The notes beneath the pieces are model-generated. The model saw nothing but the letters and a program-made list of their open reading frames with translations, did no database searches and was not told where the DNA came from. This document shows, piece after piece, positions 1 through 64,000 of a DNA stretch of 64,000 bases. The translations under genes were made by a program, and so were the position numbers. Source of the DNA: Anaerolineales bacterium (GTDB lineage: Bacteria; Chloroflexota; Anaerolineae; Anaerolineales; E44-bin32); contig DAOUEQ010000090.1 in assembly GCA_034430395.1 (NCBI GenBank), forward strand, positions 4,781-68,780, in the 5' to 3' direction. Within the stretch, counting starts at the first letter, position 1. Each line of letters begins with the position of its first letter.

Positions 1-1
1 T

Positions 2-1066
2 TGCCAAATGCAGCCCAAGGCCCGGACCGGGCACCACACCATCATCTCTGACAGGCTCTGATTGCCGCCCCGATCCGAACTTCTCGAAAATCATCGCTTG
101 TGCGCTTGGGTCTATGCCAACACCTGTGTCGGCAATCGTAAGCTCGATAAAGCCCGGAAGCATTCTTCCATTCACTAAGATCGAGCCCCCTTCTGGCGTA
201 AACTTCACGGCATTGTCAAGCACAATGATAATTGCCTGCAGAAGCCGTTCGGGATCAACGAATATTGTTTTTTCCGCTGAAGGGAATACGTTTACGTCCA
301 ACTTCTGTGAACGCTCAACAGCAATAATTCCAATCTCTGCTTCTGCCTTTTCAAGAAGTTTTTTAATCTGCACAGGTTGATAATGAAGCAATAACATCTT
401 TGTATCAACCATAGAGATATCAACCAATTCGTCTATTATGTGTCTCAATTTCTGAATACCAGACTCCACGCCAGACACTAATGGTCCGCTCTCCAAGTCT
501 CCGCCCATCAGGAGTTCTTTGAGCATTTCTGTATAACCCTCGATAAGTGTTAGCGGAGTCCTCAGTTCTTGAGCTGCGACGGTCACGAAATTCGACCGAG
601 TATCTTCGAGCAGCGAAAAAGCCTCTTGGATCTCATTCTGACTAGTTGTGAGCTTCTCAATAATCGCCGCGAATTCCCGATAAGCGGCGTATTCAATAAT
701 TTGACAAAATTGGGACTCAAGATTGTTTTGATACAGGAGCGCGATCTCAGCATCTAAATTCTTCTGGATCAAGGCAAACGCTGTATTCCGAAGGGCATGC
801 AGCGCGGAGACGATGCCTCGCTCTTGGTACGCGCTTAATGCTTGCTCAACCGAATTAAATTCTATCGGTGCATCAAAGAATCCATCGATACGTTTTTCTA
901 GAACACTAAATTCACCAGTAAGTATGGCATCAAGGATGGCATCGAGGAGGTTTTCAAGTTCCTTAATTGAAATCGCCGGGTGCTTGCTATCAATCGCGAG
1001 CATCCTTCCAGATTCATCCACCCAGTCCTGTCGGTGCTTAAGGAAAAATTCAACGGTATTAATCAT
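2..1066 (-). CDS. Sensor histidine kinase-like protein, runs off the window edge; phospho-acceptor His replaced by Gln
   Basis: Not in the ORF track; translated by hand from ATG at 1066. H-box reads VAAQELRTPLTLIEGY, N-box LDNAVKFTPEGG, G1 IADTGVGI, F-box IFEKF, G2 GPGLGL. Open to position 2. Confidence 0.85.
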   Translation of the reverse strand, partial: MINTVEFFLKHRQDWVDESGRMLAIDSKHPAISIKELENLLDAILDAILTGEFSVLEKRIDGFFDAPIEFNSVEQALSAYQERGIVSALHALRNTAFALIQKNLDAEIALLYQNNLESQFCQIIEYAAYREFAAIIEKLTTSQNEIQEAFSLLEDTRSNFVTVAAQELRTPLTLIEGYTEMLKELLMGGDLESGPLVSGVESGIQKLRHIIDELVDISMVDTKMLLLHYQPVQIKKLLEKAEAEIGIIAVERSQKLDVNVFPSAEKTIFVDPERLLQAIIIVLDNAVKFTPEGGSILVNGRMLPGFIELTIADTGVGIDPSAQAMIFEKFGSGRQSEPVRDDGVVPGPGLGLHLA

Positions 1067-1160
1067 TGGGTATTCATCATTCGAAATTATGCACTCCAAA
1101 TCTCCGCAAAACCAATTAAGTTTACTCAGATTTATTAGTATGGATACATCTACCGCATAC

Positions 1161-2018
1161 TCAGTGTTGGTTCTCCAGCCAATACTCTAACGTTTGCCCG
1201 ACCTGCTCCAGGCTATCTGCCGATACCTTATCAACCGTGTCACTGATCGTGTGCCAGTAAGGGTACTCGAAATCTATGATATCAACAGCGGGGACACCGA
1301 TTCGAAGAAAGGGCAAATGATCATCGATTATTGAATATTTTGGAGCGTCTACAAATGCTTGGTGACCTAACTGATTCGCTGTATTCCAGATCTCTTGCAC
1401 AAGGTTGGGATCAGAATATCTCTCGATAAATAGCTGGAGATCCCGATCCCCGACCATGTCGACAATCACTGCCGCTTCTAAGTCTTGGGTGAGATTATCA
1501 GCGAAGAAAGATGACCCAACGATCCATTCCCACCCGCCAATATTTCCGCTGTCTTCGGCATCAAAAAACACAAGCCAAACCGGATGTTTTAACTGACGGA
1601 CATCTAATACGTGGGCCAATTCTATCAGAATCGCGACTCCCGATGCGCCATCGTTTGCACCCGGGACTGGCGCCTCTTGACTCGTGGGATCCCGATCCGC
1701 GCAAGGTCTGGTATCGTAATGCGCTCCAAGCAGAATTGGCTTACTGCTGTTATCACCTTCCGATTTCGCAACAATATTCATCAGCGGAGTTCCAAGATAC
1801 TCGAATTGCTGGATTTCGACCTCCCATCGCTCTGATTCCAGTTGTTCGATGATCCAGCCTGCCGTTCTCCTGCTTGCTTTACTTCCAGGAATACGGGGTC
1901 CAAACGCTACTTGATTTTCTACAGATATCAGTGCCCGCTGACCTTCAAATTGGGTATCTTTAGCAGATGGAGAGCACGAAGCGAGCGCAAACAACAAAAC
2001 CACGCTTAAACTGCGCAT
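1161..2018 (-). CDS. M28-family peptidase / glutaminyl-cyclase-like lipoprotein
   Basis: Motifs GAHYDTR, GANDGASGV, FFDAED, DMVG, DDH, WHT. Lipobox LASC follows the ATG at 2018; the track start 2102 overlaps trmFO. Confidence 0.85.
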   Translation of the reverse strand: MRSLSVVLLFALASCSPSAKDTQFEGQRALISVENQVAFGPRIPGSKASRRTAGWIIEQLESERWEVEIQQFEYLGTPLMNIVAKSEGDNSSKPILLGAHYDTRPCADRDPTSQEAPVPGANDGASGVAILIELAHVLDVRQLKHPVWLVFFDAEDSGNIGGWEWIVGSSFFADNLTQDLEAAVIVDMVGDRDLQLFIERYSDPNLVQEIWNTANQLGHQAFVDAPKYSIIDDHLPFLRIGVPAVDIIDFEYPYWHTISDTVDKVSADSLEQVGQTLEYWLENQH

Positions 2019-2073
2019 AGCCTTTGTAATTATCAATGAGCAATGTAAAGTATCGTTGTTGGAACACATATGG

Positions 2074-3435
2074 CTATGCGCAATTTTCCTGTATATTTTC
2101 AAGATATTCTGCTAATACTGACGCTGACCGTTCCGCATAAGCGCTTGCGCGTTCGCGTCGATTCCGTTTCCGGCCATCATCCAGCGGCACCATCAAACCG
2201 AAGTTCGCTTTCATCGGCTGAAATAGTTTTTGATCCGCATGCGCTATGTAATGAGCTAAGGATCCAAGCATGGTCTCTCTAGGAATTACCAAAAGCTCAT
2301 GACGCTTAATTAATCGAGAGAGATTTATACCTGCCAATAACCCCGTTGCGATATTCCCTAAATAACCTTCCACACCAGTAAGTTGGCCGGCAAAGAAAAG
2401 ATCGCTCCGTCCTCGATGCTGCAAGTTCGATCCTAGCTGCGTCGGCGAATTCAAAAACGTGTTCCGGTGCATTTGACCATAACGTTGAAAACGCGCATTT
2501 TCCAAACCAGGAATCATCCGAAAGACATCCCGTTGCTCTTCGTATTTTAAGTTAGTTTGGAAACCGACCATGTTGTAGAGGCTCCCCGCTAAATTGTCTT
2601 GTCGGAGTTGAAGAACTGCGTACGGCCGCTTCCCGCTCCTAGGATCTATCAACCCTACAGGACGCATAGGTCCAAAAGCCAGACTATCCCTGCCTCTCTC
2701 GGCAATAATTTCAACCGGTAAACATCCTTCAAAGTAATGATACGCACCAGCGCGTACCCCATCCTGGATTTCTTTTTCAAAGCTCCTGAGAGGGATCCTT
2801 TCCGCCCGGAGCAAGCTGTCAATGAATGCTTCATATTCCTCTTTGTTCAATGGGCAGTTGATGTAATCCCCCTCCGCGCGTTCTCCTCTCTCATATCGCG
2901 AAGCGCGGAAAGCGACCTGCATGTTGATGCTTTCAACGTCGATAATTGGCGCAAGGGCATCGAAGAAATAGAGATGATCCTGATCAGATAAACCGCCAAT
3001 CGCCTGCGCCAGTGAATCTGAAGTCAAAGGACCGGAGGCGATGATTACAAACCCCTCAGGGATGGTCTTTACTTCGCTGCGCACAATCTGGATCTGGGGA
3101 TGCTTTTCAATTTGCTCTGTTACATCTCGTGCAAAACGCTCACGATCTACCGCTAAGGCGCCCCCTGCAGGAACTGCGTTCTGCTCTGCGCAGATCAATA
3201 CCATTGAGCCCAAAGTTCTCAGCTCGGCCATGAGAACACCAGAGGCGCGATCTGGCAGTTTGGATCCGAGCGAATTGGAGCATACCAACTCTGCAAGCGA
3301 TCCTGTCTGGTGCGCTCCAGTCGAGATATCAGGCCGCATCTCATAAAGCCGAACCCTGATACCGCGCTTCGCCAGCTGCCAAGCCGCTTCGCTGCCAGCT
3401 AACCCTCCTCCTACCACCACAGCATCTGTATTCAT
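2074..3435 (-). CDS. trmFO: Folate-dependent tRNA (uracil-54) methyltransferase TrmFO
   Basis: GGGLAGSEAAWQLA FAD-binding start, AELVCSNSLGS, YFEGCLPVE, FGPMRPVGL, YGQMHRNTF, AGQLTGVEGY. Confidence 0.95.
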   Translation of the reverse strand: MNTDAVVVGGGLAGSEAAWQLAKRGIRVRLYEMRPDISTGAHQTGSLAELVCSNSLGSKLPDRASGVLMAELRTLGSMVLICAEQNAVPAGGALAVDRERFARDVTEQIEKHPQIQIVRSEVKTIPEGFVIIASGPLTSDSLAQAIGGLSDQDHLYFFDALAPIIDVESINMQVAFRASRYERGERAEGDYINCPLNKEEYEAFIDSLLRAERIPLRSFEKEIQDGVRAGAYHYFEGCLPVEIIAERGRDSLAFGPMRPVGLIDPRSGKRPYAVLQLRQDNLAGSLYNMVGFQTNLKYEEQRDVFRMIPGLENARFQRYGQMHRNTFLNSPTQLGSNLQHRGRSDLFFAGQLTGVEGYLGNIATGLLAGINLSRLIKRHELLVIPRETMLGSLAHYIAHADQKLFQPMKANFGLMVPLDDGRKRNRRERASAYAERSASVLAEYLENIQENCA

Positions 3436-3459
3436 CTTGCGATTTTATCATGCCAACGA

Positions 3460-3475
3460 TGGCATAGTTCTTGCA
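3460..3475 (+). promoter_or_regulatory. sigma54 -24/-12 promoter upstream of rpoN
   Basis: TGGCAT-AGTTC-TTGCA matches consensus TGGCAC-N5-TTGC with exact GG-N10-GC spacing; intergenic, 52 nt before the rpoN ATG. Confidence 0.8.
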
Positions 3476-3527
3476 ACATAATTGCCAGCAATGTCCAGTC
3501 GATGTATACTCACCCGAGAGGCGCACT

Positions 3528-4943
3528 ATGTTCCGTCAGATCCAAGACCAATCTCTTAGACCACTCACGACAGCTCACCTTGCTCAAACGATGAGCCTTC
3601 TTGTTTTATCCAATCAGGAGCTGCACGATCGAGTGATCACAGAACTTGCATCGAATCCTGCGTTGGAGCTTCTTGACGAGCGCATCTGCCCGGGATGCCA
3701 TAAGCCCCTAAGCAATGCCGGACCCTGCCCCGTATGCAGCCGGCAGGCTGAAGGCGAAGAACCAATTGTATTTCTCTCCCCTCGGGATTCCTACCGACCA
3801 TCCAGAAAAAGAACACTTGATGATCAACCGCTGGAGCAAGAACCCGCAGCCCCAGAGGATCTCTCAATTTTCGTCATGCGGCAACTTGCCGCGGAACTTA
3901 AAGAGGAAGATCGGCACATTGCAGTTTACGTCCTTGACAGCCTTGATGAAGATGGCTTCCTGACCAGCCCCCCGCCCTACATCGCACAAGCCACTCGTTC
4001 CAATCTACCTCAGGTTATGAGGGTCATCGACTTGATACGTAAAGCGGACCCCGTCGGTTTGGCAACTAATGGTCCTCGAGAAACGCTTCTCGTTCAACTC
4101 GATCAGTTAGGTGATGGCGGAGAACCGCGCTGCGAATTGGCACGCCGATTACTGAGGGAATCCTTTGCGGAACTCGGTCGTAAAGAATTCGACAAGATCG
4201 CTCACAACTTCGAAGTCAGCCCTGCTGCAGTAAGAGAAGCCGCCACATTCATTCACGACAACCTAAACCCTTACCCCGCGCGAGCGTACTGGGGATCCGG
4301 ACGACAGCCGCAATCTGGCGACTCGAATGTTTACCACACCCCTGACGTCATGATCTCACGCAACCCCTCTGATGAATCTGGGCCACTGATGGTTGAAATA
4401 TTCTCGTCGATTTCGGGCTGGCTTCGGGTGAACCCTCTTTTCCGGCAAGCCATGAGGGAAGCGGATGAAGAGCAGAGCGATGAGTGGTCTGAGCATATGG
4501 AAAAGGCGAATCTCTTTGTGAAATGCATTCAGCAGCGCAATAACACAATGCAACGCCTGATGGGCTTGCTAGTATCACAGCAGAGTAGTTTTATTTTAGA
4601 AGGCGCTCGCCACCTCATACCCATGACGCGAGCCCAAATTGCAGAAGAGATCGGCGTCCACGAATCCACGATCTCAAGAGCAGTAGCGAATAAATCAGTC
4701 GCAATGCCCAATGGCAGAATAATTCCTCTTGCTAAATTCTTTGACCGCAGTCTCTCGGTGCGTGATCGTATCATAGAGATCGTCGAAAATGAAACCAAAC
4801 CACTTACAGACGATGAGATCGCCTCGCTTTTACACGAGGAAGGGATTAAGATAGCACGTAGGACTGTCGCGAAATACCGTGCGGTTGAGAATATTCTACC
4901 AGCTCGGTTGCGGGGTGCAAGAAAACTATCGCAGGCAGCCTAA
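3528..4943 (+). CDS. rpoN: RNA polymerase sigma-54 factor
   Basis: Region I LAQTMSLLVLSNQEL..ELASNPALE, HTH HESTISRAVANK, RpoN box ARRTVAKYR. ATG 3528 has a GAGAGG RBS; the track start 3471 lies inside the promoter. Confidence 0.95.
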   Translation: MFRQIQDQSLRPLTTAHLAQTMSLLVLSNQELHDRVITELASNPALELLDERICPGCHKPLSNAGPCPVCSRQAEGEEPIVFLSPRDSYRPSRKRTLDDQPLEQEPAAPEDLSIFVMRQLAAELKEEDRHIAVYVLDSLDEDGFLTSPPPYIAQATRSNLPQVMRVIDLIRKADPVGLATNGPRETLLVQLDQLGDGGEPRCELARRLLRESFAELGRKEFDKIAHNFEVSPAAVREAATFIHDNLNPYPARAYWGSGRQPQSGDSNVYHTPDVMISRNPSDESGPLMVEIFSSISGWLRVNPLFRQAMREADEEQSDEWSEHMEKANLFVKCIQQRNNTMQRLMGLLVSQQSSFILEGARHLIPMTRAQIAEEIGVHESTISRAVANKSVAMPNGRIIPLAKFFDRSLSVRDRIIEIVENETKPLTDDEIASLLHEEGIKIARRTVAKYRAVENILPARLRGARKLSQAA

Positions 4944-4953
4944 GGTGTAATCT

Positions 4954-6930
4954 TTGGCAAAGGATACTTCACCCACCAATCCGATCTCACGTTTATTTAA
5001 GGCTGACCCCTACCGCGAGCTTTTCCTCTCCCTCGCTGATACTCTAGACAACTCCGTCCTGGTATTATCCGGGGCGGAATCGCGTCTACTCACGTGCAAC
5101 CATGAATTCCTGCTTCTCTCCGGTTACGCCCGAAAGGATCTCGACGACCTAAACCCATCCGCCCTTTTTCCCGGCGAAGAGGGTCACGTTATGCTCAAGA
5201 AGATCCTTGACACATGGGAGAACCCAGACTGCACACTACAAGATGTTCCACTGCAGACACGCACAGGGGAAGTCGTCCTCATTGATCTTGAAGCACACCC
5301 GATCGCTCCTCCCCGAACAGCTGTCCTTCTTCTGATAAAACCCGCGAGTGCTCGCTCACAAATAGAGCAGCGTAAACTTGCTGAAGAGACTCTCTTACGC
5401 AGCTTGGAGAACATTACAAACTTGATGCTGATGGGAGGCACCTCCGCGGTGCCAACAGCACTCGAGCTCTGTCTTGAACCACTCTTCGCGTCATACACCG
5501 CAATATATAGGCTTTCGGCAAACTCGCCTGATTACTTTATCGAAGGTACGCTGCCCCCCGAATTCCCAGAAACGATCCCTGCCGACGCAATCGGCAATTT
5601 ACAGGTATTTTCCTCTTGGAGCCTGGGCCAACGCCCTGAGGGCGAATTACAGCGTGCCGCGAGAACCGCAGAACTCACCCACTTGAAGACTGCACTGATT
5701 GGTGATGATTCCGCTTGGATCGGCATTTTCATCGTCGGCTGGAAAGAGGAGATCGCGCTAAGTCCCGACATCGATCCGCTGATCCGCATCATCGCCAACC
5801 TCCTCCACACTGCCATCTACCTGAGCCAGCTTCGAGCCACCCTCACCGAAGGTGATACCTCCATGAACGAGCTTGAGGCGGAGATCACAAGCCAATTCGA
5901 GGCCATTTCCGATGTTCTGATAACTGTGGACTCTTCGCTCACTATAACAAGAGCGAATTCGGCGATAAACCGCCTGCTCGGTTATCACCCACCCGAAGTA
6001 ATAGGTCTTGCGATCCAGGATGTCCTTGTAGGTCCCGAGGATGTGACAACCACGATCCTTGACGCGCTGGGACACAAGCGCACGGCAGAACGCTCAAGAC
6101 TCATACTCCACCACCGTGATGGCACGCGCCTGCCAGTCCATTTACGGGTTGCTCCTCTGGCTGGAGCTGCAGACGGTCAATTTCTCATCGCCCTAGGTGA
6201 TCAATCCGAACAGCAAGCAATTGAAGATCAAACAGAAATCCTGGCCCAGAGAGCCTTGCTCGGCGAAGTCACCGCGATTTTCGCTCACGAAGTGAGGAAT
6301 CCCATCAACAACATATCCACCGGGGTCCAGCTTGTAGCCTCGCGCCTCGGTGAAAATCACCCACAATTCGAGGCGCTGGGCCGCATCCGGGCGGAGTGTG
6401 TTCGCCTCGATCAACTCATGAGCGACGTGCTCTTCTTTGCCCGCCCACTTCAACTGAAGATGGACCCTCTAGATCTCGCTGAGCTCCTTCAGAGAGTGAT
6501 TACTAGATGGGCGCCTCGCTTTAATCAAACCGGCACTCACTGCCATACTTCATACGATCCTGATACACCTCTCGCATCGGTGGATCCGAGGACACTTGAG
6601 CGAGTCATCGTAAACCTAGTCAGTAATGCTCTTGAAGCCATGACTGAAGGCGGCACACTCTCAATTAGTCTTGCACCAATAGGTCCTGCCCAAGATTGCA
6701 TGATCGAGTTGAAGGTCGCGGATACCGGCCCAGGCATCCCCCCTGATAAGATCCACCGGATATTTGATCCCTTTTTCACTACGAAAAAGGACGGGACAGG
6801 TCTCGGGTTAGCGATTAGCCGACGCATAATAACAGCACATAAAGGGACAATTCAGGTCGAGAGCTTTCCTGATGCAGGTACTGTGTTTACAATTCACCTC
6901 CCATCTGCGGACCTTAGTTCCAAGGAGTGA
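4954..6930 (+). CDS. Cytoplasmic PAS-domain sensor histidine kinase (NtrB-like)
   Basis: Two PAS-like segments; H-box FAHEVRNPINNI, N-box NLVSNALEAM, DTGPGI, FDPFFTTKKDGTGLGL; no obvious TM helix. Confidence 0.9.
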   Translation: MAKDTSPTNPISRLFKADPYRELFLSLADTLDNSVLVLSGAESRLLTCNHEFLLLSGYARKDLDDLNPSALFPGEEGHVMLKKILDTWENPDCTLQDVPLQTRTGEVVLIDLEAHPIAPPRTAVLLLIKPASARSQIEQRKLAEETLLRSLENITNLMLMGGTSAVPTALELCLEPLFASYTAIYRLSANSPDYFIEGTLPPEFPETIPADAIGNLQVFSSWSLGQRPEGELQRAARTAELTHLKTALIGDDSAWIGIFIVGWKEEIALSPDIDPLIRIIANLLHTAIYLSQLRATLTEGDTSMNELEAEITSQFEAISDVLITVDSSLTITRANSAINRLLGYHPPEVIGLAIQDVLVGPEDVTTTILDALGHKRTAERSRLILHHRDGTRLPVHLRVAPLAGAADGQFLIALGDQSEQQAIEDQTEILAQRALLGEVTAIFAHEVRNPINNISTGVQLVASRLGENHPQFEALGRIRAECVRLDQLMSDVLFFARPLQLKMDPLDLAELLQRVITRWAPRFNQTGTHCHTSYDPDTPLASVDPRTLERVIVNLVSNALEAMTEGGTLSISLAPIGPAQDCMIELKVADTGPGIPPDKIHRIFDPFFTTKKDGTGLGLAISRRIITAHKGTIQVESFPDAGTVFTIHLPSADLSSKE

Positions 6931-6933
6931 TGA

Positions 6934-8109
6934 ATGACCGCAACGGTATTGATCGTTGACGACGAAGAGACCGCCCGCAACTTCATCAGCGAAGCGTTGA
7001 CGGATGCTGGCTTTGAAGCAATCGAAGCGGGGACTCTGGCGGAAGCAAATAAAGCGATCGACAAGGGTGTAGGGGATATCATCCTGCTCGACGTTATGCT
7101 CCCTGATGGATCCGGTTTATCTTTGCTTGACCGCCTCGCCCTTGAAAATCCCCGACCACCAGTGATCTTGATCACTGCTTTTGGAGAGATTGATACAGCG
7201 GTCGATGCGATGAAGAAAGGTGCTCTAGATTTCCTACAAAAGCCCCTTGATCTAGATCGCTTGCTTCAAGCTATAGAGCGATCATCAGAGGTTGTGGGAC
7301 TGCGTCGGGAGCTTGATCTCCTGCGTCGGACTTCAATTTTGGAAACGGAGATGGTCATTGGTGAGACACAGATCATGAAGCAGATCATGCACGAAGCCGA
7401 ACGCGCGGCCCAAGCATCAGTCTCTGTCATGATCACAGGTGAAACCGGGACCGGCAAGGAAGTCCTCGCTCGGTCGATACACAGCTTCGGGCCACGTGCA
7501 GATACGCCTTTTATCCCGATTAACTGTGCTGCGCTGCCGGATACGATGATCGAATCGGAGCTTTTTGGACATGAAGCAGGAGCCTTCACCGGCGCGCAAA
7601 AAAAGAAGCCGGGATTGATCGAGATTGCCGACGGCGGCATCCTCTTCCTGGACGAAATCTCCTCAACTAAGCAGGAAATGCAAGCCAAGCTGCTGCGAGT
7701 CTTGGATGAGCAAAAATTCAGACGAGTTGGCGGAGTAAATGAAATTGGCGTTGACGTTCAAATCATCGCCGCTTCGAATCGGAACCTCCCGGTCATGATC
7801 GAGGAGGGAACCTTCAGAGAGGACCTCTACTATCGGCTGAAGGTAGTCGATCTTCACCTCCCGCCTCTTCGTGAACGAATTGTTGATCTCCCAGCGCTTA
7901 CAGGCAACTTCATCCGCCAAATCAACCTCCGTGTTGGCGGCATCGTAGAGGGAATCACACCGCGCGCACTTGACGCACTTAAAGCTCACTCATGGCCCGG
8001 TAACATCCGTGAACTCCGTCACGTGGTCGAGAGAGCAATTCTATTTTGCGACGAGGAAAACATCGATCTCGCTCATCTCCCCCCTGACATACAAGATCTC
8101 GCTTCCTGA
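6934..8109 (+). CDS. sigma54-dependent response regulator (receiver + AAA+ bEBP), no C-terminal HTH
   Basis: Receiver VLIVDDE / LLDVMLPD / KP; Walker A GETGTGKE, GAFTGA, Walker B LFLDEI, REDLYYRL, WPGNIREL. Ends 391 aa right after the AAA+ domain. Confidence 0.92.
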   Translation: MTATVLIVDDEETARNFISEALTDAGFEAIEAGTLAEANKAIDKGVGDIILLDVMLPDGSGLSLLDRLALENPRPPVILITAFGEIDTAVDAMKKGALDFLQKPLDLDRLLQAIERSSEVVGLRRELDLLRRTSILETEMVIGETQIMKQIMHEAERAAQASVSVMITGETGTGKEVLARSIHSFGPRADTPFIPINCAALPDTMIESELFGHEAGAFTGAQKKKPGLIEIADGGILFLDEISSTKQEMQAKLLRVLDEQKFRRVGGVNEIGVDVQIIAASNRNLPVMIEEGTFREDLYYRLKVVDLHLPPLRERIVDLPALTGNFIRQINLRVGGIVEGITPRALDALKAHSWPGNIRELRHVVERAILFCDEENIDLAHLPPDIQDLAS

Positions 8110-8115
8110 ACTCTT

Positions 8116-8131
8116 TGGCACGCTACTTGCA
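8116..8131 (+). promoter_or_regulatory. sigma54 -24/-12 promoter
   Basis: TGGCAC-GCTAC-TTGCA, perfect consensus, in the 57-nt gap before the GGAGG RBS and ATG 8167. Confidence 0.88.
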
Positions 8132-8166
8132 ACATTCGCCTTCAGACGCATAACCTGGAGGCGAAA

Positions 8167-8499
8167 ATGATTCCCCTTACATTTGGCGATGTTCAAATCC
8201 TCATAGCTGCAACCATCTTCATCTTGGGCTCCTTATTGGTACTCATCGGGGCTTTGGTTTTAGTCAGCCGAGGCTATTCCCGAGAGGTGCGGGCCTTGGC
8301 GGCTCATACCGCTAGGCTTGGCCAGAAAGGTATTGCCCAAGAGGTAACAGGACTTGTTAACAGTGCCACAGAGCTCGTCGCTTCTCTCAATAGTCTGGTT
8401 CGGACCGCAAGCGGGATAGGGATCATACTGATCTCAGTTGGATTAGGCTTGTTGTACGCAGGCTATTGGATCATTCAGCAAATCAGCTGGCCAATCTAA
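8167..8499 (+). CDS. Small two-TM membrane protein, unknown function
   Basis: Strong GGAGG RBS; two hydrophobic segments flanking an Ala/Leu-rich helical linker. Confidence 0.75.
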   Translation: MIPLTFGDVQILIAATIFILGSLLVLIGALVLVSRGYSREVRALAAHTARLGQKGIAQEVTGLVNSATELVASLNSLVRTASGIGIILISVGLGLLYAGYWIIQQISWPI

Positions 8500-8516
8500 C
8501 CGACTGGATGGGTACT

Positions 8517-11500
8517 ATGCTCAATGACGCGGAAATATTGCAGTATTTAAGCCGGGTCCTGAACGAAGACGATCTCTCCAGCGCAATTAGACGGATCCTG
8601 TATGTGCCAGAGGCGTGGAGCGAGGTTCACAAAAGCGAATTCCTCACCCTGGCTCTGGAGAAGATCGATCGCGCTGGTTGGTCCCCCGCCACTCTCGCTT
8701 CTCTAGCCCTCGGACAATCATCGTTATCTAAGGCGTTGGATTCTCTCTCCTCTGAGCAAGAGAGTCGCATCGCCCATTTACTGGAATTGGATGGTGCTGC
8801 GGAGAACAAGAACCTTGTGGATACCGCACTCCTCTCTGTCACACTTCTGAGAATCGAGACCGATGAAGGGCCAGGTGGGCTGACTGAAACGATACTAAGA
8901 AGCACAGATTTCTGGGCTTCGGCACTTTGCTGCGCGTGGCCATATCTCGAATTTGGGCAAGAAATAATCAATGCACTTATCCGAGAAGGAAGTCAAGCTG
9001 CCATAGCGCTTGTCATACAAATATTGCACGCGAACATGGATGTCAACCGTGCTGTTGAGATTCTTTCAAATCTTGACCATGAATCGACTCAGCGGGTATT
9101 GATCAGTTTAAACCTCAGGCACGAGGATGAGTTGTTCCTGGCTCTTTCAGAATCGATCCGTGATGACCTTCACCCTAATCCAGTAGATGGTCACCAAGAT
9201 CCGAGCGACCTTTCAGAACAGGCAATCATTCTTGCCGCATCAGGGAATTCCGCTGATGCGCAAAAACTCGTCTCTCAAGCCTGGGACCGAACCACATTGA
9301 TCTCAGCGGAGGTCGCCGATCGTTTGGCTGATATTGCCAAAATGGATAATGACCCGGTTCTTGAAGTGGAAGCGCGCAAGCAAGCGCTGCAATTAAAACT
9401 CTCGCCGCGACGGCGCGCCGAACTGGCGAAAGCTTACGTTCAAATAGATCGCCATCAAGATGCCCTCGATCTACTCCAAGAACCCGCGACGGCAGAGGAA
9501 TATATCGCCGCAGGACAAGCTCATCTACTTTCAAACGAGTCTGCGATTGCAGCGGATTGCTTTATTCAAGCCTATCAACACTCACTCAATGCACCTGCGC
9601 TAGAATCCACATGGATGGACTTGCTCTCCCGTGGACTTGAGGCTTCGGGTAAGTATCGCCAGGCGGTCCAGGTCCTCGAGATCCTTTCTGCACTAAAACC
9701 AACCGATGCAGAACTACGACATAATCTAGCCACGTTGCTCGAGAAGGCTGGTGATCCTGATACGGCAGCGGAGCAAGCGGCGTTCGCACTCACGCTGATG
9801 CCGAAATCGCTGCAATTACGCGAAATCTTAGCCCGTAACTTGCAGAAATCCGGCCGCCCAGAACAGGCTATCGCACATTGGCAAGCAATCACCCTGCATG
9901 AGAAACAAGCGCTTGCGAAGTTATGCGCCTGTGCGCTAGAAGCCGGGGATTACACTTTAGCGAAGCAAAGCGCGGAGGAACTCCGCTCAGAAAATCCTGA
10001 GTCAGTGGAAGCCCAAGTCCTTTTGGGAAAAGCTCTTTCTGCCTTGGGAGAGCATCAAGAGGCTGAAGCTCACTTAAAGAAAGTCACACAACTAACCCCT
10101 GCGGATGCCGATGCATGGATTGCTCTTTCGGAATGCCAGCTGTCGACAGGCGGTGAAAATGCTGCCGACAAGACATTAAATGCCGCTCTCGAAGCCTTAC
10201 CAGCGAGCGGAATCATTCATGTCGCGAAGGCAAACTCGCTCCGCAGCAAATCGATGCCAAACGAAGCACTCGAGCATATGCAGAAAGCCGTAGATCTTGA
10301 TCCCGAGAGCGCAGCTTGGCTTGTTGATTATGGGGATCTGCTCAGGGAGCTCGGTCGCATAGAAGAAGCAACGCCAATCCTGCAGTCTGCCCTAGATAAG
10401 CAGCCTGAAAACTGGAAGGCTCGCGAAGCATTAGCTCTCACCTTCGAGAGCCAGGGCGAAATGGCTTCGGCTGCAGAGCTTATCGACAACCTCCCCAGGA
10501 ATCTCGACCCAGATTCACTTTGGAACGCAGGTCGAATTCTCGTCCAGACGCCTTCCGAAAAAGAAGATTCCAAGCTTGTAATTGGTGTAAAGACCCTTGA
10601 AAAGGCCCGTGAGGTTGGATGTGACGACATAGCCATCGATTACTGGATCGCCCATGGCCTTCACCGCCAAGATCTTAACGAGGAAGCCATCAATTATTAC
10701 CAGACCTTCCTGAACAATTCTGAGGAGTCTCCCTGTGAGGCATATCTTCAAGGCGTGCTAGGTCTGGCGGATGCTGCCATCGCAATGGACGACGCACCTT
10801 TGGCAATTGAAACGATGGAGAAGCACCGCGGTCAGTACCCGACTTCACTCGAACTGCTCACCCTTCTGGCGAAAGCACATATGTCTAATAATGACTTCAG
10901 CGTAGCGAAGAATCTCGCTCGCCAGGCTTTCGAGCGAAACCCGATCGAGACTGAAGCACTCTCCATATTAAGCATAGCTGCAGAAGCAGATGGCTCGCTG
11001 GATGAAGCCATCGCCTCACGCAAACAACTCGCCAATCTCCAACCAGAGCAGCCAATGCCCTGGCTAGAACTCGCCCGGCTGACATGGCTCACCGGGAACA
11101 AGGACGCAAGCCGCAACCATTTGGCACGCGGCCTCTCCCTGGGCCGAAGGGATAAGCTAATCCTGCAAAAAGCTGCCACCCTATGCGGCGAGTTCAAATT
11201 CCACCCTTTGCAATTACGATTGCTCCAGAGCGCTTCATCCCTCGATGAGCATGACCCTGACATTCATCAGGAATTGGCACTTGCCGCTGAAAATATCGGT
11301 GATTTTGAACGGGCACAGCGGGCGTGGATGCATATCGCAGATCTTCTTCCAAACGACACTCACCCTCTTGACCGTGCCGCGGATGCACTCTGGAAACTGG
11401 ATAAGAGAACCGCCGCAATTGGCTTGTGGGAACAAGCTACGCAGATCGACTCGGAGAACGCACTGCACTTTACCGCGCTCGGACGAGCTTATATGCAGAT

Positions 11501-13655
11501 TGGGGAGATACAGCGCAGTCTCAACTGCTTTGGTCATGCCCTGGCACTTCAACCGGACGATCCAGCTTTCCTCATCGAAGCCGGTTCAGCAATGACATAT
11601 TCAGGCTCGCTTGAGGAAGGTTTGGGTGTACTACAGAAGGCAGTATCCATCGTGCCGAACGATCCCGTCCCGCTGATTGCTCTCGCCGAAACGCTCCACC
11701 TGCTCGGACGGAATACAGATGCCCGTGCGGCTTTGGATCGTGCGGCGATACTTGCGCCCCTCTCCCTGAAAGGTTTCGCCTTACAGGTCATCACATCTTT
11801 AGAGACAGGAGAACTTGAAAAAGCAAAGGATGCATTCGCCTCGGCTTCCAATTCAGAACCTGAGAATTTAAGCGATGTTCTATGGTCTACACGCAGCGCA
11901 GTGGCACTCGCCGACTGGGTCGCCGCTATTAACAGCATCGAAGAATGGATGGGTACCGTTAAGGACAATCCGGAAGCGGAACTTGAATATCTCCGCGGCC
12001 AGCTTCGGCTGCAGGACTTGCTTTGGGTGTACCGCACAGCGTGCGAGGCAGAGTCACATGCCCCTTCACAGGTTGATTTATCAGGAGAGAAAAAGAACTA
12101 TCTCCGACAGATGATCGATCAATTTAGGTCAGCCAGCTCCAATGAATCGATTGGCGAATTACTCCAGACGTGGTTTGAACTCACCACAGGTGCGAAGGCT
12201 CCTGATGAATGGAAGGTATCTCATAACACACCCCAGCACATCCTTCATGAATTCACCCAGGCGTTTGCCATCGCTCAAATTCGGGCGAACCGGCCAGGGA
12301 AAGCCGAGAATGCTCTCCTGCAAGACAATGGTCCAGGCTATAAGGACCCCTATCACGGTCTCCTACTCGGCATCAGTCGGATGATGCTCGGGAGATTTGA
12401 GGAGGCGCAAGAGAACCTTCAACAGGCTCATGGTAATCCTATGATTCGCCCGCTCGCACTTTTCCTAGAGGCTCAGTTATGGCTGAAAGCGGATGACAAT
12501 GAGAAGGCGATAACAGCGCTCAACAGCGCACTTTCGATCTGGCCCGATGAACCCTCCTGGCATGCCAAGCTCGCTTATCTTTACCAGGAAAACAACAAGC
12601 AGGAAGCAGCGTTACCCCACTGGCAGAATGCCGTTGAACTCGAACCCGAGAACGGGGAGTACCTAACTTCGCTTGCTCGTATCTACCGTGAAGCAGGTCA
12701 ATTGACGGACGCTCAAGCCACATACGCAAAAAGCCTGCAAACGTCATCCGTCACACCCAAAGTCTGGAAGGAGGCTGGCGAGGTCGCCCTTGCAATCGGA
12801 GATGCCGACAAAGCCGAAGCCTGGTTTGAGAGAGCTTGCTCCTTAATGCCCTCTGATGTTGGTGTGATGATCGGATCGTCACAAGCCGCTATGGCCCTTG
12901 GCAATGTGAAACTTGCGCTCGAGCATGCCCGCAAAGCTTATCGACTTGCTCCGAACAACGTGGAAGTCCTCACTGGATTAGGTGACGTTTTCGCTCATCA
13001 AGGTAGGCTTGATAAAGCCATCCAGATTTACGACCGTGCGTTACGCGTCTCCGAAGACGACAAAGCTGTCCAATTAGCCCGCAGTAAACTCCTGCTTCGA
13101 TTAGGGCGAACCGAGGAGGCCGTTGCCGACCTCCGGGTTCTCACGGAGGCAGAATCTGATTTCGAGGACGCGTGGGCTGTTCTTTCCGATGCATACTCTT
13201 CGACCGGCGACAATGATGCTGCTCTCGAAGCTGCCAGCCAGGCGGCGAAACTTGCTCCTCGCAATGTGGAGTACCAACTCCTTCTTGGACGGAAGTTCAA
13301 AGAGTCCGGTCAACTTGACCAGGCGCTTAGCGTATTAACGAAGGCTTCTTCTCTTGCACCCGTTGACGCTCGTATTGCCCGGGAGCTTGGCGATGTCCAT
13401 AAGGCTCGCCGGCAGGATACACAGGCTCTAAATGCTTATCTGCATGCGATTACACTCGACCCAAAGGAAGCGGCAGCCTACAAACAAGCAGGGCTGATCC
13501 TGAAGGTCTTGAAGTCATACCGACAGGCAGCGGATATGTTTGAAAAAGTTGTTTCGATAAATCCCTTGGACCCAGACGCGCTCCATCAGCTTGCTGCTGT
13601 ACGTGCGCTGCAATTAGTCCATGGCGGTATGGAAGAGCAGGCGGTGACCCTATGA
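8517..13655 (+). CDS. Very large TPR-repeat protein (~1700 aa)
   Basis: Dozens of helical repeats with TPR signatures (e.g. AWIALSECQL, WLVDYGDLLRELG, VLTGLGDVFAHQG, AYKQAGLILK). Start 8508 or 8517 uncertain; stop overlaps the next ATG (ATGA). Confidence 0.85.
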   Translation: MLNDAEILQYLSRVLNEDDLSSAIRRILYVPEAWSEVHKSEFLTLALEKIDRAGWSPATLASLALGQSSLSKALDSLSSEQESRIAHLLELDGAAENKNLVDTALLSVTLLRIETDEGPGGLTETILRSTDFWASALCCAWPYLEFGQEIINALIREGSQAAIALVIQILHANMDVNRAVEILSNLDHESTQRVLISLNLRHEDELFLALSESIRDDLHPNPVDGHQDPSDLSEQAIILAASGNSADAQKLVSQAWDRTTLISAEVADRLADIAKMDNDPVLEVEARKQALQLKLSPRRRAELAKAYVQIDRHQDALDLLQEPATAEEYIAAGQAHLLSNESAIAADCFIQAYQHSLNAPALESTWMDLLSRGLEASGKYRQAVQVLEILSALKPTDAELRHNLATLLEKAGDPDTAAEQAAFALTLMPKSLQLREILARNLQKSGRPEQAIAHWQAITLHEKQALAKLCACALEAGDYTLAKQSAEELRSENPESVEAQVLLGKALSALGEHQEAEAHLKKVTQLTPADADAWIALSECQLSTGGENAADKTLNAALEALPASGIIHVAKANSLRSKSMPNEALEHMQKAVDLDPESAAWLVDYGDLLRELGRIEEATPILQSALDKQPENWKAREALALTFESQGEMASAAELIDNLPRNLDPDSLWNAGRILVQTPSEKEDSKLVIGVKTLEKAREVGCDDIAIDYWIAHGLHRQDLNEEAINYYQTFLNNSEESPCEAYLQGVLGLADAAIAMDDAPLAIETMEKHRGQYPTSLELLTLLAKAHMSNNDFSVAKNLARQAFERNPIETEALSILSIAAEADGSLDEAIASRKQLANLQPEQPMPWLELARLTWLTGNKDASRNHLARGLSLGRRDKLILQKAATLCGEFKFHPLQLRLLQSASSLDEHDPDIHQELALAAENIGDFERAQRAWMHIADLLPNDTHPLDRAADALWKLDKRTAAIGLWEQATQIDSENALHFTALGRAYMQIGEIQRSLNCFGHALALQPDDPAFLIEAGSAMTYSGSLEEGLGVLQKAVSIVPNDPVPLIALAETLHLLGRNTDARAALDRAAILAPLSLKGFALQVITSLETGELEKAKDAFASASNSEPENLSDVLWSTRSAVALADWVAAINSIEEWMGTVKDNPEAELEYLRGQLRLQDLLWVYRTACEAESHAPSQVDLSGEKKNYLRQMIDQFRSASSNESIGELLQTWFELTTGAKAPDEWKVSHNTPQHILHEFTQAFAIAQIRANRPGKAENALLQDNGPGYKDPYHGLLLGISRMMLGRFEEAQENLQQAHGNPMIRPLALFLEAQLWLKADDNEKAITALNSALSIWPDEPSWHAKLAYLYQENNKQEAALPHWQNAVELEPENGEYLTSLARIYREAGQLTDAQATYAKSLQTSSVTPKVWKEAGEVALAIGDADKAEAWFERACSLMPSDVGVMIGSSQAAMALGNVKLALEHARKAYRLAPNNVEVLTGLGDVFAHQGRLDKAIQIYDRALRVSEDDKAVQLARSKLLLRLGRTEEAVADLRVLTEAESDFEDAWAVLSDAYSSTGDNDAALEAASQAAKLAPRNVEYQLLLGRKFKESGQLDQALSVLTKASSLAPVDARIARELGDVHKARRQDTQALNAYLHAITLDPKEAAAYKQAGLILKVLKSYRQAADMFEKVVSINPLDPDALHQLAAVRALQLVHGGMEEQAVTL

Positions 13656-16309
13656 TCAATCGAGATAACGTCATTCACCTCTTAGATACAGCGTTTCTCG
13701 CTGGGCGTGCTGATTACGTCAAGCATACAGCGAATGATTGGCTATCGGTATGGCCAGGCGATCTCGATATCCAGCTCATGCTCGCACGAGCGGAGATGGA
13801 GCTTGGTCAATTCCGTGAAGTAATCCAACGCTTGAATTCCGTCCTTTCAACCGACCCGGAATGTGTCAAAGGCTACGAATTAATGGCTAGTTCTTTGCGC
13901 ACGATCGGCGAGGTTGTAAGAGCGCGAATTTATGAAGCTTGTGCTAAGGCCCTCAAAGGTGAGGAGCTGAATTCACAGGATGCCCCAGCCTGGGTTATCC
14001 AGATCCAGTTAGCAATGAAATCCCTTGCCCGAGGAAATGTCCAGACAGCTATTACCGCAGCTCAAGTGGCTCTCACGACCGATCCTGATCTTGCGCTGCC
14101 TACCCTCGTTGCCCTTAATGCATCCAGAGCAGCAGGAAATCAGTCGGCTGTTTCTTCACTAGCAAGAACGGGTCATGAGCGGTGGCCGAATTGTGTCCTT
14201 TTCTTACTAACTTTAGCAAAGGATCTCTTACAAGAAGATAAAGTTGACGAAGGGGTCGCCTACCTTCATCAAGCGGTCAGCCACGATGCAAGCGGCAGGC
14301 TCGCGATGGACGTTCTGGGGAGCGATCATCCTTATCGCAATCTGTGGCCCGAAGAACAAGCGGCAGATTTGAGCAGGCCTATTCCCGCTGATGTAGCTGC
14401 AATCCTTGGCGACAACCGCCTCTCTAGTTCCACAGGTACCGACAAGAAACCTGTTGATGGCATCTCAAATAACGCGCATGACACACGCTCAGTCGAGTCT
14501 ACAATGGACACTAACGAGGAGCCCGCCCTCAAGTCCGAGCCGTCCGAAAACTCCATGCCAGAACCCGAACCATGGGAATCGTTCAGGGGACCTAATCCCG
14601 GGGATATTCGCGAGAGTGTCGAAAAGCCATTCTCCGAAGAGAGTTTGATAGAAATAGAGCAGGATTTCCGTCGGCTCGCTAGCCGCTTGAAATCTCGGCA
14701 GCGAGCACGAGATGAAGACGGGCGCTCACCAGTCTATGTTGTGCTTTCAAGCCATACACGCTTGCAGCAGAGTTACGGTGAAGATGGCTATTTGAGGGTG
14801 AACGATGCAGTTCTCTCTCTGGTAGAAGCGATCCGCCGCCGCTCAGGATGGTCAGCCTACCGTATCTACCCCGACGACCCGAGCACTCTCGACCCATTCG
14901 ATATCTCCCCCTGCGATCCGGGAAATGCATGGGAGATAAAACTCCGTATTGCCGATCTCGATCAATCCCTTGCCAAGCGCGGGGAGATGATCGGGGCTGT
15001 GCTGATCGTCGGCGGTCACGGGACCGTCCCATTCCACCTACTGCCCAATCCCACAGACGACGATGACGAGGTAGTTCCGTCAGACAATCCCTACGCTGCA
15101 ACGGACGAAAATTATTTTGCCCCAGAATGGCCTGTTGGACGCATTCCATTCGATCATGACCTCGACCAACTCGTAACACAATTGGAACGGTCGACCCAAG
15201 ATCACCGTCAGCTGAACCGCTCAATGGGTTTAGTGCAGCGTTTCAACCTCTGGCTTTTCCGCAGATTCACACGGCTATTCAGCGGTAACAAGAGGGTTCT
15301 TGGGTACACCGCAAGCATTTGGCGAAAAGCATCGTTTTCGGTCTTTAAAACGATCGGCGATCCTCGTACGATGATCACATCACCACCAACTGAAGCGGAC
15401 CGGCTGCCATCCGTTGCCATGCGGCCGGCGCGCCTCTCTTATTACAACCTCCATGGTTTGGAGGATGCACCTGAATGGTATGGCCAGCGTGATCCAGTTC
15501 GCGATGATAGCGCCTTGAGAGAGTTCCCTATCGCACTGCGCCCACAAGATGTCGTGAACAGCGGCCGAGCTCCCAAAGTCGTTTTCACTGAAGCATGCTA
15601 TGGGGCAAACTCCATGTCGAAAACCCCAGAATCTGCGCTCAGCCTTAAGTTCCTTTCATCAGGCAGCCGGGCAATTGTAGGTTCGACAAAGATATCCTAT
15701 GGTTCGATCACCCCCCCACTGATCGCTGCCGATCTACTCGGTCGGATATTCTGGCTGAACCTCAATCAGAAGTTGCCTGTCGGGGAGGCGTTACGACGCG
15801 CTAAATTGAAGCTCGCTACCGAGATGCACAACAGGCAAGGTTTCCTCGACGGTGAAGACCAGAAGACTTTGATTTCATTCGTCCTATATGGCGACCCACT
15901 ATTCACCCCTTCAGATATTGCGCCGATGCCGGGCGAGAAATCCGTCATCCGTAGGCGCACCAGACCCAGATTGATGAAAACGGTCTGTGCCCTGGGTGGA
16001 TCTGATGTCTCACCTGACAAATTGAAACCGAGCACCCTTAGGAAAGTCAAGCTCATCGTTTCTCAATATCTTCCGGGTATGCAGGAAGCTACGTGTAAGA
16101 TCCATCCCCAGCATTTCTATTGCTCGGGCGAGGATCATAATTGCCCTACCATGCATATGGGTGCAAAATCTCACGCTTCCTCCGATAGCGGATCGACCAT
16201 CATCACGCTCTCTAAGCACATCCCCGATGGCGAGCGCAACCACCCTCATTTTGCCCGCATCACGCTAGACGCGTCCGGTAAAGTGACCAAGCTGGCGGTC
16301 TCTCGCTAA
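13652..16309 (+). CDS. TPR + clan CD cysteine peptidase (gingipain/C25-like) with small C-terminal domain
   Basis: C25-like motifs VLIVGG..VPF, SDNPYA, PEWPVGRIP; catalytic dyad candidates NLH601G and EAC649YG; terminal GEALRRAK..FVLYGDP. Confidence 0.8.
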   Translation: MINRDNVIHLLDTAFLAGRADYVKHTANDWLSVWPGDLDIQLMLARAEMELGQFREVIQRLNSVLSTDPECVKGYELMASSLRTIGEVVRARIYEACAKALKGEELNSQDAPAWVIQIQLAMKSLARGNVQTAITAAQVALTTDPDLALPTLVALNASRAAGNQSAVSSLARTGHERWPNCVLFLLTLAKDLLQEDKVDEGVAYLHQAVSHDASGRLAMDVLGSDHPYRNLWPEEQAADLSRPIPADVAAILGDNRLSSSTGTDKKPVDGISNNAHDTRSVESTMDTNEEPALKSEPSENSMPEPEPWESFRGPNPGDIRESVEKPFSEESLIEIEQDFRRLASRLKSRQRARDEDGRSPVYVVLSSHTRLQQSYGEDGYLRVNDAVLSLVEAIRRRSGWSAYRIYPDDPSTLDPFDISPCDPGNAWEIKLRIADLDQSLAKRGEMIGAVLIVGGHGTVPFHLLPNPTDDDDEVVPSDNPYAATDENYFAPEWPVGRIPFDHDLDQLVTQLERSTQDHRQLNRSMGLVQRFNLWLFRRFTRLFSGNKRVLGYTASIWRKASFSVFKTIGDPRTMITSPPTEADRLPSVAMRPARLSYYNLHGLEDAPEWYGQRDPVRDDSALREFPIALRPQDVVNSGRAPKVVFTEACYGANSMSKTPESALSLKFLSSGSRAIVGSTKISYGSITPPLIAADLLGRIFWLNLNQKLPVGEALRRAKLKLATEMHNRQGFLDGEDQKTLISFVLYGDPLFTPSDIAPMPGEKSVIRRRTRPRLMKTVCALGGSDVSPDKLKPSTLRKVKLIVSQYLPGMQEATCKIHPQHFYCSGEDHNCPTMHMGAKSHASSDSGSTIITLSKHIPDGERNHPHFARITLDASGKVTKLAVSR

Positions 16310-16328
16310 CATCACGATCCTGGAGATA

Positions 16329-16344
16329 TGGCACGCTTCTTGCA
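16329..16344 (+). promoter_or_regulatory. sigma54 -24/-12 promoter
   Basis: TGGCAC-GCTTC-TTGCA, perfect consensus, intergenic, 30 nt before ATG 16375. Confidence 0.88.
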
Positions 16345-16374
16345 CCTATCTGTGCAGGAAGGAAGCAAAGTGCC

Positions 16375-17670
16375 ATGTCTCAAGGATTTGATCGACTCGG
16401 ATTTCATTATTATCACGACCAGGACCATTACACCCAAGCGGATCTTGACCGCTGGCTGCCAATTTTCCAATCTATCCAAACGAAATGGCTCACACTGAGT
16501 GGATCTTGTTCACTAGCCATCCCCGAGTTCTTCCTGCGCAAACTGATCGAGGCGGATATCAAGCCGATCATTCACCTCGAGGCATCAATCGACCAACTCA
16601 ATGTTCGCTCGCTCAGACCACTTTTCGCTAATTACACGGATTGCGGCATCAAGCACATCGTTCTCCATGACCGCCCGAATATGCGTACGCAGTGGGATCC
16701 CTCGAGCTGGTCTCGTGGTGATCTGGTCGAGCGATTCATCGACCACCTGATCCCCTTACTTGAGTTTCAAACCGAATATGGTCTAAAGCCAATTTTCCCT
16801 CCTCTAGAACCCGGTGGCGATTATTGGGATACCGCATTTCTTCGAACAGCGCTTGGATCCCTCCAGCGCAGAGGGAAAGGTGAATTGCTAAAGGACCTCA
16901 CGTTAGGTCTCTACCAATGGAGCTATGGGAAACCGCTTGATTGGGGAGCTGGAGGCCCAGAAGTCTGGACCTGCGCACAACCATACAACACCCCCACTGA
17001 CAGCCAGGACCATCGGGGTTTTCGAATAACCGAATGGTATTCCGCAATCTGCCGCGAGGTTGTCGGAATTGAACTGCCAATGTTAATACTCGCTGGCGGA
17101 ATTTCCCCTCAGACGCAGGTTGGAAGAACGGGAATAAAACCAGATCTTGATGCAATCACTGAAATTCTTGAGCACGCCAGGTGTGATGACCACCCCGGTC
17201 TGGTACTCAACCTCGCTCTAGACCCACATACGGTTTCCGAAGGGCTGCGAGATAGCTGGGAAGCCATCATTGAAAAACCATCGCCCTCAAGGCGAATAAA
17301 GGCTAAGGTAAAGAAACTGTTTGCTGGTGAAGAAACGAGCACAACAAACGCTACTCATAAGAAAATCATCTCACATTACGTGCTTCTCCCGATGTCAAAT
17401 CACCGCAACTTAACCCAGGATTGGGTAAATGTAGGACCCTTTGCGTTAGCCGTGAAACCAGTTGTTGGTTTCTCTGTGGGAGAAGCCCAATTCGCCGAAC
17501 GAGTGACGATCATCGGCCACGAGACGGATATTCCTGCTGCTATCGAAGACCAACTGCGCAGTGCCGGTTGTGATGTCAACCGCCTCCGAATGGCAGATGC
17601 GTCAGAGCTTCTTGTTATGGCGGCCGAACTAGCTTCAAAGAACCTCACTTCTGGAGTTGTCAATGCCTGA
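16375..17670 (+). CDS. Degenerate glycoside-hydrolase-like (clan GH-A TIM barrel) protein with small C-terminal alpha/beta domain
   Basis: IVLHDRPN aligns by eye to the V-x-x-NEPN motif and LPMLILAGG to LP-x-x-xTE-x-G; family assignment by pattern only. Confidence 0.5.
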   Translation: MSQGFDRLGFHYYHDQDHYTQADLDRWLPIFQSIQTKWLTLSGSCSLAIPEFFLRKLIEADIKPIIHLEASIDQLNVRSLRPLFANYTDCGIKHIVLHDRPNMRTQWDPSSWSRGDLVERFIDHLIPLLEFQTEYGLKPIFPPLEPGGDYWDTAFLRTALGSLQRRGKGELLKDLTLGLYQWSYGKPLDWGAGGPEVWTCAQPYNTPTDSQDHRGFRITEWYSAICREVVGIELPMLILAGGISPQTQVGRTGIKPDLDAITEILEHARCDDHPGLVLNLALDPHTVSEGLRDSWEAIIEKPSPSRRIKAKVKKLFAGEETSTTNATHKKIISHYVLLPMSNHRNLTQDWVNVGPFALAVKPVVGFSVGEAQFAERVTIIGHETDIPAAIEDQLRSAGCDVNRLRMADASELLVMAAELASKNLTSGVVNA

Positions 17671-18790
17671 TGCAAATTCCCTCGAGTACTTACAGCATCT
17701 CTCCCAACCCGAACATCCGCGGCAATTAGGAGAAGCCAAAGTCAAAGTCCTAGGCCTGGGTGGAGGAGGGTCGAACGCCGTCAATCGTATGATCGAGTTA
17801 GGGGTGATGGGCGTCGAGTTCATCGCCGCCAACACTGACCAGCAAGCACTAGCTTCCAGTCTTGCACCTACCCGCATTCAACTTGGACCACGGATCACTC
17901 GCGGTCTGGGAGCAGGTGGTGACCCAAAGATCGGCGCATCAGCAGCGATGGAAAGCAGCCGTGAGATCGCCGCGGTTCTTGCAGGAGCCGACATGGTCTT
18001 CATCACCGCAGGCATGGGTGGTGGTACAGGAACTGGAGCAGCTCCTGTCGCGGCCGAGATCGCGCGGGAGATCGGCGCAGTTGTTATCGCAGTTGTTACC
18101 ATGCCTTTTAGTTTCGAGATGAGCAAGCGCTCCCAGAATGCCCTGGAAGGTGTCCGTCTAATACAACCGCATACGAATACGCTGATTACCGTGCCAAATG
18201 ATCGCTTGTTGCAAGTCGTTCCCCGGGATCTAAGCCTGGAGGTCGCCTTTCGTATTGCGGATGATGTTCTGCGCCAGGGAGTCCAGGGGATCGCCGAATT
18301 GATCACCCGTCCCGGCTTGATCAACGTAGATTTCGCACATGTGCGCGAGATTATGACCCGCGGAGGTGGCGCCTATATGGCCATCGGGTTAGGGGAAGGT
18401 GAAGAGAAAGCGCCCGCGGCGATTAAGCAAGCGCTGCACCACCCACTGTTAGAGATCGACGGCCTCGATAGCGCCTCGGGTGTTCTCGTGCACTTCACAG
18501 GAGGCGAGGACCTCACGCTCTACGAAGTTGGAGAAGCCGTAAACGAGCTGCGCAATGTGACCACACCTGATATCGACATCATTCTCGGTGCCACGACGGA
18601 TCCAGCGATGACGGGCCGGGCGCAAGTCATTTTAATCTTCACCGGTGTGGGAGGCTGCCCAGTTGCTGCCACACAGGGGATTGATGAAATTGCAATCGCA
18701 TCTTCATCTCAGGTCAAAAGTAATCAGATAGAGGATCTCGACCTACCAACTTTTCTAAGAAGGCGCGCCGCTGTCGGCTCAAGGAGCTAA
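17663..18790 (+). CDS. ftsZ: FtsZ-family tubulin-like GTPase (paralogue outside a dcw cluster)
   Basis: GLGGGGSNAVNRM, ANTD, AGMGGGTGTG, T7 loop GLINVDFAHV, C-terminal peptide DLDLPTFLRR. ATG 17663 with GGAG RBS. Confidence 0.93.
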   Translation: MPDANSLEYLQHLSQPEHPRQLGEAKVKVLGLGGGGSNAVNRMIELGVMGVEFIAANTDQQALASSLAPTRIQLGPRITRGLGAGGDPKIGASAAMESSREIAAVLAGADMVFITAGMGGGTGTGAAPVAAEIAREIGAVVIAVVTMPFSFEMSKRSQNALEGVRLIQPHTNTLITVPNDRLLQVVPRDLSLEVAFRIADDVLRQGVQGIAELITRPGLINVDFAHVREIMTRGGGAYMAIGLGEGEEKAPAAIKQALHHPLLEIDGLDSASGVLVHFTGGEDLTLYEVGEAVNELRNVTTPDIDIILGATTDPAMTGRAQVILIFTGVGGCPVAATQGIDEIAIASSSQVKSNQIEDLDLPTFLRRRAAVGSRS

Positions 18791-18796
18791 CAAACT

Positions 18797-19027
18797 GTGG
18801 ATCAGGCAACGATAAAGAAACTCACCCGCGCCGTCGGGAAAAAGTTCCCCGAGATGGACCGAGTTAGACCTTCGGTAAGCAAGCAAGCCAGCAGGGAGGG
18901 GAATGTACAATTTTTGTTGACCTACAAGGGGAAGGCTGAACTGCCAGGGGGTCGTAAGATCAGCCGCATTGTTCGCGTCGTCGCCGATGAGCGGGGACGG
19001 ATCATAAAGATGAGTACATCAAAATAG
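18797..19027 (+). CDS. 76-aa basic protein homologous to the C-terminal domain of the upstream protease
   Basis: AAGGAG RBS, GTG start; pairwise similarity to the last ~95 aa of 13652..16309 (see findings). Confidence 0.8.
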   Translation: MDQATIKKLTRAVGKKFPEMDRVRPSVSKQASREGNVQFLLTYKGKAELPGGRKISRIVRVVADERGRIIKMSTSK

Positions 19028-19029
19028 CC

Positions 19030-19233
19030 ATGGACGAATATCTGATCAACCTCAACTCGTATGCAAAACTCGCTTTTTGGAAAGTTGCCGCTAGCCTTAC
19101 CGGAGCCGCGGTACGCAACCAACGACTCTTTAACCGCGTCTTATGGGTCGCGCCCATCGTTCTCGCCGCGGTCCTTGCCTATATGTTTGGCAGGTTGTTT
19201 GGCACAATTCTCCTATTGGGATTAGCAGCATAA
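19030..19233 (+). CDS. 67-aa small membrane protein
   Basis: 2 nt after the previous stop; hydrophobic C-terminal half; followed by a terminator. Confidence 0.6.
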   Translation: MDEYLINLNSYAKLAFWKVAASLTGAAVRNQRLFNRVLWVAPIVLAAVLAYMFGRLFGTILLLGLAA

Positions 19234-19256
19234 CTCGCGTACTGTCGTTGCAGGCT

Positions 19257-19292
19257 AAAGTCGCCCAGAGTACAATCCGGGCGACTTTCTGT
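19257..19292 (+). terminator. Intrinsic terminator closing the ftsZ-containing operon
   Basis: Stem AAAGTCGCCC / GGGCGACTTT with 12-nt loop and T-rich tail. Confidence 0.65.
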
Positions 19293-19319
19293 TACTCTTG
19301 AGACACCATCGTTTTAGCC

Positions 19320-20072
19320 ATGCGAAGTCGATTGCCAGTTGTACTCTTTGTTCTTATGATGTTGGTCTGCTTCGCAGCAGGCGCTATTAGCGTGCTCCTT
19401 CAAGGTGAAGAACAAGATAAGAGCCCTCAAAAAACACCTTTCACATCGATTGAAATCGCACCCACCACACCTATCCGCAGTGAAGCCGTCTCCATTCTCG
19501 TGCTGGGAGTAGATGAAATCAAACAGGATAAGCCGGACCTTCTTTCCATCTGGTTCATAAGTTTCCACCCCCCTGATAAAAAGATACGTCTCCTGGGGTT
19601 GCCTTCGGACCTCCTTCTTCCGAACACCGAAATCCCTCTTAGCGAGGCTTTCTCCCTTTGGGAAGCTCCGGATTACGGGGCCGATTTCATCACCGCGATG
19701 GACCACTTCTCCCCTCATCCCATCTTCGGCATTGCCGTTCTAGATGAGGAGGGTTTCAGTGCTTTAATCGATTACCTGGGCGGCTTCTCCCTCGACGATC
19801 AGACATACGATGGCGCTTCAGCGATTGGCACGCTTCGCTTGCTTGAAGACCAACCACTTGTCGCTCTAAAGCTGCAAGCCCAAATCCTGCGCGCACTGAG
19901 CGTGAAAGTTCCGGACCTTGGTGAAACACCCGAGCTCACACAACTCACGCTCCTTCTACCGGAGAACGCGTACACATCCCCTTCACCAGCACAATTGGCG
20001 ACACTCGCCAGCCCCCTGCTCCCGTTGCAGGCGGATCTCATTGAGATCACTATTTTGGAGACCACACCTTGA
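19320..20072 (+). CDS. Degenerate LytR-CpsA-Psr (LCP) family protein
   Basis: N-terminal TM, then SILVLGVD, IRLLGLPSD, GFSALIDYLGG; canonical Arg residues absent. Confidence 0.65.
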   Translation: MRSRLPVVLFVLMMLVCFAAGAISVLLQGEEQDKSPQKTPFTSIEIAPTTPIRSEAVSILVLGVDEIKQDKPDLLSIWFISFHPPDKKIRLLGLPSDLLLPNTEIPLSEAFSLWEAPDYGADFITAMDHFSPHPIFGIAVLDEEGFSALIDYLGGFSLDDQTYDGASAIGTLRLLEDQPLVALKLQAQILRALSVKVPDLGETPELTQLTLLLPENAYTSPSPAQLATLASPLLPLQADLIEITILETTP

Positions 20073-20359
20073 TCCAATTCGTAGAACTCTCTGGAATCCC
20101 TAGTGTATGATTCAAAACAACTCCTATGCCCCTTTCCATATCGAGGATATTACGAATATTAGATAAATCTCTGATCAGGAATTTCTTGCATATTTGCCAG
20201 ACTCCGGCTATTTTATTAGAGTCAAGGTTACTAAACAGAAGAAAACGTAATTCATAAATCAACAAGTCTTCTTCGCGAGAAGTTGAAGGAGGTGAAATTC
20301 CGAGCGGAACCCACGATCCATTAAACGCTGTATCTACAAAAATTCCTAGGAGGAAGAAG

Positions 20360-21154
20360 ATGAAACGTTTAGTCTTACTATCGGTACTCGTTATTGCTGT
20401 GCTTGCTATAGGCGCCTGCGCCCCTGCTGCTGAAGAAGAATGGGTGGTTACAGTCGCCGTTGAAAACCAATACATACCTTTCAACTATCTCAATGGTCAA
20501 ACTGGTGAGCCTGAAGGTTGGGACTATGATGTGTGGGAAGAGATTTGCGTCCGCCTTGGCTGCACCGTCGAATTCGTCGAGGCTTCCTGGGAAGGCATGA
20601 TCCAGGCTGTCGCCGATGGTCAGTGGGACGCTGCCGGCGATGGGATTACGATCACCGATGAGCGCGCGGAAATCGTTGATTTCTCGATTGGTTACATCAG
20701 CCTCGAACAGCGCTTGATTGTACGCACCACGGATGATCGGATTTCCAGCATCGATGATATCGTCGCCGACGAGAGCCTGAAGCTTGGTACGCAGGGTGGC
20801 ACAACGAACTATGAAGTAGCTACAAAGTATCTGCCCGAAGAACGCATTTCTGCTTTCGAGACATTCCCCTTTGCGGTCCAGGCGGTTGTATCAGGTGATA
20901 TAGACGCTGCCATCATCGATGACGTTGCCGGTCAAGGTTATGTGGGTGAGAACTCCGAGGCACTGAAATTGGTTGGCGACTCACTCTCCAGTGACTGGCT
21001 TGGCTTCATCTACCCCAAGGGATCTGAACTTAAGGGTCCAGTTGACGATGTCTTGCGCGAGATGATGGGAGATGGGTTCCTCGATGCGCTGAATTTGAAG
21101 TACTTCGGACCCGATTTCACCATCACATACGATGACATCCAGTTCCCTGAGTAA
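20360..21154 (+). CDS. Polar amino-acid ABC transporter substrate-binding lipoprotein (family 3)
   Basis: Lipobox IGAC, YIPFNY, GWDYDVW, ITITDERAEIVDFS, AVVSGDIDAAIID. Confidence 0.9.
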   Translation: MKRLVLLSVLVIAVLAIGACAPAAEEEWVVTVAVENQYIPFNYLNGQTGEPEGWDYDVWEEICVRLGCTVEFVEASWEGMIQAVADGQWDAAGDGITITDERAEIVDFSIGYISLEQRLIVRTTDDRISSIDDIVADESLKLGTQGGTTNYEVATKYLPEERISAFETFPFAVQAVVSGDIDAAIIDDVAGQGYVGENSEALKLVGDSLSSDWLGFIYPKGSELKGPVDDVLREMMGDGFLDALNLKYFGPDFTITYDDIQFPE

Positions 21155-21224
21155 AAACAGTCGTCGTGAGCGGTGCGTGACTGGAACTTGATGTGACCAG
21201 TACACGCATCGTCTGAGAATAATA

Positions 21225-21256
21225 ACCGGTGTGCAGTGAAACCTCTGCACACCGGT
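21225..21256. other. Perfect 12-bp hairpin between binding-protein and permease genes
   Basis: ACCGGTGTGCAG-TGAAACCT-CTGCACACCGGT. Confidence 0.7.
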
Positions 21257-21281
21257 CTATCACCCAACCCAGGAGCCATAA

Positions 21282-22160
21282 GTGCCTGAACAGCAAGTCG
21301 ATCCCCTTCTCCAGCCCCATCCCGTGATAAAGATTGAGGGGCAGCGTGAACTTAGAAATTGGCGGGCATTCCCATGGTGGTTCGTCGCCCTAATCTCTAT
21401 CGCAGCATTGGCTGCCTACACAATTTACGCGCAAGAAAGTTATCGTGAGGCTTTTCTCTGGATTAAAGCAGGTCTTCAAGTTACCCTAAGTATTTCCCTG
21501 ATTTCATACTTCATCGCGGTTTTTCTAGGCTTAATAACCGGTCTGAGCCGGCTCTCCAAAAATGTATTCCTGAACAACCTGGCACGCCTTTACGTCGAGC
21601 TCATCCGCGGTGTGCCCATGATGGTGCTCATCTTCTTTATCGCCCTTGTGGGTGTGCCAGCAGTAGTTGATGGACTTAACAACCTCGGTCATTGGTTCGG
21701 GCAGCAGGGGATCACCCCTCTCGCCGTGGCATTAACTGCCTTTAGCAACAAATCGTTCCCCATGACGGTCCGCGCCACCGTAGCCTTGTCGGTGACGTAC
21801 GGTGCGTTTATCGCTGAAATATTCCGCGCCGGCATTCAGTCTATCGAGCGTGGACAGATGGAAGCTGCGCGTTCACTGGGCATGAGTTCCGGCCAGGCGA
21901 TGGTTCACATCATCCTGCCCCAGGCTATTCGCAATGTTCTACCGGCTCTCGGTAACGACTTTGTAGCCATGGTGAAAGATTCTTCGCTTGTATCCGTGTT
22001 GGCCGTGCGCGATATCACCCAGATTTCCAGACTATACGCTGGAAGCACCTTCCGTTTCCGCGAAGCCTACATGACACTCTCCGTAATGTACCTGACATTG
22101 ACCGTGGCTCTATCCCTTTTGCTACAGGCTTTTGAAAGGCGGCTTCGTAGAAATGACTAA
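21282..22160 (+). CDS. Amino-acid ABC transporter permease
   Basis: [34 protein letters not shown] (EAA motif), KDSSL. Confidence 0.92.
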
Positions 22161-22899
22161 TGCTCAACACATCATCGTGGTCGAAGATCTCCACAAGCAT
22201 TTCGATCAGGTACATGCCCTGAACGGCGTCAGCATGAAGGTCGGCCGCGGCAAAGTCGTCGTGATTATCGGCCCCAGTGGATCGGGGAAGTCAACTCTGC
22301 TGCGCTGCATAAATCATCTAGAAATTCCAACTCAGGGGAAAGTATCGATCGATGGCGAACTGCTTACTCCTGATCAGAAGCACCTAAACGAAGTTCGCGC
22401 AGAAATCGGCATGGTTTTCCAGCTTTTCAATCTTTTCCCTCATCTCACGGCGATTGAAAACGTTACCCTTGCGCAAAAGGTTGTGCGCAAACGATCCAAA
22501 GCGGAAGCTGCGGAGATCGCCATGAAACAATTAGAGCGAGTTGGGATTCCGGAAAAAGCAGATGTTTACCCTTCTCAACTCTCTGGCGGTCAACAGCAGC
22601 GGGTGGCGATCGCTCGCTCACTGGCGATGGATCCCAAGATTATGCTCTTCGACGAGCCCACAAGCGCTCTCGACCCGGAGATGATCAAAGAGGTGCTTGA
22701 TGTTATGCTCGATCTCGCCAAGGAAGGCATGACCATGTTGGTCGTTTCGCATGAGATGGGCTTCACCCGTGCCGCTGCAGATGAAATTATATTCATGGAT
22801 GAGGGGCTTATCGTCGAGCACACAACACCACATGATCTTTTCAACAACCCTAGGGAGGAACGAACAAAGCTCTTCCTCTCGCAGATCCTTCAACATTAA
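22153..22899 (+). CDS. Amino-acid ABC transporter ATP-binding protein (GlnQ-like)
   Basis: [41 protein letters not shown]. Confidence 0.93.
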
Positions 22900-23090
22900 T
22901 CTTGGATGGTCTGGAGATCGTTCAACGCATCTCTGACCTCGTATCAATAGCTGTTGTGCGTCTTTCTTACTTTCTTAAACAGTTTTTTCGCATTGATCAT
23001 TTGTTGGGTTTGCACCAATACAGGTACTGAACAGTGGTGACCTTTTTCATGTTAACGTACAAAGGCCGCCCCATGGCGACCTTTCTTTTG

Positions 23091-23172
23091 TGCGCTGGGC
23101 GGGACTTGAACCCGCACGCCTTGCGGCACATGATCCTCAACCATGCCTGTCTGCCAATTCCAGCACCAGCGC
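23091..23172 (-). tRNA. tRNA-Leu (anticodon GAG), CCA not encoded
   Basis: Reverse strand: acceptor GCGCTGG/CCAGCGC-A, D-loop GGAATTGGCAGAC, anticodon arm CATGG-TTGAGGA-TCATG, long variable arm, T-arm GCGGG-TTCAAGT-CCCGC. Confidence 0.95.
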
Positions 23173-23193
23173 GATTTTAGTTGGAACCGCGGT

Positions 23194-23221
23194 ATTATAG
23201 CCGACACACCATGAATGTCAA
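23194..23221 (-). promoter_or_regulatory. sigma70 promoter of tRNA-Leu
   Basis: TTGACA-16 nt-TATAAT followed by GC-rich discriminator ACCGCGG. Confidence 0.8.
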
Positions 23222-23331
23222 CTTTATGTGTGCGGTCATAGGCATTCCAATCCAGATGGATGCACAAAGTGGATTCAATTTCTTTGCGATGGATATGACC
23301 CAGCACCGGGGTTAGTAAGGAGAAAGTTGCG

Positions 23332-24333
23332 ATGCGAATAGTCCTTGATGCGATGGGAAGCGACACACACCCCGGCCCGGAAGTACACGCCGCGCTCGAA
23401 GCTTATCAACTCTGGGGGGAACCGATCATACTCGTCGGCCCGGAATCTGAATTGGGTGCTCAATTCACCGAACTTGGCGGTGACACGAGCACAGTGGAGA
23501 TTGTCCACGCTCCTGAAGTCTTGAAGATGACGGATAAGCCCGCTAAAACTGCCCGGGGAAAAGCGGAAAATTCGATGGCGGTCGGCATGGACCTGCTCAA
23601 AGATGGAAAAGCCGACGCGTTCGTCACCGCGGGCAACACCGGTGGAGCGATGGCGACAGCCCTTTTTCGGCTCGGCCGCATCCACGGCATAAAACGCCCC
23701 GGCCTCGCTGTTGCATTTCCCGTGCAGGACGGTTATTCCGTGATGCTCGACATCGGCGCGAATACAGATTGCCGACCTGAGTATTTGCTTCAATTCGCCC
23801 TGATGGGATCTGTATATGTATCTCAAGCGTTCGACAAGAAATCCCCGAGAATAGGTCTGCTCTCAAATGGCGAGGAACCCGGAAAAGGCAACATACTTGT
23901 CAAAGAAACATACCCGCTCCTGGAGGCCTCTGGTGTTAACTTCATCGGCAATGTCGAACCAAAGGAAATATTCGCCGGAAAGGTAGACGTTGTGATCGCT
24001 GATGGTTTCGACGGAAATGTGTTTATTAAAACCAGCGAGGCCGTAAGCAAGTTCCTTATCGACATCATCCGTGATCAAATCCGTTCCAGTGCCATCTCAT
24101 CGATCGGAGGCCTGCTTGCCAAACCTGCCTTCACGCATGTGCGCAAGCTTCTTGATCCATCGGAATATGGCGCAGCCCCGCTTTTGGGTGTAAATGGTCT
24201 CGTCTTTATTGGACATGGGCGATCGGATACCAAGGCGCTTGTCAATGCTATCCGCGTCGCCCGTCAGGCTGTCGAAGGTGACGTGTTAGAAGCTGTACAG
24301 TCAGCGATCAGAGAACGCCTGGCTGAGAAATAG
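23332..24333 (+). CDS. plsX: Phosphate acyltransferase PlsX
   Basis: MRIVLDAMGSD, VTAGNTGG, LDIGAN, GNVEP, DGFDGNV, GAAPLLGVNG..GHGRS. Confidence 0.95.
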   Translation: MRIVLDAMGSDTHPGPEVHAALEAYQLWGEPIILVGPESELGAQFTELGGDTSTVEIVHAPEVLKMTDKPAKTARGKAENSMAVGMDLLKDGKADAFVTAGNTGGAMATALFRLGRIHGIKRPGLAVAFPVQDGYSVMLDIGANTDCRPEYLLQFALMGSVYVSQAFDKKSPRIGLLSNGEEPGKGNILVKETYPLLEASGVNFIGNVEPKEIFAGKVDVVIADGFDGNVFIKTSEAVSKFLIDIIRDQIRSSAISSIGGLLAKPAFTHVRKLLDPSEYGAAPLLGVNGLVFIGHGRSDTKALVNAIRVARQAVEGDVLEAVQSAIRERLAEK

Positions 24334-24344
24334 GAGAGCACCTC

Positions 24345-25607
24345 TTGACCAACAACAAAAATACAGACAACACCGTTGTCATCACCGGCGTGGGCATGGT
24401 CACATGTCTGGGATCCGACAGAGAGACTTTCTGGAATTCCATCCTGCGAGGCAAGTCGGGGATACGGAGAATCACTCAATTCGATGCCAGTGACCTGCCA
24501 TGCCAAATAGCGGGAGAGATCCCCGACTTCGATCCCGCTCAATTTATGCCCGCAAAAGAGGCTCGTCGGATATCAAGAAGCTCCCAGATCGGTTTAACAG
24601 CTGCTATCACAGCCATGGATGACGCAAACCTTCCCCAGGAGAGTGCAAAACCCGAACGTGTGGGTGTTTACTTTGGCTCGGCGATTGGAGGGTGGGATCG
24701 AGGCATGGAAGGAGTATATGCGCTTCGGGAGAAGGGGTTGTCCAAGGTTAACCCATTCGTGCTTCCAGCCACTCTTGCGAATATGCCTGCATTCCATGTT
24801 GCCAAATATTTCGGAGCGCATGGACCTAACATCACAATCTCAACCGCCTGTGCCACCGGAACACAAACTGTCGGCGAGGCAGCGCAGGCCATCCAAAACG
24901 GATGGGCAGATGTCATAATCGCCGGAGCCACAGATGCGCTCATTACGGACTACATCATCGGTGGTTTTTCCGCCATGCGTGCCATCCCCACAAGCTTCAA
25001 CGACTCTCCCAAACAAGCTTCGCGACCTTTCGATGAAAAGCGAGAGGGGTTTGTGTATTCAGAGGGATCTGCATGTCTTATTCTCGAGTCACTCGATCAT
25101 GCAAAAAATCGTGGAGCAATGATCTACGCTGAGGTTGCTGGATATGCTTCATCGAGCGATGCTTTTCATATCGCCGCGCCCGATCCCCAAGGAGATGGCG
25201 CAGTGAGGGCGATGAAGCTGTCAATTCTGAACGCCGGGGTTCACACTGAGGAAATTGATTACATTAACGCCCACGGAACTTCCACTCCGGCAAATGACGC
25301 TGCTGAAACCGCCGCAATTAAGAAACTCTTCGGTGACCATGCATACCAGATCCCTATCTCCTCAACGAAATCAATGGTCGGACATGCAATGGGTGCCTCG
25401 GGCGCGATCGAAGCGATCGCGTGTGCATTGACCTTACACAACGACGCAATCCACCCAACCATCAATTACGAAATTCCGGATCCTGAATTGGATCTCGATT
25501 ATGTACCCAACGAGTCCAGACAGGTTCGGGTAAACACAATTCTCTCCAACTCCTTTGGACTCGGGGGGCAGAACGCATGTCTCATACTAAAACGCTGGGA
25601 GCATTAA
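24345..25607 (+). CDS. fabF: 3-oxoacyl-ACP synthase II
   Basis: STACATG (catalytic Cys), YINAHGTST, KSMVGHAMGASG, NSFGLGGQN. Confidence 0.92.
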   Translation: MTNNKNTDNTVVITGVGMVTCLGSDRETFWNSILRGKSGIRRITQFDASDLPCQIAGEIPDFDPAQFMPAKEARRISRSSQIGLTAAITAMDDANLPQESAKPERVGVYFGSAIGGWDRGMEGVYALREKGLSKVNPFVLPATLANMPAFHVAKYFGAHGPNITISTACATGTQTVGEAAQAIQNGWADVIIAGATDALITDYIIGGFSAMRAIPTSFNDSPKQASRPFDEKREGFVYSEGSACLILESLDHAKNRGAMIYAEVAGYASSSDAFHIAAPDPQGDGAVRAMKLSILNAGVHTEEIDYINAHGTSTPANDAAETAAIKKLFGDHAYQIPISSTKSMVGHAMGASGAIEAIACALTLHNDAIHPTINYEIPDPELDLDYVPNESRQVRVNTILSNSFGLGGQNACLILKRWEH

Positions 25608-26306
25608 GTGCAGCTATATCGCAACGAACGTCTTATTAAGTGGAATAAATTCCTGGGCCGATTGATGATGTTCGGCGGGCTGGGGGCATCCTTCGCCGCA
25701 GTGATCATCATCTTCCTCCGACCATCATTTCTCTCTCTCGCTTTCGGTTTGATGCTGTCGGGTGGTCTCTTCTCGCAGCTAGGCACAGCTTTACACAACC
25801 GTTTCGGTCGCAGCCCTCGAATAGATCAAGTTCTAGACGATTCGCTTAAGGGCTTGGGCGAAAACTACGCCTTGTTTCACTATTACTTGGGCACAAATCA
25901 CGCTCTCTTCACCCCTGCAGGTGTATTCGCACTCATACCCAGAAACGAAAAAGGTGAGATCCTATACGAATCGGGGAAATGGATTCACAAACTTGGTAAA
26001 CGCAGGTTCGGTCGGTCCCGAAAAACACTTAGAGACCTTGAGCGAAACGCCGAAACTGAAACGAAGGAGTTGAAGAAAGCGTTAACTAAAAAGCTTCCCA
26101 ACCATTCCGAAACACCCATAAACCCTCTCTTGGTATTCTACGCCAACGATACAACCATCGCCTCAGATGGCTTGCCTATCCCAGCGGCTCATCGAAAGAA
26201 ACTTAAGTCATACATCAGGCGGATAGAACGTCGGAAGTCATTATCCACAGAAGAAATTCATCATCTGGCGAGTACCTTCAAGATTGTCGCTAACAATACG
26301 GATTAG
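25608..26306 (+). CDS. Membrane-anchored NERD-like protein
   Basis: Two N-terminal TM helices; TNHALFTPAGVFAL resembles the NERD IDH..GP.GVFVIE.K motif; GTG abuts the fabF stop. Confidence 0.55.
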   Translation: MQLYRNERLIKWNKFLGRLMMFGGLGASFAAVIIIFLRPSFLSLAFGLMLSGGLFSQLGTALHNRFGRSPRIDQVLDDSLKGLGENYALFHYYLGTNHALFTPAGVFALIPRNEKGEILYESGKWIHKLGKRRFGRSRKTLRDLERNAETETKELKKALTKKLPNHSETPINPLLVFYANDTTIASDGLPIPAAHRKKLKSYIRRIERRKSLSTEEIHHLASTFKIVANNTD

Positions 26307-26323
26307 ATTGATAAATAAAACAA

Positions 26324-26344
26324 GAAACGGGGCAGGCCCGTTTC
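26324..26344 (+). terminator. Hairpin after the plsX-fabF operon
   Basis: GAAACGGG-GCAGG-CCCGTTTC. Confidence 0.55.
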
Positions 26345-26516
26345 CATATCATTAAATCGTAGAGGCCGGCCTATGCGCTGGCCCGTTCTCAATACTCCCT
26401 TACCTGCTTATTCACCAGGTAAGGAAGCAGCGGCGACATGCCCTTCTAAGTAACCCAGAAAAGTTGAAATGAAATCCGTGAGTGCACATATCCCATGGAT
26501 TTTTAGTAAACCTAAA

Positions 26517-26541
26517 GGGCTGCCCCAGAAAAAGGCAGCCC
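26517..26541 (-). terminator. Hairpin after the SPFH gene
   Basis: GGGCTGCC / GGCAGCCC stem, followed by T-rich sequence on the minus strand. Confidence 0.55.
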
Positions 26542-26570
26542 CTTGTTCTATCTGCGGTATTGCCGGGAGC

Positions 26571-27608
26571 CTAGCTGCCTAGAAACTCGTCCAGAGCTTC
26601 TTTCGAGATCCGGTATGCTTTCCCGATCTTCTTAGCTGTAATATCTCCGGCTTCAATCGCTGCGACTACATCTTCCTCAGCGACCTTCAAGTAAGCGGCA
26701 GCTTCGGAAGGAGTCATCACCTCCGGTGCTTCTGGACCGCCGCCAGGGTCAGCAGCTGATCCACTCCCCGATTTCTTCAAACTATCGGTAATAGCGCTGC
26801 CGATGCCCATTCCCGCACCGATCCCAGCCGTGAGACCTGCACCACCGGATGGATTCTGCGCAGCATCGCGCATCGCGTCTGCGGCCTGAAGCTGGGTGTA
26901 GGTATCCATATCGAGCATACCCATTGCTCGCAATTCTTCCGCGGATCTTTCGGAGGGCTTCAAGCTCTCAATATAGAAGGAAATCAGGGACAATCCGATA
27001 GCCTTAAAATCGTCGATCGTTTTGGCTTTAACGCCAACACCAAGTTCCTCGACCAGACCGATGAGTTCAGGAACACTCGTCTCTTGCGCCGTCTCACCAA
27101 GAAGATCCTGGAGCTTAGAGAGCAGCATTGCCCGCAACCGTGCTTCGATATCCTTGGTCGTGTAGATTCCAGTTACACCAACGATTTGAGCGACAAACTG
27201 CTGAGGATCTGCCACCTTGTAGCTGTACGTTCCAAACCCTTGCAGCAGAGCTACGCCGAGCCCCATACCGGGATTGCGCACCAGGATTGGTTGTGGTGTT
27301 CCCCATTTCTCATCCGCAAATTCACGTGTCGACACAAAAAACACCTCAGCCGTGAACGGCGAACGATCGTTAAAAGCCTTGCCGATCAGGTTGATCAACA
27401 AGGGAATGTTCGCAGTCGCTATCGTATGACGCCCCGGACCGAAAGTGTCAAGTGCCTTCCCGTCTCGGTAAAAAACCGCTATTTGAGATTCTCGCACAAT
27501 TACCTGACTACCGATGCGAAAATCCCCGGCAGTATCTTCCGGGAATCGATGAACGATCTCATCTTCCATCTCGCTTGGGTATTCGACAACATCAAATATT
27601 CGAGCCAT
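26571..27608 (-). CDS. SPFH (YdjI-like) domain protein with C-terminal excisionase-type HTH
   Basis: GSQVIVRESQIAVF..GPGRHTI, KWGTPQPI; C-terminus VMTPSEAAAYLKV..IEAGDITAKKIGKAYRISKEAL. Confidence 0.8.
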   Translation of the reverse strand: MARIFDVVEYPSEMEDEIVHRFPEDTAGDFRIGSQVIVRESQIAVFYRDGKALDTFGPGRHTIATANIPLLINLIGKAFNDRSPFTAEVFFVSTREFADEKWGTPQPILVRNPGMGLGVALLQGFGTYSYKVADPQQFVAQIVGVTGIYTTKDIEARLRAMLLSKLQDLLGETAQETSVPELIGLVEELGVGVKAKTIDDFKAIGLSLISFYIESLKPSERSAEELRAMGMLDMDTYTQLQAADAMRDAAQNPSGGAGLTAGIGAGMGIGSAITDSLKKSGSGSAADPGGGPEAPEVMTPSEAAAYLKVAEEDVVAAIEAGDITAKKIGKAYRISKEALDEFLGS

Positions 27609-27613
27609 CTTCT

Positions 27614-28153
27614 TTACTCCTCACTTCCTGTTGAGTCAACGGTAGTCAAGATCACTTCCTCTCGACGTTCAAAAGCACTTACGATCTCTTCGCTGAGAGT
27701 GACGATGTGCCTAATGGCAGCGGGGAAGCCATCCGTCCCGAGAGATGCACCGAGGTTGTCGATAGCGTTAGAAACCTGTTCGACTCCCTCGAGTAGAGCA
27801 ACATCATAATTATAGATCTGCTCTAGTTCCTTGCTGTTTATTTGGACGGCGTCAAAAAGCCCCGAATAACCATAGGACGCGTTCCTAATCCGATTAATAA
27901 AAGCACGCAACTTGATCGCGGCTTCCTCCAAGTCATCTACTTGTTCGAGTTGGTTTTCCTTAATTAAACGGCGTTGAATCTCTGCCATTCGCTCCCATTG
28001 TTCTTCGAAACGTTGGGCTACGGTTAGTCGCAGCAATTTATCCGCTTCCCTCCGGTTATCTCGCTCAACATATCCGACAAAACCGGCTAAGAAGTTGCGA
28101 ATCTTACCAATAAGATTATCTCCTGCAGTTATTTTATCCAGGGGATCGTTCAT
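27614..28153 (-). CDS. Conserved-looking all-helical hypothetical protein
   Basis: 179-aa ORF with AGGAGAG RBS, 5 nt from the SPFH gene. Confidence 0.7.
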   Translation of the reverse strand: MNDPLDKITAGDNLIGKIRNFLAGFVGYVERDNRREADKLLRLTVAQRFEEQWERMAEIQRRLIKENQLEQVDDLEEAAIKLRAFINRIRNASYGYSGLFDAVQINSKELEQIYNYDVALLEGVEQVSNAIDNLGASLGTDGFPAAIRHIVTLSEEIVSAFERREEVILTTVDSTGSEE

Positions 28154-28335
28154 AATTCTCTCCTCACGCTAAATACACTATACGATACACCAATCTGGGT
28201 AGATTATATCTTTATGCCGCCGTAATCACAAACACCTGACTGACGAAACGCTGACAATGATCCCTCCACTATGAACTGAAACAAGTATAATTCACCTATA
28301 GATACTGTGCATCGCGTCGAAAGGAAGGGAACTCA

Positions 28336-29760
28336 ATGGCTATAATTGACGAATTACTGCGAGTAGCAAAACCGCTCGGTGATTCTATTCGTATTAGCAA
28401 GGGTCCCGCTGTAACGGTTCGCGATACCAAAGTAGTTGCAGACAATATTGACAAAATTATACGAACGGCAGTGCTCGGTGATCCACGCGAGAAAGCGCTC
28501 GGCCAGTGGCTAATTCGGGCATGTGCACTGGGGATGGGTGTTTTTCCCGCATCGATCCACGACCTTTATCTGGCACGTGGACAAAGCAAGACACCGGATG
28601 ATTTCACCGTCCCGGCGATCAACCTGCGCGCCCTGCCCTTTACTGCTGCAAGAACCGTTTTTAGATCCGCCATAGCGACTGAATCATGCGCTATGATTTT
28701 CGAGATCGCCCGATCAGAGATGGGTTATACCGACCAGCGCCCCACGGAGTATGCAGCCAACATCCTCGCCGCGGCAATCGCCGAAAGTTATGAGGGTCCG
28801 GTCTTCATTCAGGGAGATCACTTTCAAGTGAGCGCAGGCAAATATGCTCAGGACCCGGACTCGGAGATTGATGCAATTCTCGAACTGTCGCGCGATTCGA
28901 TTGCAGCTGGTTTCTTCAACATCGATATCGATACTTCAACCCTCGTAGACCTGAGCAAAGAAACGATCTCAGAGCAGCAAGAACTTAACTATACCTGCTG
29001 CGCCGAACTTGCTGCCGGTATTCGCAACTTGGAGCCAGAAGGCGTGACGATATCACTAGGTGGTGAGATCGGCGAGGTAGGCGGGGTGAATAGCACCGAA
29101 CCTGAGCTGCGAGCTTTCATGGAAGGGTACAACAAAGAGATTGAAGCAAGGCTTCCATCTGCCGCGAGCCTCTCTAAGATCAGCATCCAGACTGGAACAT
29201 CCCATGGCGGTGTCGTCTTACCTGATGGGTCCATCGCAGAAGTTAGCGTGGATTTCGACACGTTGCAGCACCTATCCGCCGTCGCCAAGGAATATGGGAT
29301 GGGCGGCGCAGTCCAGCATGGGGCTTCTACGCTGCCGGAGGAGGCCTTCAGCCGCTTCCCCGAGGCAAACACACTTGAAGTTCATCTCGCCACAGGATTC
29401 CAAAACATCCTCTACGACGAACTCCCCCAAGAGCTTCTCGAAGAGATCTTCGCCTACCTCCGCGATAATCACAGTAACGAACGCAAGGAAGGTCAGACGG
29501 ACGATCAGTTCTATTACAAGACGCGCAAACGAGCGATTGGTCCTTTCAAGCAAGCGCTCTGGGACCTGCCTGAAAGCACGATCCACTTGATCGAGAAGAA
29601 ATGGGAGGAGCAGTTCAAACTTCTCTTCGAACGCTTGAATGTTGGCGAAACGCGCGAAATGGTCCAGAGATTTACCAGGCTGGTTCCAATTCCACCTGGA
29701 ATCAAGTCTTACCTCGCCGAAAGTGGTGGAGTAGGCGATATTAGTGATCTGGATGACTAG
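28336..29760 (+). CDS. Class II fructose-bisphosphate aldolase family protein (extended form)
   Basis: VPAIN, FIQGDHFQ, GGEIGEVG, IQTGTSHGG, VQHGASTL. Confidence 0.8.
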   Translation: MAIIDELLRVAKPLGDSIRISKGPAVTVRDTKVVADNIDKIIRTAVLGDPREKALGQWLIRACALGMGVFPASIHDLYLARGQSKTPDDFTVPAINLRALPFTAARTVFRSAIATESCAMIFEIARSEMGYTDQRPTEYAANILAAAIAESYEGPVFIQGDHFQVSAGKYAQDPDSEIDAILELSRDSIAAGFFNIDIDTSTLVDLSKETISEQQELNYTCCAELAAGIRNLEPEGVTISLGGEIGEVGGVNSTEPELRAFMEGYNKEIEARLPSAASLSKISIQTGTSHGGVVLPDGSIAEVSVDFDTLQHLSAVAKEYGMGGAVQHGASTLPEEAFSRFPEANTLEVHLATGFQNILYDELPQELLEEIFAYLRDNHSNERKEGQTDDQFYYKTRKRAIGPFKQALWDLPESTIHLIEKKWEEQFKLLFERLNVGETREMVQRFTRLVPIPPGIKSYLAESGGVGDISDLDD

Positions 29761-29778
29761 AGCGAAAAAGAATTCCTA

Positions 29779-30288
29779 ATGTCACTCTCAGGCCAACGAG
29801 TCCAAGCGGGGAGATATTCCGTTGTGCCTCGTTGCTTAGTCTTCCTGCTGCGCGAAGCGCAAGTCCTTCTCATCCGCATTGCTGTTGACCGCGGCCATTG
29901 GGCTGGTCTTTTGAATGGGATTGGAGGGCATATCGAGCGCGGCGAAGATCCACGAAGTGCGGCTCTGCGTGAGATCAAAGAGGAGACGGGGTTAATCCTA
30001 TCCCCTTCTTCTCTCTGTCTTTCCGGTGTTGTCACTGTTGATGTTGGAAGCGCGCCAGGGATTGGCCTGTACATCTTTGTCGGTGAAACAGAAGTCTCGG
30101 AGATCCAAAATTCCTGCGAAGGAAATCCAGAATGGGTCGACCTAGACGGCTTTGAGAAGCAGACATTAGTGGATGATCTGCCTGCACTCCTGCCCCGAGC
30201 TATAAAGAGTTTTCACGATAAACAACCCTTTTGCGCCGTGACGACATTCGATGAAGATGGGCGTCCAACAATCCACTTCAACCCGTGA
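29779..30288 (+). CDS. NUDIX hydrolase
   Basis: Nudix box GGHIERGEDPRSAALREIKEETGL. Confidence 0.9.
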   Translation: MSLSGQRVQAGRYSVVPRCLVFLLREAQVLLIRIAVDRGHWAGLLNGIGGHIERGEDPRSAALREIKEETGLILSPSSLCLSGVVTVDVGSAPGIGLYIFVGETEVSEIQNSCEGNPEWVDLDGFEKQTLVDDLPALLPRAIKSFHDKQPFCAVTTFDEDGRPTIHFNP

Positions 30289-31202
30289 AAACTTCAACTA
30301 AATCCAAATTCCCGCTGTATGGCATCTCTGGCCTCGTCATCATGGGCATCGGTGAAATCTTGCTTGCCCTGGACGTCTATTTCGCTGCAGTCTGGCTAAC
30401 ACCGATAATGTGGACGGGTTATATATTGGCCGCAGATGCCTTCCTTTTTCGCCGCAAAGGAAGTTCCTGGTTGACGACCCGGCGAAGGGAGTTCCCACTC
30501 GTTGTGCTGCTTTCGATTGGGATTTGGCTGCTCTTTGAAGTGCTCAATTTTCACATTCAGAATTGGACCTACCATGGTGTACCTGAGAACCCCATTATTC
30601 GTAATTTCGCCTATTTTTGGTCTTTCGCCACAATCATGCCCGGCGTATTCATAACCTCGGAGATCATCTCTACTTTACCCCCTGCACGATTTCTACACCA
30701 TCACCCAATCAAGAGTGACAAAATACTCCTTGGCGCTGGCTGGTTATGGTTTCTATGCGGACTGCTCATGGTTGTGATCCCATTATTACTTCCCACACCG
30801 ATCGCTTGCTACCTGTTTGGACCCATCTGGATCGGTTTTATATTGTTGATCGAGCCGATCAATGACCGCATGGGAACGCCATCGATTCGAAGAATGTTGC
30901 GAGGACGGACTTATTGGCCAATCCTATCCTTGCTCGCAGGTGGGCTAGTATGCGGCTTTCTCTGGGAGGCGTGGAACTTACAGGCGTTCCATTCTGGGGG
31001 TGGTCATTGGATCTATTTGGTGCCGGAGCCTCTCCGGATCTTCGGTTTGCACTATGGAAAGATGCCTCTCCTTGGTATGCTGGGCTTCCCACCATTCGCA
31101 ATAGAACTCTTCGCGATGTATCATTTCCTGCGGAAAATCCTGGACGGTAACCGACTGCTCGGTAACCCTGCAGATGGTGAACTATTCCTCGTAGAACGAT
31201 GA
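30285..31202 (+). CDS. Polytopic membrane protein, unknown function
   Basis: About 8 hydrophobic segments; duplicated WLLFEVLNF / FLWEAWNL motif suggests an internal repeat; GTGA overlap with the previous gene. Confidence 0.7.
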   Translation: MKTSTKSKFPLYGISGLVIMGIGEILLALDVYFAAVWLTPIMWTGYILAADAFLFRRKGSSWLTTRRREFPLVVLLSIGIWLLFEVLNFHIQNWTYHGVPENPIIRNFAYFWSFATIMPGVFITSEIISTLPPARFLHHHPIKSDKILLGAGWLWFLCGLLMVVIPLLLPTPIACYLFGPIWIGFILLIEPINDRMGTPSIRRMLRGRTYWPILSLLAGGLVCGFLWEAWNLQAFHSGGGHWIYLVPEPLRIFGLHYGKMPLLGMLGFPPFAIELFAMYHFLRKILDGNRLLGNPADGELFLVER

Positions 31203-31256
31203 AAGGCGGTCAAGAAGACCGCCCGCAGTCCAACCATGAGTTCCCCCCGCACAAAA

Positions 31257-31823
31257 TTACATTCCAGGCCATTCAAAAAAAACAAGTAAGGTATTCCCGT
31301 ATCGCCTTTTGTCAAACTCCACCAAGAATCTTAGATCCATTTCTTTGTATTCATCAGGATCAATCTGGGCGATGACCCATGCATCTGGATTCAGCCATGC
31401 CAGATTGTCGTCTACAGCCCTAATCCCTCTAAGCCACATCCCTTTGTATTGTGGCGGTGCAACGTAGATATAATCGAATGGGGCCATCGTCGGTTTGTGC
31501 CGTAGAAACTGGAAAGCGTCACGCTGCTCTACATCTGCATCTTCCTGCAGTTTCGTGTGCTCGAGGTTTTTGCGAATGGTCTCAATCGCCCTTCTATTCT
31601 CATCGATAAAAACCACTCGTGCTGCGCCCCTACTTAACGCTTCAATCCCAACACTTCCCGTACCGGCAAATAAATCTAAGAATCTGGCCTCGCGAATATT
31701 CGCGCCAATAATATTAAATAGTGACTCTTTCACACGATCCCCTATAGGCCGCACGTCCAATCCTGGGACCATATGAAGCTTACGCCCTTTTGCATGACCA
31801 GCGATCACTCTAATACGCGCCAT
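31257..31823 (-). CDS. rsmD: 16S rRNA m2G966 methyltransferase RsmD
   Basis: RVIAGHAKGRKL, VKESLFNII, FLDLFAGTGSVGIEALSRGA, APPQY. Confidence 0.9.
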   Translation of the reverse strand: MARIRVIAGHAKGRKLHMVPGLDVRPIGDRVKESLFNIIGANIREARFLDLFAGTGSVGIEALSRGAARVVFIDENRRAIETIRKNLEHTKLQEDADVEQRDAFQFLRHKPTMAPFDYIYVAPPQYKGMWLRGIRAVDDNLAWLNPDAWVIAQIDPDEYKEMDLRFLVEFDKRRYGNTLLVFFEWPGM

Positions 31824-31862
31824 TATCGCCTCAACAAGGCTGTTTCTATCTCACTTGCGTGA

Positions 31863-32846
31863 CTATGCGCACTCCACTGCGGTACGAGCGGCTTCTAAAT
31901 TCACTCGTGGTGCGTGCACAGGAACAACGCAACCAGTGCCAAGCACGACACCCCGACTATTAAGAGACTTCAGAGCTTGTGCAGCCTCCTCCTGTACCTT
32001 AGTCGGGTCACCGCAAACCATCGTCATCCGTCGAATACCGCCACAAACTGCGCCAGATATCCGCAGCGCACCCTCTGCTAAGCCCGGAGCCACCTCGCGA
32101 TCGTGCCAATTCACGATTTGCACAGGGTACTTTTCCGCAAGGTCGAACATGATCGCCTCGCCATGCAAATGGAGCACGTTCAGCCAAAATAGTTCCGCTG
32201 CTTCAAAAATCCGATAGTCAAAACCCTCACCAAACTTTCGATAATTCTCAGAATCAAATATTCGATAGGAACCATGCTGTACGGCGTAGAAAATACCATC
32301 CACCCCGCCATCCTTCATAGCCTCAATAAAATTAACTGTAGATTGCGTGATGATCTCCAGTCCGGCGAGCACATCTTCCGGTTCTCGGTGGAGATGTTCA
32401 AGCAGCGTCTGCTGACCAGCAAGGTTTTTTGCTTGTGAAAGAGGACTGAAAATCGTTTGGATGATCGGTTGAGTTTCTCCATATCTCTCTCTCAATAGCT
32501 CAAGACACCTCAGTTGCTTACCAAGGTAACCTTGCTCTGGGTCAAGCACTTCAAGAGCCCGCCAATCCGAAGACTCCTTGACGACGCGCCGCGTGTAGTC
32601 CCTGGTACCTTCAGGATTCCCATTCCACTCATCCTCGACACCCCAGTCCAGCAAGCAGAAAGAAGAAGCAGGTGTGACTTTGATAAAATCGTGGTCATAC
32701 CGCGACTGATAGAGGGAAGTAGATTCAGCTAATCCCTCGGGGGTTTGATCGTCCACTGGAAAATGCCGCCACAAAGCAAGTGGAGGACGATCCGCTACAT
32801 CTTTGGCTATTGCCGCCTCCAACCTCTCGCGTTTTGATACCATCAA
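31863..32846 (-). CDS. Uroporphyrinogen decarboxylase (URO-D/MetE-like) family protein
   Basis: DRPPLALWRHF, QTIFSPLSQAKNL, NVLHLHG, GVVLGTGCVVP. Confidence 0.75.
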   Translation of the reverse strand: MMVSKRERLEAAIAKDVADRPPLALWRHFPVDDQTPEGLAESTSLYQSRYDHDFIKVTPASSFCLLDWGVEDEWNGNPEGTRDYTRRVVKESSDWRALEVLDPEQGYLGKQLRCLELLRERYGETQPIIQTIFSPLSQAKNLAGQQTLLEHLHREPEDVLAGLEIITQSTVNFIEAMKDGGVDGIFYAVQHGSYRIFDSENYRKFGEGFDYRIFEAAELFWLNVLHLHGEAIMFDLAEKYPVQIVNWHDREVAPGLAEGALRISGAVCGGIRRMTMVCGDPTKVQEEAAQALKSLNSRGVVLGTGCVVPVHAPRVNLEAARTAVECA

Positions 32847-32866
32847 GTATGTTTTCCCTGTCTCAT

Positions 32867-33211
32867 CTACCGACGGATTAAATTGATCTGTTCGGCAGCT
32901 ATTGATTGGAACATCGACTCTCGCACTGAATTTGCCTTCCCTTCAATAGCTTTTTGAAACCTTTCAACTGCCTTATCGGTTTGGTCTAACGCCTTAAACG
33001 TTATCCCCGATGCGTAATTCAGCTCAATATTGCCAGGCCAACGAGAAAGAGCTGATTCAAATGTGTTTTTCGCGTCATCAAAGTTCTTAAGACCCAACAA
33101 TATCCATCCCAATCTACTCTGACTCGCTACGTTATTCGGGTTCGTCCGCGCTTCCTCTTGAACAATCCCTAGACAAGATTGAAGACCATTTACCTTCGTT
33201 TCCACTGTCAT
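32867..33211 (-). CDS. Small TPR protein
   Basis: TPR-like helices SRLGWILLGLKNFDDAKNTF, NYASGITFKALDQTDKAVERF. Confidence 0.7.
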   Translation of the reverse strand: MTVETKVNGLQSCLGIVQEEARTNPNNVASQSRLGWILLGLKNFDDAKNTFESALSRWPGNIELNYASGITFKALDQTDKAVERFQKAIEGKANSVRESMFQSIAAEQINLIRR

Positions 33212-33286
33212 AATGATTACTCACCCTCCTGGCAATCTTGCCCGATTAACGATTTTAGCCTGCGGATGAGGATAGATTACCATTGC

Positions 33287-34150
33287 TCAATGAAGCAAGC
33301 CTGGTATCTCCTCTGGTCTGTCAGCAGTCATTACACCTGCGGCTGCAAGAGCTTTAATTTTATCTTCAGCAGTTCCTTCTCCGCCCTCTACAATCGCACC
33401 TGCATGGCCCATCCGCTTTCCAGGCGGCGCAGTCTTTCCGGCGATGAAAGCTACAACCTGCTTCGTCATGTGGTCGCGGATGTATTCGGCAGCCAACTCC
33501 TCATCTCTACCGCCGATCTCGCCAATCAAAACAACCTTCTCGGTGTGAGGATCTGCCTCAAACAACTCCAGGGTGTCAACGAACGATGTACCGTTGATTG
33601 GATCCCCACCGATACCAACACAGGTTGAGACACCCATCTCGTTCTGCATTAAGGCATGAAGGACTTCATATGTCAGTGTTCCAGATCTGGAGACAACGCC
33701 AATATTCCCAGAAATTGCAATATTCCCGGGGATTATCCCGACTTTCGCTTTGCCTGGGGAAAGCAGTCCCGGGCAGTTCGGTCCAACCAATCTGACGCCC
33801 ATCTGATCGAGGTATCGCCTTACTTTCATCATGTCCTGGACAGGGATACCTTCTGTAATGCACACGATCAAAGAGATCCCCGCATCGGCAGCCTCTAGGA
33901 TGGCATCCGCTGAAAAGCGCGCGGGGACAAAAATCACGCTAGTATTCGCGCCAGTAGTTTCAACCGCCGTCTTCACCGTATCGAAAACCGGGATCTTTCC
34001 CCCCAACACCCAATCCCCTCCCTTCTGGGGTGTAACCCCGGCGACGACATTCGTGCCATGCTCAATCATACGAGCAGTGTGAAACAGACCCTCCCTCCCG
34101 GTAATTCCTTGAACAAGCAGCTTTGTATTCTTATCAACCAAAATACTCAT
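33287..34150 (-). CDS. sucD: Succinyl-CoA synthetase alpha subunit
   Basis: [35 protein letters not shown]. Confidence 0.96.
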
Positions 34151-35292
34151 GATCCCTCCCCCGCCCGGGCTGCGGAAATCGCCTTCTCAGTGGCATCTGC
34201 GAGCGAGATAGCAGTCTCCATGTCTGCATCTGCAAGCAGATGGCGGCCCTCCTCCGCATTCGTTCCAACCAAACGTACGATCATTGGAAGTTCTGATGGT
34301 GTTTTCTCCAAAGCGGCTAGGATCCCCCGAGCCACCTCATCACCTCGTGTAATCCCGCCGAATATGTTAAAGAGAACTGCCTTTACATCTGGATCACGTA
34401 TGATGATTTGAATTGCAGCAGCTACTTTCTCGGCGGAGGCGCCACCTCCAATATCGAGGAAATTGGCGGGCGAGCCGCCATAAAGGTTGATCACATCCAT
34501 CGTTGCCATCGCCAAGCCGGCGCCGTTGACCATACATCCAATCTCTCCGTCCAGTTTTACGTAGGAGAGCCCGTATTTACGCGCCTCTCGCTCCTCCGGA
34601 GCTTCTTCGTCCAGGTCGCGCATTTCGGCGAGCTCAGGATGCCGGAAGAGACCATTGTCATCGAGCACCACCTTCCCATCCAAAGCCAGCAATCGCTTGT
34701 CGGCTGTAATTACGAGAGGGTTGATCTCCGCTAAAGTTGCGTCTGATTCAATAAATGCCCGGTAGAGTCCCTTCGTGATCAACATGAAATCGCGCCAATA
34801 TTCATGGGGCATCTCAGTGCAGGCAGCGAGATATCTTGCCTGGTATTCCTGGAGTCCGAGCAGTGGGTCGATCCAGACCCGTATGATCTTATCCGGATGC
34901 GTTTTCGCGACATCCTCGATCTCTACACCACCCTCAGCTGAGGCGATCATTACCGGACACCGCCGATTGCGATCATTTGTAATTCCGAGGTAGATCTCCG
35001 TTTTAATATCGGCAGCTTCATCGATAAGTACCTTCCGAACTGGGAGACCTTTTATCTTCATCCCGAGGATCTGAGTAGCCACCTCCTCTGCCTCCTCGGG
35101 CGAGTCCACCAAACGGATGCCTCCTGCTTTCCCGCGTCCGCCGACGAGTACCTGGGATTTGACAACAACTCTCCCGCCGAGTTCCTCCGCGATCGATTTC
35201 GCCTCTGAGGCGTTCATCGTCATCTGCCCGCGTGGGATTGGAATCCTGTGCTCGGCAAACAATTGCTTCGATTGATATTCATGTAGCTTCAT
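34147..35292 (-). CDS. sucC: Succinyl-CoA synthetase beta subunit
   Basis: [51 protein letters not shown]. Confidence 0.96.
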
Positions 35293-35339
35293 CAGCTCTC
35301 CTTACTCTGATAATCTCCGCCTATAACCTAGGCTTCCCT

Positions 35340-38300
35340 TTATGGAAACGCAGGCGCAAATCTCATTACTCGGTGGTTACTACTGTCAACGACCCATACT
35401 TTCCCGTCTGGTCCAAGCGCAATTCCACTAATTAAGCTGAATTGGTAATTAGCCTCACCGAATTCGCCTCCCCATCCGAGCAGGAAATCACCCTCGAACG
35501 TGAAACATAGCACCCGGAAACCCTCTGGGTCGGTGGTGCAAATTGTGTTTCCGGGGCCAGCATCCAGGTAAGGCTTGTTATCTAACGATTGACCGTACCA
35601 GGCATCAACATTCCATTCCTGTACAGCATCAAAAGATTGAGGGGAGATTTCTGAGAATACCTGGATACGCTGATTCCAAGTATCAGCGATGTATACTCGG
35701 TCATCTGCCCCAATCGTAATACCAACCGGCTCGTCTAATAACCCGGGGAGATAGCCAGGGCCGCCAAACTGGGTGACAAAATTCCCTTCGCTGTCGAAGA
35801 CTTTAATGCGCTTATTACCTGTGTCGGCAACATACACCCTGCCCTGACGGTCAATAGCGACATCACGAGGTCCCCAGAATGAGTAGGGCTCATCCCCCAG
35901 GCCCTCCTGCCCAAACGAACCTAAGTAGGTGCCAGTGGGCGAGAACCATTGAATTCGATGATTCCAGGTGTCAGCTACGTATACGTTGCCATTTGGAGCG
36001 ACATCAATACCCCACGGTTCGTTAAACGTGCCATCTTCTGCCCCGCCTGCTTGGGACTCACCGAAACCTCCCCAAGTTGTCAAGATCTGTCCCTCGGAGC
36101 TAAATCGCTGGATACGGTGGTTGAGTGTATCCGCCACATAAACTGTTCCATCTGGTCCTATCGCCATATCGCGGGGATGGAACAACTCTCCAGGAGATAA
36201 CCCCTCTCCACCAATGACCAAATCTGCTCCAAGCTTAATGATGGAGTCAGCGTAAGGATCCTCGATCGTCGGCGGGTTAAAAGACGCCGGGGTGACACCA
36301 TAATCCCAAACTTGTGCGGCAATATCCTTGCGAATATACAATCGCATTCGATCTGAAGGAGTCCAGCGGGCAAGGCTCATATCCTGCCCCTTCCAAGTCC
36401 CGTACTCCGTAAAATCACGATCGAGCCAGATTTTCCAAACTGCTGCTCTCAGGGTGCTATCCGTGAAGAAAGGCTTGAGACGCCCCCAGACAAGCGAGAG
36501 ATATTCCATAACACCCATCGGTGACAATGGCTCGCTGCCGGGTATTAGATCACGGCTTCTCTCCGCATCTATCGCTGACCATTTCAGATTCCAATAATCC
36601 TGATTCGGCCACCACATGCGGATGTATTCGTAGCTATAGAAGCGATCTGCTAGAAGGGGTTCAACGAGATGCCAGTTGTTGTCGCCGACAAGAACAAGTG
36701 GATAGTTTAACAATTCTCTTGTTGGATTAGCTCCATAGAAATACTGGTTGGTATAGTCCCGCAGATACCAATTCAAAGGCCATGAGACATCATCATCAAA
36801 AGCAATCTGGATCCCCAAACCATCTGTGGTCCGGATAGAAAGATCCTCGACTTGATCCATTACCGTTTTCACACCGCTTGCTGAATGGGCATAGACCAGA
36901 TATTCTGTTGCATCATCGTAGTTAACAAACGCCGCCCGGAAACCAGTCCTAATTGTAAGTATAAAGAGCGCGCCCAAGAGAAATACGCTTGCCATGCTCG
37001 CGATTATCCGAAAAGGGATGCCCTCTGACAGACGGCGAATTGCTATTGCGGCACCAATTGCGAATGCAATCGCAACGATGAAACCGCTTGTTGTTCGAAG
37101 CTGGTCGAGCTCACTCCCCTGGAAAGGTGGCGTCTCCCCCAATATCCCTCCCATCGCGCTCAATAAAGCCAGCAGCATTAATAAGGTAAGCAGTAAGGTC
37201 AACCAGCTACGCTGTTCCTTGAAGTTCGGCCAGTTGAATCTTTCCAAGAACTGACCTATCCCCCATCCTCCAAAAAGGATCATTGGTAGAGCAATGTGAA
37301 CGGTCAGCCAAGGCATCTTCTCACCCGCAAAGGAGTAACCAATGAGAGAGGTAATCGTCATAAATCCGAGGAAGCCAATAGCCGGGAAGGAGACCTCTAA
37401 TTTACTGTCTGGAGCTGGAACCTGATCATCTGGTCGTAAGCGGAGCCAATACACGAAAGCCATGATCGAGCAGACGGCAGGCAGATATTCATAGATTGGA
37501 ATCTGAACGAAGAGATAGTAATACCAGGGTTGACCTCCGCGTTCGACGCCATGCTGTTCAAGCCAATACCCCAAGGATCCTACGAGCCCCGAAGCGAGCC
37601 CGTCGTCGTTTGTAAAAAGTGTGGTGTAGAAGACGACAAAGATTCCAAAGAAAACTCCGGCAGCGACTAGCCACCTTCGCCAATCCCATAGTGCCCCGAT
37701 AGCCGCACTGATCAGGAACAAGATGGCCACGATGGCGATAGTTTGGTTTAGATTGGAGAAACTTGAATAGTCTAAGGGGTCCCATCCCAATAGATTCGCC
37801 GGCAGCGCTGCCAACTGGGGAAGTGTCACCGTACCGACAATAACTAGCAAATCAAGCTCCGGGAAGTCTGTACGCAAGCGTTTGCCGAACGTCAGGACCA
37901 ATGTAACTACCATCAAGATCAAACCCAAAATTGCCAATATTAGACCAGCCGCAACGAGGGGAGAGCTGGACGCAGCCCCTACACCCGTTGAAACAGCCCC
38001 TTCTATTGTCGGTTCGAGCGCGTTGGCAATATCTCCTGATGCGGCCCACCCACCGAATAAGGTGCCCATTGCCAGGGTCCCGCCCAACGCAGTGGTGATA
38101 AGACCGACAACGAAGCCGATCTTATGGGAATTTTGTTTCCAGGTCAGGCGAAGCAAACGTAAAGCAAAGAACCCGCCGAGAAACACCAGGAGTTGAGCAG
38201 CGTAGATGAAGGATGTTTCTTTCGTCGTGAAGTGCAGTGCAAGTGATGCGGCTAATAAGTAAAGCCATTTCGCTTCACGGTCTTCGAAGTAACGAAAAAC

Positions 38301-38792
38301 CGCGTAATACATCAACAGAGCCATCGGAACAACAAGCGCCTCGTTGCGGACGTAGCGATCGTAGTAGAGCATATAGGGGGAAAAAACCATCATCGCCGTC
38401 GCCGCGAGTGTTCCCCAGCGCCCGAGCCACTTACGGAACAACAGAACTAATCCAACCGCAATCACACCGAAGAGCGCAGCTGGAATTCGCGCCGATGCAT
38501 CGGAGACACCGAAAAGAAAATAAGAGAGGGATACAACGTGCATCTGAAAAGTGCCATGCATTAGTGGATCATGAGAAAATCCGCGCCCTTCTGATAGATA
38601 CCATGAGAATTGGGTATGCAGGCTCTCGTCATGGCTCATTACCCGTGTATCAAGATCATAAAATCGCGAAAATACTGCCACGCAGAGCAGGAAAATATAA
38701 AGTGCTACTTCAAGATCAATCCTCAAATTACGTTTAAGGGTACGGTCCAGCCAGCTCTGATCTTCGTTTGATGAGACCGCTTCTGCCGTCAT
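35340..38792 (-). CDS. GT-C-fold (PMT-like) membrane protein fused to a C-terminal NHL-repeat beta-propeller
   Basis: MSHDESLH, YDPLMHG-like segment (FSHDPLMHG), RYVRNE, EKMPWL; NHL repeats VYVADTLNHRIQ, VYVADTWNHRIQ, VYVADTGNKRIK. Confidence 0.75.
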   Translation of the reverse strand: MTAEAVSSNEDQSWLDRTLKRNLRIDLEVALYIFLLCVAVFSRFYDLDTRVMSHDESLHTQFSWYLSEGRGFSHDPLMHGTFQMHVVSLSYFLFGVSDASARIPAALFGVIAVGLVLLFRKWLGRWGTLAATAMMVFSPYMLYYDRYVRNEALVVPMALLMYYAVFRYFEDREAKWLYLLAASLALHFTTKETSFIYAAQLLVFLGGFFALRLLRLTWKQNSHKIGFVVGLITTALGGTLAMGTLFGGWAASGDIANALEPTIEGAVSTGVGAASSSPLVAAGLILAILGLILMVVTLVLTFGKRLRTDFPELDLLVIVGTVTLPQLAALPANLLGWDPLDYSSFSNLNQTIAIVAILFLISAAIGALWDWRRWLVAAGVFFGIFVVFYTTLFTNDDGLASGLVGSLGYWLEQHGVERGGQPWYYYLFVQIPIYEYLPAVCSIMAFVYWLRLRPDDQVPAPDSKLEVSFPAIGFLGFMTITSLIGYSFAGEKMPWLTVHIALPMILFGGWGIGQFLERFNWPNFKEQRSWLTLLLTLLMLLALLSAMGGILGETPPFQGSELDQLRTTSGFIVAIAFAIGAAIAIRRLSEGIPFRIIASMASVFLLGALFILTIRTGFRAAFVNYDDATEYLVYAHSASGVKTVMDQVEDLSIRTTDGLGIQIAFDDDVSWPLNWYLRDYTNQYFYGANPTRELLNYPLVLVGDNNWHLVEPLLADRFYSYEYIRMWWPNQDYWNLKWSAIDAERSRDLIPGSEPLSPMGVMEYLSLVWGRLKPFFTDSTLRAAVWKIWLDRDFTEYGTWKGQDMSLARWTPSDRMRLYIRKDIAAQVWDYGVTPASFNPPTIEDPYADSIIKLGADLVIGGEGLSPGELFHPRDMAIGPDGTVYVADTLNHRIQRFSSEGQILTTWGGFGESQAGGAEDGTFNEPWGIDVAPNGNVYVADTWNHRIQWFSPTGTYLGSFGQEGLGDEPYSFWGPRDVAIDRQGRVYVADTGNKRIKVFDSEGNFVTQFGGPGYLPGLLDEPVGITIGADDRVYIADTWNQRIQVFSEISPQSFDAVQEWNVDAWYGQSLDNKPYLDAGPGNTICTTDPEGFRVLCFTFEGDFLLGWGGEFGEANYQFSLISGIALGPDGKVWVVDSSNHRVMRFAPAFP

Positions 38793-38874
38793 AGAATCTC
38801 CCTCACTGTAAATCGACGAAATATAATAATCCTTCTACAGATAATAACCTTACGATGCATAGAGCGACTCTGCT

Positions 38875-39603
38875 TCAGGAATTGATGAGCCGGTGCAGTA
38901 ATTTGACCTCTTCCCCCTTCAATTCCCTCCACTCTCCTGGTTTGAGAGCACCAATTTCAAGACCTGCAAAACGGATTCTTACTAATCTCTTCACACTCAA
39001 GCCAAGTTTTTTCGCAGTTTCACGGATCTGCCGTTTGTGACCTTCGGTGAGGATCACATGCACCCAGGGCTCCTTCGAATTTTCAACCCACACCTCTGCT
39101 GGTCGCGTCCGATAACTATCTTCCAATACCACACCCCGTCGCCATGCATTTAATTGCGTCTGGTCTGGTTTCTTGTTCAGGAGAACACGATATTCCTTCT
39201 CATGTTGATAGCGGGGATGGGTTAATCGATTTGTAAGTTCTCCGTCATCGGTCATCAAGATCAATCCTTCGCTTTCTAGATCGAGCCGGCCAACTGGGAA
39301 TATACGACGATCCACTTGGACTAAATCGCTTACGGTTGCCCGACCGCCTTGTGATCGAAGACTAGAAAGAACGCCTCGTGGTTTATTAAGTAGGATGTAT
39401 AAAAATCCAGATTTAAGGTGGATAATTTCGCCATCGACACGAATCTCCACTTCATCTGGGTTAACCCTCATTCCAAGAATAGCCTTGCTGCCGTTCACGG
39501 ACACCCGGCCATCCCGGATTAGCTCATCAGACTTTCTGCGGGATGCCACGCCTGCCTGAGCCAGGACCTTTTGCAGCCGAATTTCCTTATCCACTTGCAT
39601 CAT
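38875..39603 (-). CDS. rluB: rRNA pseudouridine synthase (RluB/RsuA family, S4 domain)
   Basis: RLQKVLAQAGVASRRK, LLNKPRG, VGRLD, EGHKRQIR. Confidence 0.88.
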   Translation of the reverse strand: MMQVDKEIRLQKVLAQAGVASRRKSDELIRDGRVSVNGSKAILGMRVNPDEVEIRVDGEIIHLKSGFLYILLNKPRGVLSSLRSQGGRATVSDLVQVDRRIFPVGRLDLESEGLILMTDDGELTNRLTHPRYQHEKEYRVLLNKKPDQTQLNAWRRGVVLEDSYRTRPAEVWVENSKEPWVHVILTEGHKRQIRETAKKLGLSVKRLVRIRFAGLEIGALKPGEWRELKGEEVKLLHRLINS

Positions 39604-40240
39604 CCTCAGGATCAGCGCCAGGGGATCTATTCACATCCAACTCGCCTACTTCACTCTCGAGGTTAAGCGGTGGGAGCTCCGCAGTGGAAGCTAAGCCAAA
39701 ATGGTTGAGAAAATCAGAGGTTGTAGCATAGATAAACGGTCGGCCTGGACCATCTGTCCTTCCAACCTCGTCGATTAGCCCATGCCTCAGAAGTGTCCTT
39801 ATGACGCTGTCAGAGTTAACCCCTCGTACTGCGTCGATTTGCGGTCGGGTTACAGGTTCCTGATATGCGATGATCGCCAGGACTTCTAATGCAGCTCGAC
39901 TCAAACGAGAGGTCTCTTCTAAGTCGAGAAAGCGTTGGACATCTTCGGATATTTCCGGAGCAGTGATAAGCTGAACATTTCGGGATGCACGTTGAAGGCG
40001 AATTCCCCGGTTGACGAATAATCTATCGAGATCTTCCAGTGATTTTTCGACCTCACGCACAGAAGAATTTAATGCATTCGCGATCTGAGCGATCGAGATC
40101 AACTCAGGTGATACAAAAAGCAACGCCTCGATCCTTGCGGTAAGGTCGAGGGCAGAACCCTTAGGGTTCGCTTCTTTCTCCTGCGTGCTATAATCGGCCG
40201 CGATTTCCGCATCCGAGGATGAATGATTTGAATCACTCAC
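39587..40240 (-). CDS. scpB: SMC-Scp complex subunit ScpB
   Basis: IEALLF, LSRAALEVLAIIAYQEPVTR, RGVNS, GRPFIYATT..FL.HFGL. Confidence 0.92.
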   Translation of the reverse strand: MSDSNHSSSDAEIAADYSTQEKEANPKGSALDLTARIEALLFVSPELISIAQIANALNSSVREVEKSLEDLDRLFVNRGIRLQRASRNVQLITAPEISEDVQRFLDLEETSRLSRAALEVLAIIAYQEPVTRPQIDAVRGVNSDSVIRTLLRHGLIDEVGRTDGPGRPFIYATTSDFLNHFGLASTAELPPLNLESEVGELDVNRSPGADPEDDASG

Positions 40241-40812
40241 AAAGACTTACCTATCGTCCACTCGCGTTTGCTTCCATTCTGGCCAGTCTATTTCTTGCTA
40301 CTCTCGCTTGCCAGATAGATGTTGGAGGTCCTGAACCGCCTTTTCCACCAAGCCCTGCCGACGACCAGGCTGCCAATGAAGTTACAAATTTGTGGCAATC
40401 TGCATTAGAAAGTGCGCTTGACTCTGGCGAGGTCATGCTCATCCTCGATGAAAGCCAACTCAATGCCTTTTTCGTCCAGAGGCTTGCCGCAGAAGATTCT
40501 CCCTTACAAGAGCCGCAGGTCTTTCTCAGGCAGAACGCCATCCAGGTCTACGGGTACATTATCCAGGGAATTTTTCGGGCAAATATCCACCTCTCCATAT
40601 CGCCAATACTCGATCAAGAGGGTAGAATCACATTTGAACTTACAGTAGCTTCCGTCGGTCCGATTCCCGTTCCAGAAGCGATCAAAAATACGATTTCCGC
40701 CATTCTCACAGAGGCTTTCACCGGAACATTAGGTTCGTTTGCTACAGGGATACGTGTTTCATCTCTTGTTATCAACGATGGGCAACTTGCGATCGTTGGC
40801 GAACTCCGTTAG
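40228..40812 (+). CDS. Lipoprotein, unknown function
   Basis: Lipobox TLAC; start 40219 (ATG) or 40228 (TTG, better RBS spacing). Confidence 0.7.
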   Translation: MNHSQRLTYRPLAFASILASLFLATLACQIDVGGPEPPFPPSPADDQAANEVTNLWQSALESALDSGEVMLILDESQLNAFFVQRLAAEDSPLQEPQVFLRQNAIQVYGYIIQGIFRANIHLSISPILDQEGRITFELTVASVGPIPVPEAIKNTISAILTEAFTGTLGSFATGIRVSSLVINDGQLAIVGELR

Positions 40813-40854
40813 GCTGGCGGAGAGTGATTATACCAGTCGCCTTTTTCAACGACA

Positions 40855-42450
40855 ATGAGCCGAAAACTTTGTAGTCAATTTGTACTTCTCACCACGTCAC
40901 TTATCTTGATCCTGAGTTCTTGCGCTCGACCGCAGGCAACCGCAGGAATGATTCAAGTTCTCATCCATTTAGACGATTCTGTCAAAACGATTGAAGTACC
41001 TTCTGGCGCAAGCGTTCAGCAGGCACTTGACTCTGCTGGTGTGATCCTTGGTTCCCTAGATCGAGTGAACCCTCCGGGCTACACCGTTCTTTCAGATGGC
41101 GCAGATATCGATATTACACGAGTGCTCGAGAGCTTCGAGATCGAGGAAATAATCATCCCTTTCGATCGCCAAACAGTCCGCAATGAAGCCTTGCCAGAGG
41201 GCGAGACACGCCTTCTACAACCGGGTCAAAACGGCTTACAAGAAATCACATATCGGATATTAATCGAAGCAGATGTAGAAATCTCCAGGTCACCGGTCAA
41301 GAATGTAATTATTACTGAACCAGTGCCTGAGATTATCATGCTCGGCACTCAAAGCACGCATTCGCCGGTCGCGATTGACGGCAGTCTGGTGTATATCACG
41401 AGTGGGAATGTATGGGTCGTCGAAGGCAGCAGTGGCAGCCGGCGCCCGCTCGTCGTTACCGGCGATCTGGATGGACGTATCCTCAAGATCTCCCCCGATG
41501 GACAATGGCTGCTATTTACACGCGAAACTCCCGAGGAGGATACGATAAACGGACTCTGGGTTGCGTCAATGAATGATTCTGAGTTTGAAATGGTCGACTT
41601 GGGTGTCCGTAACATCATCCATTTCGCAGACTGGGTGCCTCAAAAACCTTCTTTCACCGTTACCTATTCAACTTCTGAGCCCAGCCCTGCTTCGCCCGGC
41701 TGGCAGGCAAATAATGACCTGATGACGATTACATTTACAAGTGCGGGTCGTGCCCTCCGACCCCACACAATTATTGAAGCCAATGCTGGAGGCCAGTACG
41801 GTTGGTGGGGAACGAACTATGTCTGGGGCTACGACAGCGACCATTTGGCATATGTTCGGGCAGACAGCTATGGTCTTGTAGACCTTGAGAAAGAGGAGCT
41901 TGTCCCGCTGCAAGAAGTCATCCCCTTTCAAACACTTGGAGACTGGGCTTGGGTTCCGGGACTCGTCTGGGGAAGAGACAATCAGACGATTTATTTTGTA
42001 GCGCATGATGAGCCTCTTGGCTTAGAAAGCCCCCAGGCGTCTCCCGCCTTCAATATTGAAGCTCGCACAATGGGGGGCAATCTGAAGCTTACACTTGCGG
42101 ATCGAACTGGGATGTTTGCTTACCCAACTGTTTCTGAGATTCTTAATTCACACACCGCCGAGATCTCGTACCGCGTAGCTTTCTTGCAGGCCATCACGCC
42201 GCTGGAGAGTCAAGAGAGCACATACCGTATAGCGGTTATGGATCGCGATGGCAGCAATTTACGCTTCTTGTTCCCACCACCCGGCGATCCCGGACTGGAA
42301 CCATCTCTTCCCGGTCCGGTTTGGTCGCCCGCTGGGGATCGAATTGCCGTAATCTATAGAGGAGATCTCTGGATTGTTGATGTCGATACCGGGATTGGCC
42401 AGCAATTGACCGCTGATGGTCAGACGCAGATCTTGGATTGGGCACCCTGA
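40855..42450 (+). CDS. Lipoprotein with G5 domain and TolB-like beta-propeller
   Basis: Lipobox LSSC; G5-like LPEGETRLLQPGQNG..PVPEIIMLGT; propeller repeats ISPDGQWLLF, WSPAGDRIAV. Confidence 0.75.
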   Translation: MSRKLCSQFVLLTTSLILILSSCARPQATAGMIQVLIHLDDSVKTIEVPSGASVQQALDSAGVILGSLDRVNPPGYTVLSDGADIDITRVLESFEIEEIIIPFDRQTVRNEALPEGETRLLQPGQNGLQEITYRILIEADVEISRSPVKNVIITEPVPEIIMLGTQSTHSPVAIDGSLVYITSGNVWVVEGSSGSRRPLVVTGDLDGRILKISPDGQWLLFTRETPEEDTINGLWVASMNDSEFEMVDLGVRNIIHFADWVPQKPSFTVTYSTSEPSPASPGWQANNDLMTITFTSAGRALRPHTIIEANAGGQYGWWGTNYVWGYDSDHLAYVRADSYGLVDLEKEELVPLQEVIPFQTLGDWAWVPGLVWGRDNQTIYFVAHDEPLGLESPQASPAFNIEARTMGGNLKLTLADRTGMFAYPTVSEILNSHTAEISYRVAFLQAITPLESQESTYRIAVMDRDGSNLRFLFPPPGDPGLEPSLPGPVWSPAGDRIAVIYRGDLWIVDVDTGIGQQLTADGQTQILDWAP

Positions 42451-42508
42451 GGGTGCATGATTCTGGACCGAGACAAATGCCACATCTAAATCATGCAAGG
42501 AGGCGGCT

Positions 42509-43459
42509 TTGAGAATTCTAATTACTGGGGGCGCAGGCTTCGTCGGATCACATCTCTGCGACCGTCTTTTAGCAGATAGTCACGAAGTTGTCGTTGTTGA
42601 CAACCTCGTTACAGGGGACATCGCCAATATCAGCCATCTCGCTGGTCATGATGATTTCTCATTCATTAAATACGATGTATCCAACTTCATCTTCATTCCA
42701 GGGAAGGTCGATGCCGTGATGCACCTGGCTTCTCCTGCGAGCCCAAATCCCAACTCTCCTTATGGCTATCCGCAATTGCCCATTCAGACTCTCAAGGTTG
42801 GGTCTTTGGGAACGCACAATGCGCTTGGCGTTGCCCGTGCTCATGGTGCCGCCTTCCTCCTCGCTTCCACGTCCGAGATTTACGGTGACCCTCAGGAGCA
42901 CCCGCAGAAGGAGAGCTATTGGGGACACGTAGATATCGTTGGGCCACGATCTGTATACGACGAAGCAAAGCGCTTTGCAGAATCGATCACGATGGCCTAC
43001 CACCGGTACCACGATCTCGATACGCACATCGCCCGCATCTTCAATACCTTTGGCCCCCGCATGCGTTTGGATGACGGACGGGCAATTCCCAATTTCATCG
43101 TACAGGCGCTTAAGGGAGACCCTCTCACCATCTACGGCGATGGTTCACAAACTCGCAGCTTCTGCTATATCGATGATCTGGTTGAAGGTCTTTATCTGCT
43201 ACTGCAATCGGAAGAGAATTACCCTGTCAACCTGGGAAACCCGCAGGAAATGTCGATCCTGGTACTCGCAGAAGAAATCAACCGCATCATCGGCAACAAA
43301 GCCGGCATTCGGAACGTTCCCGACGGCCGCGCTCCCTCCGACCCCCAACAGCGTCAACCGGATATCACCCGCGCTAAGACACTCTTGAACTGGGAACCAA
43401 AAGTCGATCTTGAAACAGGTCTTAAACACACAATTGAGGATTTCGAGAAACGCTTATGA
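42509..43459 (+). CDS. UDP-glucuronate decarboxylase-like NAD-dependent epimerase/dehydratase
   Basis: [43 protein letters not shown]. Confidence 0.9.
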
Positions 43460-43953
43460 GCGGTGTCTCACCACGCACACGACGTGAAATCAACCGCTTT
43501 ATTAAATTTTCCGTCGTTGGCATCATCGGTGCGGTTGTTGATTTTGGATCATTTAATCTGCTTGCCAACGTGTTCGGGGTTGCCAGCGTTGTGGCCAGCG
43601 TAATTTCATTCACGGCAGCCATCACCAGTAACTTCCTCTGGAATCGCTACTGGACTTACCCCGATTCGAGATCAAAACCGGTCAGCCAACAGGTCATCCA
43701 ATTCTCATTGGTCAACCTGGTTGGCCTCGTCATCCGCACCCCGATTTTTGCCTTCTCAGAAGGACCCATGATCCTTTTATCAGAGAATCTCCTCCCACTC
43801 GCCCAATCGATCTTACCTGAGAGCGTTGCTTCTCTCACGTTTCTCAACGCAACAGTCCTTGGACGCAATCTTGCTTTAGCCCTGGCCGTGATCGTCGTGC
43901 TTTTTTGGAACTTCTTTATTAACCGCATCTGGACATACTCCGACGCTGAATGA
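43456..43953 (+). CDS. GtrA family membrane protein
   Basis: [37 protein letters not shown]. Confidence 0.85.
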
Positions 43954-44088
43954 ACCTGTCATGCTCACAACGTTGGAGGGAAATTCCCCAATGTGTATAA
44001 TCAGTAGTGAAGATGATTGCCGTGTCTATCAGATTTTAAGAGTTATACACAATCGCACATTCATTTTTCATGATCCATCGCCATTGGT

Positions 44089-44505
44089 ATGGAAAGTGCA
44101 CAAACAATATTGGAGAAGTTGATGGCGAGTGATTCTAGAAAGAAACCCATACCAATTTACACAACCCAGGGGGACTGGTCTGCTCTGCTTGTATTTCCCC
44201 ATATATACACCTCCATTGGTGAGTGGATTGGATGGGTATCCCCTGACCGAAACGTATTCGATGTAGATGGCGTCTTCGTCGGTTGGCTATCAGATGAGCC
44301 TCGGATACTCAGAAGGCGCATCGTAGAAGGAAAACTCCTTCGGCGGGAGGTTCCCCCTAACCCCGGTCGGATCCGACCACCCGCTACCGTTCCCCTACCC
44401 CCGATGATGGCCGAACTCCCTTTTGAAATCATCGATGTGCTCGAAGAAGAACCTCACCGCCTGCACACCACGGATACCGGTGAATTCAAGGAAGATATGG
44501 ATTGA
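44089..44505 (+). CDS. Hypothetical protein with short beta repeats
   Basis: Repeats IYTTQGDWSA / IYTSIGEWIG / VFDVDGVFVG; stop overlaps the next start. Confidence 0.65.
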   Translation: MESAQTILEKLMASDSRKKPIPIYTTQGDWSALLVFPHIYTSIGEWIGWVSPDRNVFDVDGVFVGWLSDEPRILRRRIVEGKLLRREVPPNPGRIRPPATVPLPPMMAELPFEIIDVLEEEPHRLHTTDTGEFKEDMD

Positions 44506-45008
44506 GCGACCCACTGAAAGCTCCTCCTGAATTAAAAACTGTTCAATCCTCACGGGTAACGCTAAGCCAATTGATGCTACCAGTCCAGGCTAACCTTCAT
44601 GGTGATGTGCACGGCGGCTGGATCATGAAGCTCGTCGATGAAGCCGGCGCGCTCTCTGCCATGCGACATGCACAATGCCGTGTCGTTACCATCGCCATCG
44701 ATCAGATGGCCTTTCACAAACCTATTCGAATAGGTGATCTGGTGATCTTGAATGCAGAGGTGACCTATGTCGGGCACACATCCATGGAAACCAGAGTTCA
44801 GGTCCTTGCTGAAAATCCCATAAGTGGAGAGAGAACCTATACCAACAATGCCTATCTGGTTTACGTCGCCCTGGACGAACAGGGGAATCCCACACCGGTT
44901 CCCAAGCTCATCGCCGAAACCGACGCTGAAAAAAAGCGAATGATAGATGGTGAGGCGCGGCAGGCGTACCGGCTCTCTCAATGGAAGAACTCCGAGAAGC
45001 AGCCGTGA
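44502..45008 (+). CDS. Acyl-CoA thioesterase (hot-dog fold)
   Basis: ANLHGDVHGGWIMKLVDE, PIRIGD, YVGHTSME, VYVALD. Confidence 0.9.
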   Translation: MSDPLKAPPELKTVQSSRVTLSQLMLPVQANLHGDVHGGWIMKLVDEAGALSAMRHAQCRVVTIAIDQMAFHKPIRIGDLVILNAEVTYVGHTSMETRVQVLAENPISGERTYTNNAYLVYVALDEQGNPTPVPKLIAETDAEKKRMIDGEARQAYRLSQWKNSEKQP

Positions 45009-46201
45009 CAAGGAAGATTGAAACGCTCACCGATCTCCTGACTCAAGCAGGGGCGAAACGATTCCTCGAGACTCCGCCACCAGAGGATATGGGACTGGCG
45101 GAACACCTTCCCTTCCCCTTCATGGCGATTGTCGCCCAACAGGAAATGAAATTAGCGCTGCTGCTGGCGCTTATTAATCCGAATATTGGTGGCGTACTGC
45201 TTGTTGGTCCTCGTGGGACAGCTAAGACGACTGCGGTCAGAAGCTTGTCAGCTTTACTCCCTGAAGTTTCAAGGAGTCTATGCCCATACGGCTGTCTTCC
45301 AGAAGACATCATTTCGGGTGGTATGGATGCGGTATGCGCGGATTGCGCCCGACGCTATGGCGAGGGCGATCCACTCACCTACATGGATCGTGTACGCTTA
45401 ATAGAACTTCCTCTAAACGCTCGACTTGAGGACGTTGTTGGTGGGATCGATGAACGTGCTGCTGTGCAAAAACGCCTGCGCCTAAACCGCGGTATTCTCG
45501 CTCGAGCGGATAAAAATATCTTATTTGTCGACGAAGTAAATTTACTCGATGATGACCTTGTTAACGCCGTCCTTGACGCTTCGGCACAGGGAATCTACAC
45601 ACTCCATCGCGGAACGCTCAGTGCCACCTACCGCGCTCGATTTGTATTAATCGGGTCGATGAATCCAGAAGAGGGTCGCCTGCGTCCACAGATCCTCGAT
45701 CGTTTCGGCTTGCGCGTGGTTGTACGTGGTTTAGATGATCCCGAAGAACGCTTAGAGGCATATCGCCGTTCCATCGCACACCGCAGTAATCCCCGCCAAG
45801 TGATCGCTGATTACGACGATGTCTTAATGCAGGTCCGCGAGGAACTACAATCTGCAAGGGTAACTCTTCCAAATGTTGAACTTACGAAAGATGCCCAAGA
45901 GTTCGGGCTTAATCTTATCGATGATCTTGGGATCCATTCGCTTCGAGCTGAGATTACCCTCTTTGAAGCGGCTCGAACTCATGCCGTGGCAGACGGACGG
46001 GAAAAGGCAGAACCTGATGATGTGGAGAAAGTCGCCGAGATGGCGCTGCGCTTGCGCAGATCCGACTTCATCGATGACTACCTTTCTGCTCAAATCGATG
46101 AGGAGAAAGAGATAAGCCGTTTACTTTCCAGACACTCGAAAACCGGTCAGTCGAAGGGGAAAAATACAAAGCGGTCAAAACAAAAATCGAAGAAACCGTA
46201 A
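45005..46201 (+). CDS. Mg-chelatase subunit I-like AAA+ ATPase
   Basis: PFMAIVAQQEMK, GPRGTAKT, LFVDEVNLL, GSMNPEEG.LRPQILDRFG, HSLRAE. GTGA overlap favours start 45005. Confidence 0.85.
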   Translation: MTRKIETLTDLLTQAGAKRFLETPPPEDMGLAEHLPFPFMAIVAQQEMKLALLLALINPNIGGVLLVGPRGTAKTTAVRSLSALLPEVSRSLCPYGCLPEDIISGGMDAVCADCARRYGEGDPLTYMDRVRLIELPLNARLEDVVGGIDERAAVQKRLRLNRGILARADKNILFVDEVNLLDDDLVNAVLDASAQGIYTLHRGTLSATYRARFVLIGSMNPEEGRLRPQILDRFGLRVVVRGLDDPEERLEAYRRSIAHRSNPRQVIADYDDVLMQVREELQSARVTLPNVELTKDAQEFGLNLIDDLGIHSLRAEITLFEAARTHAVADGREKAEPDDVEKVAEMALRLRRSDFIDDYLSAQIDEEKEISRLLSRHSKTGQSKGKNTKRSKQKSKKP

Positions 46202-46224
46202 TCCCTTAATCCATGGAATCAAAA

Positions 46225-46245
46225 CGGGCCGGGATTGCCGGCCCG
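46225..46245. terminator. Bidirectional terminator-like hairpin between convergent genes
   Basis: CGGGCCGG-GATTG-CCGGCCCG. Confidence 0.6.
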
Positions 46246-46274
46246 ATTAAATAGTCTTTACCGATGATCTGGAC

Positions 46275-46511
46275 TTACCTCATTTTCTCATCGATGTATG
46301 CAACTGCTTCCCCAACGGTGGTAATCTTCTGCGCATCCTCGTCGGAGATTTCACCACCGAATTTCTCTTCGAAGGCCATGATTAACTCAACCAAATCCAG
46401 AGAGTCGGCTTCGAGATCCTCACGAAATTTCGCCTCGGGTAAAATCTTCCCAGCGTCCACACCCAAGAGCTCGATAATGATATTCCTGACATCGTCAATT
46501 GTTTCCGCCAT
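46275..46511 (-). CDS. acpP: Acyl carrier protein
   Basis: [20 protein letters not shown]; AAGGAGG RBS before ATG 46511. Confidence 0.95.
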
Positions 46512-46636
46512 AGTTCGCCTCCTTATATGCCATTGTGGTCTGTTAGATTGTAATCGAGGCACTGATGTAGTTGCAAGTTGACATGTGCCTCAGACACTTG
46601 CTATGATGGCATTCTCAATGCATGGAACACCTGTCT

Positions 46637-47674
46637 ATGAGTAAAGTTACGCCCACCTCAACCAGAAAATCGGATCACATCCTCATTAATCTTAACGAGG
46701 AAGTTCAGTCCAGTTTGAATACCGGTCTTGAGCGCTACCATTTTGTTCACAACGCAATCCCCGAGATTAATCTTTCGGAGATCGATTTACATACGACATT
46801 CATGGCGAAATCCCTAAACGCACCCCTGTTGATTTCCTCAATGACCGGAGGGGCAAAACAAGCTGATAAAATTAATATTTCTCTTGCGGAGGCTGCGCAG
46901 GAAAAAGGGATAGCGATGGGAGTAGGCTCCCAACGCGCTGTGATCGAAGAACCTGCACTCGCAGCAGGGATGAATCTACGACGATACGCCCCCAATATCC
47001 TCCTCTTCGCGAATCTCGGTGCAGTTCAATTAAATTACGGGTACGGCATCACTGAATGTAAACGAGCAGTCGAGATGCTCGAGGCGGACGCCCTCATACT
47101 GCACCTGAACCCACTGCAGGAAGCCCTGCAACCGGAGGGAGACACTTGTTTCGCTGGTCTTCTTGAGAGGATCAGCGAGATATGCGTAGAGTTGCCGGTG
47201 CCCGTCATCGTCAAAGAAGTTGGATGGGGACTTTCAAAAGAGGCTGCAGTTTGCTTGGTGGAAACAGGCGTAGCAGCGATCGATGTCGCCGGGGCTGGTG
47301 GAACTTCGTGGTCGCAAGTCGAGATGCACCGCGCAAAGTCATCAGAGAGGGCTGCAGTCGCAGCCGCATTTATCGACTGGGGAATTCCTACAGCCGATGC
47401 GATTATTGATGTTCGTCAAGCGCTTCCAGATATTCCATTAATCGCTTCAGGTGGACTGAGAAGCGGGATCGATGTCGCAAAGTGTCTTGCGCTTGGCGCC
47501 GACCTCGGCGGTATGGCTGGGCCGCTGCTCAAGGCAGCGACCATATCCACCGAGGCAGTTATTGCCCATATCGATCAGATCGTAGCCCAGATTCAAGTAA
47601 GCATGTTTGCTACTGGTTCAGCTGATATCCCAGCTCTACGTTCTGCCAGACTGTGGAAGGAACCGAGCGCGTGA
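46637..47674 (+). CDS. fni: Type 2 isopentenyl-diphosphate delta-isomerase
   Basis: RKSDHI, ISSMTGG, GVGSQR, ANLGAVQ, HLNPLQE, VKEVGWG, GGTSW, SGGLRSG. Confidence 0.95.
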
Positions 47675-48684
47675 ATTCCAAACCAGGTGTGTACATCGAG
47701 GCAATGCAAGCCAGGATCGAAGATCATCTAAAAGCCTCGCTCTCCAACCTGGAAGCTGAAAGCACGGATCTCCTCGTTCAAATGATAAGCCACCATCTTG
47801 GTTGGGTAAAACCTGAAGCCAGCCGAGGAAAACGCCTGCGCCCTTTGTTATCACTTCTATCCTGCGACGCCGCTGGCGGCCATTGGCAATCTGCCCTTCC
47901 CGCTGCCAGCGCAATCGAGTGTATTCATAACTTCTCCCTCATACATGACGATATCGAAGATAGAAGTGAAACACGTAGAGGGCGTGAGACGTTGTGGAAC
48001 CGCTGGGGTATCGCGCAAGCGACAAATACCGGCGATGCGTTATTCGCATTAGCCCATCTTCTGACATACGAATTGGAGGGGCAAGGACACGACTCGGCGA
48101 CCATTCTCGCGATCCAGAAACAGCTTGACAAGGCATGCCTGCATTTAACAATCGGTCAGCATCTTGATCTGAAATTCGAAGAGACTGACGGGGTAACTGA
48201 GGTTGATTATCTGGAGATGATCGAAGGAAAGACAGCAGCGCTGATTGCTGCGAGTTGCGAAATTGGCGCTCTCGCTGCCCATAGCGAACCTTCTAAAGTC
48301 GCTCTTTTTCAGCAGTTCGGTCATGATCTAGGGATGTCCTTTCAGATATATGATGATTTGCTGGGGATTTGGGGGACACCAGATGTGACAGGAAAACCCA
48401 GCGGCGACGATTTGCGCGTTCGCAAGAAGACCTTACCGATCATCTTCGCAATAAACCATTCGGATGATTTCCGGGGATTATGGGTTTCCCATGAAATCGA
48501 CGATAATCGGATATCAAGGATGATAACCTCTCTCAATCGATGCGGAGCGCGAGAGTACGCCGAGGAGGCGACCCAGCGTTGGACAGAATCAGCGCTCGAA
48601 GCCCTCAGCATAAGTGAGCCCACCGAACCGGCCGCGTCGGAGCTGGCACACCTTGCGCAGAAGCTTTTGAGCCGAGAGTACTAA
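47671..48684 (+). CDS. Polyprenyl (likely geranylgeranyl) diphosphate synthase
   Basis: [44 protein letters not shown]. Confidence 0.88.
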
Positions 48685-48769
48685 ATCCAGCTGAGTCAGG
48701 CAAAACCTTACACAGTGCTTACAACTAGGCCGATTTTGCATCGTTATCAATTGCGGCGCATGCCTCTCA

Positions 48770-48778
48770 TGCTATAAT
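48770..48778 (+). promoter_or_regulatory. Extended -10 promoter of the kinase operon
   Basis: TGCTATAAT 16 nt upstream of ATG 48795, no obvious SD. Confidence 0.5.
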
Positions 48779-48794
48779 CCGAAACACATAAATT

Positions 48795-50678
48795 ATGCCA
48801 AGAACAACGCGTCAGCTCGGGGAAAACGAACAAAGCGAGGGCGACGGCCTAGATCGTTTACAACCGGGCACTACACTCGAAGATCGATACCTTATCCTGG
48901 GCATGCTGGGTGCCGGCGGAATGAGTTCCGTGTACAAAGGGCGCGATCTTCATTTCCCTAACGTGACTAAGCTTGTCGCAATAAAAGAGATGGTGAACCT
49001 CATCGCCGATCAGTCGATGCATGAGATGGTCGTGAAAAATTTTGAACGTGAGGCCGATCTGCTCGCGACCCTCTCTCACCCAGCAGCTCCCGCAATCTAC
49101 GACAACTTCTCCCATAAGAAACGGTCCTACCTAGTGATGGAATTCATCGATGGCGATGATCTCGAAGCGATCCTCGCCGAAACCACCGACTTCCTGCCTG
49201 AGGATAGAGTCATTGGTTGGGCGATCGAACTCTGCGATGTCCTCTCATATTTACACAACATCCAGCCCGAACCGATCATCTTTCGGGACATTAAACCTTC
49301 AAACGTAATGATCGATCACCACAGCCACGTACGTTTGATCGATTTTGGCATCGCCCGCAACTTTCAACCCGGCGAAAAAGGGACGATGATCGGCACCGAG
49401 GGATACTCACCGCCAGAGCAGTACCGCGGTGAGGCTTCTCCAGCTGGTGACGTTTACGCCCTCGGAGCAACACTGCACCACCTTCTCACTAAACGAGATC
49501 CTCGTATTGAAGCGCCTTTTTCTTTCGCCGAGAGACCGGTTCGGTCGATCAATCCCCTTGTATCACCTGAAGTAGAGACCGTGATCTCCACCGCCCTCTC
49601 CTATGATCCCAAGGATCGTTATCCATCCGCTATGATCATGAAGGAAGCCTTGATCTCAGCCGCAAAACGCACTGGATTGCTAAGCCAACCCAGTATCGCC
49701 GCGGTGATCGCTCATAGCGATAAGATCGAGGAGTTATGGTCTTTCTCGTGCGAGGACGAAATTCGCGGCTCCCCTCTAGTCTACGAGAATACCGTCTATC
49801 TAGGCTGCTATGACAACAATCTTTATGCCTTAGATAAGCAGACAGGCGAATTCCAATGGAAATATGCCACGGAGGGCGGCATCACAGGAAAACCCGCAGC
49901 CGAGGATGGAGTGATCTTCATTGGCTCCGAGGATGGTCGTCTCTATGGGCTAACCGCAAATCGAGGTAGTCTGGTCTGGACGTATTACGCTGAAGGCCCG
50001 ATCCGCTCCTCTCCTACTCTATCCGAAGGGCATATATTTATCGGCTCCGACGACAGACGGCTTCATGTGGTAAACCAGGTGAATGGCCGCCGTGCATGGC
50101 GCGTTGAAGCAAATGATGCGATCTGGTCCACACCATTTGTGCAGAACGAACTCGTTTATTTCGGTTGTGAGAGCGGCGATTTTTATTGCTATGACTTTAA
50201 AGGGGAGCTGAAATGGAGGAAGAAAGCGAAGAGAGGTATCACCTCCTCTGCAATCATCGTTGATGGAGTTGTCTACTATGGATCTCGGGATTGGACCATG
50301 TACGCTATTGATTCAGAAAACGGCTGGCAGATTTGGCGTTTTCGAATGCGGGGAGCAACGATCTCATCCCCAACCTACTCCGATGGCATGCTTTATATAG
50401 GTTGCGGGGATAATCAGATTTACTGTGTTGATGCAAAGCATGCACGCGAGGTTTGGCGTTACGAGACGGATCACCAAGTTACCGGCTCACCTGTTGCACA
50501 TGATGGATCCATCTATTGCGGATCAGTCGACGGTTCCGTATATTGCCTGGACTACAAGACAGGCCGGCTCCGCTGGCGTTTTCATTCAGAAGGTCCAATC
50601 ACAGGAACACCCTTTATCTCCGATAACGTTATCTATATTGGCTCAACTGATCACAAAATGTACGCTCTAGTCGCGTAG
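48795..50678 (+). CDS. Ser/Thr protein kinase with PQQ-like beta-propeller
   Basis: GAGGMSSVY, VAIKE, FRDIKPSN, DFG, GTEGYSPPEQ; repeated W-x-Y/F..SSP propeller blades. Confidence 0.92.
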   Translation: MPRTTRQLGENEQSEGDGLDRLQPGTTLEDRYLILGMLGAGGMSSVYKGRDLHFPNVTKLVAIKEMVNLIADQSMHEMVVKNFEREADLLATLSHPAAPAIYDNFSHKKRSYLVMEFIDGDDLEAILAETTDFLPEDRVIGWAIELCDVLSYLHNIQPEPIIFRDIKPSNVMIDHHSHVRLIDFGIARNFQPGEKGTMIGTEGYSPPEQYRGEASPAGDVYALGATLHHLLTKRDPRIEAPFSFAERPVRSINPLVSPEVETVISTALSYDPKDRYPSAMIMKEALISAAKRTGLLSQPSIAAVIAHSDKIEELWSFSCEDEIRGSPLVYENTVYLGCYDNNLYALDKQTGEFQWKYATEGGITGKPAAEDGVIFIGSEDGRLYGLTANRGSLVWTYYAEGPIRSSPTLSEGHIFIGSDDRRLHVVNQVNGRRAWRVEANDAIWSTPFVQNELVYFGCESGDFYCYDFKGELKWRKKAKRGITSSAIIVDGVVYYGSRDWTMYAIDSENGWQIWRFRMRGATISSPTYSDGMLYIGCGDNQIYCVDAKHAREVWRYETDHQVTGSPVAHDGSIYCGSVDGSVYCLDYKTGRLRWRFHSEGPITGTPFISDNVIYIGSTDHKMYALVA

Positions 50679-50713
50679 GTAACTTCATAGGAACATTAAA
50701 GAGATATCAATAC

Positions 50714-51604
50714 ATGCCGATTAAAACTTTTTTTTCCCGCATCTTTAGACCACCTCCCTCTCAGACCGGAGCTGGCACTCAATTGACAGGTGGAGAGTCT
50801 GCAGGTAGTCGCGCCTATAATTCTGCTCCCAACGATCGAATCATCATCGGCGCAAGTCAGTCACCTGGCCTCGAGCGAAGTCATAATGAGGATGCACAAC
50901 TGGTTATCAAAGGGGATTCTGCTGGGGCTGAGCCGCTTCCTGAGTTCGGCTTGTTCATGGTCGCTGACGGGATGGGAGGACATCGAGCCGGAGAGGTCGC
51001 CAGCAACGTTTCCATCCGCTCTGTTGCTCGAAAATTGATGGAAGAGACGGTCCTTCATCTGCTCGATTTGGATAACTCCACCGAGATGCTTCCGCTGCAG
51101 GACCTCCTGCATGCTGCTTTAGAAGAAGCGAACTCAGCGGTTGTGGAGCAAGTGCCCGGCGGCGGAACGACAATGACCGCGGCATTACTGCTAGGGTCAC
51201 AATTGACGATCGGGCATGTTGGTGACAGCCGCGCCTACTCCATCAATAATGGTCAAATTGAAATCCTGACCAGGGACCATTCGCTGGTTGAACGACTCAA
51301 GGAACTCGGTCAACTCACTGCTGAGGAAGCCGAATCGCATCCCCAACGTAATGTTCTGTACCGTGCGATCGGTCAGGGGGCTAACCTTGAAATTGATGTT
51401 TTCACCACCGCCGCACCAAAGGGCGGGCATCTGCTTATCTGCTCGGATGGTCTTTGGGGCGTTGTACCCGATCTCCAAATAAAGCATGTCGTGAACGATG
51501 CACCTCATCCACAAATCGCCTGCGAGCAACTCGTCCAAGCCGCGAACCTCGCCGGTGGGCCTGATAACATCTCCGTTGTTATCGTTCGATTTCCATCTGA
51601 TTAG
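50714..51604 (+). CDS. PP2C-family Ser/Thr phosphatase
   Basis: RSHNED, ADGMGGH, GHVGDSRAY, LTRDHS, CSDGL, GGPDNIS. Confidence 0.93.
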   Translation: MPIKTFFSRIFRPPPSQTGAGTQLTGGESAGSRAYNSAPNDRIIIGASQSPGLERSHNEDAQLVIKGDSAGAEPLPEFGLFMVADGMGGHRAGEVASNVSIRSVARKLMEETVLHLLDLDNSTEMLPLQDLLHAALEEANSAVVEQVPGGGTTMTAALLLGSQLTIGHVGDSRAYSINNGQIEILTRDHSLVERLKELGQLTAEEAESHPQRNVLYRAIGQGANLEIDVFTTAAPKGGHLLICSDGLWGVVPDLQIKHVVNDAPHPQIACEQLVQAANLAGGPDNISVVIVRFPSD

Positions 51605-51613
51605 AGGAACTAG

Positions 51614-53092
51614 GTGCCAGTAGAGAAGGATTACTATACTCTCCTCAAAGTGCCAAGGAATGCGACATCGGAACAAATCCGCCACGCCTTTCGCGAAGCC
51701 GCCCACCAGCTCCACCCCGATAAGAACATCCAGCTTGGTGAGACGGAGCTATTCCTTGATGTAAGTAAGGCATATGAAACTCTCATCGACCCCGATCTGC
51801 GCGCAGCTTATGATAAAGAATTAGCGGCTGCAGATATCGCCTTCGCCGCGGCTTCGCCATTTCACTGCAACATCCTCAACAGTCGAAATTGCTTGCTTGA
51901 AATTGATGAGCCACAAGTTCACTACATCCTTCTTGATATTTTCCCTTCGAAAGATTTACCGGAGATCCGGCCTCCCATTAACCTCAGCATCGTGATCGAC
52001 CGTTCAACCTCGATGGGCGGCAAGCGGATGGACAAGGTACGATCTGCGGTATTGGCGATCCTTCAAGATCTACAACCAGAGGACAACACTTCCATTACCG
52101 CTTTCAGCGATCGCGCTGAAGTTATTGTTACGCCAGATCAGGCAAAAAACCTTGCGACCGCCCGAGCTCGATTGAGCCTCATGCAAGCTGATGGCGGCAC
52201 AGAGATCGCCCAGGGCTTGACAGCTGGCTTGGACGAGATCCACCAAACATTCTCAAAAGAGGGCGTCAACCATCTAATCCTTCTCACGGATGGCAGAACA
52301 TATGGGGATGAGGAGCTATGTCTTGAGCTTGCGGATCAAGCCGCAGCGACAGGCATTACCATCAACTGCGTTGGTATTGGCTCCGATTGGAGTGATCGCC
52401 TGCTAGACGAAATCGCAAGTCGAACAGGCGGACATGTCATTTTTCTAAACACCCCACGGGCTGTAGCAGATTTGCTGCATTCAATCTATGACAACTTGAG
52501 CCAGATCGTGGCTAAAAATTTACGAATCGACGGAGCGATGGGTCAGCAAGTTGATCTGCGTTCAGCTTATCGTCTCCTTCCGGAGCCAATGCCGTTCGGT
52601 GACAGCTTTCCAATGACACTTGGTAATCTTCCGAGGCAAGGTTCAGTCCGCCTTCTGATCGAGCTTGTTATCCATCCTCTTGCGGGCGCAGTCGAGATCA
52701 CGCTTGCTCACCTCAACCTCAGCGGGGATCTGGTGGGTGTAGATATCGAGACAAAGACACTGCCCTTAGATATCAGCTTACCGGTCACGAGCGAAGCCGA
52801 CCCCAAACCACCACCAAAGGAGATTGCCACCGCATTGAATATGCTCGCTTTATGCAAAATGCAGGAAAAAGCGCGCCACGAGGTCGAACTCGGTCAAGCC
52901 GCACAGGCTGCGAGGAGATTGGAGAACCTCGCCACACAACTTCTCGCGGCAGGAGAACGCGATCTCGCAAAAGCCGCACTTCATGAGGCAGTTCAACTCT
53001 CCCGCTCCCGGCGTTTCTCGACAGAAGGCGAAAAAACGTTAAAATACGGTACGCGAGCTTTACTATTACTTCCACCTTCGAGTGAATCATGA
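51614..53092 (+). CDS. J-domain + VWA fusion protein
   Basis: DYYTLLKV..LHPDK (HPD); MIDAS DRSTS, GGTE, LTDG; helical tail. Confidence 0.88.
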   Translation: MPVEKDYYTLLKVPRNATSEQIRHAFREAAHQLHPDKNIQLGETELFLDVSKAYETLIDPDLRAAYDKELAAADIAFAAASPFHCNILNSRNCLLEIDEPQVHYILLDIFPSKDLPEIRPPINLSIVIDRSTSMGGKRMDKVRSAVLAILQDLQPEDNTSITAFSDRAEVIVTPDQAKNLATARARLSLMQADGGTEIAQGLTAGLDEIHQTFSKEGVNHLILLTDGRTYGDEELCLELADQAAATGITINCVGIGSDWSDRLLDEIASRTGGHVIFLNTPRAVADLLHSIYDNLSQIVAKNLRIDGAMGQQVDLRSAYRLLPEPMPFGDSFPMTLGNLPRQGSVRLLIELVIHPLAGAVEITLAHLNLSGDLVGVDIETKTLPLDISLPVTSEADPKPPPKEIATALNMLALCKMQEKARHEVELGQAAQAARRLENLATQLLAAGERDLAKAALHEAVQLSRSRRFSTEGEKTLKYGTRALLLLPPSSES

Positions 53093-53613
53093 TCGAATGC
53101 CCATCCTGTAATCACCGTGAATTCGTCGGCACTCTTTTCTGCAGCGAGTGCGGCACTCGGCTAGTCCACGCTTCCCCAATCCCGACGATGTCAATATCAC
53201 CCGACAAAATCAGCAAGGAGGCAAACGCGACCAAACCATCTCCTCCAGCCGGACCCGACCTCTCGACCGGTTCACTGTTAGGAGTGCGGGTTGTTTCTTC
53301 GGGTGACGTCATCTCCCTACTTGGGCGGGACAATTTCACACTTGGACGATCAATTGAAGGCCAGGCAGTTATTCCAGATGTCGACCTTGCAAAATACGAT
53401 GCCTTTGATCAAGGCATCTCCAGAATGCACGCCGAACTGAGAATCGAGGAAGATGGAGTATTCGTGGTTGATCTGGACAGCGCGAATGGGACAATCGTGA
53501 ACGGTAAACGCGTCAAGGGACAAGAGACTGCGCCAATTCATCATGGTGATATTATCCAGCTGGGCCGCTTAAGGCTGCAGATTATCTCGCAACAGACAAA
53601 AGGGTCAAGGTAG
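53089..53613 (+). CDS. Zinc-ribbon + FHA domain protein
   Basis: CPSC..FCSECG; FHA LGR, ISRMHA, DLDSANGTIVNG. Confidence 0.9.
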   Translation: MIECPSCNHREFVGTLFCSECGTRLVHASPIPTMSISPDKISKEANATKPSPPAGPDLSTGSLLGVRVVSSGDVISLLGRDNFTLGRSIEGQAVIPDVDLAKYDAFDQGISRMHAELRIEEDGVFVVDLDSANGTIVNGKRVKGQETAPIHHGDIIQLGRLRLQIISQQTKGSR

Positions 53614-53618
53614 CGCCT

Positions 53619-53861
53619 ATGGCTTATACAGTTTTGCTCCATATATCCGGTGAAGAAGCGGTTCTTGGTGAGATCGAAGATTTACCAGGGCCGCAAGACA
53701 CATCGCTAGCGGTAAATAATCCCCGACGCAAGGATGACAAAGATTTGCCCTTCTTGCACGAGACTGTCACAAGTGTCGTGTGGCCAATGCATCGGATCTT
53801 TTTCATAGAGATCCTCCCCACCAAAGAAGACGAAGACCTCATCGGTTTCGTTCGGGAATAG
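53619..53861 (+). CDS. Small hypothetical beta-rich protein
   Basis: 80-aa ORF packed 5 nt and 1 nt between neighbours. Confidence 0.7.
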
Positions 53862-53862
53862 A

Positions 53863-54600
53863 ATGACGGATTCCTCACCCCGCCGACGCAAGATCCTTGT
53901 TGTCGACGATGAACCGCGGATGATTCACTTCATCCGTTTGAATCTTGAGCATGATGGCTTCGAAGTCTACGAAGCTACTTCGGGGACTCAGGCGCTCGAC
54001 CAGATGCGAGATCTATTGCCAGACCTGATTCTCCTAGATGTTATGATGCCGGACCTTGATGGATTCGAAACGCTGCGGCTAATTCGGGATATCTCCACTG
54101 TGCCTGTTATTATGCTTACCGCTAAGGGCGAGGAGGAAGACCGGGTGCGAGGGTTAGAGCTTGGCGCCGATGACTACATGACCAAACCTTTCAGCCCGCG
54201 TGAATTGGTAAGTCGTGTGCGAGCCGTTTTACGCCGCACCGAAATGGCCGGGCAGCCCATTCACGATGTTATCCAGGTAGATAGCCAGCTTAAGATCGAC
54301 TTCGACCGGCGTGAGATTTGGGTAAACGATGAGCTTGTTAAACTCCGCCCAACAGAATATCGCCTTCTATACCATCTTGTGAAGAATGCAGGATGGGTTG
54401 TCCCTCATGAGCAGCTGCTTGCCAAAGTCTGGGGATATGAATACCGCGACGAAACGCACTACCTCCGTCTGTATATCAATTATTTACGGCAGAAGCTCGA
54501 ACAAGACCCATCGAACCCCAAATACATCATCACCGAACGGGGAGTAGGCTACCGATTTGTTGATTACAAGCGCGACCTGGCTAATAGTAAGGACTCCTGA
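53863..54600 (+). CDS. OmpR-family response regulator
   Basis: [27 protein letters not shown], winged helix ending TERGVGYRF. Confidence 0.93.
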
Positions 54601-54840
54601 TGCCTTCCCTCCCTGAGTCGCTTCGATATCGATTCTGAACATTGGATACAAATGCACTCATCCCTTTCAGGCACTGCATTGGTCATCGCTCTTGCCTTTC
54701 CTAAAATCGATCTGAAAGTCCATTTTTGACGGATCCTTCCGCAAGTCTTCGCCTGGGAGATTAGCAAATAGCTCCTTGTCCAACGAGGTCTCCTCGATTA
54801 GAATCTGGATAATTATTAGCTGAATTAGAAAGGAAGACAA

Positions 54841-55494
54841 TTGACTCGTCAACGCATACTCCTTGTAGACGATCATGAAGTTGTTCGTGTAGGCTTGAAA
54901 GCATTGCTTGAGAAACATCCTGGCTTCGAGGTAGTCGCTGAAGCAGTTGGTCCTCGTGATGCAATCGAAAAAACCAAATCATATAAGCCGGATGTCGTTG
55001 TGATGGATATTCGCTTGAAGGGTGGCTCTGGTATCGAAGCCTGTCAGGACATCACAGAAAACCACCCTAACACAAAAGTCATCATGCTCACATCCTATGC
55101 TGAGGATGAGATGCTCTTCTCAGCTATCCGCGCAGGGGCTGCTGGGTATGTTTTAAAGCAGATTGGTGGAAGCGATCTTGTTCGAGCGATCGAGGCGATT
55201 GGAAGAGGTGAAGCCCTACTTGATCCAGCCGTCACTCAGAGAGTGTTCCAGGAAGTCCGGAAAGCAGCGCGTGAAGAGGAAGCCTCGGCATTTGCAGAAC
55301 TCACCCAGCAAGAGATGCATGTACTGCAGCTTGTTTCTGAAGGAAGAACAAACCGTCAAATCGCTGAGATGCTCTTTCTTGGAGAGGGAACTGTTCGCAA
55401 TTACGTCAGCAGCATCCTTTCAAAGCTAAATGTCCGCAATCGAGCGGAAGCTGCAGCCTATGCTGTTGAGCATAATCTGAAAGACTACCTTTAA
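54841..55494 (+). CDS. NarL/LuxR-family response regulator
   Basis: [45 protein letters not shown]. Confidence 0.93.
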
Positions 55495-55943
55495 TCCCTC
55501 CTTTTTTATAAGAAAGGACCTCATCCAGATCGGAGGGTCGACTAAGTCCAGGGCCACCTTGATCCACATGATGATAAGCCAAGAGTTCCACATCTAAAGG
55601 GCACCATTGTGCACTTTTTCGTTTTCATGATGGATCAAACGGTGTCAGACAGAAAATGGTTGGTGATGATACGAATCTGTTATCCATCATCTTCTATAGT
55701 TGAAGAAGAACGCGAATAAGTCAGCTTCCTTCCGTATTTGGAAAATAATTTGATTTTTGAACGAGGCGGTTGGCCTAGTGGGAGGATTTGGCGGTAGGCC
55801 GCAGATACTTTTACTGAGGGTGATCTGGAAATGCTGCCTTTGTTATTCCGAATTTTCAGGTGAAGAACGTGGTATACACGTGCCAAACATGGCTACACGA
55901 ACCTATTCGGTTTGCCCTTCTACAATTCCTGTGATTGGTTTCT

Positions 55944-56504
55944 TTAATGACTCGTCCCTTGAGGGCGATCCCAACCCGAAGGCTCGAAATTGTGTACCGC
56001 TTCATAAGTAAGCCCATCAATCCAATCTTTGACACTTTCTTCGAGCTGCGTGAGAATCGCCATTCTCCCGGCAATTGCAGTTACTTTATTCCCCGCTTCT
56101 ATGCAAATTTCTTCGAGTAAGGCACTTTCCTCAATCTCCAAATTATAGGCAATCTCATTTACCTTATATCTCATCTCGTAGCCGCATATCTGCCTGAACG
56201 CTTCAGGGTCTTCCGCTGAGAGAAGCCTAGGCAAAGCGACGCCGAATTCTGCCATCGCATCAACGAGATTCTGACGTACATCTAACCCTTCTTTACCCAG
56301 ACCAGCCTTTAACACTCGAATGACATCTAGAATCTCACGCAACACGCTGAGAGATGATGTTCCAGCTAGAATCAATTCTTCAAGAAGTTTGAAAAAGGGT
56401 TTAGGCTCTCCACGCTCGATACAATCAACGATGAGCGTCTCCGCTTCTAAGCGAACGTAAGTCCTTTCCGCGAAATTGATTAGCTCATCCAGAGGACCCT
56501 TCAC
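55944..56504 (-). CDS. Hypothetical helical protein
   Basis: 186-aa ORF, AAGGAGA RBS, GTGA overlap with the upstream gene. Confidence 0.65.
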   Translation of the reverse strand: MKGPLDELINFAERTYVRLEAETLIVDCIERGEPKPFFKLLEELILAGTSSLSVLREILDVIRVLKAGLGKEGLDVRQNLVDAMAEFGVALPRLLSAEDPEAFRQICGYEMRYKVNEIAYNLEIEESALLEEICIEAGNKVTAIAGRMAILTQLEESVKDWIDGLTYEAVHNFEPSGWDRPQGTSH

Positions 56505-56851
56505 ACTGATCTCCTTCCTTCACCAGGTTCGTTTCCAGGGTGAAGGTGATAAAGGTAATCCCATGTGTAAATGCCGGCGTGGTGACCATCTCGCCAAACC
56601 AATTGAACAGCGTAGTTGCCTACTCGCTCGATTCCTTCCAAAATCGTCGCATTCTTATCGCGTAAAGTCAGCTCCAGCATATCTTCTTTCTCAGCGCCAA
56701 GATCTTCATCATGGCTTGCGCGGCAATCTGCACAAGGACAAGCTGCACGAAGCGTGCCGAAGGGATATTCGCTTTTATGACCATCCTCCCATTCTATCCG
56801 CAATGTCGATTCCTTACGGGAGGCTGAGACGCGCTTAGGTTTAATCATCAC
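56501..56851 (-). CDS. DUF971 / GBBH-N-like metal-binding protein
   Basis: IEWEDGH.S.Y....LRAACPCADC, VGNYAVQLVWRDGH..GIYTWDYL. Confidence 0.85.
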   Translation of the reverse strand: MMIKPKRVSASRKESTLRIEWEDGHKSEYPFGTLRAACPCADCRASHDEDLGAEKEDMLELTLRDKNATILEGIERVGNYAVQLVWRDGHHAGIYTWDYLYHLHPGNEPGEGRRSV

Positions 56852-56911
56852 TTGTTCCGTCCTTAAACGGGCAAATATTAGCTCATGAACATTAACGGGG
56901 CAAATCGCCTT

Positions 56912-57412
56912 CTAATCGATAGCTCGCAAGTAGGTGCTGACGGCCCACCCCGTTTTTTCCAGGTTATAGGGGTTAACCAAGAACCACCATTCATAGCCAT
57001 CTTTTTCCACGGGGCCATCCTGCAATTCAAACACTTCGCTCTCAACAGCCAAAGACACAATCTTGGAATCCAAACCTGTATTTTCACGCAACCGAAGCCC
57101 GTCCCCTTCCGTGCCAAAGACTTCGACGAGTCTCCCCTGCGAGAGTGAACCATCCACTGCCGGGGGAAATGTCGGTGTAGGGGTGTATGAAGGTGCGATA
57201 ATTTCTGTCGGCGGTGGGACGGCAGTGTAAGCAGTTGGCGCGGCGATTAAAACTAATATTGGTGTAGCAGAGGACTTCACCGCATGAGCCTGACGAGTGA
57301 AATATCCGAGCACAATCAACCCTAACAAAGTGATTGTGCCCAACAAGACACCTAGTCCAGCCCATAGCCAGTTTGTTTTCACAAGTCCGAGGAAAGAAGG
57401 TCTGTTTTCCAT
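56912..57412 (-). CDS. Membrane-anchored bacterial SH3-domain protein
   Basis: N-terminal TM, Pro/Thr linker, GDGLRLRE..DGYEWWFL..GWAV. Confidence 0.75.
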   Translation of the reverse strand: MENRPSFLGLVKTNWLWAGLGVLLGTITLLGLIVLGYFTRQAHAVKSSATPILVLIAAPTAYTAVPPPTEIIAPSYTPTPTFPPAVDGSLSQGRLVEVFGTEGDGLRLRENTGLDSKIVSLAVESEVFELQDGPVEKDGYEWWFLVNPYNLEKTGWAVSTYLRAID

Positions 57413-58491
57413 TAGTGGAGCAGGAAAAAAGCCAGGGCAAGCATAAGATAAAGAGCCACCAATATTGCCCCCTCAAGCCAATTTGACTCGCCGTCTTCTG
57501 CCACGAGTACTGCAATTAAAACGCCTCCTATGAGCGCGATCAATTCAAACTCATTGAACACCAAGGTAAGCGGGTTCCCAAGCGCCAGACTGAGAAACAC
57601 TAAAAAGGGGACGACGAAGAGAGCAATTTGCAGGCTTGAGCCAATGGCGATTTCCACGGATAAACCGATTCGGTCCTTCAGGGCAACACCAACGGCTACC
57701 ATATGTTCTGCAACGTTACCGATAATCGGAACGATGATCACGCCCATGAAGAATTCGGAGAGCCCGTAACTTATGATAGCCACTTCCACATGTTTAACGA
57801 GGATCTCACTCAGCCAGACTACACCAATAGTAGAGATGAGCAGGACAATAATCCCAGTGCGTATCGACCATGACCGGCGATGCACAACCACTTCAACCGA
57901 TGGACGCGTTAATGGGCCATCATCCAACCGGAAGCCATAGATTAATCCGAGGGCATAAAGCACAATCATCAGACCAGCTACACCAAGGCTGAGAATCTCC
58001 ACGTCGAACTCATCAATAATCCCATGCCCGGATTGAGCGAAAAGTGAAGGAATCGCCAGTGCTGTAATAGCCAGGAGAAGTAAAAGACCATCGCTGCTCG
58101 CCTTTTCTCGATTGAATTTTTGTCTTCCGTTTTTTAATCCACCCAAGAGCATACTGAGGCCAAGAACGAGCAGGAGATTGCCAATAATCGATCCTGTAAT
58201 CGAAGCTTTAACCAGTTCCAACAGCCCTTCGCGGATTGCCACGACGGTGATGATTAATTCCGCCGCATTGCCAAAGGTCGCGTTAAGCAATCCTCCCAGT
58301 CTCGGTCCTGCGTGCACAGCGATGGACTCTGTTGCCTCTCCTATTAGCCCGGCCACAGGGATCATCGCCAACGCGGAGGTAATGAGAACCCACACCGGTG
58401 AGGCACCGATCGTGTCTAAAATTACTGCGACCATTGTTAGTGGCAACAACAAATTCAAAGGATTCTCGAGAAGAGGTTTAATGTTTTTCAA
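57412..58491 (-). CDS. Ca2+/H+ exchanger (CAX/ChaA family)
   Basis: Alpha repeats GLLNATFGNAAE and PIIGNVAEH; TTG 58491 is the likely start. Confidence 0.9.
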   Translation of the reverse strand: MKNIKPLLENPLNLLLPLTMVAVILDTIGASPVWVLITSALAMIPVAGLIGEATESIAVHAGPRLGGLLNATFGNAAELIITVVAIREGLLELVKASITGSIIGNLLLVLGLSMLLGGLKNGRQKFNREKASSDGLLLLLAITALAIPSLFAQSGHGIIDEFDVEILSLGVAGLMIVLYALGLIYGFRLDDGPLTRPSVEVVVHRRSWSIRTGIIVLLISTIGVVWLSEILVKHVEVAIISYGLSEFFMGVIIVPIIGNVAEHMVAVGVALKDRIGLSVEIAIGSSLQIALFVVPFLVFLSLALGNPLTLVFNEFELIALIGGVLIAVLVAEDGESNWLEGAILVALYLMLALAFFLLH

Positions 58492-58501
58492 AATCCATCC
58501 C

Positions 58502-59458
58502 TTATTTATCAGCTTTACTCGCAAATAGATTGGAGTTCACATCGCTCGGAACGAGAACTCTGAGGACTTTATTTTGAATACTGAACTCCAGGGGAGAGTC
58601 AAGAACCTTCGGTTCACCGTCAAACTGTAATGGCACCCCATTGTCCAATTCAAAGACCGCTTCACTGGCTCGAAAGTTGTATACCCCTTCTGCATCCACA
58701 TGACGACCCATAAAAATCTGTGCGACCCGCATAAGGACATCACGAAGTTTACCGCTTTCAATAAACCAGAAATCCAGCAAGCCATCGTCAACCTTTGCAC
58801 CTGTTGCTAAGTCCACCAGCCCGCCAGCATATGCGGGAATATTGGAGGCTACGGCAACCAGGTAGCGCCCCTCAAATTCATCCTCATCTGTTCGAACCTT
58901 TAGATCCACTCCCTCCCACCCGATAGTATTCCACAAAGCCAGGGTTGCATAATGGACCGTGGCAAACGCCTTCTCCCAGCGCTCCCGCGGTTCGATGGCG
59001 TTGACAACATTCGCATCCAACCCGACACCCGCCCATAGCAGAAATACCTGACCATTACACTCTCCAACATCCACGAGACGGACATTTCCAGCGGCTAACC
59101 TCTCTGCCGCCTGCTCCAGTGCAAAGACGTGAATCCAATCAAGACGTGGCAGACCAAGTTCCTGCGCCCATACATTTGCAGTTCCAGCCGGTAGAACACC
59201 AAGAGCTGTTTCCGACCCCGCTAGAATGGATGCCGCTTGACCGATAGAGCCATCACCGCCGACTACAAATATCGCATCACAGCGTTGTGCGACAGCCTCC
59301 TTGGCGACATCGGTCAGCCCTTTCTTTTTTTCCCCTTCGACGATATGCGCATCCCAACCCGCAGCTGAGAGAACGCGCAGCACGCGCTCAAGAAGCGGTC
59401 TGGCGGGAAACCTGCCAGCAGCAGGGTTATAGAGTAGCCAGGCACATCGATTCGTCAT
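58502..59458 (-). CDS. Diacylglycerol kinase family lipid kinase
   Basis: YNPAAG, GGDGS, LPAGTANVWA, QFDGE; ATG 59458 with GAGGA RBS. Confidence 0.9.
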   Translation of the reverse strand: MTNRCAWLLYNPAAGRFPARPLLERVLRVLSAAGWDAHIVEGEKKKGLTDVAKEAVAQRCDAIFVVGGDGSIGQAASILAGSETALGVLPAGTANVWAQELGLPRLDWIHVFALEQAAERLAAGNVRLVDVGECNGQVFLLWAGVGLDANVVNAIEPRERWEKAFATVHYATLALWNTIGWEGVDLKVRTDEDEFEGRYLVAVASNIPAYAGGLVDLATGAKVDDGLLDFWFIESGKLRDVLMRVAQIFMGRHVDAEGVYNFRASEAVFELDNGVPLQFDGEPKVLDSPLEFSIQNKVLRVLVPSDVNSNLFASKADK

Positions 59459-59641
59459 AGATTTCCTCGGCACATTATAGCGCCGTTTTATATTCTCTCC
59501 TTCATTGCCGCGAATACTTGAACGGATTACAATCGAATGGTCATGCCCCTTTCTCATTTGGGTTGAAGGGTGAATGTTGGATGTGCCCTAATAAATGCCC
59601 ATCCAGCTCAGGCAGGCGGGGCATCTGGAGAAGTTAACAAC

Positions 59642-60679
59642 ATGGCACAGGACCTATTGGGTGGACGGTACGAGTTGATTGAGAAAATCGGCTCAGGCGG
59701 TATGGCAGATATTTACCGTGTATTGGACCACCAACTCCAGCGTGAGGTTGCCGTGAAGATCTTACGCGATCCACTGGCCCAGGATGAATCGTTCCAAGAG
59801 AACTTCCTGCATGAAGCTCGCGCAGCTGCGAATCTCTCTCACCCCAATATTGTCACAGTTTTCGACTTCGGCCGAGACGATGGAACACTCTACATTGTGA
59901 TGGAATACATCGCGGGTACTGATTTGAAGACTCTCATCCGCCGCAGGAAACACCTCACCCCGTTCGAAGCTGTAGAATTAATGAAAAAAATCTCTGCCGG
60001 AGTTGGCTATGCACACCGAGCAGGTCTCGTTCACTGTGATCTCAAACCACAAAATATCTTGGTTACACCCGACAATAAGGTGAAGATTACCGACTTCGGC
60101 GTCTCCCGTGCACTCGCGACGATCCAACCGGATGAACATTCAGACATTGTTTGGGGAAGCCCTCAGTACTTCTCTCCCGAGCAAGCCTCAGGGGGAGCGC
60201 CTTCGCCCGCGAGTGATGTTTATTCACTCGGAGCGATCCTCTATGAAATGATTACCGGCCAACCTCCCTTCGTGGCGGATAACACAGAAGATCTCGCCCT
60301 TCTTCACCTTTCCGCTGAGCCGATACCTCCTCGTTCTATTGAGTCCAGCATACCCGAAACCCTGCAGCAGATCGTCTTAAAAATCCTCGCGAAAGAACCA
60401 TCCGCACGCTATCGCACCGCAGATCAACTTGGCCGAATCCTCACGAGTTTCAACTTGAGTGCGACACCCGGAGAAAGTTTAACGACAACTGGTGACTTGG
60501 ACTTACCTAATCTCGCACCGGTTATGCCCACATCACTTCAAGATACAGCGATAACCTCGGAGATGGATTGGATCGTAGTGGCTCTCGGTTTATTAGCCTT
60601 TCTAACGATTGGCGGGTTAATCCCCCTCTGGCTGTGGGTATGCCTGCTTTACCCTTCCTGCCCAATTAATCCCGGGTAA
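59642..60679 (+). CDS. Membrane-anchored Ser/Thr kinase (PknB-like catalytic domain, no PASTA)
   Basis: GSGGMADIY, VAVK, HCDLKPQN, DFG, GSPQYFSPEQ, DVYSLG; C-terminal TM. Confidence 0.9.
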   Translation: MAQDLLGGRYELIEKIGSGGMADIYRVLDHQLQREVAVKILRDPLAQDESFQENFLHEARAAANLSHPNIVTVFDFGRDDGTLYIVMEYIAGTDLKTLIRRRKHLTPFEAVELMKKISAGVGYAHRAGLVHCDLKPQNILVTPDNKVKITDFGVSRALATIQPDEHSDIVWGSPQYFSPEQASGGAPSPASDVYSLGAILYEMITGQPPFVADNTEDLALLHLSAEPIPPRSIESSIPETLQQIVLKILAKEPSARYRTADQLGRILTSFNLSATPGESLTTTGDLDLPNLAPVMPTSLQDTAITSEMDWIVVALGLLAFLTIGGLIPLWLWVCLLYPSCPINPG

Positions 60680-60783
60680 CTCAACATACTGGTCGACCCA
60701 CATCGGGCGCGGTATAATTCGGACGAACATTCTATAAATTAGCAAATATGACCAAAGCAATCGATTTGCTTTGGGAGGTAAAT

Positions 60784-62646
60784 GTGAATTCACCCCGAAG
60801 TAGAAACTCTCTAGTTCTTTTTATATTGTTACTATCAATCGTGGCGGTAATTTTCTACTCACGCAGCGATGCGATCAAACCTGAAAGACTGCCTTTCAAC
60901 GAGGTCGCCGCAAAGATTCAATCCGGTGCAATCGTCCGTATTGTCGTCGATGAAAACGAACTGGAATTGATCTATGCGGACGGCACAAACGCCTTCTCTC
61001 GCAAGGAGCCTACAAAAACTACGGTTGAGCAATTAAAAGATCTGGGCGTTACCCAGTCCGCACTGACTCTCCCGAATTTATCGCTCGAGATCAAAGAACC
61101 CAGCGATCTGGGAACCATTATCAGCCTGATCACCTATATCCTTCCCGCACTACTTGTTGTGGGCTTGATTTGGCTCATGATGCGTCAGGCGCAAGGTACA
61201 AATAACCAGGCACTTTCCTTTGGGAAGAGTCGCGCACGCATGTTTACAGGCGACCAACCCACCGTAACTTTTGAAGACGTTGCCGGCATAGAAGAAGCGA
61301 AAGAGGATCTTGAGGAGATTGTCGAATTCCTTGAAGAGCCCGAAAAATTTATTTCGCTTGGCGCTCGCATTCCAAAAGGCGTGCTTTTGATCGGGGCTCC
61401 GGGGACGGGTAAAACGCTGCTTGCGAAGGCAGTATCAGGGGAAGCGGGTGTACCCTTCTTCTCCATTTCGGGCTCCGAGTTCGTCGAAATGTTTGTCGGC
61501 GTTGGCGCCAGTCGGGTGCGCGATCTTTTCGATCAAGCCAAGCGCCACTCACCCTGCATCGTTTTTGTCGATGAGATTGACGCTGTTGGCCGCCAGCGCG
61601 GAGCCGGTCTCGGCGGCAGCCATGATGAACGGGAGCAAACACTCAACCAGATGCTCGTTGAGATGGATGGCTTCGATACGGATACGAATGTGATCATCAT
61701 GGCCGCTACGAATAGACCAGATATCCTCGATCCTGCTCTCCTTCGACCCGGCCGCTTCGACCGGCGTGTTATCCTCGACCAGCCAGATATGCGTGGACGT
61801 GAGGCTATCCTGAAAGTCCACTCGAGAGGTAAGCCCCTCGAGGAGGCTGTAGATCTCTCGACGATCGCTAAATCGACCCCAGGGTTTGTCGGCGCCGATC
61901 TTGAGAATCTCGTAAACGAAGCTGCAATCTTGTCCGCTCGTCGAGACAAAAAGACAATCGGGCAAGATGAGTTCGAAGAATCAATTGAGCGCGTTATCGC
62001 CGGTCCAGAGCGAAAGAGCCGTCTAATAAGCCAGGAAGAGAAATTAATCGTCGCCTACCACGAAGCGGGTCACGCAGTCGTGAGCCACGTTATCCCCGAA
62101 TCAGATCCCGTTCATAAAGTAAGCATCATAGCTCGGGGAATGATGGGCGGCTTTACACTTGCCCTCCCCGAGGATGACCGGACCCTGATTTCCCGCAACA
62201 AGCTTCTCGCGGATATGGCTTATGCTCTCGGTGGTCGTGCGGCAGAGGAACTGGTCTTCAATGATATTACTTCGGGCGCATCGAGCGATCTCGAACGGGT
62301 GACGAAGATGGCACGATCTATGGTCACTCGGCTCGGGATGAGCGATGAGCTCGGACCGATGGTATACGGGCAAAAGGAAGAGTTGGTTTTCCTCGGTCGA
62401 GAGATCTCAGAACAGCGAGACTACTCTGAGAGTATCGCGGAGAAGATAGATGCTGAGGTTCGTACCTTGGTTCAAGAAGCATACGCTCGCGCTAAAAAGA
62501 TCTTGACCGAATATCGAACCGCGCTCGATAACATCGCCCAATATCTCGTCGAAGAAGAAACCATCGATCGAGAGACTTTCGAGAAGATATTCGGCCAACC
62601 TGTCAAGGAGAAAAATAGCGGAACTCCTCTCCTCGCGGGTGCGTGA
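60784..62646 (+). CDS. ftsH: ATP-dependent zinc metalloprotease FtsH
   Basis: Two TM helices, [39 protein letters not shown]; GTG 60784 with GGGAGG RBS. Confidence 0.96.
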
Positions 62647-62669
62647 AATTGTTAATCCATACTACAACC

Positions 62670-62698
62670 AACGCCCGGGCAATAATTGCCCGGGCGTT
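62670..62698. terminator. Bidirectional terminator-like palindrome
   Basis: AACGCCCGGGCAAT-A-ATTGCCCGGGCGTT between convergent ftsH and the CoA ligase gene. Confidence 0.7.
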
Positions 62699-62730
62699 TC
62701 GTATTCTGGTCTCCAACTGGAAACGTTTGT

Positions 62731-63999
62731 TTACTCTTCCGCCCCCTGCTTCTCGCGATCTTGACGCACGAGCTCCCGCCGTAGGACTTTCCCAACAGTT
62801 GTCTTGGGCAGTTCATCCCGGAATTCTACATGCGTGGGAACTTTAAAAGCAGCCATGTGCTCTTTGCACCACGCTTTTACTTCGTCGACAGTTAGCGTTT
62901 CTCCCGGCTTGAGAACCACCCACGCTTTTACGGTTTCTCCACGATAAGCATCGGGAATGCCTGCGACACCGACTTCGAGGACCTTGGGGTTCTCGGCGAT
63001 GACCTCCTCCACTTCCCTGGGCCAAACCTGGTAACCGCTGGGTTTGATAAGCTCCTTCTTGCGATCCACGATAAAGAAATAGCCATCCTCGTCCATATAG
63101 GCGATATCGCCGGTGTAGAGCCAGCCGTCTCGTAATGCGTTTGCTGTCTCCGTAGGCATATTTAGATAGCCCTTCATTACTAGCGGACCCTTGATGACGA
63201 GTTCCCCAATCTCCCCCGTTTCAAGCACAGTAACCTCGTCATCCAGAGAGATGATGCGAGCATCCACGTCAGGTAAGGGGATGCCAATGGAGCCTTCTTT
63301 GCTCATGCCGAACACCGGGTTGCAGTGAGTCGCTGTCGGGGCTTCGGATAGACCATACCCTTCCACGAGCTTCCCCCCTGTCAGCTCTTCAAATGTGGTT
63401 TGCGTCTCCCTCATAAGCGGGGCGGATCCAGAGATACAAGCCCTGATCGAGCTTACATCTACCTTTCCCGCCTTTACATCAGGGTGATTGTTAATCGAAT
63501 TGTACATTGCCGGAACACCGGGGTAAATCGAAGGCCGATACTTGGTAATAGATCCGAGGACATCATCCATGTCACGCGGGTTGGGGATCATCACCAAACT
63601 GGCCGCCGAAGCGATTCCGAAGCTCATCCCCGCAACCATGCCATACACATGGAACATCGGTATTGCCATCATGACTATTTCGCCACCTTCCTTTATATCG
63701 GGCAAAAAAGATTTAATCTGGAGTGTGTTCGCAACGAGGTTCCGATGAGATGCGATCGCAGCCTTGGACAACCCTGTCGTTCCACCGCTGTACTGGTATA
63801 GAGCATCATCTGTTGATTCGATTTTTATCTGCGGTCGGTCAGATGCTGAGTACTGCTTAAGGATGTCCTGCAGCCAATAATCCCCCTCGCTCAGTTCAAC
63901 TCGATGACCGTCCTTTTTCTCCTTGGTCAGAGTGAACAGGAAGCGAAGCAACCCAGGTAGATATTCTTTAATATTCGTTACAATCAACTTCTTAATGGG
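62731..63999 (-). CDS. Long-chain fatty-acid-CoA ligase (5' end outside the window)
   Basis: QYSGGTTGLSKA, EGYGLSE, GWLYTGD, DRKKELI, GKVLRR; frame open to the window edge. Confidence 0.92.
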   Translation of the reverse strand, partial: PIKKLIVTNIKEYLPGLLRFLFTLTKEKKDGHRVELSEGDYWLQDILKQYSASDRPQIKIESTDDALYQYSGGTTGLSKAAIASHRNLVANTLQIKSFLPDIKEGGEIVMMAIPMFHVYGMVAGMSFGIASAASLVMIPNPRDMDDVLGSITKYRPSIYPGVPAMYNSINNHPDVKAGKVDVSSIRACISGSAPLMRETQTTFEELTGGKLVEGYGLSEAPTATHCNPVFGMSKEGSIGIPLPDVDARIISLDDEVTVLETGEIGELVIKGPLVMKGYLNMPTETANALRDGWLYTGDIAYMDEDGYFFIVDRKKELIKPSGYQVWPREVEEVIAENPKVLEVGVAGIPDAYRGETVKAWVVLKPGETLTVDEVKAWCKEHMAAFKVPTHVEFRDELPKTTVGKVLRRELVRQDREKQGAEE

Positions 64000-64000
64000 G

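Follow-up and report, generated by a model that had tools for sequence, protein, structure and literature searches.

We consider it probable that ten neighbouring genes of an Anaerolineales bacterium are the locus that carries ftsZ for cell division in a large Anaerolineae clade, and that a sigma-54 switch controls it. The window, that is, the whole stretch of DNA analysed, spans 64 kb, and all ten genes named in a preliminary description at 3450-19292 were recovered there on the + strand (10/10; Pfam, NCBIfam). They form three co-oriented operons with a sigma-54 promoter at the head of each (P1, P2 and P3): rpoN-kinase-activator, p110-giant TPR-TPR/C25 protease and p431-ftsZ-p76-p67. The preliminary description knew of no account of this gene set; the literature searched yielded none either, and the conserved cluster is apparently undescribed. 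Its expectation of conservation within the Anaerolineae is borne out by 301 species genomes that encode the 431-aa marker p431, with the gene order kept in the loci examined.

Three operons with sigma-54 promoters

The features of the locus are as follows.

3460..3475, +: sigma-54 promoter P1, TGGCATAGTTCTTGCA; exact motif match, 68 nt upstream of the rpoN ATG
3482..3510, +: sigma-70-like promoter, TTGCCA-17-TATACT, between P1 and rpoN; 10/12 consensus positions
3528..4943, +: rpoN (sigma-54), 471 aa; Pfam Sigma54_AID, CBD and DBD, CxxC...CxxC insert at aa 54-70
4954..6930, +: cytoplasmic sensor histidine kinase; N-terminal sensory region, PAS, HisKA, HATPase
6934..8109, +: sigma-54 activator (bEBP); REC and AAA+ with GAFTGA and lid, without a DNA-binding domain
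8116..8131, +: sigma-54 promoter P2, TGGCACGCTACTTGCA; 6 nt past the bEBP stop, 51 nt upstream of the p110 gene
8167..8499, +: p110, 110-aa membrane protein; hydrophobic at both termini
8508..13655, +: giant TPR protein, about 1715 aa; ORF opens at 8466, many TPR family matches throughout its length
13652..16309, +: TPR and C25-type (clan CD) cysteine peptidase, 885 aa; His601/Cys649 dyad, p76-related C-terminal domain
16329..16344, +: sigma-54 promoter P3, TGGCACGCTTCTTGCA; 46 nt upstream of the p431 gene
16375..17670, +: p431; TIM-barrel domain (aa 1-290) and small alpha/beta domain (aa 330-420), stop overlapping the ftsZ start
17663..18790, +: ftsZ, 375 aa; T7 loop NVDFAH (His at E. coli Asp212), C-terminal peptide DLDLPTFLRRR
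18797..19027, +: p76, soluble 76-aa protein; most constant partner of FtsZ, relative of the protease C-terminal domain
19030..19233, +: p67, 67-aa hydrophobic protein; C-terminal hydrophobic segment
19247..19295, +: terminator-like hairpin followed by UUUCUGUU, downstream of the last gene; dG -23.4 kcal/mol, z -3.27

The motif TGGCAY-N5-TTGCW has exactly three matches in 64 kb (at 3460, 8116 and 16329), all on the + strand and 46-68 nt upstream of the start codon that opens each block, against 0.13 expected by chance and with 0/100 shuffles giving three; the three consensus promoters proposed earlier are the sole such matches in the window, one per block. P1 stands at an equal distance in 8/8 related loci that reach that far, reading CGGCACGGAACTTGCA in the one (L091) whose rpoN is 62% identical. 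P2 is kept, 50-56 nt upstream of the p110 gene and with a variable N5, in all 46 loci where that gene directly follows the bEBP gene, save the deeply diverged L074, and (N)GGCAY-N5-TTGCA occupies the P3 position in ~77/80 species loci. All three sites hold a constant position in relatives while their spacer bases differ. More distant lineages carry an additional sigma-54 motif immediately upstream of ftsZ; in L097 a clear one was not seen upstream of that gene. The sigma-70-like site, whose hexamers are also visible upstream of rpoN in relatives, is the probable basal promoter of the rpoN operon. Scanned with an E. coli consensus, the locus holds 3 sigma-70-like sites versus 10.8 expected, with none near ftsZ. 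The terminator noted earlier downstream of the last gene, p67, was found as a hairpin whose loop exceeds what a simple terminator scan lists.

The rpoN product contains the RpoN box ARRTVAKYR and scores 257.7 bits against TIGR02395, slightly below the cut-off of 277.35; a TTG start at 3471 was rejected in favour of the ATG at 3528. What had been called the system's own sigma factor may simply be the cell's only rpoN. The first 319 aa of the kinase show no hydrophobic segment. The activator was rightly described as lacking a HTH, since only positions 1-381 of the 463 in the NtrC profile are matched, and among its relatives the ORF measures 388-400 aa in 45/49 and GAFTGA is present in 46/49. The intergenic gaps, just 6-25 nt, are too short to contain an enhancer.

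The conserved core and its genomic link to the protease

The conserved core of the locus is the TIM-barrel protein p431, ftsZ and p76. A p431 homologue adjoins ftsZ in 77/80 species loci, i.e., in every locus extending far enough, and also in L095, L096, L100, L101 and L102. It had been characterized as a dead glycoside hydrolase-like protein; the TIM barrel stands, but it is a generic one without specific GH likeness, and no known Pfam or NCBIfam family matched its 431 aa. Almost every related locus has p76 downstream of ftsZ, and in 59/76 a short ORF encoding a hydrophobic segment comes next. Pfam and PDB gave no relative of p76. Its proposed paralogy with the protease tail holds as kinship, but on a weak hhalign profile match (E 5e-4, 31% probability) and on matching consensus motifs.

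In the second operon, p110 shows 51-92% identity among relatives, and the giant TPR gene, whose product has no visible signal peptide, is conserved in position among related loci. The protease scores 40.7 bits against Pfam C25 (cut-off 23) and has no detectable sequence match among PDB chains, while its AF2 model retrieves gingipain K as the top PDB match (E 1e-9) and a SAVED-CHAT protease as the second. The caspase fold proposed earlier is therewith predicted to be of the clan-CD, gingipain (C25) type. The catalytic His, placed in a GGHG motif by the preliminary description, is instead the conserved His601 of NLHG; H601-G602 and C649 are invariant among 60 orthologues, and we infer an active C25-type protease. 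With the Porphyromonas gingipains K/R (Peptidase C25), its best structural match, it shares both the motif GG..iP...SDNPY...vGRlP of the C25 N-terminal sub-domain and the His-Gly/Ala-Cys dyad. Unlike them, it lacks a signal peptide, pro-domain, Ig-like domain and T9SS C-terminal domain, and is fused to TPR repeats and a p76-like C-terminal domain with a Cys/His cluster.

If the three operons were merely members of one sigma-54 regulon, the TPR/protease operon would be unrelated to division and its adjacency a matter of inherited synteny. In closer relatives the synteny does continue into unrelated housekeeping genes (plsX, fabF) and an ABC transporter, and because such genes share it, it is weak functional evidence. 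In several lineages p431-ftsZ-p76 stands alone among housekeeping genes, without a nearby protease or the other locus genes, so the protease and sigma-54 genes are possibly accessory. Against this reading, which we regard as unlikely, the protease and sigma-54 module recur beside the core in distant lineages with different gene orders, and the protease still adjoins ftsZ despite rearrangement and deep divergence. The TPR/C25 block lies downstream of ftsZ in L080; C25-p431-ftsZ-p76 is kept in L074, L101 and L102, where FtsZ identity is just 51-55%; and L097 holds the C25 protease, FtsZ, p76, activator, rpoN and kinase, all in a different order. These five loci count for a gene linkage beyond inherited synteny, and the domain common to p76 and the protease tail likewise speaks against mere co-regulation.

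An FtsZ without the T7 aspartate

The FtsZ T7 loop reads GLINVDFAHV, compared with GLINLDFADV in B. subtilis, which upholds the Asp-to-His change reported earlier at the E. coli Asp212 position. This Asp activates GTP hydrolysis in the adjacent subunit; the His may still support catalysis. A non-Asp residue (His, Asn, Ser or Gln) is a trait of the whole FtsZ clade, which comprises about 15 clusters at 50% identity. The next matches beyond it are chloroplast and Dehalococcoidia FtsZ at about 50% identity.

This replacement, the dedicated regulators, a protease reminiscent of HetF and the absence of ftsA and dcw genes from the 64-kb window and related loci would all suit an additional FtsZ, a specialised paralogue of impaired GTPase activity, serving differentiation, filament remodelling or alternative septation as originally proposed, with a canonical dcw ftsZ left to perform ordinary division. 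However, the protein scores 377.8 bits against the TIGR00065 equivalog (cut-off 295.2) and 311 bits against B. subtilis FtsZ, and retains the C-terminal anchor peptide. Its identity is 66-93% between genomes in which that of the neighbouring p431 is only 37-46%; its conservation exceeds that of the partner genes and the protease, and among the locus genes the activator alone matches it. There is no close Asp-type sister clade among the nearest 150 FtsZ cluster representatives, the nearest Asp-type FtsZ examined belongs to a classical murB-ddl-ftsQ-ftsA-ftsZ cluster, and ftsZ lies near mraZ in L097. The non-Asp residue, being clade-wide, and the core trio's occurrence by itself amid housekeeping genes also tell against a specialised extra copy. 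Bacterial ftsZ is, moreover, nearly always single-copy. An extra paralogue accordingly seems rather improbable, and the locus apparently encodes the FtsZ by which this lineage divides.

An anti-phage or conflict system of the kind seen in multicellular prokaryotes, combining TPRs with a protease of caspase type and an inactive cytoskeletal effector, is very hard to credit: such systems do include caspase-like peptidases and rare FtsZ/tubulin effectors (PMC7159879), and SAVED-CHAT is the second structural match of the protease, but PADLOC matched generic TPRs only, the locus has no STAND NTPase or sensor-nuclease parts, and it is a core chromosomal locus of hundreds of species with a highly conserved FtsZ.

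A candidate division switch and its parallels

For a division locus under sigma-54 control, we propose that the cytoplasmic PAS kinase would sense an internal cue and phosphorylate the activator, which, like FlgR and CtcC, would act from solution to open sigma-54 holoenzyme complexes, driving P1, P2 and P3 with positive feedback onto its own operon via P1. One output operon would make FtsZ together with p431, p76 and the small membrane protein, which may be lineage-specific FtsZ partners or anchors in the place ftsA takes elsewhere; without the T7 Asp, this FtsZ would be expected to turn over GTP slowly and to treadmill slowly. The other would supply the membrane protein p110, the giant TPR scaffold and the active C25-type protease, which might dock onto the partner of p76 through its p76-paralogous C-terminal domain and cleave a component of division or of the septum.

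Chlamydia CtcB/CtcC (PMC7482065) and Helicobacter/Campylobacter FlgS/FlgR likewise combine a histidine kinase with a REC-AAA+ activator that is devoid of a DNA-binding domain and independent of enhancers, and would share the link of a small sigma-54 regulon to a cell-state change. In contrast to these, rpoN, kinase and activator here form a single operon with its own sigma-54 promoter, and ftsZ would be among the targets. To our knowledge, ftsZ belongs to no other sigma-54 regulon, and Chlamydia lacks FtsZ. In Myxococcus xanthus, sigma-54 is required for growth and drives cell-fate programmes via many activators; unlike the one here, these bind DNA, and ftsZ is no known direct target there.

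As at the ftsQ-ftsA-ftsZ end of the dcw cluster, ftsZ appears to be co-transcribed and translationally coupled with an upstream gene of ~430 aa, and FtsZ retains its anchor-binding C-terminal peptide; here, however, the upstream gene encodes a TIM barrel in place of actin-like FtsA, ftsZ is followed by the conserved gene for p76 and by one for a small membrane protein, the promoter belongs to the sigma-54 class and the T7 Asp is replaced. A divisome protease of the clan-CD type is known from a multicellular filamentous bacterium, Anabaena, as part of HetF/PatU3 (PMC8406250, PMC9457339). The caspase-fold cysteine protease is common to both, whereas the present one belongs to a different peptidase family (C25-type), is cytoplasmic, carries TPRs at its N-terminus and is linked to division by genomic context only; no relative of PatU3 was seen. 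Changes at the same T7 position in E. coli (ftsZ2/D212G, D212A) cut GTPase and treadmilling and still permit division: D212G retains 14% of wild-type GTPase and 6.7% of the treadmilling speed, and cells divide even with D212A and D212G, the most severe chromosomal mutants studied (bioRxiv 10.1101/077610). In the present clade, by contrast, the change is natural, fixed clade-wide as His, Asn, Ser or Gln, and known from sequence. An ftsZ without a key catalytic residue, joined to its own sigma-54 switch, a scaffold, a protease and novel partners, would point to an unusual control of division in the filamentous Anaerolineae.

Layout and promoters of the locus

The locus comprises ten tightly packed genes, all in the same orientation by Pfam and NCBIfam annotation of the window, which fall into three blocks with the following features.

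3450-19292, + strand: the whole locus
3460, + strand: sigma-54 promoter P1, before rpoN
from ATG 3528, + strand: rpoN, followed by the histidine kinase gene
6934-8109, + strand: activator of the response-regulator AAA+ type
8116, + strand: sigma-54 promoter P2, before p110
downstream of P2, + strand: p110, 110 aa, hydrophobic at both ends
next, + strand: TPR protein, about 1715 aa
next, + strand: C25 protease, 885 aa
16329, + strand: sigma-54 promoter P3, before p431
downstream of P3, + strand: p431
17663-18790, + strand: ftsZ
next, + strand: p76, soluble, 76 aa
next, + strand: p67, 67 aa, hydrophobic
after the last locus gene: terminator, a stable hairpin

The neighbours are housekeeping genes (trmFO, an amino-acid ABC transporter, plsX, fabF, sucCD, scpB and ftsH), and neither ftsA nor a second ftsZ or activator gene is present in the window. 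Directly past the terminator, at 19320-20072, lies a gene for a 250-aa protein with a signal-peptide-like hydrophobic N-terminus and no family match, which is kept in most related loci at 30-91% identity. Elsewhere in the window are a Band_7 protein with a C-terminal excisionase-type HTH (26571-27608, - strand; syntenic in the related loci L001 and L002), a 1150-aa protein combining an Agl23-like (flippase-associated) membrane domain with NHL/ScyF-like repeats (35340-38792, - strand), and a cluster encoding a Ser/Thr kinase with a PQQ beta-propeller, a PP2C phosphatase, a DnaJ and VWA protein and an FHA protein (48795-53613).

The 64 kb contain three matches to TGGCAY-N5-TTGCW, where 0.13 would be expected by chance, each on the + strand and directly 5' of one of the three blocks, and a looser sigma-54 pattern gave no further site in the window scan. 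The proposal in the preliminary description that a consensus sigma-54 promoter heads each block is thus borne out, these three being the only ones. The elements hold their position in the relatives, with the five spacer bases differing. A counterpart of P1 lies 68 nt before rpoN in each of the eight related loci with enough upstream sequence, one of them with an rpoN only 62% identical. Among the genome loci with a p431 relative, that of P2 is found 50-56 nt before p110 wherever p110 directly follows the activator, except in the deeply diverged L074. If any base is accepted at the first T of TGG, that of P3 precedes p431 in about 77 of the 80 species loci. The related loci, 1.24 Mb in all, contain 146 motif matches, 106 of which were placed automatically at the two known positions; about half of the other 40 also sit there, having been missed by the automatic assignment because ORF extension had overrun the promoter, and eight more lie just 5' of ftsZ in distant lineages. 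As features of the DNA sequence, the three sigma-54 promoters are real. A second motif, inside or just past the 3' end of p431 and 40-165 nt before ftsZ, occurs in loci L068, L070, L075-L077, L079, L080, L082, L101 and L102, so that in those lineages ftsZ would have a sigma-54 promoter to itself; no convincing sigma-54 motif was seen near ftsZ in L097, a locus with a Ser-type FtsZ.

The stretch from the sigma-54 element to rpoN also contains a sigma-70-like promoter. It would give the rpoN operon basal expression, and we propose that the sigma-54 element would then act as positive feedback. The gaps from the stop codon (or the divergent trmFO start) to the promoter are 6, 20 and 25 nt and so leave no room for an intergenic enhancer, which fits an activator predicted to be unable to bind DNA.

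Sigma-54 factor, activator and linked protease

The rpoN product, whose start codon is preceded by a GAGAGG ribosome site, has the activator-interacting region I, the core-binding domain and the DNA-binding domain, all above Pfam cut-offs, the last with the RpoN box ARRTVAKYR, and scores below the NCBIfam equivalog cut-off TIGR02395 (257.7 vs 277.35 bits). By its domains it is a divergent member of the sigma-54 family with a Cys4 insert. This CxxC-(11)-CxxC insert (CPGCHKPLSNAGPCPVCSRQ; window 3687-3737, aa 54-70), between region I and the core-binding domain, resembles a zinc ribbon and is unusual for RpoN. The histidine kinase has PAS, HisKA and HATPase domains and is cytoplasmic, with no membrane segment seen in its N-terminal 319 aa. 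The activator retains the phospho-acceptor Asp, Walker A and GAFTGA, and its AAA+ sigma-54 interaction domain matches PF00158 at E 9e-69. Its match to the NCBIfam NtrC profile stops at position 381 of 463, so it lacks a DNA-binding domain; in 45 of 49 relatives, too, the activator ORFs are 388-400 aa long, and by both measures the C-terminal, enhancer-binding Fis-type HTH is absent. It was rightly described as an HTH-less enhancer-binding protein, with the NtrC-type GAFTGA AAA+ module and no HTH. Sigma-54 regulons with such an activator are also seen in Chlamydia and Helicobacter.

The third gene of the second block had been described as a C25-like, caspase-fold protease, and this assignment holds: the protein combines TPRs with a Peptidase_C25 domain (Pfam C25, 40.7 bits; cut-off 23) and the C25 N-terminal motif, and the closest structure to its AF2 model (pLDDT 75, pTM 0.82) is gingipain K (E 1e-9), followed by a SAVED-CHAT protease. 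The predicted fold is the caspase-hemoglobinase fold of Peptidase C25 and clan CD. His601-Gly602 and Ala648-Cys649, 48 residues apart, are invariant across 60 orthologues; His455 in GGHG was dropped as the catalytic His, the residue not being conserved. Motifs and modeled fold together make the protein a candidate cysteine peptidase, and relatives are already named 'C25 family cysteine peptidase' at NCBI; a profile search against PDB sequences gave no match. At about residues 800-850 (window 16050-16200) it carries a conserved Cys/His cluster, C.IH.QH.gC.g.DH.CP, which may be a metal site and which p76, its possible paralogue, does not have. HetF is characterized by a HetF-family domain, septal membrane localization and the substrate PatU3, and the likeness of the locus protease to it would be one of function alone (PMC8406250, PMC9457339).

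A non-Asp FtsZ with p431 and p76

The ftsZ product is recognizable as a true FtsZ by the TIGR00065 equivalog (377.8 bits; cut-off 295.2), by its GTPase domain with GGGTGTG and its FtsZ_C domain, and by a score of 311 bits against B. subtilis FtsZ; DLDLPTFLRRR, the C-terminal peptide for membrane tethers, is kept in it and its homologues. Its T7 synergy loop, NVDFAH, departs from NxDxxD at the second Asp, so that the equivalent of E. coli Asp212 is His, as the preliminary description had noted. Among the best 80 species loci (of 301 species genomes encoding a p431 relative) this position is His in 70, Asn in eight and Asp in one, with one unreadable. None of the 120 closest FtsZ homologues has Asp there, the residues being His, Asn or Gln, and of the nearest clusters at 50% identity, about 15 have His, Asn or Ser. 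The next clusters, at about 50% identity, are Asp-type, from chloroplasts and Dehalococcoidia, and the nearest Asp-type FtsZ looked up lies within murB-ddl-ftsQ-ftsA-ftsZ. The top-scoring cluster representative, P0361, is an 840-aa algal protein (Closterium sp.) with two tandem FtsZ cores, both Asp-type. In E. coli, the D212G change lowers FtsZ GTPase activity to 14% and treadmilling speed to 6.7% of wild type; D212A and D212G are the most severe of the chromosomal mutants studied, and cells carrying them still divide (bioRxiv 10.1101/077610). Slow GTP turnover would be expected for the locus FtsZ.

The p431 model (pLDDT 79) is a TIM barrel with a small alpha/beta domain; no family in Pfam or NCBIfam matches it. 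Its description as a dead glycoside hydrolase-like protein stands for the barrel but not for the kinship: members of clan GH-A are TIM barrels whose catalytic Glu residues follow strands 4 (in an NEP motif) and 7, whereas here these strands end in DRPN and AGG, respectively, neither with Glu, and the PDB matches are generic barrels (query-normalized TM-score at most 0.42). A polar cluster, DRPN with PPLEPGGDYWD, is strongly conserved. FtsA was likewise rejected as an identity, there being no FtsA or SHS2 Pfam match and the model being a TIM barrel rather than actin-like with an SHS2 insert. In a profile search against PDB sequences, the C-terminal alpha/beta domain (window 17476-17622, aa 368-416) weakly matches the clostridial S-layer and Cwp proteins C. 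difficile SlpA HMW and Cwp8, at an E of 0.012 that we do not rely upon; these bear cell-wall-binding CWB2 repeats, and p431 is without a signal peptide.

For p76 there are no known relatives, and its profile search against PDB sequences gave nothing meaningful. It had been called a paralogue of the protease tail. Its profile matches the last 70 protease residues weakly (E 5e-4, 31% probability) with paired consensus motifs (FPEM with LPGM; RIVRVVaD.rGrI.r.StSk with FARLTLD.sGKVlKLAVSR), but pairwise BLASTP is not significant; profile comparison alone points to this suggestive kinship.

Homologues in the p431 family number more than 1370, and every named one comes from an Anaerolineales, Anaerolineae or Chloroflexota MAG. 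Within the best 80 of the 301 loci, p431 is followed by ftsZ in all 77 that are long enough, and p76 comes next in 74. In all loci with an FtsZ of 66% identity or more and enough DNA, the kinase, activator, p110, TPR and C25 genes lie immediately upstream; to this extent the expected conservation of gene order in Anaerolineae is confirmed. L074 keeps the full order with an FtsZ 52% identical. In distant lineages p431-ftsZ-p76 stands alone amid unrelated genes, still with a sigma-54 motif upstream; L095, an Anaerolineaceae contig of 2.4 Mb, has it 38 nt ahead of the gene. In L080 p110-TPR-C25 is downstream of ftsZ. In L101 and L102, whose Asn-type FtsZ is 51-55% identical, the order is C25-p431-ftsZ-p76, and sigma-54 motifs lie 5' of the protease gene and directly 5' of ftsZ. 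The order in L097 is C25 protease, mraZ, peptidoglycan amidase, FtsZ, a p76-like gene, activator, rpoN and kinase; its amidase (L097 3312-5468), a membrane-anchored Amidase_2 and Big_7 protein, replaces p431 5' of ftsZ, with mraZ 1 kb upstream. One locus, L011 (JAIWHF010000034.1), is labelled 'Methanosarcinales archaeon' and has the Anaerolineales locus at 81-96% protein identity, for which reason we regard the contig as probably mis-binned.

A probable division locus under a proposed sigma-54 switch

We lean towards the view that this is the clade's division locus, placed under a sigma-54 switch. Most simply, the non-Asp FtsZ would be the clade's own division FtsZ, whose gene no longer neighbours ftsA and has p431 (or the amidase) and p76 beside it instead. 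Control of ftsZ by sigma-54 appears to be an old trait of the clade, and, judged by gene order, the p431-ftsZ-p76 core is repeatedly, though not always, accompanied by the C25 protease and TPR scaffold. In this reading the promoter and protein features are observed, while the kinase signal, the contacts of FtsZ with its partners, the protease target and the slow GTP turnover are inferred. That the grouping reflects co-regulation without a common function we consider unlikely: the protease stays beside ftsZ through rearrangement and deep divergence, in L074, L080, L097, L101 and L102. Similarly improbable is the preliminary description's extra, specialized FtsZ serving differentiation or alternative septation; this FtsZ exceeds the equivalog cut-off and keeps its C-terminal peptide, and the nearest Asp-type FtsZ looked up is the one encoded beside ftsA. 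A defence system can practically be dismissed, since PADLOC models match nothing in the locus beyond generic TPR. In a study of conflict systems FtsZ appears solely among the rare effectors of systems other than this one (PMC7159879).

A fuller version of the sigma-54-switched division locus, which we offer tentatively and think more apt to fail than to hold, is that this is the clade's sole ftsZ, expressed from sigma-54 promoters only, with sigma-54 and the one HTH-less activator forming an essential, signal-gated licence for division. FtsZ would work without the T7 catalytic Asp, p431 and p76 would replace FtsA, and the TPR-scaffolded C25 protease would tune FtsZ by vying with p76 for one docking site.

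Each part of the locus has known counterparts: sigma-54 regulons served by HTH-less activators, operons containing ftsZ, and peptidases of family C25. No description of their combination was found in the literature searched, nor any of a sigma-54 promoter on ftsZ, a clade-wide loss of the T7 Asp or p431 and p76 as partners; the searched work on Anaerolineae and Chloroflexi division genes holds no account of the gene set, in keeping with its having been put forward as undescribed. The regulation of FtsZ and the role of its GTPase are central to bacterial cell biology and have been examined in few model phyla only. Here a natural lineage of filamentous, multicellular bacteria provides an FtsZ without the equivalent of E. 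coli Asp212, an ftsZ behind a sigma-54 promoter, partner genes outside known families and a linked protease. The locus thereby opens the questions of how much GTP turnover division requires, what takes the place of FtsA in Chloroflexota and how division is gated in slow-growing filaments.

Follow-up and report, generated by a model that had tools for sequence, protein, structure and literature searches.

Gene content of the locus

The window, meaning the whole 64-kb stretch of DNA that was analysed (G+C content 51%), carries a block of genes in which rpoN, a histidine kinase gene and a sigma-54 activator gene are followed by the genes of a small membrane protein, a giant TPR protein and a C25-like protein (Table 1). 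Its closest database relatives are MAGs labelled Anaerolineales or Anaerolineaceae, phylum Chloroflexota. A locus scan with one genome per species gave about 37 related loci from Anaerolineales, Anaerolineaceae, Brevefilum and Anaerolinea, at 56-98% identity. The order of these six genes was the same in every related locus. In the window, the gaps are 10 nt between rpoN and the kinase gene, and 3 nt between the kinase and the activator gene. The 431-aa gene and ftsZ follow the C25-like gene only in the subclade of the window.

Table 1. Positions of genes, protein domains and predicted regulatory elements in the window
Feature	Position (nt)	Strand	Description
Predicted sigma-54 promoter TGGCATAGTTCTTGCA	3460..3475	+	Upstream of rpoN; 24 nt from the start codon of a divergent trmFO-like gene
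Sigma-70-like promoter TTGCCA-17-TATACT	3482..3510	+	rpoN leader, between sigma-54 promoter and start codon
rpoN (sigma-54)	3528..4943	+	471 aa from ATG 3528; Pfam Sigma54_AID, CBD, DBD
Soluble PAS histidine kinase	4954..6930	+	HisKA 437-497, HATPase_c 544-651, H-box HEVRNP at residue 445
HTH-less bEBP homologue (activator)	6934..8109	+	391 aa; ORF, Pfam and NCBIfam
Activator REC	6946-7278	+	Pfam Response_reg, residues 5-115, 3e-27
Activator AAA+ sigma-54 interaction domain	7354-7854	+	Pfam Sigma54_activat PF00158, residues 141-307, 9e-69
Activator GAFTGA	7579-7596	+	Residues 216-221; intact, conserved
Activator AAA lid	7870-8097	+	Pfam AAA_lid_14, residues 313-388, 4e-23
Predicted sigma-54 promoter TGGCACGCTACTTGCA	8116..8131	+	Perfect -24/-12; predicted transcription start near 8142
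Conserved stem-loop	8135..8162	+	Anti-SD arm ttcgccttcag pairs with SD ctggaggcgaa of the 110-aa gene
110-aa two-TM protein	8167..8499	+	Weak DUF948 similarity; first gene of target operon; syntenic in all loci
Giant cytoplasmic TPR protein	8466..13655	+	1729 aa by ORF, likely start ATG 8508; syntenic in all loci
TPR + Peptidase_C25-like protein	13652..16309	+	885 aa; Pfam; no TM segment
Predicted sigma-54 promoter TGGCACGCTTCTTGCA	16329..16344	+	19 nt past the C25-like stop, before the 431-aa gene and ftsZ
431-aa protein	16375..17670	+	End overlaps ftsZ start
ftsZ	17657..18790	+	TIGR00065 378 bits, cutoff 295.2; Pfam Tubulin and FtsZ_C

The rpoN ORF, as called mechanically, begins at TTG 3471, and the true start is probably ATG 3528. 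Its product scored 257.5 bits against TIGR02395 (cutoff 277.35) and aligned over its full length to solved sigma-54; the RpoN box lies at nt 4854-4880. A Cys4 motif, CPGC-x9-CPVC, is encoded at nt 3687-3737. All versions of the module encode the same type of motif, CxxC-x8-13-CxxC, where Regions I and II of sigma-54 meet; the sigma-54 of E. coli and Klebsiella has acidic residues at this site. A literature search found no paper on a Cys4 motif in Region II of sigma-54.

The PAS histidine kinase has no predicted TM segment. Its gene adjoins the activator gene in all related loci, and it is presumed to be the cognate kinase of the activator. Among the downstream proteins, the 431-aa protein had no Pfam, NCBIfam or PDB sequence match. 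The C25-like protein has an invariant H601-G and E-A-C649-Y-G, motifs typical of the dyad in clan CD proteases of the caspase/gingipain type. Its AlphaFold model had a pLDDT of 65, falling below 50 across the catalytic region, and all of its Foldseek matches were TPR proteins. The protease-like assignment is based on the Pfam match and on the invariant HG and EACYG motifs.

The activator protein and its C-terminal end

An earlier note on this DNA had described the activator as a receiver plus a complete AAA+ domain with an intact GAFTGA, ended by a stop at residue 391 and followed 6 nt later by a sigma-54 promoter, so that no frameshifted HTH could follow. This description held in all its parts. 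Pfam recovered the receiver (PF00072), the AAA+ domain and its lid, and the residue check found, besides GAFTGA, the conserved Walker A (GETGTGKE, residues 169-176) and Walker B (DE, residues 240-241). The receiver residues D10, D53, T81 and K103 are all present and invariant among orthologues. Three residues separate the end of the lid from the TGA stop at 8107-8109, and bases 8110-8115 intervene before TGGCACGCTACTTGCA.

The domain search for HTH_8 (PF02954) that the earlier note had proposed gave no Pfam match in the 391-aa activator, and the NtrC model TIGR01818 covered it only over model positions 1-381 of 463. None of the three frames 3' of the stop encodes an HTH; the next ORF there is the 2-TM membrane protein. 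In addition, a custom HMM was trained on the HTH regions of 30 HTH-bearing relatives. It recovered its held-out control. In the 64-kb window, translated in all six frames, it found no HTH segment (best E = 0.6).

The domains (AAA+ with Walker A, Walker B and GAFTGA) place the protein among the bEBPs, as does the genome content, with rpoN two genes upstream and three conserved -24/-12 promoters. Its receiver with a phospho-acceptor Asp, its AAA+ domain and its conserved HTH-less state further agree with type Ic, a class comprising about 4% of activators, which lack the DNA-binding domain, the signal-recognition domain or both, and in which CtcC and FlgR are the ones without a DNA-binding domain (PMC3162934). 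Judged by these sequence features, the activator is probably the response regulator of a two-component system and one of the sigma-54 activators, its C-terminal Fis-type HTH having been lost.

Loss of the HTH among relatives

The absence of the HTH is genuine, is conserved across the whole order or class, and is not the product of a frameshift. The best 120 database homologues (78-100% identity) were all 378-422 aa long, and 0 of 120 had PF02954. In the species-level set of about 37 loci, the orthologues of all complete loci were 389-397 aa long and ended 5-12 residues past a conserved HLPxEI motif. The sole exception in length was a 412-aa read-through in L038. This MAG was derived from nanopore reads, and the genes around its activator are fragmented; a sequencing error is the probable cause.

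More distant relatives were retrieved by searching, without any filter, 1.8 billion representatives of clusters at 50% identity. At identities of 47% or less, most of them were 445-500 aa long. A few clusters were short, namely P0121, P0122, P0128, P0137, P0140 and P0159 with 390-407 aa, and P0193 with 411 aa; where their source was labelled, it was Anaerolineales or Chloroflexota. P0128, P0137, P0140, P0159 and P0193 (43-51% identity) lack the HTH too, and are encoded in the same block, with the same six-gene order.

Three further branches retain intermediate or altered C-termini. P0156 (453 aa, about 46% identity) has a weak HTH_8, in a locus with the order rpoN, kinase, activator and, further on, genes for proteins of 106 aa and 2076 aa; sigma-54 promoters stand before its rpoN and after its activator. 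In P0134/P0398 (464 aa), Pfam no longer recognises the C-terminal tail as HTH_8; this gene adjoins rpoN and the kinase gene, and ftsZ and a TPR/C25 gene are near. P0139 (1003 aa), also part of an rpoN-kinase-activator unit, carries TPR and cNMP-binding domains where the HTH would be. Because these contexts represent the same module, the HTH appears to have been lost stepwise, with orthology unharmed.

In the neighbour-joining tree, nine HTH-less module proteins formed one group. Strict monophyly of the HTH-less proteins was recovered in 0 of 100 neighbour-joining bootstraps; the HTH-bearing P0156 stood beside P0159, and P0139 with P0134. It seems that the HTH decayed, was replaced or was lost in separate branches; in Anaerolineales the loss goes far back and has become fixed throughout the order. 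Since P0156 keeps an HTH_8 in the same gene block, the ancestral module activator must have had an HTH, and the module is evidently able to function with an activator that binds DNA. DNA tethering of the module activator may once have mattered. The earlier note had reasoned that orthologues with an HTH would mean a local truncation. One distant branch, P0156, does have such a domain in a weak form, but the loss is not local.

Sigma-54 promoters and leader elements

A scan of the whole 64-kb window for the exact pattern TGGCAY-N5-TTGCW returned three matches, against 0.13 expected, and 0 of 100 shuffles reached three. All three, at 3460, 8116 and 16329, lie on the plus strand, just upstream of genes, and their predicted transcription starts are near 3487, 8142 and 16355.

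The promoter before rpoN was kept in every related locus that reaches this position, including the distant L081, L083, L085 and L088. Sigma-54 thus seems to drive transcription of the operon that encodes it, a form of autoregulation also known in other classes (PMC12316311). The sigma-70-like promoter in the same leader matches the consensus at 10 of 12 positions, and only three such sites occur in 16.5 kb; a start from it would be expected near 3517. Most related loci have a TATAAT or TATACT box at the equivalent position of the rpoN leader. We infer that this element could be a basal promoter, supplying the expression that a positive loop needs.

The promoter after the activator was found 1-42 nt past the stop in all complete related loci, while its flanks diverge. 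In L081, a xanthine-dehydrogenase cluster has been inserted behind the activator, and here the promoter has remained with the membrane-protein gene. The third promoter was kept in 14 of 14 subclade loci reaching it (L001-L006, L009, L012-L014, L016, L017, L038); the displayed alignment comprised nine subclade loci and the window.

Between the second promoter and the 110-aa gene lies the stem-loop that would sequester the SD of this gene. Across 26 sequences, three of its pairs show compensatory changes, and 13 C-to-U changes give U.G pairs. As the 5' arm and the predicted transcription start (near 8142) overlap, the structure could presumably form only in RNA that reads through from the upstream operon.

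With rpoN, one kinase, one activator and three promoters in a single syntenic block, sigma-54 looks dedicated to one module. The earlier note had linked HTH-less activators to a sigma-54 that serves one programme, and its interpretation is supported in this part as far as the window reaches: the window has no other -24/-12 promoter, and no second bEBP was found in its 64 kb or in the loci of about 21 kb from the roughly 37 relatives.

The question of enhancers

The non-coding DNA upstream of the promoters at 3460, 8116 and 16329 measures 24, 6 and 19 nt, respectively, and all three promoters abut coding sequence. A search for shared 10-mers (one mismatch allowed) in the 300-nt upstream regions of seven genomes, a weak test, found none beyond the level of shuffled controls. 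Both the short non-coding upstream DNA and the lack of a shared 10-mer fit enhancer independence. Enhancers inside the upstream coding regions, bound by another protein, could also be imagined. Most likely, by analogy with FlgR and CtcC, the activator works without an enhancer and is controlled by phosphorylation.

Putative mechanism and alternative explanations

Residues 4-382 of the activator align without gaps to the REC, linker and AAA+ of NtrC1 (PDB 1NY5), which suggests a control of the NtrC1/DctD type, with the unphosphorylated receiver holding the ATPase inactive. Basal transcription of the sigma-70 type would provide a first supply of sigma-54, kinase and activator. Upon sensing a cytoplasmic cue, the soluble PAS kinase would phosphorylate Asp53 of the receiver. 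By a derepression as in NtrC1, this would release the AAA+ domain and allow the ring to form. The GAFTGA loops of the ring may then engage, from solution, the sigma-54 bound at -24/-12 elements, and ATP hydrolysis would open the DNA. An activator without a DNA-binding domain has no promoter choice, and therefore every accessible sigma-54 promoter would be switched on at once, which is what the earlier note had suggested for the genome as a whole. The targets predicted to rise together are the rpoN operon itself, as a positive feedback, the operon of the membrane, TPR and C25-like proteins, and, in the subclade, the 431-aa gene and ftsZ.

Other explanations of the HTH-less activator were weighed against this one. 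The HTH could be gone in this contig only, through a local truncation, a pseudogene or an assembly artefact. Nothing but the short length of the protein speaks for this, although the L038 read-through is a reminder that MAGs of this kind can contain sequencing errors. However, the same end point recurs in more than 120 clusters of the database and in about 37 genomes, one per species, that stem from independent studies, and the promoter after the activator is conserved. The lengths of the homologues, the species-level loci and the shared C-terminal end refute a local truncation of the activator, and we regard the chance of this whole group of explanations as negligible. Alternatively, the AAA+ protein could have a mainly non-transcriptional function, for example in remodelling or regulating the adjacent TPR and caspase-like proteins, with the promoter-like motifs being incidental. 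In favour of this reading, P0125, which is 51% identical, is a REC-AAA+ protein fused to a caspase-like CHAT domain; its surroundings resemble a defence island, and rpoN is not among the genes near it. In our block, by contrast, the sigma-54 contact motif GAFTGA is intact and conserved, the activator gene is always co-operonic with rpoN, and the -24/-12 motifs occur at syntenic intergenic positions far beyond chance. A non-transcriptional function is, therefore, highly improbable.

A partner protein may also tether the activator to DNA or give it specificity; this partner could be an HTH-bearing bEBP, with its gene elsewhere in the genome, that joins the activator in a hetero-oligomer, or another DNA-binding or TPR protein that recruits it. 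The promoters would then not all fire together, and several activators could exist. FleT with FleQ in Rhodobacter sphaeroides is a precedent (PMC3162934), the P0139 module activator has exchanged its HTH for protein-interaction domains, and the regulon is rich in TPR proteins. This scenario appears quite unlikely, given that neither the window nor the loci of about 21 kb from the roughly 37 relatives contain a second bEBP or an HTH_8 segment, that rpoN, kinase and activator are inherited as one block across deep divergence, and that the upstream regions of the three promoters, in the weak test described above, have no common motif. An enhancer-independent, HTH-less activator that serves a self-contained, autoregulated sigma-54 cassette is the likely explanation.

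A wider reading can be built on such a cassette, which we put forward as speculative and, taken as a whole, doubtful. Anaerolineae sigma-54 might be a self-contained, ECF-like switch that combines in one operon a sigma factor with a lineage-specific Cys4 insert in Region II, its only kinase and its only activator, whose HTH would have decayed because the pair is dedicated. The switch would amplify itself and control cell fate or division in these filamentous bacteria by means of the cytoplasmic TPR scaffold, the caspase-like protease and ftsZ, with the hairpin keeping read-through transcripts untranslated.

Implications

Studies of HTH-less sigma-54 activators have dealt with a few pathogens, namely Helicobacter, Campylobacter, Chlamydia and, functionally, Borrelia. 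In the module described here, the decay of the HTH leaves an evolutionary trail that is visible inside one conserved gene block. Furthermore, because the genes of sigma factor, sensor and activator are physically linked to at least two or three target promoters, few constructs would suffice to test the regulon and its promoter specificity in the absence of enhancers. Database names such as “DNA-binding NtrC family response regulator”, “AtoC” or “Fis family” are unfit for the activator. The locus also points toward a predicted sigma-54 control of a caspase-like protease and of ftsZ in abundant, mostly uncultured filamentous bacteria.

Comparison with known systems

In the PEP-CTERM/exosortase system, too, the genes of a kinase (PrsK), a response regulator dependent on sigma-54 (PrsR) and a large TPR protein (PrsT) occur together, and all three models match the corresponding proteins of the window. 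An identity with these proteins was rejected, as the scores remain below the cutoffs (TIGR02916, 92.7 vs 300; TIGR02915, 342 vs 502.6; TIGR02917, 268 vs 312). In contrast to the activator, PrsR has an HTH, and the locus showed no exosortase and no PEP-CTERM proteins.

Among solved structures, NtrC1 of Aquifex aeolicus (PDB 1NY5, 4L4U) was the best sequence match (E = 3e-98). NtrC1, like the NtrC, AtoC and ZraR models, differs by a C-terminal HTH_8 that binds enhancers, whereas the activator stops about nine residues past the aligned region. The activator stays under every equivalog cutoff of NCBIfam, and neither NtrC (TIGR01818, 384 vs 558.6, with the match ending at model position 381) nor AtoC (NF008469, 381 vs 714) could be assigned.

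HTH-less activators have been noted in Epsilonproteobacteria, Chlamydiae and Bacteroidetes (PMC3372290), and enhancer-independent ones have published precedent (PMC3162934, PMC3372290, PMC7482065). Among the activators listed by Francke et al., the one from Chloroflexi is a 458-aa protein of Herpetosiphon. Our literature search found no report on HTH-less activators in Chloroflexota or on sigma-54 in Anaerolineae. By its architecture, as taken from descriptions, the HTH-less REC-AAA+ activator CtcC of Chlamydia (kinase CtcB) resembles the activator of the window, and the sigma-54 regulon that it is described as activating serves a single developmental programme (PMC7482065, PMC3162934). Gene organisation and targets differ between the two systems, and the Anaerolineales sigma-54 carries a Cys4 insert in Region II.

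FlgR shares with the activator a REC and AAA+ domain in about 380-390 aa, an end right after the AAA lid with no HTH, a histidine kinase partner, and a sigma-54 devoted to a narrow programme. FlgS, the kinase of FlgR in Helicobacter pylori, is soluble. The H. pylori FlgR is enhancer-independent according to Brahmachary et al. 2004 (PMC438555), as cited in PMC3162934 and PMC3372290. The two systems differ in that the window belongs to Chloroflexota, that its locus has no flagellar genes, that rpoN, kinase and activator form one autoregulated operon beside their targets, and that these targets are TPR and caspase-like proteins and ftsZ, instead of flagellar genes. The Campylobacter FlgR model NF049963 gave the activator 265.2 bits, well under its cutoff of 750, which rules out an FlgR orthologue. 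Because this score is also below those of the generic NtrC/AtoC models, the origin of the activator appears to be independent of FlgR. What the block contains would be a known HTH-less design that arose independently in a phylum new to it, Chloroflexota. The less ordinary feature is that sigma factor, sensor, activator and targets are inherited together, as one block, over deep divergence.

Promoters and the hairpin of the module

Downstream of the activator, a conserved hairpin precedes the gene of the 110-aa protein (Table). Among 26 sequences, its pairing is maintained by three compensatory pairs and 13 U.G changes. Counted from the start predicted for the sigma-54 promoter, the 5' arm covers approximately −7 to +3, and therefore an RNA begun at this promoter would be without the hairpin, so that the translational block would hit read-through RNA only. 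In the Brevefilum group, a U-tract lies 3' of the hairpin, which may thus additionally act as a transcription terminator. The distant relative L085 has a different layout: a terminator-like inverted repeat (9236-9350) takes the place of the promoter downstream of the activator, and a sigma-54 promoter sits upstream of the C25-like gene instead (15105).

At rpoN, the placing of a sigma-70-like promoter in the window and the overlap found in the Brevefilum group, where a TATAAT promoter has as its −35 the −12 box TTGCA(A) of the sigma-54 promoter, suggest competition or dual control. In L085, three sigma-54-like promoters stand in tandem upstream of rpoN (4160-4280).

Features of the module and of related loci
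Feature	Location	Remarks
Sigma-70-like promoter	window 3482-3510	between sigma-54 promoter and rpoN start codon
Cys4 motif CPGC-x9-CPVC	window 3687-3737	RpoN residues 54-70 counted from ATG 3528; Region I/II boundary
Conserved hairpin	window 8135-8162	anti-SD arm paired with Shine-Dalgarno of 110-aa gene
TPR + Peptidase_C25-like protein	window 13652-16309	cytoplasmic
Sigma-54 promoter + 431-aa gene + ftsZ	window 16329-18790	promoter conserved, upstream of 431-aa gene
P0139, module activator, 1003 aa	L086 4137-7148	Anaerolineae lineage
P0125, REC + sigma-54-type AAA+ fused to CHAT caspase-like domain	L087 9001-10827	

Associated genes

The end of the 431-aa gene, for whose product no family was detectable, overlaps the start of ftsZ. 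Sigma-54 control of ftsZ, if true, would be unusual. In the rearranged locus L090, rpoN, the kinase, the activator, ftsZ and a TPR/C25 gene remain neighbours. The C25-like protein carries invariant H601-G and E-A-C649-Y-G, the dyad of clan CD caspase/gingipain-type peptidases, as well as a conserved Cys/His cluster at its C-terminal end; the catalytic part of its AlphaFold model was too poor for fold confirmation.

Activator variants and database names

Relatives of the activator vary in several ways. In P0139, the AAA lid is followed by TPR repeats and a cyclic-nucleotide-binding domain, where the HTH would stand. The GAFTGA loop of the HTH-less orthologue P0159 (locus L084) reads GRAYTDA, and both the F-to-Y and the G-to-D change are known from functional activators (PMC3162934). 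The homologue P0125 (51% identical) neighbours genes for an SNF2 helicase, MmeI-type restriction-modification, a KAP NTPase/kinase and VWA proteins, and rpoN was not found near it. The REC/sigma-54-type ATPase may here be used within a defence island.

The orthologue names "DNA-binding NtrC family response regulator", "AtoC" and "sigma-54-dependent Fis family transcriptional regulator" do not fit the activator (6934-8109), because it has no DNA-binding or Fis-type domain and misses the equivalog cutoffs. The contig L009 (JAIWHF010000034.1), filed under a "Methanosarcinales archaeon" MAG, has this bacterial locus with 96% protein identity and full synteny, and is almost certainly a mis-binned Anaerolineales contig.

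A four-cysteine motif in sigma-54

The Cys4 motif was kept in all 18 module versions of sigma-54 checked, including the distant L081, L083-L086, L088 and L090. A literature search found no report of such a motif in sigma-54, and the solved structures of sigma-54 from E. coli and Klebsiella lack it. Enhancer-independent sigma-54 systems have been linked to the Zn-ribbon protein FlgZ (PMC3372290), which makes a connection with the motif conceivable.

Follow-up and report, generated by a model that had tools for sequence, protein, structure and literature searches.

The window analysed here, a 64-kb stretch of DNA, carries two adjacent operons and a set of regulatory genes upstream of them; all features given with coordinates lie on the + strand. 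The regulatory genes encode sigma-54 (rpoN, 3471..4943; Pfam Sigma54_AID, Sigma54_CBD and Sigma54_DBD), a PAS sensor histidine kinase (4954..6930; PAS, HisKA and HATPase_c), and a sigma-54 activator with REC, AAA+ and lid domains (6934..8109; Response_reg, Sigma54_activat and AAA_lid_14). The Pfam domains of the activator extend to residue 388 of 391, and Pfam gave no helix-turn-helix match for a DNA-binding domain in it. We compared the window to related loci of 20 kb each, in which the histidine kinase gene is kept upstream of the cluster and rpoN holds the same position in two cases (L082 and L084). Perfect matches to the -24/-12 consensus of sigma-54 (TGGCAC-N5-TTGCA) occur only twice in the 64 kb, both times in intergenic DNA on the + strand. 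These are the predicted sigma-54-type promoters P1 (TGGCACGCTACTTGCA, 8116..8131) and P2 (TGGCACGCTTCTTGCA, 16329..16344), the latter located about 31 nt before the gene for a 431-aa protein. Judged by sequence, both have GG at -24, GC at -12, the sigma-54 spacing and an orthologous position in relatives. A motif equivalent to P1 lies upstream of a 108-111-aa ORF in L082, L083 and L084, and the P2 motif, searched as GGCA[CT]N5TTGC, occurs in 60 of the 66 distinct loci compared, all related to the window, as against 3 of 1320 shuffles. Each operon stands behind a conserved predicted promoter of the sigma-54 type and beside the genes for sigma-54, the PAS histidine kinase and the sigma-54 activator, and the separate promoters that an earlier note on this DNA had assigned to the two domain copies described below are both found and both kept in relatives.

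Operon 1 consists of genes for a 110-aa membrane protein, a giant TPR protein and a protease. The 110-aa protein (8167..8499) is hydrophobic in stretches at both termini, taken as two putative membrane helices, and an ORF of 107-111 aa is found at its position in L082-L085. The giant TPR protein (8466..13655, up to 1729 aa) matches 35 TPR-type Pfam families. Its ORF as called overlaps the 110-aa gene, and in L082 the giant begins past the stop of that gene; translation probably begins at the ATG near 8508. The third gene encodes an 885-aa protein (13652..16309) containing N-terminal TPR repeats, a Peptidase_C25-like core of clan CD and a C-terminal alpha+beta4 domain. Its Pfam matches include TPR_14, TPR_19 and Peptidase_C25 (PF01364; 40.7 bits, cut-off 23, residues 642-751), the last covering only model positions 264-372 of 374, which is the C-terminal third. 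No variation was seen in the motifs H601-G602 and A648-C649 across 120 and across 24 homologues, which makes a real protease plausible; H601 and C649 are the candidate catalytic dyad, assigned by motif pattern. A search of PDB with a profile of the whole protease family, aimed at aligning this dyad to gingipain, returned TPR proteins only.

The C-terminal domain of this protease (residues 791-885, 16022..16306) was delimited by hhalign, an AF2 model and its invariant residues, which are Y806, L807, P808, G809, R869, T871, G876, K880 and S884. The loop between its first and second strands holds a Cys/His-rich insertion (residues ~821-847, 16112..16192) that is specific to the tethered copy. In an alignment of 30 protease tails (A2), positions C51, H56, C58 and P59 of the insertion are nearly invariant, with low AF2 confidence across it, and the Cys/His motif is missing from some distant tail-type sequences.

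Operon 2 consists of genes for the 431-aa protein (16375..17670), FtsZ (17657..18790, probable start ATG at 17663), a small protein of 76 aa (18797..19027) and a 67-aa hydrophobic membrane protein (19030..19233), with junctions that are 3-6 nt apart or overlapping. The stop of the 431-aa gene overlaps the ftsZ start, the 76-aa ORF begins with GTG 6 nt past the ftsZ stop, and the 67-aa gene begins 3 nt past the stop of the small gene. The 431-aa protein has no relative in Pfam, NCBIfam or PDB, and its gene lies ahead of ftsZ wherever a locus extends far enough to show it. The 76-aa protein (pI about 11) has 86 close homologues; its ORF is kept in 77 genome loci, and a small gene lies directly 3' of ftsZ in all loci examined, distant ones included. 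The 67-aa protein has tblastn matches in many related loci, and an ORF of 62-76 aa occupies its position in L001, L003 and L088. Further downstream is a gene for a 250-aa protein with a hydrophobic N-terminal segment (19320..20072), whose membership in the operon is uncertain. It has only a sub-threshold TagU/LytR-type match (E 0.0088) and is found downstream in most, not all, related loci.

The FtsZ of the window is, by score, a canonical equivalog. It scores 378 bits relative to a cut-off of 295.2 for the equivalog model TIGR00065, contains both the Tubulin (155 bits) and FtsZ_C (84 bits) domains of Pfam, is matched by FtsZ chains in PDB at 1e-91, and ends in the canonical C-terminal peptide DLPTFLRRR; its pI is 5.0. 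No second ftsZ was seen in the 64-kb window among the annotated subset of ORFs of at least 150 aa. The earlier description of this gene as an FtsZ paralogue is unsupported, given the score, both domains and the C-terminal peptide.

The gene order of TPR giant, protease, 431-aa protein, FtsZ and small protein recurs in those Anaerolineales loci that have sufficient sequence upstream, and operons 1 and 2 are adjacent in every locus of the Anaerolineales core with enough upstream DNA. One apparent exception without the upstream cluster (CP070708.1, L038) was rejected as a scaffold join, since a run of N lies inside its ftsZ. The operons are not linked in two lineages farther from this core: in L084 alaS comes after the protease operon, and in L090 the FtsZ trio is found with no TPR or protease genes upstream. 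The proposal that the shared domain ties the two operons into one system stands for the Anaerolineales core. Given the unlinked operons of these two lineages, each copy of the domain may serve its own operon independently. Downstream of the cluster are amino-acid ABC-transporter genes, plsX and a ketoacyl-synthase gene.

The 76-aa protein is paralogous to the last ~95 residues of the TPR/clan-CD (C25-like) protease and stands alone as a separate protein. By BLASTP the two window proteins do not match significantly (best E=2.2, in a different register), so the case was built on profiles. Smith-Waterman alignment of the 76-aa protein to the tail alone gave a score of 40, which was equalled by 1 of 1000 shuffles. 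When an alignment of 50 small proteins (A1) was compared to the protease tails of A2 by hhalign, the match (Prob 74.7%, P=2.6e-5, columns 2-78 vs 22-116) spanned the domain end to end with one insertion of ~20 residues. Its score of 31.3 compares to at most 15.4 for 60 column-shuffles of A2 and 12.0 for the reversed alignment. A more diverse alignment of small proteins (A4) gave Prob 96.4% and P=1.2e-9, a value that is partly circular because A4 was selected with the merged profile. An HMM of the small family, run on full-length proteases, matched their last ~100 residues in register. In addition, a direct BLASTP match links the small protein of the window to the tail of P0290, a distant protease (E=2e-7, 34% identity over 58 residues), in an alignment that reaches the C-terminus of both proteins. 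On this sequence evidence the homology of the 76-aa protein to the C-terminal 95 residues of the 885-aa protein is confirmed; identity is about 20%, and most positions differ.

The homology had been put forward in the earlier note from a manual alignment, whose register hhalign of A1 to A2 reproduces exactly. It is borne out by the profile alignment, which is significant (joined by the A4 value and the bridging match), and by the order of elements, which is the same in both AF2 models. The lack of a significant BLASTP match between the two window proteins would be in keeping with a chance or compositional similarity, or with the 76-aa ORF not being a gene at all. The chance of this is very nearly nil, as the profile-profile matches have clean shuffle controls, the bridging match is pairwise, and the ORF is kept in 77 genome loci and hundreds of clusters with a model of high confidence (pLDDT 91.7); the profile, bridging, conservation and fold results effectively refute it.

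In the AF2 models both copies form one domain family, in which a helix at the N-terminus is predicted to pack against a meander sheet of four strands. The small protein is modelled with a helix at 3-16 and strands at 26-31, 37-48, 54-64 and 69-74. The tail (pLDDT 78) is modelled with a helix at 20-33, a strand at 41-47, a loop, and strands at 75-86, 89-99 and 105-111. The order common to these two independent models is helix, strand, variable loop and three strands. Residues P18, G67, S75, V13, M20, T42, R60 and D64 are invariant or nearly so across both families. As read from strand alternation, the conserved residues would lie on one open face of the sheet. The last residue is K, R or H in 133 of 135 small proteins and in all 166 proteases, which bears out the common S-[RK]-stop ending described earlier.

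An exhaustive profile search for the domain recovered 730 sequence clusters, and the genomes recovered with it are Anaerolineales-type Chloroflexota. The best 150 of the 730 clusters have two architectures only, in which the domain is either free-standing (71-92 aa) or located at the extreme C-terminus of the protease family, and the match reaches the last residue in nearly all of these 150, with a few stopping one residue short. No relatives of the domain were found in Pfam, NCBIfam or PDB, the last searched with the merged profile, and Foldseek against PDB gave nothing at E<0.05 for either model among the 50 matches listed for each. This alpha+beta4 C-terminal domain family, comprising the free copy and the protease tail, was previously unnamed, in line with the earlier suggestion that a small alpha/beta domain without a name is used in a tethered and in a free form.

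We tentatively read the domain as a shared docking module, in which the free copy, made together with FtsZ, competes with or gates the protease; we consider this possible rather than probable. The domain would dock onto one common partner in the division machinery, with a binding surface marked by the conserved T42, R60, K71 and S75 (T852, R869, K880 and S884 in the protease), and acidic FtsZ would be the most likely such partner. The strongly basic free copy, which would be made with FtsZ from tightly packed and probably translationally coupled genes, could occupy the docking site of the protease and so compete with or gate its access to the FtsZ assembly, and the levels of both would be controlled by the sigma-54 two-component system. 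This reading was drawn from the homology and the shared order of secondary structure elements, the constant position of the small gene behind ftsZ with junctions of 3-6 nt or overlaps, the pI of about 11 for the small protein vs 5.0 for FtsZ, the restriction of the domain to two architectures (in the 150 best clusters) with a C-terminal position and a basic last residue, the invariant dyad motifs, and the conserved promoters and regulators. Conservation of R60-D64, T42 and S75 could be purely structural, which would count against docking, and the unlinked operons of the L084 and L090 lineages weaken it.

The two copies could instead be independent paralogues without functional cross-talk, each serving its own operon and built on a basic, generic binding fold whose target might be, for example, nucleic acid or an acidic membrane. 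Both copies are basic, with a median pI of 10.7 for small proteins and 9.2 for tails, the operons are separable, and small protein and tail share only about 20% identity. A generic module would not be expected in just two architectures in the best 150 of 730 clusters, however, nor would it account for the same promoter type and the same adjoining regulators at both copies, and we regard this explanation as somewhat unlikely.

The C-terminal position and the basic last residue suggest another function, in which the domain is a product-mimic plug whose C-terminal Arg or Lys enters the S1 pocket of the C25-type protease. Characterised C25 peptidases, the gingipains, cut after Arg or Lys. The tethered copy would then be an auto-inhibitor, acting in cis or across subunits, and the free copy would inhibit in trans and so shield the proteins of the FtsZ operon. 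This combined scheme is unlikely. The domain does sit at the very C-terminus in nearly all of the 150 best matches, with K, R or H last nearly throughout, but only two residues extend beyond the last strand in the AF2 model, which makes for a short tail to reach an active site, and the C25 model is matched in its C-terminal third only.

Co-variation of distances between proteins of the locus bears on all of these pairings, but this mirror-tree signal is weak and phylogeny confounds it, FtsZ being also the best proxy for the species tree, which weakens the support it lends to docking. Distances among small proteins co-vary with those of FtsZ (partial r 0.24, permutation p 0.001, with five other locus proteins controlled), as docking onto FtsZ would predict, and weakly with those of the catalytic region (partial r 0.15, p 0.017), which is consistent with a plug. 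Small protein and tail show no co-variation (partial r -0.10, p 0.9), and what little evidence is at hand does not favor a direct partnership between them. This argues against a homotypic adaptor, in which free and tethered copies would pair sheet to sheet, either recruiting the TPR-protease to FtsZ or capping the tail. It is common for homologous domains to pair with their own kind or with one another, and both copies are co-inherited and adjacent throughout the Anaerolineales core, but with the operons unlinked in some lineages we find such an adaptor rather doubtful.

More broadly, cell division in Anaerolineales might be under a sigma-54 two-component switch that co-induces FtsZ and a TPR-caspase-like protease, cytoplasmic and directed at the division machinery, together with a small decoy that copies the docking or plug domain of the protease and times or places its action, which would amount to protease/anti-protease control of the Z-ring. 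This is speculative, and we give it a low probability. If the decoy or plug idea is true, it would be a new way to control FtsZ. Little work has been done on the division proteins of Chloroflexota, and full-text literature searches gave nothing on this ftsZ cluster. A conserved gene set around FtsZ is now defined, comprising the 431-aa protein, the small alpha+beta4 protein and the small membrane protein. An unnamed domain and the promoter type connect this set with the giant TPR protein and the caspase-like protease of operon 1. This provides a candidate FtsZ regulator and a possible proteolytic control of division that are open to simple experiments, along with a domain family of 730 clusters that is new to databases.

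TPR plus caspase-like proteases also occur in NTP-dependent conflict systems, a paper on which mentions FtsZ/tubulin effectors only as rare ones (PMC7159879). Assignment to such a system was rejected because the FtsZ is canonical and the cluster is conserved in the recovered loci, followed by the ABC-transporter, plsX and ketoacyl-synthase genes. Among the best, non-significant Foldseek matches of both AF2 models was the NTF2-like/orange-carotenoid-protein C-terminal domain (E 0.05 or worse, TM-scores <=0.48, partial coverage), a resemblance of the predicted models that is one of sheet-plus-helix packing rather than membership. Hfq/Sm-like and other known small folds gave no PDB match at E<0.05 for either model among those listed.

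SepF, ZapA and MciZ are small proteins that associate with FtsZ and whose genes lie near ftsZ. The 76-aa protein resembles them as a short soluble product of an ftsZ operon that would be co-produced with FtsZ, and the FtsZ of the window carries the usual C-terminal docking peptide. None of the three matches the 76-aa protein by sequence in Pfam, NCBIfam or PDB, and they were rejected as fold relatives, being absent among the 50 Foldseek PDB matches listed (all E >= 0.05). To our knowledge, no protease-fused paralogue is known for any of them. The notion of a small protease-linked regulatory domain that also occurs free is shared with the PepSY and FTP propeptides and the legumain C-terminal prodomain. 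PepSY was considered on account of the '...D..G+v.K' ending, but gave no Pfam match in 50 members at E<=10 and its fold is absent among the 50 Foldseek matches listed for each model; FTP gave one marginal Pfam match (E 0.15) in 50 members.

For the 885-aa protein, the likeness to the gingipain family C25 lies in a predicted caspase-fold protease core with His-Gly and Ala-Cys motifs as candidate dyad and in a Pfam match above cut-off. Gingipains are secreted, whereas no signal peptide was seen by eye in the 885-aa protein. The TPR-CHAT/Csx29 'Craspase' has the same TPR-plus-clan-CD architecture, an N-terminal TPR array followed by a caspase-fold protease, but unlike Craspase there are no CRISPR genes near the cluster. 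The C-terminal alpha+beta4 domain, which is part of neither the gingipain C25 nor the Craspase family, is a feature of the 885-aa protein.

The protein encoded directly downstream of ftsZ is almost certainly homologous to the C-terminal end of the protease. All of the genes concerned lie on the + strand. The 885-aa protease (13652-16309) contains Pfam TPR and Peptidase_C25 domains, the latter matched at residues 642-751 (40.7 bits against a cut-off of 23), and the proposed shared domain starts at codon 791 (position 16022). It is followed by genes for a 431-aa protein (16375-17670), a 377-aa FtsZ with Pfam Tubulin and FtsZ_C domains (17657-18790), the 76-aa small protein with a GTG start (18797-19027), and a 67-aa protein (19030-19233); the 431-, 76- and 67-aa proteins matched no Pfam or NCBIfam family.

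BLASTP of the small protein against the window's protease returned no significant match, and its local alignment to the tail alone scored 40, a score attained by one in 1000 shuffles. We found 86 close homologues of the small protein. Almost all are 71-85 aa long, a few calls extend to 111 aa, and those with a named organism are from Anaerolineales or Anaerolineae. Protease homologues number more than 1000, and all 120 of those listed have a highly conserved tail in common (...IVxQYLPGM..C.IH.Q..C.G.DH.CP...VVTLSK....HPHFARLTLD..GKV.KLAVSR-stop). Comparison of the two family alignments with hhalign was significant and covered the entire small protein (Prob 74.7%, P=2.6e-5; P=7.6e-6 in a local run), with a score of 31.3 compared to a maximum of 15.4 in 60 column-shuffled controls and 12.0 for a reversed alignment. 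The register is the one proposed in the earlier note, with a single insertion of ~20 residues on the protease side, and it was reproduced by the small-family HMM, which matches the final ~100 residues of full-length proteases, and by MAFFT, which joins both families by itself. The tail HMM recovers small proteins at 17-22 bits. When 62 diverse small proteins were used, hhalign gave Prob 96.4% and P=1.2e-9, a value that is partly circular because these proteins were chosen with the merged profile. The window's small protein also has a direct match to the tail of P0290, a distant protease (34% identity in 58 residues, E=2e-7), which reaches the C-terminus in both, and a free-standing intermediate (P0232) has the tail-like ending KLAVSK. 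In the merged alignment P18, G67, and S75 are invariant in both families, and V13, M20, T42, R60, and D64 are nearly so. Based on these comparisons we consider the homology established with high confidence, which confirms the earlier observation; the interpretation built on it is partly supported.

The predicted folds also agree. The AF2 model of the small family (pLDDT 91.7) has a helix at 3-16 and strands at 26-31, 37-48, 54-64, and 69-74, and that of the tail (pLDDT 78) has a helix at 20-33 and strands at 41-47, 75-86, 89-99, and 105-111, with a low-confidence loop at 48-74. The order of elements is identical and agrees with the hhalign register. A Cys/His-rich loop, C..H..Q...C.G.DH.CP (16112-16192, protease residues ~821-847), with Cys, His, Cys, and Pro residues that hardly vary, is found only in the tethered copy; the equivalent loop of the small protein is variable and rich in Ser, Lys, Ala, and Gly. 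An invariant H864 in an 'HPH' stretch is likewise confined to the tethered copy. Some distant tail-type sequences do not have the Cys/His residues. The loop is probably a lineage-specific elaboration, possibly metal-binding, and together with H864 it may form a metal site. Foldseek searches of the PDB with both models gave a best E of only 0.05, with NTF2-like proteins among the weak matches of both, and the merged profile found no sequence relative in the PDB. A PepSY identity, suspected from the C-terminal ending, failed its test and was rejected. With no Pfam or NCBIfam family and no PDB relative either, the domain therefore has no name in the libraries searched.

A search of 1.84 billion representative proteins with the merged-alignment profile (E<=1e-3) matched 730 clusters. 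Among the best 150, every protein longer than 140 aa was a homologue or fragment of this protease, and the remainder were short, either free-standing proteins or tail-type sequences. The domain is real and conserved, and it occurs in two architectures within a sigma-54-linked FtsZ cluster of Anaerolineales. In nearly all of the best 150 it forms the extreme end of the protein, with a few stopping one residue earlier, and the final residue is K, R, or H in 133 of 135 small proteins and in all 166 proteases. Such an ending could act as a product-mimic plug of the protease through its C-terminal Arg/Lys, a role that we consider unlikely.

The protease motifs His-Gly (601-602) and Ala-Cys (648-649) are invariant and follow the clan-CD pattern, and no obvious signal peptide was seen in this protein, which we take to be active and cytoplasmic. 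The small protein has a pI of about 11 (family median 10.7) and the tails 9.2, whereas FtsZ is acidic (5.0). The two copies might be paralogues that work independently as generic basic binding modules, but this is rather doubtful. Gene junctions in the ftsZ operon overlap or are spaced by 3-6 nt, which suggests that the small protein would be co-translated with FtsZ. Across 53 loci, distance matrices indicate that the small protein co-varies with FtsZ (partial r 0.24, p 0.001, with five other locus proteins controlled for), weakly with the protease core (partial r 0.15, p 0.017), and not with the tail (partial r -0.10, p 0.9); the signal is confounded by phylogeny and is weak evidence. A homotypic adaptor, in which the domain would bind its own kind, is improbable. 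The polar residues T42, R60, K71, and S75, conserved in both families, would lie on the helix-free face of the sheet, as read from strand alternation in the sequence. The invariant protease motifs, the contrast in pI, the gene junctions, the co-variation, and the conserved sheet-face residues lead us to favor, tentatively and at less than even confidence, a shared docking module, of which the tethered and free copies would be two forms and whose free copy, produced with FtsZ, would act on the protease as a competitor or a gate.

FtsZ itself had been described as a paralogue, a label that its sequence, which is not a divergent one, does not support. Its score of 378 bits exceeds the equivalog cut-off of 295, its matches to FtsZ chains in the PDB are at 1e-91, and it carries the usual docking peptide at its C-terminus (...DLPTFLRRR...). 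The 431-aa protein, which also has no relative in the PDB, is a candidate lineage-specific partner of FtsZ; its gene overlaps the ftsZ start and precedes ftsZ in all loci with sufficient upstream DNA.

The 77 loci found by a genome scan carry, with few exceptions, the labels Anaerolineales, Anaerolineae, or Chloroflexota. One binned as 'Methanosarcinales archaeon' (JAIWHF010000034.1) contains the entire Anaerolineales cluster, including a small protein that shares 83% identity with that of the window, and its label is probably a binning error. The order giant TPR, protease, 431-aa homologue, FtsZ, small protein was found wherever upstream DNA sufficed. An apparent exception in a 'chromosome'-level Anaerolineaceae MAG (CP070708.1, locus L038) was rejected; a run of Ns lies inside ftsZ (L038 9630-9730) with unrelated sequence upstream of it, which suggests a scaffold mis-join. 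The giant TPR gene was called mechanically from a TTG at 8466, overlapping the 110-aa gene (end 8499), and more likely starts at an ATG at about 8508, as comparison with locus L082 indicates. Located 5' of it in the window and three other lineages are a 107-111-aa ORF, a sigma-54 activator, a PAS histidine kinase, and rpoN. The window's 110-aa protein looks like a two-helix membrane protein. In one lineage (L083 1449-4371) two genes are inserted between the activator gene and the 111-aa gene, encoding an Rce1-like membrane protease and a WD40 beta-propeller protein of 640 aa. The earlier note had proposed that the homology ties the two operons into one system. In the Anaerolineales core they are adjacent in all loci with enough upstream DNA, but in the distant P0288 lineage (L084, 12651 onward) alaS lies directly 3' of the rpoN-to-protease block, and in the P0233 lineage (L090 7494-10264) the trio of 426-aa protein, FtsZ, and small protein stands alone amid housekeeping genes. 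The two operons are thus separable, and the small gene remains directly 3' of ftsZ in distant unlinked lineages.

Only two perfect sigma-54 -24/-12 matches occur in the 64-kb window, one at 8116 upstream of the 110-aa gene and one at 16329-16344 between the protease and 431-aa genes. The claim of two sigma-54 promoters is thus borne out at the sequence level, and both are conserved in relatives. The first is kept in loci L082, L083, and L084. For the second, GGCA[CT]N5TTGC precedes the 431-aa gene in 60 of 66 distinct loci compared to 3 of 1320 shuffles, mostly 28-34 nt from the start codon; upstream of the unlinked FtsZ trio (P0233 lineage) the motif is degenerate (TGGAAT-N5-TTGAA). An inverted repeat, ATGGCAC ... 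GTGCCAT (16328-16376), also present in close relatives L005-L014, has one arm that is the -24 element of the second promoter and another that overlaps the 431-aa start codon. The sigma-54 activator ends at residue 391, and a DNA-binding HTH was not detected in it. The ftsZ gene apparently lies behind a sigma-54 promoter, adjoining rpoN, the PAS kinase, and the sigma-54 activator (3471-8131, 16329-16344), an arrangement conserved across Anaerolineales and, to our knowledge, without precedent as sigma-54 control of ftsZ.

Follow-up and report, generated by a model that had tools for sequence, protein, structure and literature searches.

A probable FtsZ paralogue family of the Anaerolineales that lacks the catalytic T7-loop aspartate and is linked to a putative sigma-54 regulatory cassette

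FtsZ treadmilling and the dynamics of the Z-ring are seen as powered by GTP hydrolysis, which an aspartate of the T7 loop triggers. A 64-kb stretch of DNA from an Anaerolineales bacterium of the family E44-bin32, the whole of which is hereafter called the window, encodes a full-length FtsZ in which histidine takes the place of this aspartate. The initial annotation, made from the letters of the window, read the protein as an FtsZ paralogue that could form a static cytoskeletal scaffold or act as an inducible inhibitor of the housekeeping Z-ring. As a whole, this interpretation is partly supported by the analysis described here: the sequence observations and the paralogue status in relatives stand, and the protein may function as a scaffold or inhibitor. 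The features on which the argument turns are collected in Table 1.

Table 1. Features of the His-type ftsZ locus and its surroundings (positions in the window).
Feature	Coordinates	Strand	Basis and remarks
rpoN (sigma-54)	3471..4943	+	Pfam Sigma54_AID, CBD, DBD; perfect RpoN box ARRTVAKYR
PAS sensor histidine kinase	4954..6930	+	Pfam PAS, HisKA, HATPase_c
Response-regulator bEBP (sigma-54 activator) without DNA-binding domain	6934..8109	+	Pfam Response_reg, Sigma54_activat, AAA_lid_14
Sigma-54 -24/-12 element P1, TGGCACGCTACTTGCA	8116..8131	+	Perfect match; intergenic, 7 nt past the bEBP stop, upstream of the TPR gene
Giant TPR-repeat protein, 1729 aa	8466..13655	+	Many TPR Pfam families
TPR + Peptidase_C25-like protein, 885 aa	13652..16309	+	Pfam Peptidase_C25 (2.4e-10), TPR
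Sigma-54 -24/-12 element P2, TGGCACGCTTCTTGCA	16329..16344	+	Perfect match; 30 nt before the up431 ATG, start 46 nt upstream
up431, uncharacterised conserved partner	16375..17670	+	GH-like TIM barrel + small alpha/beta domain (predicted)
His-type FtsZ paralogue, 375 aa	17663..18790	+	ORF, profile matches, alignment to PDB FtsZs
Tubulin/FtsZ signature GGGTGTG, residues 119-125	18017..18037	+	Sequence and alignment to PDB FtsZs
T7 loop GLINVDFAHV, residues 218-227	18314..18343	+	His226 codon CAT = 18338-18340
C-terminal conserved peptide DLDLPTFLRRR, residues 358-368	18734..18766	+	Aligned to B. subtilis tail
d76, conserved 76-aa protein directly 3' of ftsZ	18797..19027	+	Syntenic in most loci, all families
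d67, small hydrophobic, probably membrane protein	19030..19233	+	ORF, sequence; syntenic only in closer relatives
d250, N-terminal hydrophobic segment + domain without family match	19320..20072	+	ORF, sequence; syntenic in many loci

The T7 loop of the His-type FtsZ

The His-type protein has the two-domain architecture of canonical FtsZ (TIGR00065; B. subtilis, PDB 2vam/2vxy), with matches to Pfam Tubulin (3.4e-45, 155.1 bits against a cutoff of 33) and FtsZ_C (7.7e-24, 84.3 bits against 27) and a score of 377.8 bits with NCBIfam TIGR00065 (cutoff 295.2). Identity to canonical FtsZ over the core is about 52-57%. Also common to the two are the GGGTGTG signature, the conserved nucleotide-contact loops T1-T6, through all of which the alignment to PDB FtsZs runs without a gap, the asparagine and the first aspartate of T7, and the C-terminal peptide. 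The CAT triplet is the in-frame codon 226 of the ORF, and in a gap-free HMMER alignment (PDB 2vam) His226 corresponds to D213 of B. subtilis FtsZ (GLINLDFADV), that is, E. coli D212. The loop reads NVDFAH, so that the second, catalytic Asp of the N-x-D-x-x-D motif is missing while N221 and D223 (E. coli N207 and D209) are kept; within T7, only the D212 equivalent is replaced. The C-terminal peptide matches the DTLDIPTFLRNR tail of B. subtilis FtsZ in the alignment, is present with minor variation in 120 of the 120 closest relatives listed as best matches, and is predicted to bind FtsA/SepF/ZipA-type anchors. It is connected to the core, which ends at about residue 330, by a short linker of approximately 27 residues. 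The substitution, the retained GTP-binding motifs and peptide, and the short linker had all been noted in the initial annotation, and each is confirmed by the alignments. The gene is under strong purifying selection, with dN/dS of 0.05-0.08 against close relatives.

Across about 240 close proteins and about 135 species genomes, the position equivalent to D212 is occupied by His or Asn, rarely by Gln or Ser, and never by Asp. Among the best 120 of the closest proteins listed, His is present in 111, Asn in 6, Gln in 2 and Asp in none, and among the best 120 listed relatives of a distant member of the clade, His is present in 119. The codons of the orthologues, which the annotation had proposed to check, specify His or Asn throughout: the 126 genomic loci that share the gene context encode His in 92 cases and Asn in 34 (CAT 49, CAC 43, AAC 22, AAT 12), with no GAY codon. 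Because His dominates and Asp is absent both in the relatives and in the same-context loci, His226 is far beyond what chance or sequencing error would produce. At least nine switches between residue states were counted within the clade. None of them restored Asp, although a single mutation would suffice, which points to selection against the acid and not just to its dispensability.

The T7 change does not stand alone. The T5 loop co-varies with it (FEG in canonical FtsZ, FEM in the clade); the position of B. subtilis D159 holds Asn in the window protein and His in most relatives; N263 of B. subtilis, in the interdomain cleft, is replaced by His; and S-to-H and R-to-K changes are found at further conserved sites. 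The FtsZs of the clade share only 50-57% identity with everything outside it, compared with 67% between EnvOPS12 and Bacillota FtsZ; these identities indicate a much higher rate of evolution in the His-type clade than in canonical FtsZ. Our own neighbor-joining trees rest on plain distances and contain long branches, and the Verrucomicrobial sequences that early versions placed inside the clade were judged to be a long-branch artefact and removed. The first genome scan, queried with the His-type protein itself, was saturated by generic FtsZ motifs.

A second FtsZ in the relatives

The family extends over the order Anaerolineales (families Anaerolineaceae, E44-bin32 and UBA4823), with an early-branching form in the order UBA7937. 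In the relatives surveyed at whole-genome level, it coexists with a canonical, ftsA-linked copy of the Asp type, as seen in the FtsZ-family alignments and trees in the supplements of a published study that include two FtsZs per genome (PMC9871819). Coexistence is documented by sequence for Leptolinea tardivitalis (WP_062420545.1, GLINLDFADV, and WP_081420050.1, GVINVDFAHV), Brevefilum fermentans (WP_087862634.1 with Asp and WP_087862293.1 with His), and, as pairs of canonical Asp-type and His-type proteins, NAK19 (PWH19609.1 and PWH14679.1) and the order UBA7937 (HAL61603.1 and HAL60776.1), and by position in the published trees for Levilinea, Ornatilinea, Flexilinea, UBA6170, UBA6107 and UBA4781 (PMC9871819). 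WP_081420050.1 maps to an L. tardivitalis locus with the same gene context as the window. The designation as a paralogue, and with it the expectation that this is not the only ftsZ of the genome, is thus supported for the relatives; E44-bin32 is absent from that dataset, and the genome to which the window belongs is represented here by 64 kb.

The two paralogues are 46% identical, and their C-terminal peptides are nearly the same (DLDLPTFLRRR in the window, DIDIPTFMRKR in the canonical FtsZ of L. tardivitalis). Canonical FtsZ genes of Anaerolineales are linked to ftsA, in the order ddl-ftsQ-ftsA-ftsZ, whereas the His-type gene lies outside the dcw cluster, flanked by up431 and d76 rather than ftsA, and differs further in its putative sigma-54 promoter, in the short linker and in the faster evolution of its product. 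In agreement with the annotation, which had reported no adjacent ftsA, ftsQ or mur genes, none of these, no mraZ and no second FtsZ were detected in a scan that covered the ORFs of the window except for about a dozen of 165-345 aa.

The reading of the protein as the only FtsZ, serving housekeeping division with a substitution common to the lineage, was rejected, given that the published alignments show both copies in single genomes. Observations in favor of that reading were the TIGR00065 equivalog score, the inclusion of TIGR00065 among the concatenated markers for 880 Chloroflexota genomes, and an apparent split of residue types by GTDB family. No assembly was common to the sets of genomes with His (at least about 100), Asn (about 40) and ftsA-linked Asp (79) FtsZs; this zero overlap was a sampling artefact, because the His genomes were incompletely sampled and the FtsA scan required exact 8-mers. 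For B. fermentans, the table of Pende et al. gives the canonical FtsZ only, which is misleading when taken alone. This species was not found among the best 120 relatives of the His-type protein of 'Brevefilum sp.'; its His-type paralogue is about 72% identical to that query and may rank just below the top 120.

The operon and its putative sigma-54 circuit

The His-type ftsZ stands second, between up431 and d76, in a conserved operon (up431-ftsZ-d76) that also includes small membrane proteins. The stop of up431 overlaps the start of ftsZ by 8 nt, and up431 precedes nearly every His/Asn-type ftsZ. Its product belongs to a family of about 1400 'hypothetical' proteins and yields no Pfam or NCBIfam match even at E=10. 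The AF2 model (pLDDT 79.6) predicts a (beta/alpha) barrel with a small alpha/beta domain, for which Foldseek returns weak matches to GH5, GH39, GH72, GH84 and sugar epimerase barrels. Given that up431 occupies the position of ftsA, a divergent FtsA was considered and rejected: there is no match to PF14450 or PF02491 at E=10, and the model is a barrel, not an actin-like ATPase fold with an SHS2 insert. No Pfam match was obtained for d76 or d250. The AF2 single-sequence model of d76 (pLDDT 87.6) comprises a helix and a four-stranded sheet, and its identification as ZapA, SepF or another known FtsZ partner was discarded for want of any family match or significant PDB fold match. Farther upstream, the gene for the giant TPR protein is syntenic in the closer subset of loci, and the C25-like gene, which overlaps it by 4 nt, in about 35 loci. 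Both are also found in a locus of the order B4-G1 (L012) with the arrangement TPR-C25-mraZ-ftsZ and Asp in T7. This locus was initially taken to show that the His gene sits at the ancestral dcw locus; we now consider it more likely to be an Asp-retaining member of the same module, because the bEBP gene and an upstream sigma-54-like site are present.

Only two perfect matches to the sigma-54 promoter consensus TGGCAC-N5-TTGCW, with its -24 GG and -12 GC elements, occur in the 64-kb window, and both lie in the ftsZ cluster. A site equivalent to P2, defined by at most two mismatches with the GG and GC cores kept, precedes up431 by 25-165 nt in 87 of 93 orthologous loci; the corresponding figures are 2 of 93 for a within-gene control and 1 of 79 for the region before canonical ftsA. 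A conserved putative sigma-54 promoter is thus a feature of the up431-ftsZ-d76 operon. A scan for sigma-70 promoters and terminators gave nothing above shuffles.

The genes that could serve this promoter are encoded alongside. The rpoN gene is syntenic upstream of the module in three other loci, and the PAS kinase gene in at least eight distant loci. The bEBP contains the GAFTGA and Walker A (GETGTGKE) motifs, and its scores (Sigma54_activat 9.1e-69, Response_reg 3e-27) place it among NtrC-class activators, but it ends at residue 391, without the C-terminal HTH typical of NtrC. In L012 and in other families, orthologues with 58-65% identity to it immediately precede up431 or TPR genes. The same combination of REC and AAA+ domains with GAFTGA and no C-terminal HTH is known from FlgR of Helicobacter and CtcC of Chlamydia; unlike in those cases, the presumed target here is a cytoskeletal or division operon, and the bEBP is encoded immediately upstream of the presumed promoter, together with rpoN. 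From the promoter match and the genetic linkage of rpoN, kinase and bEBP, we infer sigma-54 and bEBP control of the ftsZ operon. The same observations lend support to the 'inducible' part of the initial annotation. We found no described precedent for such sigma-54/kinase/activator control of an ftsZ gene.

Possible functions of an FtsZ without the T7 aspartate

Taken together, these observations are best explained, in our view, by a conserved FtsZ paralogue family of the class Anaerolineae in which a sigma-54-switched, Asp-less paralogue would either provide a long-lived FtsZ scaffold under regulation or slow the dynamics of the Z-ring; we consider this explanation as a whole somewhat more likely than not. 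Under this scheme, a signal sensed by the PAS kinase would lead to phosphorylation of the bEBP, which would then open the sigma-54 promoter and switch on the paralogue and its partners together. The His-type filaments would hydrolyze GTP and turn over slowly, because the His-type contribution to the inter-subunit active site lacks the water-polarizing Asp. Such slow interfaces could arise in homopolymers, or in mixed polymers wherever a His-type subunit sits on top of a canonical one, and the shared C-terminal peptide would give the paralogue access to the membrane anchors of the housekeeping FtsZ. Anaerolineales are abundant multicellular filamentous bacteria, and the structure might be used in a specialized septation or envelope-remodelling event in these filaments.

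The nearest experimental counterparts are E. coli D212N/G/A and B. subtilis D213A, in which the same position is lost; these are laboratory single mutants of the housekeeping protein, whereas the His-type FtsZ is a natural, selected, clade-wide and co-adapted form of a separate paralogue. In beta-tubulin, Lys is found at the position of the catalytic Glu254 of alpha-tubulin, and the N-site is non-hydrolysing. By analogy, replacement of the T7 acid could create a non- or slowly hydrolysing longitudinal interface beside a competent paralogue; the analogy has its limits in that the residue is His or Asn rather than Lys, an obligate heterodimer has no support here, and the His-type protein keeps the full FtsZ C-terminal peptide. 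Other bacterial FtsZ paralogues are not known to have lost the T7 Asp, and in some of them the C-terminal peptide is missing. The Anaerolineales protein differs from them in being full-length with the peptide, in lacking Asp and in being linked to its own putative sigma-54/two-component cassette; as a lineage-specific duplicate beside a housekeeping copy, it resembles FtsZ1/FtsZ3 of Hyphomicrobiales, magnetotactic FtsZm, and plastid and archaeal FtsZ1/FtsZ2. At least five independent ftsZ duplications have been reported in bacteria, with the paralogues often truncated (bioRxiv 10.1101/2025.09.29.679267).

A more elaborate form of the favored explanation, which we put forward tentatively, is a second dedicated 'Z-ring' of Anaerolineales, in which a re-wired FtsZ with its own partners and a private sigma-54/kinase/bEBP circuit would assemble a durable structure for septation or fragmentation, or else impose division arrest. 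The partners in this case would be the TIM-barrel protein, the small alpha+beta protein, the membrane proteins and the giant TPR/caspase-fold proteins, and the whole would be a natural parallel, in bacteria, to alpha/beta-tubulin with its separate hydrolysing and non-hydrolysing interfaces.

The assumption of slow hydrolysis is where the main alternative departs. A fully GTPase-competent second division FtsZ, in which His or Asn would act with the retained D223 to place the attacking water, would form a normal dynamic ring at a different septum or life-cycle stage, with archaeal and plastid FtsZ1/FtsZ2 as models. The catalytic Gln of Ras and His of EF-Tu orient water, and each of the four residues seen in the clade (His, Asn, Gln, Ser) has the polarity to do likewise; only such polar, hydrogen-bonding residues are ever found at the T7 position, and the strong purifying selection extends over the whole protein, GTP pocket included. 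Furthermore, marine Verrucomicrobiales have His at this position (GELNVDFAHV) in an FtsZ encoded within murB-ddl-ftsQ-ftsA-ftsZ, and about 20 genomes of CPR/Patescibacteria have Asn (G[LI][IV]N[LV]DFAN[IV]) in an FtsZ encoded in ftsA-ftsZ. With only 30-45% identity to the Anaerolineales clade, these substitutions are independent, convergent events, and they come without the other signature changes of the Anaerolineales proteins, the co-varying sites being D, G and S. Their presence in ftsA-linked FtsZs implies that hydrolysis may persist and that His need not mean a GTPase-dead protein; the substitution seems compatible with division proteins that probably work. Against full competence, Asp was not regained in any of the nine or more state changes, the identities given above indicate far faster evolution in the clade than in canonical FtsZ, and E. 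coli FtsZ(D212N), though still able to polymerise, has a defective GTPase (PMC3573117). On balance, we regard a fully competent second FtsZ as rather unlikely.

Much less probable is a dedicated inducible inhibitor, in which His-type subunits would cap or poison canonical protofilaments and compete for FtsA, with stress arrest as the outcome, as with SulA but by means of a decoy subunit. D212-class mutants are reported to be dominant-negative in model bacteria, the peptides of the two paralogues are near-identical, and expression appears to be signal-dependent through sigma-54, all of which would suit a decoy. Such an inhibitor, however, would have no need for a conserved multi-gene operon with TIM-barrel, membrane and giant TPR/C25-like proteins. 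The top face is changed as well (FEM in T5), which may make co-polymerisation with canonical FtsZ less rather than more likely, and the two paralogues are only 46% identical. The least probable possibility, that the canonical ftsA-ftsZ was lost in E44-bin32 and the His-type protein runs housekeeping division there, could draw on its score above the TIGR00065 equivalog cutoff, the retained C-terminal peptide, the lack of a visible canonical copy within 64 kb and the missing overlap of assemblies, but the last is a sampling artefact, every checked relative with whole-genome data has both copies (Anaerolineaceae, UBA4823 and the order UBA7937, which bracket E44-bin32), and an activator-dependent sigma-54 promoter would be unusual for an essential housekeeping gene.

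A whole bacterial order that keeps an extra full-length FtsZ under strong purifying selection, never with Asp at T7, offers an experiment of nature on the possible uses of an FtsZ that hydrolyses GTP slowly or not at all. The convergent substitutions in ftsA-linked FtsZs of Verrucomicrobiales and CPR additionally raise the question of whether the 'catalytic Asp' is as indispensable as model organisms imply. Our literature searches (T7-loop His, Anaerolineae FtsZ, FtsA in Anaerolineaceae, catalytic residues of Verrucomicrobial FtsZ) returned no discussion of these substitutions, and we found no paper that describes the His-type Anaerolineae family. The locus also brings to light two uncharacterised partner families, up431 and d76, and the putative sigma-54 promoter with its adjacent rpoN, kinase and activator genes offers a testable regulatory handle. 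Since strains with both paralogues are in culture (Leptolinea tardivitalis, Levilinea saccharolytica, Ornatilinea apprima and Flexilinea flocculi), the hypothesis is directly testable. Close to the window itself, DAOUDJ01 (M42_98) is 91% identical to it at the ftsZ locus.

A full-length FtsZ with an altered T7 loop

The window encodes an FtsZ in which, as the initial annotation held, histidine takes the place of the T7-loop aspartate. Codon 226 is CAT (18338-18340), in frame inside GLINVDFAHV, and gap-free alignments to solved FtsZ structures put His226 exactly at B. subtilis D213 (E. coli D212). The protein matches both Pfam Tubulin and FtsZ_C, scores 377.8 bits against NCBIfam TIGR00065 (cutoff 295.2) and, in the same alignments, keeps the GGGTGTG signature and the remaining nucleotide-contact loops, N221 and D223 within T7, and the DLDLPTFLRRR peptide at its C-terminus, in line with the claimed retention of the GTP-binding motifs and this peptide. 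The window ORFs scanned (all but about a dozen of 165-345 aa) include no ftsA, ftsQ, mur or mraZ gene and no further FtsZ, which bears out the described lack of adjacent ftsA, ftsQ and mur genes, so that every element of the original observation is confirmed. The rest of the scanned window is ordinary chromosome, with plsX, fabF, sucCD, scpB, ftsH and Ser/Thr kinases among its genes.

Features of the window around and beyond the His-type ftsZ
Feature	Position	Strand	Description
sigma-54-like pair	3460-3487	+ and -	overlapping, one mismatch each: TGGCATAGTTCTTGCA (+), TGGCAATTATGTTGCA (-)
perfect sigma-54 element 1	8116-8131	+	ahead of TPR genes
perfect sigma-54 element 2	16329-16344	+	just 5' of up431, end 30 nt before ATG
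up431	16375-17670		431 aa, unknown protein; stop overlaps ftsZ start by 8 nt
His-type ftsZ	17663-18790	+	375 aa
d76	18797-19027		76 aa; starts 6 nt after ftsZ
PMT_2/NHL protein	35340-38792	-	1150 aa; PMT_2-type glycosyltransferase domain and NHL repeats
signalling cluster	48795-53613		Ser/Thr kinase-PQQ/beta-propeller fusion, PP2C phosphatase, DnaJ-VWA protein, FHA-domain protein
second Ser/Thr kinase	59570-60679

The loss of Asp is not a private mutation of this genome. In the 120 database proteins nearest to the window protein, which are 70-100% identical to it and carry the annotation Anaerolineales FtsZ, the T7 site is His in 111, Asn in 6, Gln in 2 and Asp in none. His is also found in 119 of the 120 proteins closest to a distant clade member. 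Of the representatives of 50%-identity clusters, the nearest carry His, Asn or Ser, Asp appearing only further out. A search of 185,579 species genomes for degenerate DNA encoding NVDFAHV yielded at least ~95 real FtsZ loci, in Anaerolineales, and an exhaustive scan added ~40 loci with the Asn version in the same gene context. The orthologues are non-Asp clade-wide: a tree of 126 genes (92 His, 34 Asn) requires at least 9 state changes, and CAT, CAC, AAC and AAT are all in use, with GAY (Asp), a single mutation away from His and Asn codons alike, in 0 of 126. The dN/dS against close relatives is 0.05-0.08. The T7 change co-varies with FEG to FEM in the T5 loop, D159 to H/N and N263 to H (B. 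subtilis numbering), S to H in AISSPLL and an R to K change, all at otherwise near-invariant FtsZ positions.

A second FtsZ in Anaerolineales

We first leaned towards this being the sole FtsZ: the equivalog model, TIGR00065, which has served as a phylogenomic marker across 880 Chloroflexota genomes, was passed; no assembly was common to the His/Asn and ftsA-Asp sets; and GTDB families seemed split, with the His-type in Anaerolineaceae, E44-bin32 and UBA4823 and the ftsA-linked Asp-type in EnvOPS12. For the relatives, this is ruled out by Santana-Molina et al. 2023 (PMC9871819), whose supplementary alignments and trees include two FtsZs from single genomes. The Asp/His pairs are WP_062420545.1 (GLINLDFADV, FEG, NVTGG) and WP_081420050.1 (GVINVDFAHV) in Leptolinea tardivitalis, WP_087862634.1 and WP_087862293.1 in Brevefilum fermentans, PWH19609.1 and PWH14679.1 in NAK19 (family UBA4823), and HAL61603.1 and HAL60776.1 in the order UBA7937. 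Levilinea saccharolytica has the His-type WP_082142735.1 in the alignment and another entry that falls in the canonical clade, and Ornatilinea, Flexilinea, UBA6170, UBA6107 and UBA4781 have one entry per clade, by tree position only (PMC9871819). Because its FEG, D and N sites are still canonical, HAL60776.1 is an early form.

The two L. tardivitalis paralogues are only 46% identical, and WP_081420050.1 maps to a locus with the window's gene context. The His clade shares 50-57% identity with everything outside it. The canonical copies are ftsA-linked (ddl-ftsQ-ftsA-ftsZ) and slow-evolving, matching a Bacillota FtsZ at 67% identity. The EnvOPS12 (Anaerolineales) FtsZ is unusually slow-evolving, its core being closer to that protein than to the FtsZ of Thermomicrobium, another chloroflexotan (62%). 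The family of the window genome, E44-bin32 (assigned from 91% identity to MAG M42_98), is absent from the published dataset, so that paralogue status, documented in the relatives, is here a strong inference from phylogenetic bracketing.

The duplication is not discussed in the main text of PMC9871819, and we found no other paper that does so. A widely used presence/absence table (PMC8178401, Supplementary Data 2) lists one B. fermentans FtsZ, SMX54823.1, adjoining FtsA SMX54822.1, and misses the His-type WP_087862293.1; the paralogue is easily overlooked in surveys. T78 sp003532515 (Anaerolineales) combines the His-clade HBO34110.1 with a very long-branch FtsZ, HBO33197.1, in which NLICLNLADLRSIM and DGTGTG replace the usual motifs and which may be a further degenerate copy (PMC9871819 supplement).

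Operon and sigma-54 signature

The His-type ftsZ comes second in a conserved unit, up431-ftsZ-d76, followed in many loci by genes for small hydrophobic proteins, d67 and d250; loci of the His and Asn types keep this order essentially without exception. Closer relatives also have an upstream 1729-aa TPR protein and an 885-aa TPR/Peptidase_C25-like protein. The up431 family (~1400 'hypothetical' proteins) has no Pfam domain and is predicted to fold as a glycoside-hydrolase-like TIM barrel with a small alpha/beta domain, on which ground we rejected its identification as FtsA. For d76, a helix and a four-stranded sheet are confidently predicted, and the fold search gave no significant structural relative. 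Both are uncharacterised families occurring only beside His/Asn-type ftsZ.

The sigma-54 consensus TGGCAC-N5-TTGCA is matched perfectly at exactly two places in the 64 kb, both intergenic and in the ftsZ cluster. Of 93 orthologous loci, 87 have an equivalent of the second element 25-165 nt 5' of up431, with a perfect match in 29 and a single mismatch in 49, against 2/93 within the gene and 1/79 upstream of canonical ftsA; upstream of canonical ftsZ there are only weak, 2-mismatch matches. Directly upstream in the window are rpoN, in which the RpoN box is perfect, and genes for a PAS histidine kinase and for a response-regulator enhancer-binding protein (bEBP) that has GAFTGA and lacks a DNA-binding domain, and the trio adjoins up431-ftsZ in distant families too. 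The suggestion that the gene is inducible thus gains support at the sequence level. The sigma-54-like pair right at the rpoN start hints at possible autoregulation.

An Asp-bearing locus in a MAG of the Anaerolineae order B4-G1 (H33_443; L012:1-11053) has the order bEBP, a sigma-54-like site at 1560, TPR, C25-like, mraZ, ftsZ and M23 peptidase, mraZ being directly 5' of ftsZ. In 94/100 NJ bootstraps its fast-evolving FtsZ falls together with the non-Asp clade, and we read the locus as a probable Asp-retaining relative of the up431-ftsZ module.

Scaffold, brake or retuned GTPase

The data show an FtsZ paralogue that is full-length and under selection, its catalytic position in T7 changed and its GTP pocket and anchor-binding peptide preserved. 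The operon that encodes it is conserved, carries a sigma-54 promoter signature that is likewise conserved, and is linked to a sensory cassette. As far as we found, no publication discusses an FtsZ paralogue family of this kind, whose T7 loop is re-wired and which has sigma-54 control of its own. We propose that the kinase would signal to the bEBP, inducing the operon through sigma-54, and that GTP would be hydrolysed slowly, as by E. coli D212N (PMC3573117), in the paralogue's own filaments or at mixed interfaces where it supplies the T7 loop. Attached through the membrane anchors of canonical FtsZ, it could form a long-lived scaffold or act as a brake on Z-ring turnover. The initial interpretation is, then, partly supported; slow hydrolysis and the scaffold or brake role are inferred.

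A competent, differently tuned GTPase remains a serious rival because ftsA-linked His and Asn FtsZs exist and the T7 site only ever holds polar residues. Marine Verrucomicrobiales MAGs (L172:3969-5123; also L107, L128, L134) encode a divergent FtsZ, ~30% identical to that of the window, whose T7 loop reads GELNVDFAHV; in L172 its gene is within a canonical murB-ddl-ftsQ-ftsA-ftsZ cluster. The Asp to His change is the same but the other Anaerolineales signature changes are absent, so the event is convergent. In about 20 genomes of CPR/Patescibacteria (Paceibacterota, Saccharibacteria, Nealsonbacteria, Wildermuthbacteria and others) an ftsA-linked FtsZ carries Asn at this site, G[LI][IV]N[LV]DFAN[IV] (L279, L284, L287, L295, L298, L302, L303, L307, L316, L320, L322, L324, L339, L342, L343, L351, L352, L354, L356). 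Cultured strains would allow the scaffold or brake reading of the His-type FtsZ to be tested.

An ORF with a T7-loop-like GLVN[VI]DFANVVD is common to nine Fibrobacter genomes (L281:1714-2658, minus strand; L280, L299, L305, L306, L311, L325, L344, L353). The L281 ORF has no Pfam match and tblastn similarity to FtsZ was seen in 0/9 loci; it may encode a tubulin-superfamily protein that has diverged very far, or the conserved motif may be coincidental. Three cluster representatives, P0121 (840 aa), P0123 (826 aa) and P0125 (744 aa), contain two matched FtsZ stretches per polypeptide, with two complete GLVNVDFADV T7 loops in P0121; they may be FtsZs fused in tandem or the product of merged gene calls.
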